A stretch of 64,000 nt of DNA from Saccostrea cucullata (taxonomy: Eukaryota). The first letter of the stretch is position 1. Each line of letters starts with the position of its first letter. The DNA is taken from the NCBI RefSeq assembly GCF_032062105.1, contig NW_026928590.1, forward strand, positions 124,001 to 188,000, written 5' to 3'. Of the stretch, positions 1-64,000 are shown in pieces. The notes under the pieces were generated by a model. The model did not search any database and was not told where the DNA came from. It was given only the letters and a program-made list of their open reading frames with translations. The position numbers and the translations under genes are program-made.

Positions 1-134
1 AGTTTTAAAGATTATTATTTTTATCAGTGTTGTTAATATCTCTAAATTTTATGATGAAATTAAAAAGTACATTTAATCTTCATTACTTCTATTTATCCGG
101 GTACATAACGGAAAAATACCCTTTTTATTAACAG

Positions 135-465
135 TTGCGAAGATTTCAACAAGATCAGCAACAACTACGATTATCAAAGATACCAATAACAAAAACAACA
201 ACATCAACAAAAAAGCCTTTTCCGCATAAATCCATTACTAGAATCAAAACAACAATTCCAAAAATACTTATATTGAAAACACCTTCCACAACAGAAGTAA
301 TGACCAGAAAACCAACTTTTCCAGATTCTACATCTTCTCGACCAACAAAGTCAAAAGAGATTGCGAATTATACATTAGCAACATGGTACATCTCACTGTC
401 AACACTGTTCCCAACGGCAGAGGTTGTCGGAACCTCGAAAACGAAACGTGTTGTTATAACTACTG
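135..465 (+). pseudogene. Cassette A mucin-like stalk exon (upstream exons outside the window), frameshifted
   Basis: acag acceptor and the ...ITTG|gtaag end shared with paralogs. In the phase-1 frame used by paralogs (VAKISTRS...) an indel near 165 leads to TAA at 227-229. Confidence 0.65.
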
Positions 466-1399
466 GTAAGAAGGAGAAGGAAGAATTAAAAGAATAATAT
501 AATATCACAGGGCATAAATCAAATTAATCAAATATATATTACGTCATTTTAATTAATGTCCTTGAGTCAGGGAAAAACATTTAGATCGGAGGTACCGGTA
601 TGTTGATTTCTCCCCCCCCCCCCAAAAAAAAGTAACATACATATCGATGGTATGAGACATTCTATGTACACATTTTTTGATTTACCTACATTCTAACAAG
701 TTTGTAAGTCAAAGAGAAAGAAGAATTTTAAATTTATCGATAAGCATTTGTTTAACAAAAAAATAATACAATTATAACCATGATATATTTATTTAATTTT
801 ATTGAATTAACTTTAATATGTTAATAATATGACATCTTTGAATGAGAAATAAACAATTTTTTTCCATTATCTAAATAATGAATTCTAAATTGTAATTTTA
901 GGAACTAAAATATGTACTGCATATCTTTACAATATTCATAACAGATCAAATTCGAAAGCACTTCAATACATGAATGCAAAGGTTTAAGTGAAACATAAAT
1001 AACGAACGGTGATCATTCTCAAAAGCAAATAATTCAAAGAATACAAATCAAGAGTATGGCAAACAGGAGCCTCTCAAAAGAGTGAAAATTGATCTCCTAA
1101 ACCCAGAAATCAAAATAAATCGTATAAATTTGAAGAAAAGAACCATGGAGCACCAGAGGAGGGATTGGGTGCCTAGGACTAGTCATACCTGCTTTGAACT
1201 TACAATGTTAGAACGCTAAATGTAATATTTCTAAAAAGTGTGCTGTAACATTTTGCTCTATTACATTCTGTGTTGATTGGAACGCAAAATGTAATAACGC
1301 GAAATGCAATAATCCAGGATTATTAAACTTTGTGTTGTTATTACATTTCGTAAAGCATGACACAAAGCCTACATAGGATCTAAATAAAACATACTGAGA

Positions 1400-1700
1400 T
1401 AATGAACAGCATTCAAGGTCAAAAGTAAATAAAACAATACAAAATAGGAGCAGAGCAAACATGGATGTCCAAAACTTCAGAGGTGGAATCAGATGCCATG
1501 AAGGAGTGAGCATTCCCTGCCGACCGATTACACCCGCCATGTGCTCCTTGTCATGATCGGGAAATAATGGAAAATCCGTCGTAAATTCAATGTGTAAATA
1601 ATGAGCTTACAAATAGTATGAAAAACGTCACTTGGCATTTGACTTAATGATAAATTGTGTTTTCTGAAAAGGTCATTGTATCGACCATAGAACTTTTGAA
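1400..1700 (-). repeat. High-copy Penelope-associated interspersed repeat (core GGTGTGACCGGTCAGCAGGGGATGCTCACTCCTCC...GGCACCTGATCCCACC)
   Basis: Related cores at ~8700, 13890, 17602, 19600, 21485, 25752, 31061, 33125, 49095, 51927 and 63415. Confidence 0.7.
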
Positions 1701-2759
1701 TATTTAAAAATTGGCATCATTTATGAAAATACTTATCTATTCGAAAAAGTTCACCTGTACCTACGTCGTAATTCGAGAAGGAAGCATTTTATTATCTAGT
1801 TATCCGCATGTATCTGTGTAAAAATATAGTCAGTCTATTTCAATAAAATGCGATTTTATAATAGACCTATTTGCTTAAAAAAGTCGTATGTTGTTTCCAT
1901 AGAATACAACAAAAATAGAGACTTCCTCATGTTTCCTTGTCGAATCTTGTATTGTATATCGACAACAGCTTTCATAATATTAAATAAATATATTTGATTG
2001 ATTTCAATGTTTTCTTACCTTTGTTGTAGTATTACATACAGTCTCATTACGACTTCCGTTTTATCAGAATTTTTAATTTATTATCCAGACACAATTAATA
2101 CACATGAACTATTGCAAAGGTTTCACTTTGGTTTTAATATATTACTAAGGTCTTAGACAGCCATACAGCTGTAAAAGTTATATGACTTCAAATCTATACT
2201 TGTCAAAATTTGTAAGTCCCCACTTTTATTATTTTAAGTATTTAAAAACCTTAACATTAATTAACTAGTTGTTCACAATTTTGACTTAATTTTTAGATGA
2301 TTGCCTGTTACGGCCGAAGAAAATTGAAATTGAATAAGTAATTACTCATCCATGACCCTTTTTGTTAAAAAGCATGAAATGCGAGTTTCATATGTTTTCG
2401 GGTGTATCTTCCATTCATTTAAATTGCCATGTGTTCTCCATCTTTAGTTGTTTCGGAAAAACAGAAGAAAGCTTGTTTAAAATGCCGTGTATGTACGGAC
2501 AACAATATGCAAGTGAAGTACCATGGTCCAAGCTGGTGGTAGTAAAGGAAAGTTGTATTTCCTTCCTTTGTTTTTGTCTATTTTATGTAAAACTGTAAAA
2601 AATACCGTCAAGAAGATGCACAAAGCTTACTTGTATTCCTTATAATCATTAAAAATTGCTATATTTTCATGAAATACCACTTAACCACCCTAGAGTTTAA
2701 CCGGAAATTCACTCAAACCGGAACCGGAAGTTCCCATGGTCAAGGCGTATACACGTACT

Positions 2760-4440
2760 GCAACGACACACCAACAGGGCTAGTGCATAGGAATTACTAA
2801 CTATTGTGGAAGGAACCTACCTGCACGTGCAATTGCTCTGCACTCATTAAAAATTAATTCTCGTCTCCTTAATTATCCGAATTATTAGAAACAAACTGGA
2901 AGAGTGGGGAATATCTTTAAGAAGACCTTATGTACTGTAGGATTAATATTGGGTACAAACAATTTCGGTAAGCTTCAATGTCATCCACATCTCAACCCTA
3001 TAGAACATGAACGGGACAAGATGGATCAGAAATTGAGCGCTTTTCCAGCAGCATAATCTGGGGGAAATTTAGAGAACGACCTAGTCCATACATGGAATAA
3101 CCTTCAGTAAAGATTTTTCTTTAATTGTGTGAACTCTTTGAGAAGGAATTGTCTTGATCTTTTCGTTTGAAAGGATGATAAAAACAGTATTGAACGTTGC
3201 GAATTTTTAATTCTACGGTGCCTTCACTCTTTAGCATTTTTTGTTTAAGTCCTTCAATATAATTAGATGAAATGAAAAAAAAATATTTTGCTTCTCTTTA
3301 TCCTGTATAGTTTTCAATTTATATTGTCTGAATTATTTAATATAAAAGCAGTGTAAAACAAAAACTTACGTTGGGACTTAGAAATTTTGATTAGTATACT
3401 TACAGAAGCCATGCAGTTAGTGAAGTAAAGAAATATACGTTCAGATCGGGTTGCTGGTCTCTTTTTAAATTTCCCCATTTCTCATCCTTAGATCATAGGT
3501 CAGGAACCAAAAAAAAGATGTTGCTTTTCGTCTTACTCATTATTTGATAAATCTTTAAAAATATTAGTAAGGTTAGGCCCAGGACCTTTTATGGTTCTTT
3601 TAGACATAAAGAATGTTTTCCAATTGCTACCAGTTCGCTCCGCTGATTTTGAGTTGCTGATGTACAAAATTAACAGCAATGTTTATAATGACATGTGTCT
3701 GCCATTTGGCTTTTCTGACATGGATGTGCTAATTTTTAAAAAAGTTTCCTTCCTTTTTGAAATGGTGGTTAAAACAAAAAAGGCAACGTGATCATGTATT
3801 CCACTATTTACAACATTATAAAGGAAAGCAGATTCGGTCAGCGACTTTCAACTATAGTAGCATACAGATAGCTTTGGTTCGGATAAATTAGAGTGTGGGT
3901 TTTTTTAGAACTCATTTGGATTATTTGACATGACCAATTTCATGGCGAGGGATTAGCATATATAGGGACATTACGTTTTTTGAATTTGGTACTCATAGCG
4001 ATGGCTTTTACTACATTGTATTTGAAGAGATGACTTGGAGGAAAGCGAGTTATTTTACATACTGACAATAGTATTCTTGTCACCATTTTTAACCTTAACA
4101 CATCGAAATCATCGAACTCTATGCATCTTCTAAGGGATTTGGTCTGGAAAGTCCTCATGCATGATATTTAATTTAGCATATTAGCATATTAGGGGAGGGA
4201 AACTCTTAAGGCTGCTTCTCTTTCTCGTCTTCAGTGGTACAGATTCAGACAGGTCTCACAACAAGCCGACCACTAACATACGATAGTCCAAGAATCATTT
4301 CTCTGACTCATCTATAAAATAGACACAAGAACTGTTAAACCTTTTCCTATCTTGAAATACAAAAAAACTATATCAAACAGCAATGCGGCAGTTCGACTAT
4401 AACTGCCAAGTGTACAAGTATAATCAATGTTGACCACCAA
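2760..4440 (+). mobile_element. Degenerate DIRS/Ngaro-type retrotransposon (RT/RNase H relic)
   Basis: LDIKNVFQLLPVRSADFELL..KINSNVYNDMCLPFG matches the DIRS-type RT motif (DIKSAFRLLP...FELLG...YFDKCLPFG); AASLSRLQWYRFRQVSQQAD matches the RNase H end. Boundaries approximate. Confidence 0.7.
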
Positions 4441-4715
4441 ATAAATCTATGTACATCCGCTCTTTAAAAAAAAAATCTATAACGACTCTTACATAGATTT
4501 ATTCCATCATTTCACAGCTATTGCAATACAATAATGAAATTGGACTTTTTCATCAGCATCAGAATCGCATCTTTTTCTAATAAATTACAGAAATAACATA
4601 AAGCAACTTCAATAATATGAATTGTATTAAAAAAAAAAGAAGAAATAGGGTTACTCTAGGCATTTTAATGGCATTATACAAATATGGTTAATAGTTAAGG
4701 ATCTTAATTTTCAAC

Positions 4716-4807
4716 CCATTTTTTATCTGAAATAACCGTTGAAGTTACAACATTCAGTGTTGTGCTTGATGAATTTGGTATTTCTTAATCTTCCATATGT
4801 TGTAAGT
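4716..4807 (-). pseudogene. Inverted, degenerate spacer exon of cassette A
   Basis: The reverse complement reads ...EIPNSSSTTLNVVTST..., homologous to 14749, 26910 and 28001; the acceptor AG is mutated to TG and there is an in-frame TAA. Confidence 0.7.
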
Positions 4808-6446
4808 CAGAAACTTAGTCAAGAAATGCTTTTGCCTTTGTATATAACAAACTTCACGTTTCAAAACTCCCGTTATGAAGAAATATCGGGTACTCTGCTT
4901 ATCCAAAAATAAAATCATGTTTTTTAATAAAAAAAATTGTTAAAATAACTTAGTGTTTACTAATACCTAGAATTCCCTGTTAATCTATCGCTCTAAAGAA
5001 TTTTGGAAAAGGAAAGATTAGTCTGGTTTGTCATGGTTCCATAAAATTATTCAGTAATATGAAGTAGACGCTTATCCACTTGTATTTGAGAAAGCGATGG
5101 CATTGAAGAACTACGACCTCAGGATAACTTTAACTTATGCCAGAGTTCCCCATGAGACGCATTGTTAGAGCATCTGCTATAGACAATCTAGAATCGCAGA
5201 GCCATATTTCGCGGGTTCGAAACCAACTTTGGGACGTGGAGGTCGTATAAACCGAGATCCCGAGAAGCATTAGATGCTGACACGAAAAAGATTTCTTACT
5301 GTGCAATATAGCCCTTAGTGATACACATGTATTTATATGAATCCAAAATGATTCGATAAGCAAGAGCATGCCCTGAAAACAATATCTGTAAATCGAGGCT
5401 AACAAACAATTGATATTACATGACTTTCATCAACCTTGTTTAAGGCAGTACAAAACACCAATAAAATCCATTAAATTTCTAAACGGGATCTTTTTAGTGT
5501 TTTGTACTACCTGGTTTTACCTGGTTCTTAAACACACAGTAGGAAAAAAAATATTTCATTATAGTGACGACAACCAATGGTCTTCATAAGAAAAAAATAA
5601 GCTTTGACATGTTTCCGCCATAATTTAGAAAGAAAGACACTTTCCTATTTTTCTTAAAAATAAAGATTATCCGTGACCTAAATTTTGTATCATGAGTTGC
5701 CATCTACGAGGTTTATGACTCTCGGTTACTACAGTAAAGATATGGTCTTTGGAAACATTGATAAGGAGTCCCCGTTCTTTTTGTACAGGTTTATGTTAAT
5801 GTTAAAAGGTTAAAGGTCAATGTAGTTATTTCATCTGCTGGATCTTCTTGCTAGAATATCTGAAACCGCTGCTCAATTTTTCTTATTTTGAGATATTTTA
5901 ATTTTGACTCATTTCATTTAATCTACTGATTTTTTTTTATTTTTGTAATTTTTTTTAAGGAAGGCCCACACTTTTAGGGATCCGGTTCTAATTTTACACA
6001 TCAATATAAAATTCTGATTTTCACTTCTCTATTGATATAAATCTTTTTGGGTGATTGAAAGTGATTTAGCAAGTATCTATTTATTATTTATAGTATTAAT
6101 GTGCATATGAAGCATTTAATATACATTATTTATGGAAATTAACACTTTGCACTGTCCATTAGATATATATGTCATTGAGTACATACACAGACACAAAATT
6201 CTTAATTGCTTTTATGGACCTAAATCTTTTTAATTTTCTTTTAAGCAAACTAACCTGAGATATATTTTTATTGATTTGGAGCCTACATCATCCATTTAAT
6301 TTTTACTTTTTAAAAATTTTGCATTGAATAATTGAAAAAAATTGATGTTCCAAAAATGGGTGTATACGTCTTCAAAAGACTGTTTTTTTTTTTTTATTCT
6401 CTGGTCAACCATAATAAAGTAGCTGTTTTTGTTAACATTAGATATA

Positions 6447-7866
6447 CGAGGGTCATTCAAAAAATACGTAGACAATACTTCTCATCGTCAAATGAATATT
6501 ACAAGATTGTAGATCAACACATTTTCGTAAACATAAACATTTATTTTGTCGAAGTGTGAAGTTTTATTCTATTTGATTAGATAGAACTCATGTTAGCCAA
6601 AATTTAAAGCAACATGTTTTGTTACCACGGAGCACGGTTTACCAATATTGTAACGTCAAAATCAACGCTGAGAAAGTTTGTCAAAAGTATACTCTTTTTT
6701 TATATTTCAAACACGGTTTGTAGCGTCTTCTCCATTCAAAAAACATATCCACAACACTTAACACCTAGTATGCTAACAATTGTACAAATATACTAGTAGC
6801 TTGAATTAGAATATTATTGTTTTCAAATTCTTTAATTTACCATGCAACTCTATTATTTCTGCAACATTGAAGCACACAATTACGTTCAATGACGTTCTTT
6901 CTCTTTTGACAATTTGTTTAACTTTAACCCGTTTCTTTGCAGTCGATCCATTGTCCGATTCAAACTCGCTACCACTCAAAAATTGTATTTCTAATTTAAT
7001 ACAAATACACAGATTATTTTCATACAGATCCTGGTTTAAAAGGATTTTTTAAGCTTGTAGAAGAAGTTTCCTGAATGTAAAGTCTAATTTTATTGCTACT
7101 TGCTGCTCCGTGACGTCCTCCAACGTCATGGTTTTTTGCCTTTTTCAATCAAGTCTATATGTATTTAGAAGCTGATATCTTTTAAATGGAGCGAGATATT
7201 ACATAACCTGATTTCATATAAATTATTACAGCAATGGTTTATTTAAACATGTAAATTTTATTTCGTTTCCCCCAATTATCAAAAGTATAGCCGTAAATAC
7301 TAAAAAGTGAAAATTAGAAAATTACTCAATTTTGACGGTGCTCCGTGACCCCATTTTTGCTGTTCTAAATCCTTCGTAATTTTAATAAATATGAAGACAA
7401 ATTCTAATTTTTTTACTCAGATTATTTGAATATGTTGTTAAAACATTTGTATCAAATTTGGATATAATATGACGTTAAGGACATACGCAACGTACCTAAC
7501 CTACTGATAATTTTCCAAGATATTATAAATTTAAACTTATAATACCATTACATGTTCTTAGACAAAAAATCAGCATGTGTTACCAGGGGTTTTGAAAAGA
7601 TATCAAATTTTGAAAATTTTTGCATTATTCAAATAAAAATATACAAAAATTATAAAACATCAAATCCAGATTTTTTTTCATTAAAAATTGTTTTAGAAGA
7701 GGTGTACAAATCGATATATAGACATTAAAAGTATTGCACATAGGTCCTTTATTTAGTGGAACTCTTCAACTCCAGGGAAGAACCCAAAAAAGTTTGAATT
7801 ACGTTGCGTATGACCTTAAATAAAAAAGTTATGACAAAAGTCTACGAACTTTTTGAATGACCCTCG
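6447..7866. mobile_element. Non-autonomous mariner-type element, TA TSD
   Basis: TIRs TA|CGAGGGTCATTCAAAAA.T.CGTAGAC ... GTCTACGAACTTTTTGAATGACCCTCG|TA. Confidence 0.8.
7479..7815. mobile_element. Kolobok-like MITE (TTAA TSD) nested in the mariner element
   Basis: TTAA|GGACATACGCAACGTA ... TACGTTGCGTATGACC|TTAA. Confidence 0.75.
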
Positions 7867-8469
7867 TAATTCTTGATAGTTGTAAAGAAAAAATGGCATC
7901 TAAACATTTTCGATTTTGAGAATTATAAAAAATAAAGATATTTTTAGATGTTTTTTCTGAAAGACATGGACAAATTCAACACCAATTTGTTAATGTTTTG
8001 CAGTAAAGATTTCAAATATTCTCTTGGCAAATGAATATTTTTTATCTTCATAAGTTTTAACATAAATTTGATGTGATTTGGTGCATAACTAAGAGAAATA
8101 TGATATTACACTTCTTTATGTTCAATTTTGGCTGTTGAGTTTTTAGAGGTATGTGCGCTGAGACATGTTGTATGAAAATTAACCTGCAAAGATATGTCTT
8201 TTATGGGTGTTTTAGTAAGTTTAAGACTTGTTCAAGGTATTCAAGTTGAAAAATTATCAGTTTGACAGAAAATTCTGAAAGTATTTTTGTTGTACAGTGT
8301 GCTTTTGTTTTGTTTTGTTTTTTCTGATAGACAAATGCAATGAATCTAAAATATATATATATATTTAAAAAAAGAAAACAACGACAACACAAGTTGTAAA
8401 ACGTTAGCGCTTTCATTCAATTTCTTCAGACGTTTTTGAATGAAATTTTTGAGTTTTACACGATTATCT

Positions 8470-8535
8470 TTGTACAGTTGATGATGACTGCAATCAAACA
8501 TCAGAAACGGCACCTGTCATTACGTATAACTACAG
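8470..8535 (+). pseudogene. 3' remnant of the same degenerate mucin exon downstream of A
   Basis: acatcagaaacggcacctgt...ataactacag|gtaag matches 17420-17458. Confidence 0.55.
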
Positions 8536-10014
8536 GTAAGAGAGAAAGAGAAATAAGAGGGCATAAGCAAAAGAAACTAATTTCAGGATCTTAATTATCA
8601 AATCCTTAAATAATATGTACAGTCTGTCTTGTTGGTAATGAATTTTTTTCTAAACGGAATGTTCCGTTCCATCTTCTTCAACAATACATATAGTGTTAAC
8701 AGCGGGTGTGTCCGATCAGTAGAGGGCGCTAACTCCTAGACACCTAATCCCACCTCTGAAATTTCTGAGATGTATGTCCTCTTCACAGATTTGTATTGTT
8801 TTAGTTACTTATCACTTCATCATATTTATAGTTGAGAATAATTTACGGAATGTTTTCAAGTTTTATGTGAATAGTATTAGTATGTAAATCACACAGACTT
8901 ATCACGTAGAGATATTTCCTGAAGAATTGAAAAGCCTACAAAATTTAAAGTGACTAAAACTGTAAATACATACATTACTGTAAAAAACAGAAATGTAGGA
9001 AAACGTTTTCACACAATTGAGTAGCTTAAATATATTTACTAACAGAGAAAGCAAAGTGAGAGACCGTCATAACCACATATTTCAAAATTTGCACTTAATA
9101 GAACACTTAAGTAAAGAAAGTTCGCTACATTTTATTTTCACATTACTTTTTAATTTAGGCAGATCAAATATCAAGGAAGTTTATAAATGGATTTACTTTC
9201 CTTCCTTCAGTGTTTTTGAGATTCATTCCCATGCCTTGATTTTAAAATCAAAAGTTACAAGAAACGTGGGAATTAATTAGAAATTCCTGCTTATCTATAA
9301 GTTCTGTATGGAACATTTAAAGAATAAGAAAATTTATACAATCACGTGTTAAGTATACATCTCTTGTTTCTAAATGTTGAGCAGAAGCAAACGTTTTGTG
9401 TTTAGATGTAGTACAAACAATATATCTATTTACAGCAAACTTCTTGATTTGATAGTTTTAAAGCTAGAAGAAAAACTCATTTCTTGATAACACAGAGTAA
9501 AATTGGCTGCAAATGCTCTCTCTTAGTCTTTTTTGTATCTTAGTTTTCTTGGCCTTCTGTTTTAAAACTGAAAAACAACGTCCTGTAATATAAAAGGTAA
9601 AATAAGGATCAGTGATCAATCTCAGCAAATCTGTGAGCAATACAAATATGTGTGAACAGGTCATTGACCATGGATTTATGGAAAATCCAGAGGTATAATC
9701 AGGTGCACAGGAAGAGTAATTATCCCTTGTAGTGAACAATATGTCTTGATAATGCAGATGAAGTATTCCGGTGTCAAATAACTGAAACTTGATGGACATT
9801 TCAAGGTAGCTAATGTGGTCCTATTAGGTTTGGAAATCCTAACATTCGTTTATTAAATATTATTTAATAGAACATAACCACTTTTATTCAAAACATGGTG
9901 AATGGGCTATACTGATAAATTAATAAATTTCAGACTCTTTCTTAGATTTATATATGACCGCATGTTGTATAGTAATGGCTTTCTGATTTAGTAATATGTA
10001 TATCAATACAGTCA

Positions 10015-10310
10015 AGTCGCCCGCGTGACGTAGTGGTAAGAACGTCTGCTCTAGAGTCGTGAAGTATGTTGATCCTTTCGTTGCAGATTCGAATCTCACA
10101 ATGGGACATGGAGACTGGTCCTTCGGATGAGACCGTATAGACCGAGGCCCCGTGTCGCAGTCGGTGCTGGCACGAAAAAGATCTGTCCATGCTCAATGGC
10201 TCTAAGAGTCGAGTTTAGGACGAAAAATTTCTCCAGCACCAAGTGGTGGCATCCCCATATGAGTGAAACATTCTCAAGAGGGACGCTTTAACAATATACA
10301 ATCAATCAAT
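10015..10310 (+). mobile_element. tRNA-derived SINE
   Basis: A-box-like TGACGTAGTGG, B-box-like GATTCGAATCT, a core GGCACGAAAAAGA shared with the 43815 and 58080 copies, and a (CAAT)n tail. Confidence 0.7.
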
Positions 10311-10452
10311 ACTGTCAACTAAATATATACTAACCCATTCACATGGGAAACACTATCAACGCTCTTTACCTCAGAAATCAAAATCAGTGTGACCTTTGAT
10401 ATAATGCCTGTACCTTCAACCTATCACATTATTCATTTCCCCATTTAAAAAT

Positions 10453-10460
10453 TATAAATA
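10453..10460 (+). promoter_or_regulatory. TATA box of cassette B
   Basis: TATAAATA about 108 nt upstream of the ATG, positionally conserved in C, D and E. Confidence 0.5.
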
Positions 10461-10560
10461 GATTCTGAACATACATTTGACTATATTTGTTGCTTGTACA
10501 TGTACATTGTAACGAGGCTAGATTTTTATATATAATTTAGAATCCTATCAGAAGAAAAAC

Positions 10561-13500
10561 ATGTTTACTGTCAAGTTATTTTATGTGTCAGTATTTGCTA
10601 CATATCGTTTCAGTAAGTATTAAAAGACTTTTGTATGTTTCTTGCGATTTTTCAAATTTCTTTTTGTATACGTAAATATACTGACACGCAAAAGAAACGC
10701 AACGCCCTACTTTAGGGTGAAATAATTATGTAAAGTAAAAAATTTTAAATCTTAAAATTATGGATATCTTCAAATTGTTAAATAACGGTAATTTAACGGT
10801 TGAACGATTTTCATACCTTAACCGGAAGTCAAGTATGAGTCTGCTTAACTGAAATCAAAAATTGCATGTTTAACAAAACATTTGGCAATATTATGGAGTT
10901 TTAAGGGTTTGTGCTGTTCATCTTAAGTAATGCAGCAATATTTCAAAAAATAAAATCTCCTTTCGTTTCTCGTAACGATGTTAAGGCTTCTTGAAAATGG
11001 CTTAAGTGCACATTTCCATTGCTCTAGCTGGAAAATCTCAAAGTAAAAGTGATGGAGAGTTGATGATGCAAAAATACACTACATTACGCCTCAATGGGGT
11101 CTTACATATTATATTCATAAATGATAGCTCTTGGACAGGATGTCCAAGGGTTGCTACAATGCGCTAAGTTAGAGAAAATTCAACCTATTCATCTGAAAAA
11201 CAGACAATTAAAAATGGAAAATAATAATTCCTTCGCTCAGATCTCGATATTGATAAACCAATTGTATCGTAGAAATTAAGCTTCTTATGTTGTGTAGGAC
11301 AGTCTTGCACGTTGTAATTGAATGGCTGGGAGGGGGTGTTTTAAAAGTCATATGTTACTTAGTAAAGTTAAAAGATAAACATTTAACATTTGTATAAAAT
11401 CTCTGATGTTCTAAAAAGTGAGTGTAGCCTTACTGTATTCTTTTTTTTTTAAATCATATATATACATGTATATAGCAAATTTCAATTAGATATATGTTCA
11501 AAATTTTAAATTTTATGTTATGTGTGATATCGCTTGAAGACTCAGTACATATCTGAGTTTGAGTTAAAACGCTTTATCCACGATTTTAGCGGCCAATCTC
11601 CGTATCCTCGATTCAACAAAATATTAATGCTCCAATCTTAACTAAACATTGGAATTATAGATTGAAGAATAAAAAATATATAATTTTGTATAAAAATTGG
11701 TATTTTCTTCGTAAACATTAATTTATACTTTGATCAATATATTTTTTTAGATACTTCTTTCGGAGTTCGCACTATATCAAAGAAAGTAAATCTGCCTTTA
11801 TCTGAGGAGATTACTATTACATCACCAGGATATCCATGGAAAAACTATGAAAGCAACACAACTTATATGTGGATAGTGACAGCACCTGACGTAACAGAGG
11901 AGATAAATATCAGTATAGAATTGGATATTCACCAAACTTCAGGATATGCATGTTATGACTACTTGAAGGTTTTTACAATAAACAATATATGTTAGGTCTA
12001 AATTATAACCTTTGAAATGAAAATCGATCCGACGTACTAGGTAATAATAACCGACAGGGTTTTTTGGATTGGTTTATGTTGGTTCTTTCATAATAAAAAT
12101 ACCTTAGTATTTTTATTTAGAGAAAATATACGTATATAAGTATTTATCTTACAATGTCTCATATTAAAGCTATAAAAATAATATAAATTAATATCTCTAA
12201 AGCGAAAAAAAATGTAAATTGTGTCCCAGTTGTAATGTAAAGTTGAAAAACGATTTTTACTAGATAGAGGAAATCACAAACAATAACTTCATGCTCTTTA
12301 AACAATGTGGGAGACGAACAACAAATAGAATAGCAAGAGGAAACAAACTAATGATCACTCTGTACTCGAATTTCGACATATTTACGGGTAAAGGTTTTCG
12401 GCTACGTCTTAAAGGTAAGTATCTTAATCATTCTTGTCAATTTCTCTGTATTTAATAAGCTTTTTTCCTATCTTATATTTTAATGAAAATACTTGGAAAA
12501 TCATTTTTAGGCACCATAATAACATAACCTAAATGTTATAATGCACGCACATTCTACAGATAATCTCATGTCAAGAATAAATGAAAAATTTGAACCAATT
12601 GTTTTCTATTTAAATATGATTTGAAAACATACTTACTAGTTGGATGTCATTTATTTTTTGTATATGTGTGACATAATATCTCCAGTTCTTTTGGCCCCCT
12701 ATCTGTAGATTTGTGTAAAAATTTATTTTAATATGTATCATTATTCATAATTATAATTTTGATTTGTTAAGCGGTCTCTGATTTGTAATTTTTTGTCAGT
12801 GATAAGAAATTAAGAAATTTAACTACTTAGTTCCCTTTAGCGTTATTTTTCTTTTCAAGTTTTGTTCATATTCTTTATTTAATAGCAGTCTCGAAGATTT
12901 CAAAAAGACCGACAACTTTAGCAACAACATTACGATTGTCAAAGATAATAACGACAGCTGCAGTGATAAAAACGTCATGGACAACATCATCTAAAACATT
13001 ATTTCCTCAAAACTCCAAAACCTGGAAAAAAACAATTCCAAAAAATTTTTCAACAAAATCCCCTTCAACAAAAGAAATTACAACAAGAAAACAAACAAAA
13101 ACAACTTTTGCAGAATCGACAGCTGCTCAACTAACAACATTAACAGAGATTACGACTGAAGTTTTGAGTTCTTCACTAGTAATATGGGACAGTTCAATGC
13201 TACCACTGCCTTCTACAATAGAGAATGTAGGAACCTCAAAAACGACAATTGATGATATAACAGGTAAGAAAGAGACGAAGAGGACATCAGTATAATAATA
13301 TTAACAACTAATTTTACAATCCTTATTTGATCAGATTAATAAAATATATACTAGGGCTCCTTTAAATTAATGCTTGTTTTCTGACTTTAAAAAATTGCAT
13401 CGGAGCTACAGGTAAGTGGGTTACTTTTCCTAAAAACATACATACCAAAGAAATGAGATATTTTTGGTGCAATTTTTTTAATAAAGCGACATTCGAAGAA

Positions 13501-14903
13501 GGCTGTTATTAAAATGATAAAAGGGTTTTAAATTTATCGATTTTGCTTAATTTCATTAAATTAACTTAAATACATGTATGTTTATAGTATGGTATGTTTT
13601 GATAAGACATAATAAACAATGGTTTTTTTCTTTGTCTTCTCAAGAACAAAATTATGAATTGCTAATCTTTTAAATCATCATAAAAGATCAAATTAAAAAA
13701 AAATTAATCTAAAAATGTGAAATCAAATTAATTGCAGATTGTTTAACGGCACTCTCGAGAAGTTTTCACGCATACGGTTTAAGGGCCCCTAAAACATTAG
13801 ATAAAGAAGTATGAAAGATGAATTTCATAAATCCGGTACACAAAACAGAAATCGTGAGAATTTGCAAAATCACGGACCGTTGGAAAAATCAGAGATGGGA
13901 TCAGGTGCTTTGGAGGAGTATTAAGCATCGCCTGTTAACCAGTTATTAACTATTTAACCAGTTAATTTAAATCGTCCTTACAGTGCGTTGCCCAATCAAG
14001 GAATGCCGCAAACGATTCAGACCCCTGTAAAATCCCCGGGGAATCACATATTCAAAGACCAATTAAAAGCGCGCATTCCGAGGTATGCAGAATGATGCAG
14101 AGTTAACTGCAGATAAAATTTACTCGCACTGAGTCATGTTTCATTTCCGGTAATAGATTACGCGTAAACTCTAGAGGCTTGAGTTGAATAACAATATGAC
14201 AAATACAAAATAAAATACTTATATCTAAACTTGTTGTCATAAACTATTTTATTTTCCCATAAAATTAATTATTAGACAAAATATGACTTAAGGATAGGCT
14301 GTATTCAAAAACAAGGTCGTAAAATCTTTCTTGGAATTTAAGAGAAGCTGAGTTTAAGGTATTACACAATATATAGATAATTTTTCTTTTTGTTATAAGA
14401 TACTTCTCTACTTATGCCTCTCCGTAATATGAAAAAAATATAACCGCTCGTTTTTGCCCCAAAATTCAAATTGATGAAAAAAAATTGGATTAGCGTATAT
14501 TTAACATTTTAATTTTATTGAACCCATGGCAAACGAGAATAAACTTTCCGAAAATCTTTAGAGCTATATATTGAGAAGACATTTTAGGTTTTACTTAATG
14601 CATGTACTACTTTATTTTAGGAAATTGTATAATTGAAAAACTCGATTTTATTTTTGGATAAGCAAAGCACTCGATATTTCCTTCATAGAGGGGAGTTTTC
14701 AAACATTTTATTTACAAAGGCGATAAACATTTTTGACTTGGCTTACAGACTCGCAACATATGATAGATTACGAAATAACAAATTCATCAAGCATAACACT
14801 GAATGCTGTAACATCAACAGAAACCACAACATTTATTTTCAGACTAGAAATGGGTTTGAAAATGAAATTCCTTAACTATTTTCCTATGTTTAAGAATAAA
14901 TAA
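10561..14903 (+). CDS. Cassette B: signal peptide - CUB - mucin stalk - spacer, no local TM exon; join(10561..10612,11751..11968,12264..12414,12889..13263,14749..14853), read-through stop at 14901-14903 if the last donor is unused
   Basis: Leader, CUB and spacer exons have the same sizes (52/218/151/105 nt) and phases as C, and all exons are open. Leader MFTVKLFYVSVFATYRF; ITSPGYPWKNYESNTTYMWIVTAP...CYDYLK / KQCGRR...YSNFDIFTGKGFRL. Tandem tagcag acceptor at 12883-12888. The 3' end is uncertain. Confidence 0.75.
10679..11300 (+). mobile_element. Tc1-like transposon relic in intron 1 of B
   Basis: Tc1-like end TA(C)ACTGACACGCAAAAGAAACGCAAC; degenerate DSSWTGCPRVATMR resembles the Tc1 GRPR motif. 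Confidence 0.45.
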
Positions 14904-15609
14904 AATACATATATATACCTTTTTTTTCTTTGTGTTCTTTATACTTGCATATATCTTAATTTGCTGATATTACTCATCAATTGAAAAAAATAATAATACC
15001 GATTCTGATAAAAAAGAAAAATTGCATTCTTCATCGTTGGTTGTTTTAAATTGTTAAAATAAAGCTATGTAAGAATTGTTATAATACCCGCTCTTAGTCC
15101 AAGTCGGGTATAAAGCCGTTACCCTTGTCCGTCTGATGGTCCATCTGTCGCACTTTCTTCTTCATCTAACCTTTCGAATATCTTAAGCAGAATTCAATTA
15201 ATCTAATAAAATATGATAAATGGTTTCCTGTAGATGTGCGATAATGTTTTGATTTCATTTTCACCCTATGGGGTAATGGATCTGAACAATTACTAGCATA
15301 CTTGTAATGAAGAAAAATCTTCTGTACCGGGCTCTGAGGTATGCTTGTTTTACTATATTTTCCCTGATTACAAAACTTTGACCACCTTGTGTGGCCCCAA
15401 CCTACCCCTAAATGTCATGCTTTGGACAAAGTTGAATCTACACAAAGTAAAGAAGTATCAGATTATTTCAAATTTTTCTGTTGTATCAAGTTAAATTTGT
15501 GCTTTGCAAAAATAAGACATTGCAACTATGTATGTTTTAAATGTGCTTAATGAGAACTGTTTCAATGAAATATAGGCTACAAATGAATGAATTCGTTAGA
15601 TTTGATGGT

Positions 15610-16830
15610 CAACTTTGATTACACTTGTACACTTGGCAGAAATTGTCGAACTGCTGCAATGCTGTCATAATTTTTACGTGTTTAAAAACAGGAAGTGGTT
15701 TAACAGTTCTTGGGTCAATGTTATATATAAATCTGAGTATTGATGCTGGACTGTTGTAGGTAGTTGTATGGCATATGAAAAGACTTGTCTGAATCTGTGC
15801 CACTGAAGACGAGGAAGAGAAGCAGCTATAAAATAATTCCCTCTTCTAATATGCCGACCTTTAAATTGAATGCATGAGGACCTTCAAGACCAAAACCCTT
15901 AACAAATACATAGCTCTGTGTGATTTCGATATTTTAATGTTTAAAATGGTGACAAAGGTACTATTGTCAGAATGTAAAATATTTCGCTTTCTCTCAACTC
16001 ATCTCCCAAAATACTATGCAGACAAGGTAATTGCTAGAGTACCGATTACAAAAACGTAATGCCTTTAAATATTGTAGTCCCTCGCCATGATTTTGGCCAT
16101 GTCAAAAAAGCCAAATGAGTTTCACAAATACCCCGACACCCTATTTCATATGAACCAACGCTATGTGTATGCAACTCTAGTTAAAACTAGCTGGTCTAGT
16201 ATACTTTCTTATATAATGTAATATAATTCCTATATAACGACTGAAAGTTTCTAGTAACAATTACTAATCTGTTAGTTTTCTGGTGGTAAAGTAACAGTCA
16301 CTGTGACTGTATTAATAAAACCTAAAAATACCAATTTATTGTAGGACCTGTCTGGGGGAAATAGTGGACTACATGATCAAATTGAATCTTGTTTTATTTA
16401 TGGTTTATAAATGGACTCAAACTTTACGAATGAGCATGTCTCACAGTTAATCCGAATGGCATACACTTGTCAATATGAATATTTTTGTTAATTTTGTACC
16501 CCTTCAACTTAAAATCAGAGGTGTAAACTGGTAGCTATAGGAAAGCATTTTTAAGGTCTAAAAGAACCATGAAAGTTCCTAAGCCTAACCGTTCCAACAT
16601 ACTCAAAGTTTCAGCAAATAATATGTATTTAACTAAATAATAGTGGGGATCAATGAAGTCATTCACTCTATCACCAAACAGGGTGAGAAATGCTTAATAA
16701 AACGAAATGAACCATCTTTTGTTAGGTTCCAAACCTATATGGGGTATAGTCTAAAGTTAAAAATGGAAAACAGAAAAATAAACCAACAACCCGGCTTAAA
16801 TTTATTTCTTAATTGCTAACGGTATGGCTT
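15610..16830 (-). mobile_element. Paralogous copy of the same DIRS/Ngaro-type relic
   Basis: The reverse complement aligns with about 3410-4440 and also shows a GPT...FLG..INTVTVTVTLPPE RT thumb-like motif. Confidence 0.7.
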
Positions 16831-17118
16831 CTATAGTAAATAAATTCTTGGACTTAAAATTTTACAGTTGTATGACTGTCTAGAACCTTAGTAATATATT
16901 AAAATCAAAGTGAAACCCTTGCAATAATCATGCGCATTTACTGTGTCTGGAAAATTAGTAAAAAATTCTGATAAAACTGAAGTCGTGATGAGACTGTATG
17001 CAAGACTACAACAAAGGAAAGAAAACATTGAAATAAATCAAATATATTTAGTTTATATTTTGGAAGTTGTTGTCGATGTAAGATATAAGATTCGACAAAG
17101 AAACTGGAGGAAAGTCTG

Positions 17119-17453
17119 ACAGCAATACATTACCAAAGGCATAAATGTCAGCTGCACAGAAAGAAAATCGACAAAGAATACAACAGAAAACCATTCTTTC
17201 ACAAACAAAAGCTAGACTTCGAGTAAAGTAAAAAAAAATTAACAAAAACATCTTCAACACTAGAATTTACAACAATAAAACAAAAATATCAGCCAATGTT
17301 AGGAATAAAGCTTCTCAACCAACAGCATCAAAAGAAATTTGAATGAAATTTTGCATTCAGCATGAACAACTTTGTACAGTTGATCGAAATTAATACCCTC
17401 AACAGCAACGATAAACAAAACATCAGAAACGGCACCTGTTACAATAACTACTG
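17119..17453 (+). pseudogene. Degenerate second mucin exon downstream of B
   Basis: Ends ...TSETAPVTITTG|gtaag like the functional stalk exons; contains stops and frameshifts and has lost its 5' acceptor. Confidence 0.6.
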
Positions 17454-20400
17454 GTAAGAAAGAAAGAGAGCGAGCATAAGTAAAACAAACTAATTGCACA
17501 ATCTTAATTGATCATTTCCTTAGATTATATATACGATGTATTCCTACACAACATGTTCTCTTCCATCCATTTCAACAATACGTGTACCATAGTGTTCACA
17601 ACAGGTGTGCACGGTCAACAGAGGGCGCTTTTACTCGTAGACGCCGGGTGCCACCTTCGAAATTTCTAGGATTTCGTGTTTATGTCCTTAAAAAGTTCAC
17701 AGATATGTTTGTTTGTGATTTATACTGCAATTTTTTTTAATAAAGTTCCATCGTATAACGAACCTTAGTTAACTCAACTTCGACGTATTTGAATAGATAT
17801 CAGGTAATTCAGGCTATAATTTTATTGCAGATTATAAAAAAATAATTCTGATTAAATTGAGGCATACGGGTGTAAAGATAATTTGGACAAAATATTCTTG
17901 GATGTATAAATCAAGTACATATACAACTGTACATGAACTCCTTATTTTCATAAATTTCAGAGCAATTTCAAAATGATCTTAATTTATAAGTGTAAAAGGA
18001 GAAGATGACAACATTGATCAATCTGATAAATCCAGTTAAAAATTCGAAACTTAAACAGGACAAAAACAGAGACCCCTAAAAACATCAGAGGTGGTTTCAG
18101 CTTTGTTTTTTGAAATGTTACCCAGAATAAACATCCATCCCTGATACAGATTGTTACGACAGCAATCTGTTTCATGGAAAAAAACATATAGATATATATT
18201 TTGCAATTTGCAGCACATTTGTGTAACTAAATTCTATTTTCGTTGCATTTTTTCCTTGTAAACAATGATATTTATGCTAAATCATGTACAATGATAAAAA
18301 TTACTGGATATTAAATTTTGTTAAGAATAAGCATAGTTTATTTTCCAAGCGGAAATACTCAAGCTTGGAAATGTTTCAAAATATTGAAGTTGCTCGCCTG
18401 GTCTAAGTATGGTTAAAATCCCACAGCAGACCGGTCCTCCTGTTAAGATCGTAAAAACTGGAATCCCATATCACAGTAGTAACCGACACACAAGATTCCT
18501 CGCTTCTCAGTGGTACTGAGTACCGACTTTAGGTGGAAATATGAAACCTTCAACCGCAGCAAGTAGTGACGTGTTACAATGCACTGAAAATTTACGCACT
18601 TTGAATTTGCGCTAACTTTGAGAACACTTTCAGACACTTAGAAAAATATGAAATGTCTTTTCTAAGAGCATAAATATCGATTTAAAAAAAAACGCACTAT
18701 GGAAAAAATTAGTATGGCCGAGTCATTTTTTTGCAGATGAGGTCACTTCGTGATCTGATATAGACCTCTTAAATATTTTAGGTTCTCTTAAATTTTATAA
18801 AAGTTTTTCTTGTCTGTTATGAGTTTGGTATATATAGGGGGCTATATGTGATCGGCTAAAAGCATCGAGTTCAATTTTGATTTTTCCATGCTATAAAAAT
18901 TATTTTACTGTCATTTGCTTTGTTGTACTTAAAATTTTCATCTTTTATAAGTTAATTCAAATCTATTAATGTTTTCAACGTCATACCAGTTATGATCATA
19001 CATAAATGTATGTAAAATATAGGCCTTGGAACTGAGGAGGCTAGGGTTGGCGGGGCCCCAACTTTTCTGCGAAGACATACATAATACAGACATTGAAAAT
19101 TAGGTGGGTTTTTTTTGGTATGAACTCCCTAACCCAATCCCTATTCAATTTGCTACCGACACCAATGCTGAGGAAAGATAAAGAGTTTGGCCGGGACGAC
19201 ACTCGATTCTTTCTGTCCTCGTTCTCAATGAGGATGAATCAATTCATACGTTTTACTACAGATATATTATACAAATATTGCTGTTTTTTGAGGTCAATGC
19301 AATGATTTAGCCATCTGAGGAGTACAATATTCACCGAGCCCGAAACAAATTTGTCTAAAAAGACGAAAATTTCTGATGTTAAAATCTATATAGGGAACTC
19401 ACATATACGTTGATGTTACAAAGATTTTAACAACCTCAATCATTTAAAGTCAGAATTTCCTATATTCTATGTTCGTACTAATATTTTTCAGCAAATACCA
19501 TTAACTGTTGGATAGTATTTTTTGCCTGACTCGTTTCATGATATAATTTTGTATTATATTTGACCACAAAATTGTTCCGATCCATCTATTTAAATAATCC
19601 GCCGGTCGGCAGGGGATGGTTACTCCTCCATAGCAGCTGACCCCACCTCTGATGTTTTAGATGTCCATGTTTGCTCTGCTTTAAAATTTGTTATATTTAA
19701 TGGACTTCTGAGCTTGAATTATGTTCTTTATCTGAATATACCTTTAAAAAGAATTATCATGTGTATTTTGTATTTCTATAATGCAAAGGCCGAAAAAGTT
19801 AATTTTAACTTTAAATAGTCTGCTGAGTGTGTAGTGAAGATTTGCATATGTTCATAATATGGAGAAGAAAGGGGATGGTTGAACCTAAATTTTTATACAA
19901 TTAAATTGATGCTCGCTGTTGTCAATGTATGATCAACTGAACCCCTGACTTTGTTTTTTATGAACAAACGAGATCCCATTGCATATTAATTTTATGAGGT
20001 TGACTGGGATGAGGTATAAGTCATATATCGTATGCTTTATTTGCCTTTAGTGGCCATCTTGGTTTTTTTAGTGATTATGAATGTAAGTGCTATTTGATCT
20101 ATTATGGGCTTTTCAGGATATAGTGAACAAAATAAATGGAATTCAATTTGGAACAAAGAAATTTATGATTGTGGCGATTTTACAAAGAAATATTCAAAAA
20201 CATAGGGAAAAAAATGCAATGAAATTGCATGATTGCAGAAATGAAATCACTACGAATGATTAGTCAGGACCATTGAAAGAGAGATTCTTTTATATGAAGA
20301 TTCAAACAATGATTTTTTCATAAAATTATGAAACCTTAATTAGCAGTAGGCATAATTGTAATGCAACGTAGAGCATAATTAGAAATGAAACATGTTTTAG

Positions 20401-22180
20401 TTTAATATGTAGTAAATATACATGTTGATATTTCTTGTAATCAACTTAGCAGTGTCTCTACATTGAAATGTCATGATTTGTCAATAAGTACAAAATATGA
20501 ATTTATGAGTTAGTCAAATGAATGAATGAATAAATGAATAAGTTAGTCAGATTGAACTTCGAATTTTGATAGATGTTTTTATGTGTTGATATTATTAGGT
20601 ATAGCAAGTTAAAAAGGAAATTAGCTCCTTGACTAAACATTTTGCTTCTTATTAATAAAATGAATCTTGATTTTATTAACTCGTGTACATGGTTTAATTA
20701 AAGTCTGACAAAATATGGAGGGAGAGAAGTCTCTGGTCAGTAAATCACGACAAATTCTTGATAATGTGTTTGTCAAAGCAACTATTCCTTTCTATGAGTT
20801 TATATTCATTGCAAATGAAATGACAAGGTTAATATTAAGTAAGATGGTATGTTCATTGATTATTTCAACTATTTGGTTGCCAAAGCACTGATGATTTTCA
20901 TATGAATTAATTTAGTTTGAGAATAAACATGACGTTCATGATCAATTTGCTAGATTTGAGAATATAAATATACTGTATATAACTCCGATTAACAATTAGA
21001 GGTAGAAGTGGTAAAAATTTAATGATATAATGCATCAGCTGCATAAGAGGATCGTTATCAAATATCAAGGAAGTCAATGGAATTCCCTTTTATCCTTTAT
21101 TGTGTTTACTTAATTTTATTCCCATGCCTTTGTATCAAAATTCAAAGTTAACAAGAAATGTTAAAAATTGATAAGGAAATTCTGCTAATTTATATTTAAT
21201 GAATGAAATATTTCCATTATAAGGAAATTCATGCGACCAGATGTAAATTATAACACCTCTTGTTTCGATATACAAAGGCGGGTGTGGGGGAGATATTTAT
21301 CCAAGTATATAAATATAAGTTCAAGTCAGTAGCAAAAATGACACTTCTTTTTAGGGTCGGGTAAAATATAAAGGCAATGCTAATTAGTTTCATTAGTCTG
21401 ATTGTTATTCATCAGTCTCGTTTAAAATCATCATTTTGCAAGTTCTATGGTCGATCGATGACCTTGTCAGCAAATACAATTTATGGCACCTGATCCCACC
21501 TCTGATTGTTTGCTTTGCTCTTATTTTGTATTGTTTTATGGACTTTGAGATTGAATACTGTTCGTTATCTTCATTTCCTTCGTTTATTGTTTCTTAGTTT
21601 TCTTCTTTGGGCCTTTATAATGAAAGAAATCAAGAACAAAAGATTTTCCTCCTAACAGTCAATTATATGACATATAATTCCATTAAACAATGAAGTCAGA
21701 AAATTATATCCCCGCTTAAAATACGATTTTAACCCAACATAAGTGTCCGATCAAAAAGTAAAATAAATGCATGATGCCATTATGTAATAAGCATTCTGTG
21801 AAAATCTTCGGTGTACATTTCATTCATTTTTTTACGTGGACTTGTGGATAAGAGTCAGGAACCCCCAGGCGTAACGAACTCATGAACAACTAGGCAGACT
21901 GACTACCCAATCATTATAATACCCTTTCTTCAAGCTGGGGAAAACAAATCGAAACTGTAAGATCTATTTATGTAAGCATATGTTTTAAAATGACTGGGTT
22001 TTTTTATTTAGTAGTGTGTATGCCAATACATTAGACTTAAAATCGTAATTATAAGCACATTCACATGTAATACATCTTCAACACAATTAAAATTTGAACC
22101 CAGAAGCTAAAATCAATTCGACCTTCAACTCAATGTGTGTACTTTAAATTAATTAAATAAATTGTTTCCCTATCTACGAA

Positions 22181-22187
22181 TATAAAT
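22181..22187 (+). promoter_or_regulatory. TATA box of cassette C
   Basis: TATAAAT 112 nt upstream of the ATG, in a block homologous to the B and E promoters. Confidence 0.5.
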
Positions 22188-22292
22188 TGATTCAGATCAT
22201 ACATTTATTGATATTACAAATTGTGGTTTGTCATTTTAAACGAGGCTAGATGTATATAGATAATTATTTTTAAAATCCTATAAGAAGAAAAC

Positions 22293-25200
22293 ATGTATGC
22301 AGTGAATTTATATTTTGTGTCAGTAGTTACTGCATTTTGGTTCAGTAAGTATTAAAACACTCATAGATTCCCTTCGATTTTCTTTTGTGTTTTTTTTTAT
22401 ATAAATATTTACAATTATTACAATTATTGTACAATTATTAGTTTGTAATTCAATACAAAATTATTACCGTAATGCTCCGATCATTATATTATCAAATTAT
22501 AATTATGAGATCTTGACTGGACATTGGAATTATAAACTGAATAATTTAAAAGGTTGAGAATCCGCAAATACCTAAGATCCAGATTTTTTTAAAATGTTAT
22601 TTTACTTCGGAAACATAAAACTATTTACTTTGATCAGTTATATATAATTATGTTTTAGACATTTGTTTCGGTGTTAACACTACATTAAAGGAAATATATA
22701 TCCCTTTATCTGAGGAGATTAATATCACATCACCAGGATATCCATGGATTAACTATGAGAGGAACACAAATTATACATGGATAGTGACAGCACCTGACGT
22801 AACAGAGACGATTTATATCTCGATAAAAATGGATATTCACCATACTCCAGGATTCCCATGTGAAGACTACTTAAAGGTAGAGTATTGACTATTATATATT
22901 AGAAAGGTATAAATTTCTCAGAAAATAAACAAAATTCATGTTATTATACTTTACAAGGACTATCTTTCATTGGTTCGAAAACAAATAAGAAGATCCTACA
23001 TGATATTAAATAAAGAAATTGAAACAATCAAAATTTAAAATGAAGTAAATCATAACAAATTTAAATGTGCTATAGGGACGAATTAAGTGTTTTAATAGGT
23101 CAAGTATTAAAGATTTATAAATGTTATATACAGTGTACATAATATATGAAGAATGAACTACAGACATGCCAGATTATTCTTTGGCTTTAAAAAATTGAAA
23201 TATATGCTTGTTTTTTTTTTTTAGTATTTTTATGGTTTATGATGTTTTCTTTAAGTTTTTTATAGAAAAAATATACTAACAATTCTAATAAGATATTATA
23301 TGTATCAACACATTTAATTAGATACAGAAAATCACGTGCATTTACTTCGGGTGCTTTCACCAATCCTTTTATTTCTTCTGTTTGTATATATTCTTCTTAG
23401 AATTATATCTACATGTATATACCATATTTAAACCAGTTTCACTAGATTTAGGAAATCAATGACATATTTCTACAAGTTCGTTTTTATAACAAACAAATTT
23501 TAATAGATTCAAGAAATCAAAGACTACAACTTCACAATCTTTAAGCAATGTACAAATCGAACAGAATACAGAATAGCAAAAGGAAACAAATTGATGATCG
23601 TTTTTCACTCCAACAATGATGAATTTACAAATAAAGGCTTTCGACTTAGTCTTAAAGGTAAGTTTTTTTAATAAAGATATGTCAAATTCTAGATATTTAC
23701 AAGAATTTACATAATACATATTATCCGATAATAATTGAATTTACTTTTAACACGTCATTTGTTTGGATAAAAGATTTTATCCATTTTGTATAACATAACT
23801 TGCCTACGTCACAATGAGTTACCGAATTTACATAATACATATTATCCGATAATAATTGAATTTACTTTTAACACGTCATTTGTTTGGATAAAAGATTTTA
23901 TCCATTTTGTATAACATATATAACTTGCCTACGTCACAATGAGTTACCGTAACGTCAAAAAACGTTTTACTCCGCTTGACGTTACTTTTAAAATTTAATC
24001 AATGTGAAGTCTTATTCTGGGGAAAAAATTGTCTCACTGTCTGCACTGAAATTAAATTTTAAAAAATGAATCATATTTCAACTCATATTATACGATATAA
24101 CAAAATTTGGGCAGTTTACGCTTTTTTATAAACCGCTTCGCGGTGTATAAAGCGTTAACTGTCCCAAGTTATGTTATATCGTATAATATAAGTTGACATA
24201 AACTTCATTCCTTACGAAATTATTGCAAAATGTCAATTACTCTGTTTTACTTAAGTATTGAAAATGTCAAAAAGTACACAATACATAAGCAAATTTTTTT
24301 CTCATATTAATTTATTTCTGAATTTTTTATACTTTGTTATATGATTCAAAATCTCTTCTTATATAATACAGTGGACCCTCATTTATCCGGACGCTTTGGT
24401 TCCCAATAAATTTTTCCGGATATGTGAAGCATCCGGATATCTGAATCTGGATACCAGCTAAACAAGAAAAAATATCATTTAAAAATTTCGCTCCGATGAA
24501 AAATCGTCCGGATACTGAAGCATCCGGATATCTGGCGTCCGGATATCTGAAGGTCCACTGTATATATGAAAAAAATTCAATTATGAGATTCAACTTGAGC
24601 ATGAGCCTTACTTCTAAAATGTAAACATCCAAATGACTTACAAAGATCAATCATTATTGACAATGTAATGATGTTACACTTTTCAAGAAATGAGTTAAAA
24701 TACAATACATTGTTGATTTGCACTACAATAATATTCAATTTCTCAACATATGAAGTCTTACCAACCTGCATGATTTAATCTGCATTTTTAAATGTAGACA
24801 TTCCATTTTTTAATCCTGTTATATACCTGAGAAAAACTTCTTTTTTTCTAACAGTATTGAAATATTTAAGAAGATCAACAATAGAGACAGTTTTTGCGTC
24901 AACAACAACTCCTTTTTCAAAAACATCAATGACACCGGGGACAAAAACGACAAAGTCATCAACAAAAGCATTATTTCCTCATCAAATCCCCACTACAATT
25001 AAAACAATTTCAAAAATTACAACAAAAAAATCAATAACTTCAACGACTCAATCAACAACAGCAAAAGAGAAATTAACAAAAGTCAAAAGAAAAACAACAG
25101 AAACAACTCTCCCATATCTGACAGCTACTCGTCCAAAAACATCAACAGAGATTACGACTCAAGTTCTGAGTTCTACACCAAAAGCATGGTACAGCTCATT

Positions 25201-50972: not shown

Positions 50973-51069
50973 ACTTAAAACATATGATAAATTTCAGAAA
51001 TACCAAATTCCGCAATCATAGCGCTGAATGCTGTAACGTCAACACCGTTTATTTTCAGACTAGAGATGG
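50973..51069 (+). pseudogene. Cassette D spacer exon, frameshifted
   Basis: Homologous to the 105-nt spacer exons but 97 nt long (1-nt insertion plus 9-nt deletion). Confidence 0.65.
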
Positions 51070-51427
51070 GTTTGAAAATTAAAATCAATTTTTACTAACC
51101 ATGTTTTATAATGCAAATAAAATGCCGATATTAACCTTTTCTTCAGTTTTGTGTTATTTTTAATATTTAAAAAATAAGGTATCATTTTAAAACATCTATC
51201 AAGATTTAAATACGGGTTTGTCACGAGATTAAATTCATAAAGCCAGAAGGGCTTTATGATGTATTTGATCTCGTACCAACCCGTATTTATAGACCGATAG
51301 ATGTTTTAATATGACATTGAAAACATTGAAATCAATCATTATATTATGTCTTTTAATATAATGGAAGCTGTTGTCAATGTAAGATGTGATTGTCGACAAG
51401 GAAACTGGAGGAAAGTACGACAACGTG

Positions 51428-51771
51428 AACAACAATACATTAACAAAGATATCAATGTCAGCTGCGGAGAAAAAACGGCAAAGAAAACAATAGAAAACCA
51501 TTTTTTCAAAAACAAAAGCTTGAAATTTAAGCAAAGTAAAGGAAATCTTTCAAACAAAACATCTTTAATAAAAGAATTAACGACAATAAACAAAAATACC
51601 AACAAATTTTCAGAGTAATACGTACAGCTGCTCAACCAACAGCATCAAAAGAAATTTTGAATGAAATGCTGAGTTCTGCACGAACAACTTTGCACAGTTG
51701 ACCGCAATTAATACCCTCAACAGCGGCGATAGAGGGAACCTCAGAAACAGGACCTGTTACAATAACTACTG
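51428..51771 (+). pseudogene. Degenerate second mucin exon downstream of D
   Basis: Homologous to 17119-17453; ends GTSETGPVTITTG|gtaag. Confidence 0.6.

Positions 51772-51774
<3 letters not shown>

Positions 51775-51804
<30 letters not shown>
51775..51804. repeat. (AG)n microsatellite
   Basis: Directly visible; it expanded just after the relic donor. Confidence 0.9.
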
Positions 51805-51805
<1 letters not shown>

Positions 51806-54800
51806 AGAAGCAAAACAAACTAATTGCACAATCTCAATTGATCAAATCTTTAGATAATTTATAAAATGTATTCCTAGACGATATGTTCGGTTCCATCCAT
51901 TTCAACTATACCATAGTGTTCACAACAGGTGTGTACGGTCAACAGAGGGCGCTTACCCGTGGACGCCGGGTACCACCTTTGAAATTTCTAGGATTTTGTG
52001 ATTATGTCCTTTCACAGATATGTTTTGTTTGTGATTTATACTGCAATTTTTTTTATTAAGTTTCATCGTATCACGTACCTTTGTCAAAAACTAGACTTCT
52101 TTAATTATGTTTAAAAATATCACTAAGAACGTATTTGAATAGATATCAGATAATTCAGGCTATAATTTTATTGCAGATTAATTATTAAGAAAAATTAATT
52201 CTAATTAATTTGAGGCATATGGGTGTAAAAATAATTTGGAGAAAAATATTTTTTGGATGTATAAAGCAAGAACATATACTTGAACTCCTTAATTTCATAG
52301 ATTTCAGGGTAAAGTCAAAAGTATCTTAATTTAGAAGCGTAAAAGGTGCAGATGACAACATTGATCAATCTGATAAACCAAGTTTAAAATTCGAATCATT
52401 AATAGGACAAAACAGAGACCCCTGAAAATTAGGGGTTGTTTCAGCTTTGTTTTTGGAAATCGTACCGAAAATAAACATCCATCCCTGATACAGATTGTTA
52501 CGATAGTAACTGCTTCATGGAAAAAAATATAGATATATTTTGCAAATTGCAGCAAATTAATGTAACTCAACTCTATTTTCGTTGCATTTTTTCCTTGTAA
52601 ACAATGATATACATGCTAAATCATGTACAATGATAAACATTCTGGAAATGAAATTTTGTTAAAAAATAAGGAAAGGTTATTTTCCAAGAGGAAATACTCA
52701 AGCTTGGAAATGTTTCACACAATATTGAAGTCGCTTACCTGGTGCAGTGGTAAAAGCATTTGCAATAGAGTCACGAAATATGGTTAAAATCCCACAGCAG
52801 ACCGGTCCTTCTAATAAGATCGTAAAAACTGAAATCCTGTATCACAGAAGTACCCGTAGCCGACACACAAGATTCCTCGCTTCTCATTGGTATACCGAGT
52901 ACCGACTATAGGTGTAAAATATGAAACCTTCAACCGGCAAGTAATGCAGGACATGTTACAATGCACTTTGAAAATTTACGCACTTTAAATTTGCGTTAAA
53001 TTTAGGAACACGTTAAGCCACTTTGAAAAAAATATTCTTTTCAACGAGCATAAATATCGACCATTAAAACTAATTTAAACTAATTATGGAAAAAAATGAG
53101 TATGAATATTTTTTGCAAATTTTAGGTATATCCCTAAATATGATATATAAAGCTGGTTGGATAAATTTTGGATGATGAGGTCACTTCATGATCTGATATA
53201 GAATTTTTAAGTATTTAAGGTCCTCTTAGATTTTATAAAAGTTTTTCTTCTGTGTTATGAGTTCGGTAGATGAAAATTTAGGGGGCTATACGTGATCGAC
53301 TAATAGCATCGCTTTTTTCTTAAGAAAAAGGGGTCAAATCCCATCTGACATTTTTTCTCCCATGGGAAAATGGTGATATAGTTGGTGGGACTGAAAACCC
53401 ACTATTCTCCCATGGGATTCTGAGTTTTAGGACTTCATATCTTTAGAAGTGGAGATGTCTGACTAAACCTGGAGGGAGAGTGGTCTCTGGCCAGTAAATC
53501 ACGACAAATTTTTGATAATGTGTTTGTCAAAGCAACAATTCCTTTCAATGAATGTATTCATTGCCAAATTTTCTCGTTTTACAGTATTCATTGCAAATAA
53601 ATTAATTAGAGTTGTATCACGTTATTTGATTTTATCAATTTCGTATACCATAAGTTGCCGACGTCACAATGATTTACGTCAAAATTGTATTACTCCGCTT
53701 GACGTTACTTTAGAAATTTGCTTAATTTGAAGAATTTTTCTGGAGGGAAAAATGGTTTATTGCCTACACTGAAATTACATTATAAGGAAAGAAGCTTATT
53801 TCAACTTATGTTTACGCTTTTTTGTAAACCGCTTCGCGATTTATAAAGCGTTAACTGTCCCAAGTTATGTTATATCGGATACCATAAGTTGAAATAAGCT
53901 TCATTCCATAAATGAAATGACCAGGTTAATATTAAATATGACGATGTGTACATGTACATTGATTATTTCAACTATTTAGTTGCTAAAGCACAGATATTTT
54001 TTATATGAATTAATTTAATTTGAGAATAAACATCACATTCATGATCAATTTGCTAGATTTGAGAATATAAATAAACTGTATATATCTCCGAGTAAGAATC
54101 AGAAATAGAAACGATAAAAAATAATTGATATAATGCATCAGCTGGCGTACAGTAATTGATCTAACTAAGTATACTGCTTCACAAGATTTTTAAAAGTATT
54201 GGTTAGGACTTACTGTTACCTTCTTCTAAGTATATATTTAAAAAACATTTTTAAAAAAATAATCTCATGACAGCGAAGTCCTAAGTTATTACATATATCT
54301 TTTTAAGTAAGATTCTCACATTGCTTAAGTGGATCGTGATCAAATATCAAGGAAGTCAATGGAATTCCCTTTCATCCTTTATTGTTTTCACTTTTATTCC
54401 CATGCCTTTGTTTCAAAATTCAAAGTTACAAGAAACGTGGGAAATTGATTAGAAAATTCTGCTGATTTATATTTAATGTATGAAATATTTAAATTATAAG
54501 GAAATTCATACGACCATGTGTTAATTGTAAAACCTCTTGTTTAGATGCAGAAGGGCGGGTATAAGTAAGTAAAGTAAGTAAATCGTTTATTATAGTGACA
54601 TGTGTTATACAGTACAATGAGAAACATTTAATACAATTAACAGCTTAACACCCGCCCCATCAGACCCATATGTCACTTTTAATAAAAATAAATGAAAAAA
54701 AAATATACACAGAATATGTTTTGAAATCTACGTAATTTTGGTAATTGGTTTTATCTTTACTAGCCACTCACTCACATTTTAAAAATAATCTTTGTTCAAA

Positions 54801-55415
54801 TTCAAACTCAAACAGTAATAACCCATGATAAATATGGGTATGTGGGAAGACAATTATCAAAGTCTATAAACGTGAGGTTACGAATATAAAATTCTCAAGT
54901 GTGTTCGTCTGAGCCTTATAAATGAAAAAAAAGAAATAAAAACAAGATTTTTCTCCAGACAGTCAATCATATAACATATAATTCCATTAAGAATGAAGTC
55001 ATAAAATCATGTCCCTGCCTAATACATGATAATGATAGCAATAGGAGGAGTTGTTGATAATTCGAGGGGTTGAGGATAAGAGTTGGTCACCTCAAGGCGT
55101 AACGGACTGATGTACAGCTAGACGAAGGGAAGGACCGAAACCATAATCACTACACTATAAACCCTCTTTTTTAAGCAGGGGGATTGAACAAAGCGAAACT
55201 GTTTGATTTATATATATGTGAACAGATGTTTTAAAGTAACCACTTTTCCTATTTAGTAATGTGTATGCCAATACATTGGACAAATTGTATACTTGTCCAA
55301 TGTGACACATCTTCAACGCAATTAAATCTTGACCTCAGATATTAAAATCAATTCTACCTTCAATTTAATGTCCGTACTTTTTACCAATTAAATTATTTAT
55401 TTCCCCCTTTACGGA

Positions 55416-55423
55416 TATAAATA
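55416..55423 (+). promoter_or_regulatory. TATA box of cassette E
   Basis: TATAAATA 106 nt upstream of the ATG. Confidence 0.5.
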
Positions 55424-55521
55424 GATTCTGATCATACATTTTATTGATATTTCAAGTTGTGATTTGTACATTTTAAAAGAGACTAGATAAATAATTATTC
55501 AAAATCCTATTAGAAGAAAAC

Positions 55522-58500
55522 ATGTACGCTGAAAATTTATTTCATAAGTCAGTAGTCTTTACATTTTGGTTCAGTAAGTATCAAAATACTTATGTATTTT
55601 TCATACGATTTTTCAATTTTATATTTTTTTTTAAATAAAAGCATCAATTTGGATGAGGTATAATTATTAGTTTGCATTTCAATGCAAAATTATTATATTC
55701 TTATTCTACAAATGTTGATTGGACGTTAGAATTATAGACTGCCTAATTTAAAAAAATGATAATCCGAGTTTGCAAATAGTCTTCAGAATTATTTGTGCTA
55801 AAACATTTTTTACTGAAAGATCAAATCATGCATTTTGATCAGTTTTATATAATTATGATTTTAGACACGTGTTTCGGTGTTCACATCATATCCAAGGAAA
55901 TAAATCTCCCTTTATCTGAGGAGATAATGATAGAATCTCCGGGATATCCATGGAGAAACTATGAAAGGAACACAACTTATAAGTGGATAGTGACAGCACC
56001 TGAATTAACAGAGGAAATAAATATCAGGATAGAAATGGATGTTCACGAAGCACTAGGATTCCCGTGTTATGACTATTTAAAGGTTTAAGTATTGCCTATA
56101 ATATACAGGAAGGTATATATTACAAATAATGAAGAAATACGTGTAAAGTATATACTTGGCCCAATATTTCTAAAAGGTTCAGAACTTAATAACTCTGTGT
56201 TGCAAAGAACTAACGTCGTTATGACGAATTCAAAATTTGCTAGTACGTATTTAACTGGTTTTAACTGGTTTTAATTCTAAAACTTCTTATAACGAATTGA
56301 ATTCGTTTAAACTAGTTCTTTAATTTGTTATATAACGAATTAAATTCGTTAAAACGAATTCGACAAATCGTTATATGGAATTCATATATAGGCCCTGATT
56401 GTTGAATTTGTATAAACGATTTTTATTCGTTGAATTAGAAATTTGTGATAACAAATTTAAGAAATTGTTATATTGATTTCAATCTGTTATAACAAATATT
56501 AGAATTTGTTACAACGAATTCAACAGATTTGTTATGACAGATTAAAATCGTTATAACGAATTCAAAGAAATTGTTATAACGAATTAAATTCGTTTTTTTT
56601 TTTTATAAATTCGACAATTCGTGATATCAAATTTGAAATATTTTTTCATAGGTCCTAAATGGGCTTCCGTAATATTTGGGGGAAAATGAACCAGAGGTAA
56701 AATAAGAATAATCATTGACTTTAAGGATATACGATCCTCAGCCAGGAAGGATAACTCCTAAATTTATAATTTAATTCAAAAAGTCTTGAAATAAAGCTTG
56801 AAATTGAAATTTTTTCATGCAGCAATTTTCATTTTATGCCTCTACGTATGATTCAATGCTCTTTAAAGTTTTAACAAACGGTATAAAAAAATTGACTTTT
56901 GTACCTCATAACATTAAATAAAACTTGCATATTTTAAAGAAATCAAATTTCTTTTAATTTAGCCTTAGTTACCAATGTTTATAAGCATGATTTGAAATTA
57001 AAAGTGATTTACGGTGTTTTCTTTGAAAGGAAACACTTCCTACACAATGCATTATGAAACGATGGAAGTAAGAAGGAGAAAGTAAAGTACTAAATAAGTG
57101 TAAAATTCATGCAATTTTCTTTAAAAGCCTGGATACCTATGATTTTTATTCCTAAAATGTATTTCTTGATCAATTATCAATTAAAAAATATGCAGTAGGT
57201 AGTTCAAATCGCATTTCCTGAAAAAAATATTTGAGATTTACTAATTTTCCCTATATAATATGATTAAATTTAAAGATGAAGTTTAGAGAAACACCGTGGG
57301 TAAATACATTTTAATTTGAGAATTTAGAGACGTTTTTGTGAGCATTTTTAATTACTTAATGCCTGATTTTCGGAACCTGAGGATCGGATAACCTTAAGGC
57401 AAACAAATATATATTTGCATTTTTTTTAATTATTATTTTTTTTTTGGGGGGGGGGGGGGGTCCCTAAATTTTTCTCTTATGTTTATATTTAAAATTAAAG
57501 AGATAAACAAATTAAATAGATACAGGAAATAAGTGGCGACAACTTCACACTCTTTACAAAATGTGGGAAACAAACAACAAGTAGAATAGCATTTGGGAAG
57601 AAACTAATGATATCACTCTACTCCAACGATGTCGTACTTACAGCTAAAGGTTTCCGACTAAGCCTCGAAGGTAAGTTTTTTAAATGTTGTAAACTTCTAT
57701 ATATTTAATAGGACTGCATCTCAATCTGACATCTTTTAGAAAATATTATTACCTAATCAAGTGAATTTTGTTGTTTTATTAGAGATTTAATATTTTCATC
57801 TATTCTGGATGTGTTTTCAGTTTTCCTTATCTTATCAAACCGATCTATTGACCGGTCAAAAGAATGCGCGTTCTATTGACCGGTCGGTCAATAGAATGCG
57901 CGTTCTATTGACCGGTGACGTATTTCGTCAAAAACGATCCGGGTTTCGAATTTAGTTGTTTGTAACACTGCACAGACATGATAAACAATCATCTTATTCG
58001 ATCTTTCTGCATTGGCTTTAAAAATTGTGTGATTTCAATGGTCGGATAATTTAAATGAGAGTTACTTTTAATTAATACACTGTGGGGTGTGGAGACTGGT
58101 CCTTCGGGTGAGATCTATCAACCGAGGTCCCGTGTAGCAGTAGGTGCTCTGCTGGCACGAAAAAGGTCCCTCTCCACCGGGAAGTGGTGGCGTCTCCATA
58201 AGAGTGAAAAATTTTCGACAGGAATGTAAACAATAGTCTATACAATCAATCTTTAATTAATATTACAGATGCACCATATCTAGGTAAAAATTATCAATAT
58301 GGTATGGGAACCTTATGTACTGAATATACAATTGTGAACACTTAATACGGAAAATAAAATTAGGTAATAAAACAATTATTTAATGCCTGAACAGTCAATA
58401 GACCAGAAAATTTTTCCCTCGGTGCAGGGAACAGCTCAGTGTGTTCTATTGCCCTCGGCTCTGGCCTCTGGCAATAGAACACACTGAGTTGTTCCCTGTA

Positions 58501-61500
58501 CCTCGGGAAAAATATTCTGGTCTATTGACTGCTCAGGCATTAAATAATTGTATATTGCTGCATGCCTTTTAAATATCAAAATCACTACCAATACATATCT
58601 TATTTAACAGATGATTCATTTTCTTATTTTAAAAGTAACATACTAAAAGTATTAACGTTTAAAACAGAATCAAATATTAATAAGAGAAAAAAAAACTGAA
58701 AATGTAAATTCATGACATGAAAGATACTTTTTAAAGAAAATTTAGCAAAATAATTGTTGTCGTAGTCTGATCATGAACATCAGAATGATTACATAAAGAT
58801 CAAATTGTCATTTTTAGAGCAATTTAAATCCGTAGAATATGGAAAGAAGGAGTATTCTTATTTTAGTATATTTTTGACTAGTCATATAAGCTGTAAAACA
58901 GAAACAATTGATTCTGCAGTCAGATTGGCTTTTTAATGCTCCATGACAAGTCATTCATACTTTTTTTCAGACTATTCAGCTTGTACAATGGTAACTAGTT
59001 TCAAATAATGTTGGAGTGTTTAAAATTTTAAAAAACGTGTCTTTAGTGTGCAATTTGTTAATATCTGATCTCTTTACAATTTTACATTGGGTTTTGTGTT
59101 TCCATTGCTTTTAATTATTCTTATATAACATGAAAAGCAATCCGTGAAATTTTATTTTTCACAGTATTAAAGATTTCAACGAGATCAACAATTAAGAAAA
59201 CTGTGGCGGCAACTACGTATACATCACCAATGTCGAGGATATTAACATCTGTAGAGACTAAAACAACAACAACAACACCATTGAAAACTATAAGTACGCA
59301 GCTAATAATGCCACAAACGTGTGAATTTTTTAACAAATATAGATACGTGTTATCAACCACATGTTTAAGTATGATTCACACAACGTACACTGTACCTTAA
59401 ACGTGTGGTTGGATTGCACGTAAATGTGTTTCATATGCTTCAAGTACGTTTTGCATAAACAATATGTTACCTACGTTAATGAACAGCATTGGGTAACGCG
59501 TGCGTTACATATAACAAACACACATTACAAGCATGTTGTAAAACGTATGATATATGGTATGGAATAATCGTATACATTACACGTATGTGAATAAAAAGAA
59601 ATGTGTTCTAACAACCACACTTTTCATAATGGCTTATATGTGTAAAAAGGTGTGTTTGTGAAGTATATTTCTTATGTTAATGGTACTTAAACATATATTT
59701 ACAATAAATGTAGGCAAACCCTAATTGAATGTAATGGCCTGTTTACCAAATACCTCCTCCCCAAGGAAAAAAAACACATTAACTATAATGTTTATAGTGT
59801 ATAATTAAGGTCTTCCGTCTTCACGGAAGACCTTATAGTGATTCTATTGTTTCTTATTATTATTCTTATTTTTTTGACTTTCTAATTTTGTGCACGCGAT
59901 TTCTCAAAGACTACTGCCTGAAATTACATGAAATTTTCAGAACTAATGTGCTGTAACATGAATTTATTATATCCGAGAGATTTTTTGGAAAGTCACTCCC
60001 GGTGCCAAGTTATGGACAATTTCCTGAAATTAAAATGACATTTTGTCCACGATATAACTTTAAAACGGTAAGAGATATCAAAGTGAAACTTTCAGGGATT
60101 ATAGATCGTGATAGATGCTAGCCAGGACGCAACCTTTCGTTCGTCGTCAATACTTCCCGTCGTTGGGATATGCAAATTGAAAAAAACGTATTTTCTAACT
60201 TTTTTGTTTTCCAATATTTTTCATTCATTTTGGGAATATTAATAGTGACTCTTCTATAGATGCTTACTATATAATTTGTTTGAACATTGGTTAATCTGAA
60301 CTTTAGATATTTATATTTGAAAATCTGAAGCGGGCCCAAGATGGCGGCTGTCTCTGTCAAGTCCGCCATTTCGCGAGTAGGGGCTTATGGAGTCAGTTGA
60401 GCGTTTGACTAAATGATACATGGAAAGTAAAAAAACTACGTGGACTTTCACCTATTAGTACGCTGCAATTCAGTGACAATCTTAAAACTTAAATTCCGTT
60501 TACTGCTTTAGTGTAATTGGGCTAGATACGTGTGTGCAATGTGTCTTTACTTTCTTAACGTCGAAATAAAATAAAGGCGATAAGAAGTTGTTTGATTTAA
60601 TATTTAATTTCATTGAAGCTATCACACCAATTTGATAGATCAGTCCAAAGGATAGGCAGGAATATTTACTCGTGGTGTTTGTTGCCAGATCATGAATAGT
60701 GGCCCGCCTTTTTATGATTCTTAGACAGGTGTACTGTTGCAGGCGTACTGTATACATAACTATATTTAGAGCAGTATTTAAAGTTTATTCGTTTTTCACA
60801 AAAGTTACCACTGTGTTTCCCGTGCACACTTGAGTCATATTAAAGTAATACAAAAGACAGAAATAAGAAAACCTTTTTTAAATAAGATCGTCTAATGGAG
60901 TTTATATTAACATTCTTTTCTCAAAGATATTTAAAGTTGAACATTGAACATAAATGAAATCTGATTCCTTGACCGTCGAAGGGCGAGACATGTTTTTCAT
61001 CGAACCATTTCTACCTTTTCATGAAGGTGTAAAGAATCGGGTTAGTTCACTTTGGGGATAAACGGATAATTAAGAAAAATTAAAAATGATTACCATTTCA
61101 CTTCTTTTGTGTTGCTTACCTATATAAGATATAGAATATGTACAATCTGTTAAAAATATTTTCTAAACCTCAAAATTTAGGCTTAAAGAACGTTTTTTTT
61201 CTTTATTCTATTGAAGCTATCACATCTATTTAATGAAACATTCAAAAGAAAAGGCGCGCAGATTAACTTGTGGCGTTTGGCGCGAAATTATAAATTTCTG
61301 TCTGAGTGTTTCCATCATAGCAGCTGTTTAGTTTTTAAGACACTCAATTTTCTATGTTTACTGCCCAAAAAGTTTGCCCTCTCTCGATAAGAAACATTCC
61401 AAAGAAAAGGCGCGCAGATTAACTTGTGGCGTTTGGCGCAAAATAATAAAGAGTGGCGTGCTTTTCGTGATTCTTAGACAGGTGTATTGTTGAAGAAGTA

Positions 61501-63095
61501 TATTCAAGTACATTTGGAGCAGTGGACTCAAACGCGTGATGTGAGCGTGTTGGGAATAAAGAGGAAAAAAGCGCGTCGGATTTTCACGTTGTCGACCTGG
61601 GTTCAATTTTTTATCACTTTTTCAGCTCGATTTTAGGTTCTTTTCCTGAAACGGACGGAAGACCTCTCGTTGCTCGCAACGAGATCGTTTCTAGTTACCT
61701 TTATGCTTTTACTGATTCAGGCGATTTAGGTTTTTTTTTTTTGTTTTTTTTTTTTTGTTTTTTTTTTTTTTGTTTTTTTTTTGTTTTTGCTGGAGGGCAG
61801 TTATCAAGCCAATTGCTTGTTGCATGTGCATTCACCTTAATAAAAGGTATCAAAATTGTAATAAAAAATGCATGTGTAATATGGTACCACTGAAAGGCAA
61901 AAGCATCAATCCTTCTTAGGATACCCTCAACTAAAAGTATGCTGATTATTTCTTTAATTTCTTTTTTAACTCCGACATCGGAGAAAATCTAATTGATTTT
62001 CCTCGAAGCTATAACTGTCTTGGAAAAACTATTGTATATAAAGACAAAATATTATCAACTTTCGTAAAATTTGACATTTTCTGCTTTCATGTTGGCATGC
62101 TTTTTACATTTCCGAAATAGTGAGTAACAACCATAAATTGACTGGATGCTAAAAATGGACTTCCAATAAAGTAACCAATCAGAATTGTTAACTTATTTGT
62201 ACATTATAATTTTTGTTCACTCGCATTGACGATCGGCGGGAAATTTGAAAATGAATCAATAAAGGGGATTTTTACTTTTATTTGAGCTTTGTTAAAACTG
62301 CATTCGTCACTTCCGTAAAATTTTATTCATTGGACATCATCTTCCATTTCACCCATGTTTTCAATATGTGAATTAATGTTAAAAACATATTTTTTTAACA
62401 AGGCATTGTTTTACATAGGTACGTGAAGGTATAGGAAACATACATTTTGATCACATGAACAGTGTATTTCATGAACAAATCACATGCATACATTTCGCGA
62501 AACAAATTAACATCATACGGAAATCACATGAATAAAAAAAATGTTTAACGGGTGTGCATGTAATATAATTATGTTAGTCAACACGTATGTTAAAATGTAT
62601 GAGTCACGCATGACATTAATTCATCTGTGTTAAAACGTATCTTTAACATACATGGTAATTAAATTATGTTTAATGTACTTGTGCATACGCTTGACGTATG
62701 TGACACGTAAGTGGCACATTTTGCTGTGTACATGCTGTTCATTTTAACAACAGAATCGAAGATTTCAACAAGATCAACAAAAACTATGACTTTGGCATCA
62801 ACTACGACTCCATTATCAAATATATTAACGACACTGGATTTATTTACTCATAAAACCAAACCTGGAATTAAAACAACAATTCCAAAAAGAATTTCAACAA
62901 AATCACCAATATCAACAACAGTTACAGGAAAAACAAAAATGTCAACAAAATTTCCGAATTTGATAGCCAGTCAACAAACAACATCAAAAGAGATTATGAG
63001 TGAAGTTTTGAATTCTGCTAAAGCAACATTGCCACAACTGCCTTCAACAGAGATTTCTAGATCCTCAAAAAAGACACGTGTTGTTATAACTACTG
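55522..63095 (+). CDS. Cassette E (3' incomplete): leader - CUB - mucin stalk; join(55522..55573,55865..56082,57520..57670,[59165..59293],62754..63095)
   Basis: Exon sizes 52/218/151, open frames, GT-AG sites. Leader MYAENLFHKSVVFTFWF; IESPGYPWRNYERNTTYKWIVTAP...CYDYLK / TKCGKQ...YSNDVVLTAKGFRL. A partial duplicate of the mucin exon lies at 59165-59293. Confidence 0.75.
56270..56640. repeat. Degenerate short tandem repeats (TTCGTTATAACGAATT-like) inside a probable MITE
   Basis: Repeated palindromic AATTCGTTATAACGAATT units. Confidence 0.6.
56725..57393. mobile_element. Kolobok-like MITE, TTAA TSD
   Basis: TTAA|GGATATACGATCCTCAG ... CTGAGGATCGGATAACC|TTAA. Confidence 0.75.
58372..58551. repeat. 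180-bp near-perfect palindrome, part of a non-autonomous element (~57740-58551)
   Basis: ACAATTATTTAATGCCTGA...GTGTTCTATTGCC / GGCAATAGAACAC...TCAGGCATTAAATAATTGT. Confidence 0.8.
59297..62728. mobile_element. Non-autonomous TIR element (CAC-type termini, TA TSD) filling the intron between the two mucin exons of E
   Basis: The left end GTA|CGCAGCTAATAATGCCACAAACGTGTGA matches the reverse complement of the right end GTA|CACAGCAAAATGTGCCACTTACGTGTCA at 23 of 31 positions; CACGTG-rich subterminal regions. Confidence 0.6.
59805..61696 (+). mobile_element. Helentron-type element (AAGGTCTTCCG family) nested in the TIR element
   Basis: Same termini as 40599-41562. Confidence 0.75.
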
Positions 63096-64000
63096 GTAAG
63101 TATAAAACAGACATGACACAAAATTAATTTTAAAAAAGTAATGTTACAATCCTAAATTAATTTGATTAAATGCTATAAATACATGAAGGATTTTTAAAAC
63201 TGTATGAGTTATTTACAAACAAGTTAAAGAAAGAAGAAAATCAGAAGTGTCGTTTTAAGTCATCATTTTGTAAGTTCTAAAATGGATACAATGACCATAT
63301 CAGCAAATACAATCTATCATGAAATCAAATGCCGACTGATGTTTTTCAAACTCATTGTTAAGCCACTGAATTTTCGACGGATCCCCTTTATTTCCCGATC
63401 ATGACAAGGGGCACACGTCTGGTTTGAACGTTCGACAGAGTATTCTCACATACCATGGTACCTGATCCCACATCTGAACCCAAGTTTTAGAGCTCTGCTC
63501 CATACGTTGTATTGTTTAATGAGCTTAGGGGTTGAGTACTGTTCGTTATCTCCATATATTTCATGTACAGTATATCTTAATTTATGATGAAATTCCGTAA
63601 ACTGTTATGATATAGAGGTAAAGAATAAAATGCACATTAATATTTATGGTACAATTTTGAATTCTTTATTTACAAAATTAAGTGAGATTCTAACATCTTT
63701 TTAAAAAGATAAAGAGTTTTAAATTTATTAATAAGCATATGTTTGATAAAATAACAGATTTTTTTTATATTTACAGTGGCTGCAACGTTATTGTTGACAA
63801 ACCAATCGTGTAGAATCGTTTGTGTAACGTGCGAGATCGTGCGTGTGTCAGATTCAATCGTTTGCGTTTTTAATCGTGCGAGATCGTGCCTTTAGAATCG
63901 TGTAAATTTCGTTTTGTAAGTTTTTATCGGAATGTTATTTGTAAAATAAGCATTTCTCTTGTTTTTTTGTTAATTTATTGATTTAAATCCAAATAAAATG

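What the first reader, a model, noticed from the sequence alone, without database searches (positions are those of the whole stretch)
135..63095. Tandem family of CUB-mucin-TM(Glu)-ITAM-like receptors: candidate invertebrate immunoreceptor cluster
Seen in the sequence: five paralogous cassettes with conserved exon sizes and phases; one complete type I receptor (single CUB on a long O-glycosylation-type stalk, charged TM, paired YxxI/L tail); TM-less siblings; a spare TM+tail module; and pseudogenised copies. Established knowledge: tandem birth-and-death arrays that mix signalling and soluble or decoy members, with ITAM/ITIM tails and charged TM residues, typify vertebrate paired receptor clusters (KIR, LILR, CD300, TREM). 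Those use Ig or lectin ectodomains rather than a lone CUB. Inference: this is an analogous CUB-based recognition system in a bivalve. I do not recognise a named family with this architecture.
Basis: partly seen in the sequence, partly recalled or inferred. Interest (0 to 1): 0.85.

Follow-up and report, generated by a model that had tools for sequence, protein, structure and literature searches.

The report
Oyster CUB-mucin tyrosine-tail receptor cluster
This stretch of the hooded oyster genome holds a tandem, partly decayed cluster of an unnamed oyster-only family of cell-surface proteins (one CUB head on a mucin stalk, a membrane helix with a buried glutamate, and a tail with invariant tyrosines); it looks like a signalling receptor, but an immune role is not shown.

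Summary
The window (Saccostrea cucullata, contig C10727:124001-188000) carries five paralogous cassettes on the + strand with conserved exon sizes (52/218/151 nt) and phases.

- **Gene C** is complete: 7 exons, 451 codons, no internal stop.
- **Gene E** is also complete, but its stalk, TM and tail exons lie 2.3-3.3 kb past the window end.
- **Cassette B** is open but has no TM or tail of its own.
- **Cassettes A and D** are broken.
- **The spare TM+tail module** is a degenerate 3' remnant.

The head is a true CUB domain by Pfam (on a paralog), by a PDB profile search and by fold. Across Saccostrea, Ostrea and Crassostrea the mid-membrane Glu is kept in all but one member seen. Four tail tyrosines are invariant.

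Spliced transcripts exist. Two predicted junctions of C are seen in contigs of a public run. A full-length C. gigas homolog sits in a gill RNA-seq contig.

The ITAM-compatible 9-residue spacer is Saccostrea-specific; it is 13-19 residues elsewhere. All intact members share one tail type and an acidic TM, so there is no paired activating/inhibitory logic. TM-less copies are mostly decaying duplicates, not a decoy class. Immune function is untested. Related clusters of this genome were already noted by this scan.

The parts
135..465 (+). Cassette A, mucin exon. The rest of A lies upstream of the window and is broken, so A is a pseudogene.
   Evidence: ORF and invariant G|GTAAG donor. Stops in A's exon 1 and CUB-b just upstream of the window.
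10561..10612 (+). Cassette B, exon 1 (ATG plus signal peptide, 52 nt, phase 1 donor CA|GTAAGT)
11751..12414 (+). Cassette B, CUB-a (11751-11968) and CUB-b (12264-12414) exons
   Evidence: 68-76% identical to the CUB of P0051. Splice sites and phases.
12886..13263 (+). Cassette B, mucin exon (phase 1-1)
14749..14853 (+). Cassette B, small stalk exon. B ends here at a phase-1 donor; no TM or tail follows before gene C.
   Evidence: B reads 301 codons open.
17339..17464 (+). Broken mucin-exon copy with two stops
22293..22344 (+). Gene C, exon 1 (signal peptide)
22659..23657 (+). Gene C, CUB-a (22659-22876) and CUB-b (23507-23657) exons
24855..25262 (+). Gene C, mucin exon (135 aa, 41% Ser+Thr)
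26889..27014 (+). Gene C, stalk exon. Its donor is seen joined to the TM exon in run X1.
   Evidence: Joint 27013/27014 -> 28394/28395, GT..AG.
27994..28104 (+). Second copy of the stalk exon in gene C. The observed joint skips it.
28395..28479 (+). Gene C, TM exon with Glu in the middle of the helix
   Evidence: Joint 28479 -> 28628, GT..AG.
28628..28943 (+). Gene C, tail exon with NVYATIP, NPYKDL, GVYDTT and a fourth Tyr
36877..37798 (+). Orphan type-2 3' module: stalk exon (~36877-36975), TM exon (37245-37329, Gly->Arg in the helix) and tail exon (37531-37798, YKDF, frame lost after YDTTS). It has no signal or CUB exons and is probably a pseudogene remnant.
   Evidence: Equals XP_062616399.1.
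43281..43322 (+). Cassette D, exon 1 with a 10-nt deletion (42 nt, phase 0). It is out of frame with the phase-1 CUB-a exon.
   Evidence: 14 stops if spliced as in B, C and E
44272..46544 (+). Cassette D, CUB-a (44272-44489), CUB-b (45266-45416) and mucin (46194-46544) exons. Each is open in its native frame.
50930..51782 (+). Cassette D leftovers: frameshifted stalk exon (~50930-51085) and a mucin-exon copy with a stop (51624-51782)
55522..55573 (+). Gene E, exon 1 (signal peptide)
55865..57670 (+). Gene E, CUB-a (55865-56082) and CUB-b (57520-57670) exons
   Evidence: (CUB E=0.025 on the half domain)
59113..59277 (+). Partial mucin-exon copy inside E's long intron
62754..63095 (+). Gene E, mucin exon. 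E's stalk, TM and tail exons follow beyond the window, at window-equivalent 66295-67276.

Best explanation
**What it is.** The window is part of a large tandem birth-and-death cluster of an oyster-restricted, unnamed gene family. It spans at least 270 kb on this contig, with more copies on other contigs.

**The protein.** Each functional gene encodes a type I membrane glycoprotein with five parts:
- a short signal peptide;
- one CUB domain, split over two exons;
- a Ser/Thr-rich mucin stalk with a small juxtamembrane stalk exon;
- a TM helix with a glutamate in mid-membrane;
- a disordered tail of about 105 residues with four invariant tyrosines.

**What the window holds.** There are two functional genes: C, and E, whose last three exons lie past the window end. 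There is also one open but TM-less cassette (B), two broken cassettes (A, D) and a degenerate orphan 3' module. B-C and D-E are copies of one duplicated two-cassette unit.

**Likely mechanism (inferred).** The CUB head, held away from the membrane by the glycosylated stalk, binds an extracellular ligand. The TM glutamate drives self-association or pairing with a partner helix. The tail tyrosines are phosphorylated, presumably by Src-type kinases, and dock SH2 or PTB proteins. This makes it a phosphotyrosine-signalling surface receptor. Ligand, partner and physiological role are unknown.
For: **Gene structure.** AG/GT sites, phases and open frames were checked.

**Family size.** The genome holds at least 13 intact tail exons and at least 21 close CUB-a exons, usually two CUB cassettes per tail. 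The stretch 17-23.7 kb is colinear with 51.3-57.7 kb.

**CUB head.**
- The same-species paralog P0051 scores 25 bits on Pfam CUB against a cut-off of 21.4. Relatives score 39-60 bits.
- The head profile hits cubilin at 2e-41 and the neuropilin-2 a1 domain at 71 bits.
- The AF2 model has pLDDT 82. Its top Foldseek hits are all CUB domains, with TM-score 0.65-0.77.

**Public models and transcripts.**
- P0051 maps to a proximal cassette plus stalk, TM and tail exons. That is the same plan as gene C.
- Run X1 holds GT..AG joints at exactly the predicted stalk->TM and TM->tail junctions of C.
- Intron-free full-length ORFs sit in Logan contigs. One comes from C. gigas gill RNA-seq.

**Conservation.**
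- Four tyrosines are invariant or nearly so, along with D49 and R55, across 12 tails at 26-67% identity.
- The TM Glu is present in all members seen except P0017.
- dN/dS is 0.26 for the tail, 0.51 for CUB-a and about 0.3 for CUB-b, so the genes are under purifying selection.
- The tail matches no Pfam family and folds to nothing. That fits a tail carrying short linear motifs.
Against: - No binding, phosphorylation or localisation data exist for any member.
- The X1 contigs are only 90-95% like gene C and do not cover C's mucin exon. They may come from a paralog or another strain, so expression of C itself is not shown.
- On the window's own exons, Pfam CUB stays below threshold when searched exon by exon. 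CUB membership for C rests on 60-76% identity to P0051.
- The whole 105-residue tail is conserved, not just the tyrosines. It may do something other than SH2 docking.
- YxxI and YxxL motifs also serve as endocytic sorting signals.
Confidence: 0.6

Rival explanations
1. The family is an invertebrate immunoreceptor system analogous to KIR, LILR, CD300 and TREM. The tail is an ITAM that recruits Syk, the charged TM pairs with adaptors, and TM-less members act as soluble decoys.
For: - Gene C and all Saccostrea paralogs carry D-x-x-YxxI, a 9-residue spacer, then YxxL. This fits the broad pattern D/ExxYxxL/I-x6-12-YxxL/I used for the oyster receptor CgIgR.
- CgIgR was reported to bind CgSyk (PMC6994640).
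- The family has expanded in tandem with gene birth and death.
- A homolog is transcribed in C. gigas gill.
Against: - The spacer is 13 residues in O. edulis, 13-14 in C. gigas and related transcripts, and 16-19 in the deeper branch. The second motif reads YTEV, YAEV, YMDA or YVEY there.
- The strictly conserved pair is the second and third tyrosine (Yxx-hydrophobic, four residues, then YD), which is not an ITAM.
- Tail motifs and the TM charge sit on the same chain in every member. That is unlike paired receptors.
- The charge is acidic, as in the adaptors DAP12 and CD3, not basic as in activating receptors (my own knowledge).
- TM-less cassettes are mostly broken.
- Gene-wide dN/dS of the head stays below 1.
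- There are no expression data from hemocytes or after pathogen challenge.
Confidence: 0.2
2. The proteins are endocytic or scavenger receptors, or membrane-tethered mucins of epithelia for barrier or adhesion. The tyrosine motifs act as AP-2 type YxxPhi sorting signals rather than as phosphotyrosine docking sites.
For: - The first tyrosine motif ends in Ile in nearly all tails, and the second usually ends in a hydrophobic residue.
- The stalk is long and Ser/Thr-rich.
- A transcript is present in gill.
- The best PDB sequence match of the head is cubilin, an endocytic CUB receptor.
Against: - The third tyrosine (YD-T/K/R-x) and the fourth are invariant but do not fit YxxPhi.
- A conserved mid-membrane Glu is not explained by sorting.
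- The similarity to cubilin is generic to CUB domains.
Confidence: 0.2
3. The cassettes are not all separate genes. All junctions are phase 1, so a transcript starting at B could splice B's mucin or stalk exon in frame to C's CUB-a exon or to C's TM exon. That would give isoforms with two CUB-mucin modules, or with an alternative head on a shared TM and tail.
For: - Exon 1, mucin and stalk exons all end in phase 1. CUB-a, stalk and TM exons all begin in phase 1.
- B keeps its own start codon, open exons and splice donors.
- O. edulis public models P0029 and P0030 contain two CUB-mucin modules in tandem.
- Upstream sequence plus exon 1 is conserved between cassettes.
Against: - Six of 8 distal cassettes in the genome are defective, so a second head is not required.
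- B against its nearest relative has dN/dS of about 0.9 on few sites.
- The public model P0051 and the transcript contigs have a single CUB.
- The two-CUB models are automatic predictions, and no joint of this kind was seen. The single read-laying run could not span B to C.
Confidence: 0.12

Closest known systems
CDCP1 (CUB domain-containing protein 1, vertebrates)
   Same: A type I membrane glycoprotein with a CUB-type ectodomain and a tail whose tyrosines are phosphorylated by Src-family kinases and dock effectors (abstract of PMC4395315).
   Different: CDCP1 has several CUB-like domains and no mucin stalk. As far as I know it has no conserved acidic TM residue. The oyster tail matches no Pfam family, and no tail homology to CDCP1 was seen. 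The oyster family is a tandem multigene family.
Neuropilins, NETO and cubilin (CUB-domain receptors and co-receptors)
   Same: The head is a bona fide CUB domain. Its best solved relatives are cubilin CUB5-8, the neuropilin a1 domain, MASP, PCPE-1 and TSG-6.
   Different: Those proteins combine several CUB domains with other domains and lack tyrosine-motif tails of this kind. The oyster head lacks the first CUB disulfide: there is no Cys before the SPGYP motif in some copies, and Tyr replaces Cys before the conserved Trp. Conservation of the Ca2+ site was not tested.
ITAM receptors and adaptors (Ig-alpha/beta, DAP12, FcR-gamma; oyster CgIgR)
   Same: The Saccostrea tails fit the broad ITAM pattern with a 9-residue spacer. 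The TM helix carries an acidic residue, as in the adaptors (my own knowledge). An ITAM-Syk route has been reported in oysters (PMC6994640).
   Different: The spacer is not conserved, running from 9 to 19 residues. Two further invariant tyrosines lie outside the pattern. The ligand-binding head, the TM charge and the motifs sit on one chain. The ectodomain is CUB, not Ig or lectin.
Paired receptor clusters (KIR, LILR, CD300, TREM)
   Same: Tandem birth-and-death evolution, with intact genes, fragments and pseudogenes side by side.
   Different: There is no split into activating members (basic TM, short tail) and inhibitory members (ITIM tail). The two tail subtypes carry the same tyrosines.

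Membership tests
CUB domain (Pfam PF00431) | Match to the Pfam CUB profile above the gathering score | tested here: met
   Met on the same-species paralog P0051, at 25 bits against a cut-off of 21.4 over profile positions 10-109 of 110. Relatives score 39-60 bits. On the window's own exons, searched one by one as required, only E's CUB-a half gives E=0.025, over positions 9-61. C, B, D and E are 54-80% identical to P0051 over both CUB exons.
CUB domain (Pfam PF00431) | Beta-sandwich CUB fold | tested here: met
   The AF2 model of the P0051 head has pLDDT 82 with eight strands. The top Foldseek PDB hits are all CUB domains: TSG-6, neuropilin a1, PCPE-1, MASP and C1r, with TM-score 0.65-0.77. 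The head profile against PDB sequences hits cubilin at 2e-41.
CUB domain (Pfam PF00431) | Two conserved disulfides | tested here: inconclusive
   The second pair is kept: the Cys of the C-x-D-Y-L motif is present in most members and the Cys of the K-x-C-G motif is invariant. The first pair is missing: Tyr stands before the conserved Trp, and the N-terminal Cys is present only in some copies. Known CUB domains that lack the first disulfide exist (my own knowledge).
ITAM | YxxL/I, a 6-8 residue spacer (6-12 in the broad form), then YxxL/I | tested here: inconclusive
   Met in the broad form, with a 9-residue spacer, by gene C and all Saccostrea type 1 and type 2 tails. Not met by homologs: the spacer is 13-14 residues in O. 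edulis and C. gigas and 16-19 in the deeper branch. The second motif is sometimes YMDA or YVEY.
ITAM | The doubly phosphorylated motif binds the tandem SH2 domains of a Syk-family kinase | not testable with these tools
An oyster precedent exists only for CgIgR.
ITIM | [S/I/V/L]-x-Y-x-x-[I/V/L] | tested here: not met
   The residue two positions before the tyrosine is Asn or Asp at the first tyrosine, varies at the second (Asn in gene C's NPYKDL, Asp, Glu, Gly or Thr in other members) and is Gly, His or Asn at the third. The third motif ends in Thr, Ala, Met or Ser.
Paired activating/inhibitory receptor cluster | Related ectodomains on two tail classes: a basic TM residue with a short tail, versus an uncharged TM with an ITIM tail | tested here: not met
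   All intact tails carry the same tyrosines. Every TM helix seen in this genome has the acidic Glu, and only the O. edulis homolog P0017 lacks it.
Protocadherin/UGT1-type variable-constant locus | Many intact variable first exons, each spliced to shared constant exons | tested here: not met
   Cassettes have four or five exons with internal acceptors. Six of 8 distal cassettes are defective. No B-to-C joint could be looked for.

The most novel reading that the evidence does not exclude
Oysters evolved their own class of surface receptors, convergently with vertebrate immunoreceptors. A variable CUB head sits on a mucin stalk. A conserved mid-membrane glutamate assembles the chains or recruits a partner. 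A multi-tyrosine tail signals through Syk or another SH2 kinase in gill or hemocyte defence or in self/non-self recognition. The Saccostrea branch has tightened the spacer to ITAM length.
Probability: 0.15. Interest if true: 0.75.

Novelty: new variant of a known kind. Interest (0 to 1): 0.5.

Why it matters
Bivalves rely on expanded, lineage-specific receptor families, and very few of them have a known signalling route. This family is compact and easy to test. It has one small ligand-binding domain, one conserved charged TM residue and four invariant tyrosines. It is present in commercially important oysters (Crassostrea, Ostrea, Saccostrea).

If the tail signals, it would add a CUB-headed receptor class to the few invertebrate phosphotyrosine receptors known. 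It would also give a handle on how oysters sense ligands at gill surfaces.

The locus also shows that automatic annotation struggles here. One public gene model joins exons 100 kb apart. Copy counts taken from annotation will therefore be unreliable.

Tried and rejected
- **Pfam, exon by exon.** On the window this gave only one sub-threshold CUB hit. I therefore used public full-length paralogs as proxies.
- **Spliced model.** Exons were joined only inside local scripts, to count codons and stops.
- **Word-index protein searches.** The three searches returned few hits and no window-encoded full-length protein, probably because mucin words swamp the index.
- **Exact look-up of the orphan module's protein.** It found no contig.
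- **RNA evidence.**
  - Only one run held any words of gene C, a share of 0.05.
  - Laying it gave two splice joints but no cover of C's mucin exon.
  - Expression of C itself remains open.
- **Positive selection on the head.** Pairwise dN/dS stays below 1. Site-level tests were not run.
- **Protocadherin-style and decoy readings.** Both were rejected, because distal cassettes are mostly broken.
- **Other ORFs in the window.** None matched a Pfam family.
- **The tail.** It has no Pfam match and no predicted fold.
- **Papers.** Searches found no paper on this family.
- **Ca2+-site residues of the CUB head.** I looked at them only by eye in the HMM alignment and make no claim.
Full report
**1. 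Where we are**

The window is G000:C10727:124001-188000 (+) of a 1.17-Gb assembly. Exact matches to RefSeq proteins name the species as Saccostrea cucullata, the hooded oyster. The window is AT-rich and has no N. Apart from interspersed and tandem repeats, it holds nothing recognisable except the family described here.

**2.

Self-comparison and six-frame reading show a cassette repeated on the + strand. Each cassette has five exon types:
- a 52-nt first exon, with ATG, a hydrophobic signal and an invariant CA|GTAAGT donor;
- a 218-nt exon, CUB-a;
- a 151-nt exon, CUB-b;
- a Ser/Thr-rich exon of 340-410 nt with an invariant G|GTAAG donor;
- a small stalk exon.

Phases run 0-1, 1-0, 0-1, 1-1 and 1-1.

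Gene C adds a TM exon (28395-28479) and a tail exon (28628-28943). All seven exons are flanked by AG/GT. Together they read 451 codons with no internal stop. The TM helix has a Glu at its centre. The tail carries D-N-V-YATI, nine residues, then YKDL, four residues, then YDTT, and a fourth Tyr further on.

**3. Corrections to the inventory**

- *Gene E* is not TM-less. Its stalk, TM and tail exons lie at window-equivalent 66295-67276, just past the window end.
- *Cassette A*, of which only the mucin exon is inside the window, has stop codons in exon 1 and in CUB-b. Its CUB-a is diverged.
- *Cassette D* has a 10-nt deletion in exon 1. This makes the exon 42 nt long and phase 0. Spliced like its siblings, D reads 14 stops. 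Its stalk exon is frameshifted too.
- *Cassette B* is open through five exons (301 codons). It ends at a phase-1 donor with no TM or tail before gene C.
- *The spare module* (36877-37798) is a 3' end of the second tail subtype.
  - It has Gly->Arg in the helix and YKDF instead of YKDL.
  - It loses the family frame after YDTTS.
  - It is annotated publicly as a 125-aa product with no signal or ectodomain.
  - I read it as a remnant.
- *Broken mucin-exon copies* lie at 17339-17464 and 51624-51782, and a partial copy at 59113-59277.

**4. Larger pattern**

The genome holds at least 13 intact tail exons and at least 21 close CUB-a exons. They sit on C10727, C8743, C22314 and smaller contigs. Along each contig there are usually two CUB cassettes before each TM/tail.

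The B-C interval (17-23.7 kb) is colinear with the D-E interval (51.3-57.7 kb). The repeated unit is therefore 'distal cassette + proximal cassette + TM/tail'.

Of the eight distal cassettes seen, six are defective:
- stops in CUB-a at C10727:67.9k, C8743:125.0k and C22314:47.3k;
- a split CUB-a at C8743:215k;
- cassettes A and D.

None of the nine proximal cassettes has a defect in CUB-a. By my own arithmetic, Fisher's exact p is 28/12376, or 0.002.

The public model P0051 (LOC134272224) uses only the proximal cassette plus stalk, TM and tail exons. So the functional gene is the single-CUB gene next to the tail, and the distal cassettes are decaying duplicates.

**5. What the protein is**

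Exon by exon, Pfam gives only a sub-threshold CUB hit on half a domain.

A profile of nine tail exons was searched against 1.84 billion representatives. It found 25 proteins. Every named hit is from an oyster, and the unnamed ones come from Logan assemblies of sequencing runs. The full-length members share one plan: signal, one CUB, mucin stalk, TM with Glu, and the same tail.

Evidence that the head is a CUB domain:
- CUB is above Pfam's cut-off in all full-length members tested.
- The head profile hits cubilin, neuropilin, MASP, PCPE-1 and TSG-6 CUB domains in the PDB.
- An AF2 model of the P0051 head (pLDDT 82) has only CUB domains among its top Foldseek matches.
- The window's B, C, D and E heads are 54-80% identical to P0051.

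The tail has no Pfam match and no predicted structure.

**6. Transcription**

Only one public run held words of gene C. Its contigs show GT..AG joints 27013/4 -> 28394/5 and 28479 -> 28628. These are exactly the predicted stalk->TM and TM->tail junctions. The first joint skips the second stalk-exon copy.

The contigs are only 90-95% like C and leave C's mucin exon uncovered. They may come from a paralog or another strain. They prove splicing of the family, not of C itself.

Two Logan contigs carry uninterrupted full-length ORFs of homologs. One is from SRR27190619, a C. gigas gill RNA-seq run of a Vibrio alginolyticus experiment (PMC11171025).

**7. Tests of the interpretation**

*(a) Tyrosines.* Twelve tails at 26-67% identity were aligned.
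- Three tyrosines, the Asp after the third and an Arg are invariant.
- The Ile of the first motif and a fourth Tyr are nearly invariant.

*(b) ITAM.* The 9-residue spacer fits the broad pattern used for the oyster receptor CgIgR (PMC6994640), but only in Saccostrea.
- The spacer is 13 residues in O. edulis.
- It is 13-14 in C. gigas and related transcripts.
- It is 16-19 in the deeper branch.
- The second motif varies there: YTEV, YAEV, YMDA, YVEY.

The fixed element is the second-to-third tyrosine distance, which is not an ITAM.

*(c) Paired-receptor logic.* Every intact member combines the acidic TM residue with the same tail. There is no basic-TM/short-tail class and no ITIM class.

*(d) Decoys.* The TM-less copies are mostly broken (section 4). 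B against its nearest relative has dN/dS near 0.9, on few sites.

*(e) Selection.*

| Part | Median pairwise dN/dS |
|---|---|
| CUB-a | 0.51 |
| CUB-b | about 0.3 |
| Tail | 0.26 |

The head changes about three times faster at the protein level than the tail: dN is 0.17 against 0.06. There is no gene-wide sign of positive selection.

**8. Most likely mechanism**

Shown:
- the domain plan;
- the splicing of the 3' exons;
- conservation of the Glu and the tyrosines;
- purifying selection.

Inferred:
- The CUB head binds a ligand at the tip of a glycosylated stalk.
- The mid-membrane Glu mediates self-association or pairing with another helix.
- The disordered tail is a phosphotyrosine docking platform.

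Rivals:
- Sorting-signal use of the YxxPhi motifs, which would make this an endocytic receptor or tethered mucin.
- Multi-cassette isoforms. The all-phase-1 junctions allow these, and two O. edulis models hint at them.

**9. Comparison and novelty**

The closest known kinds are CUB-domain single-pass receptors with phosphotyrosine tails (CDCP1) and ITAM-bearing chains with an acidic TM residue. It is a member of the CUB superfamily only through its head. The tail and the overall plan match no named family.

Public names are automatic, and no paper was found.

This scan had already noted related CUB-mucin-tyrosine-tail clusters on other DNA of the same genome, and this same cluster in the neighbouring window.

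I rate it a new variant of a known kind, with moderate interest.

Noticed in passing
window 37531-37798 and G000:C10727:61383-61502: The public gene model LOC134278088 isoform X1 (P0036) joins a stalk exon at contig 61.4 kb (100% match) to the orphan tail exon in this window (100% match). The two lie about 100 kb apart, with several family genes between them. Both ends belong to degenerate type-2 remnants, so the model looks like an annotation artefact.
   Followed up: partly
L001/L002 (tail exons at C10727:152626 and 95866): The tails of gene C and of the gene 57 kb upstream differ by a few amino acids but by no synonymous change (dS 0, dN 0.017). Their CUB-a exons have dS 0.35. This suggests recent gene conversion or a mosaic duplication of the 3' end.
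   Followed up: partly
window 29747-31801 and 32572-34314: A segment of about 2 kb is duplicated at 92-94% identity between gene C and the orphan module. Inside it lies a 166-nt tandem repeat (30154-30579).
   Followed up: no
window 41855-42420: A tandem array with a period of about 149 nt, 3.4 copies at about 80% identity. It sits in the most GC-rich part of the window (GC 0.35-0.37 against about 0.31 elsewhere).
   Followed up: no
window 1381-1695, 25739-25899, 30972-31130, 33035-33192, 63272-63567: A short interspersed repeat of 160-300 nt occurs in both orientations at 71-78% identity. It is likely a SINE- or MITE-like element.
   Followed up: no
window 1919-5087 versus 17117-14477: A long inverted repeat at 70-86% identity flanks cassette B. 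Parts of it recur at 50838-51150. One arm overlaps B's small stalk exon, and reverse-strand copies of that exon lie at about 4693-4808.
   Followed up: no
window 24350-24549 and 25750-25949: Run X1 covers these intronic stretches of gene C at very high depth (summed depth 40,000-75,000). They are probably abundant transposable-element transcripts or DNA, not the gene.
   Followed up: no
L018 (G000:C4369:47223-47441, minus strand) and further contigs: A more distant subfamily has extra cysteines in the head, a 16-19 residue spacer between the first two tyrosines, and YD-K/E tails. It forms its own clusters on C4369, C2275, C16018, C10468 and C3213.
   Followed up: partly
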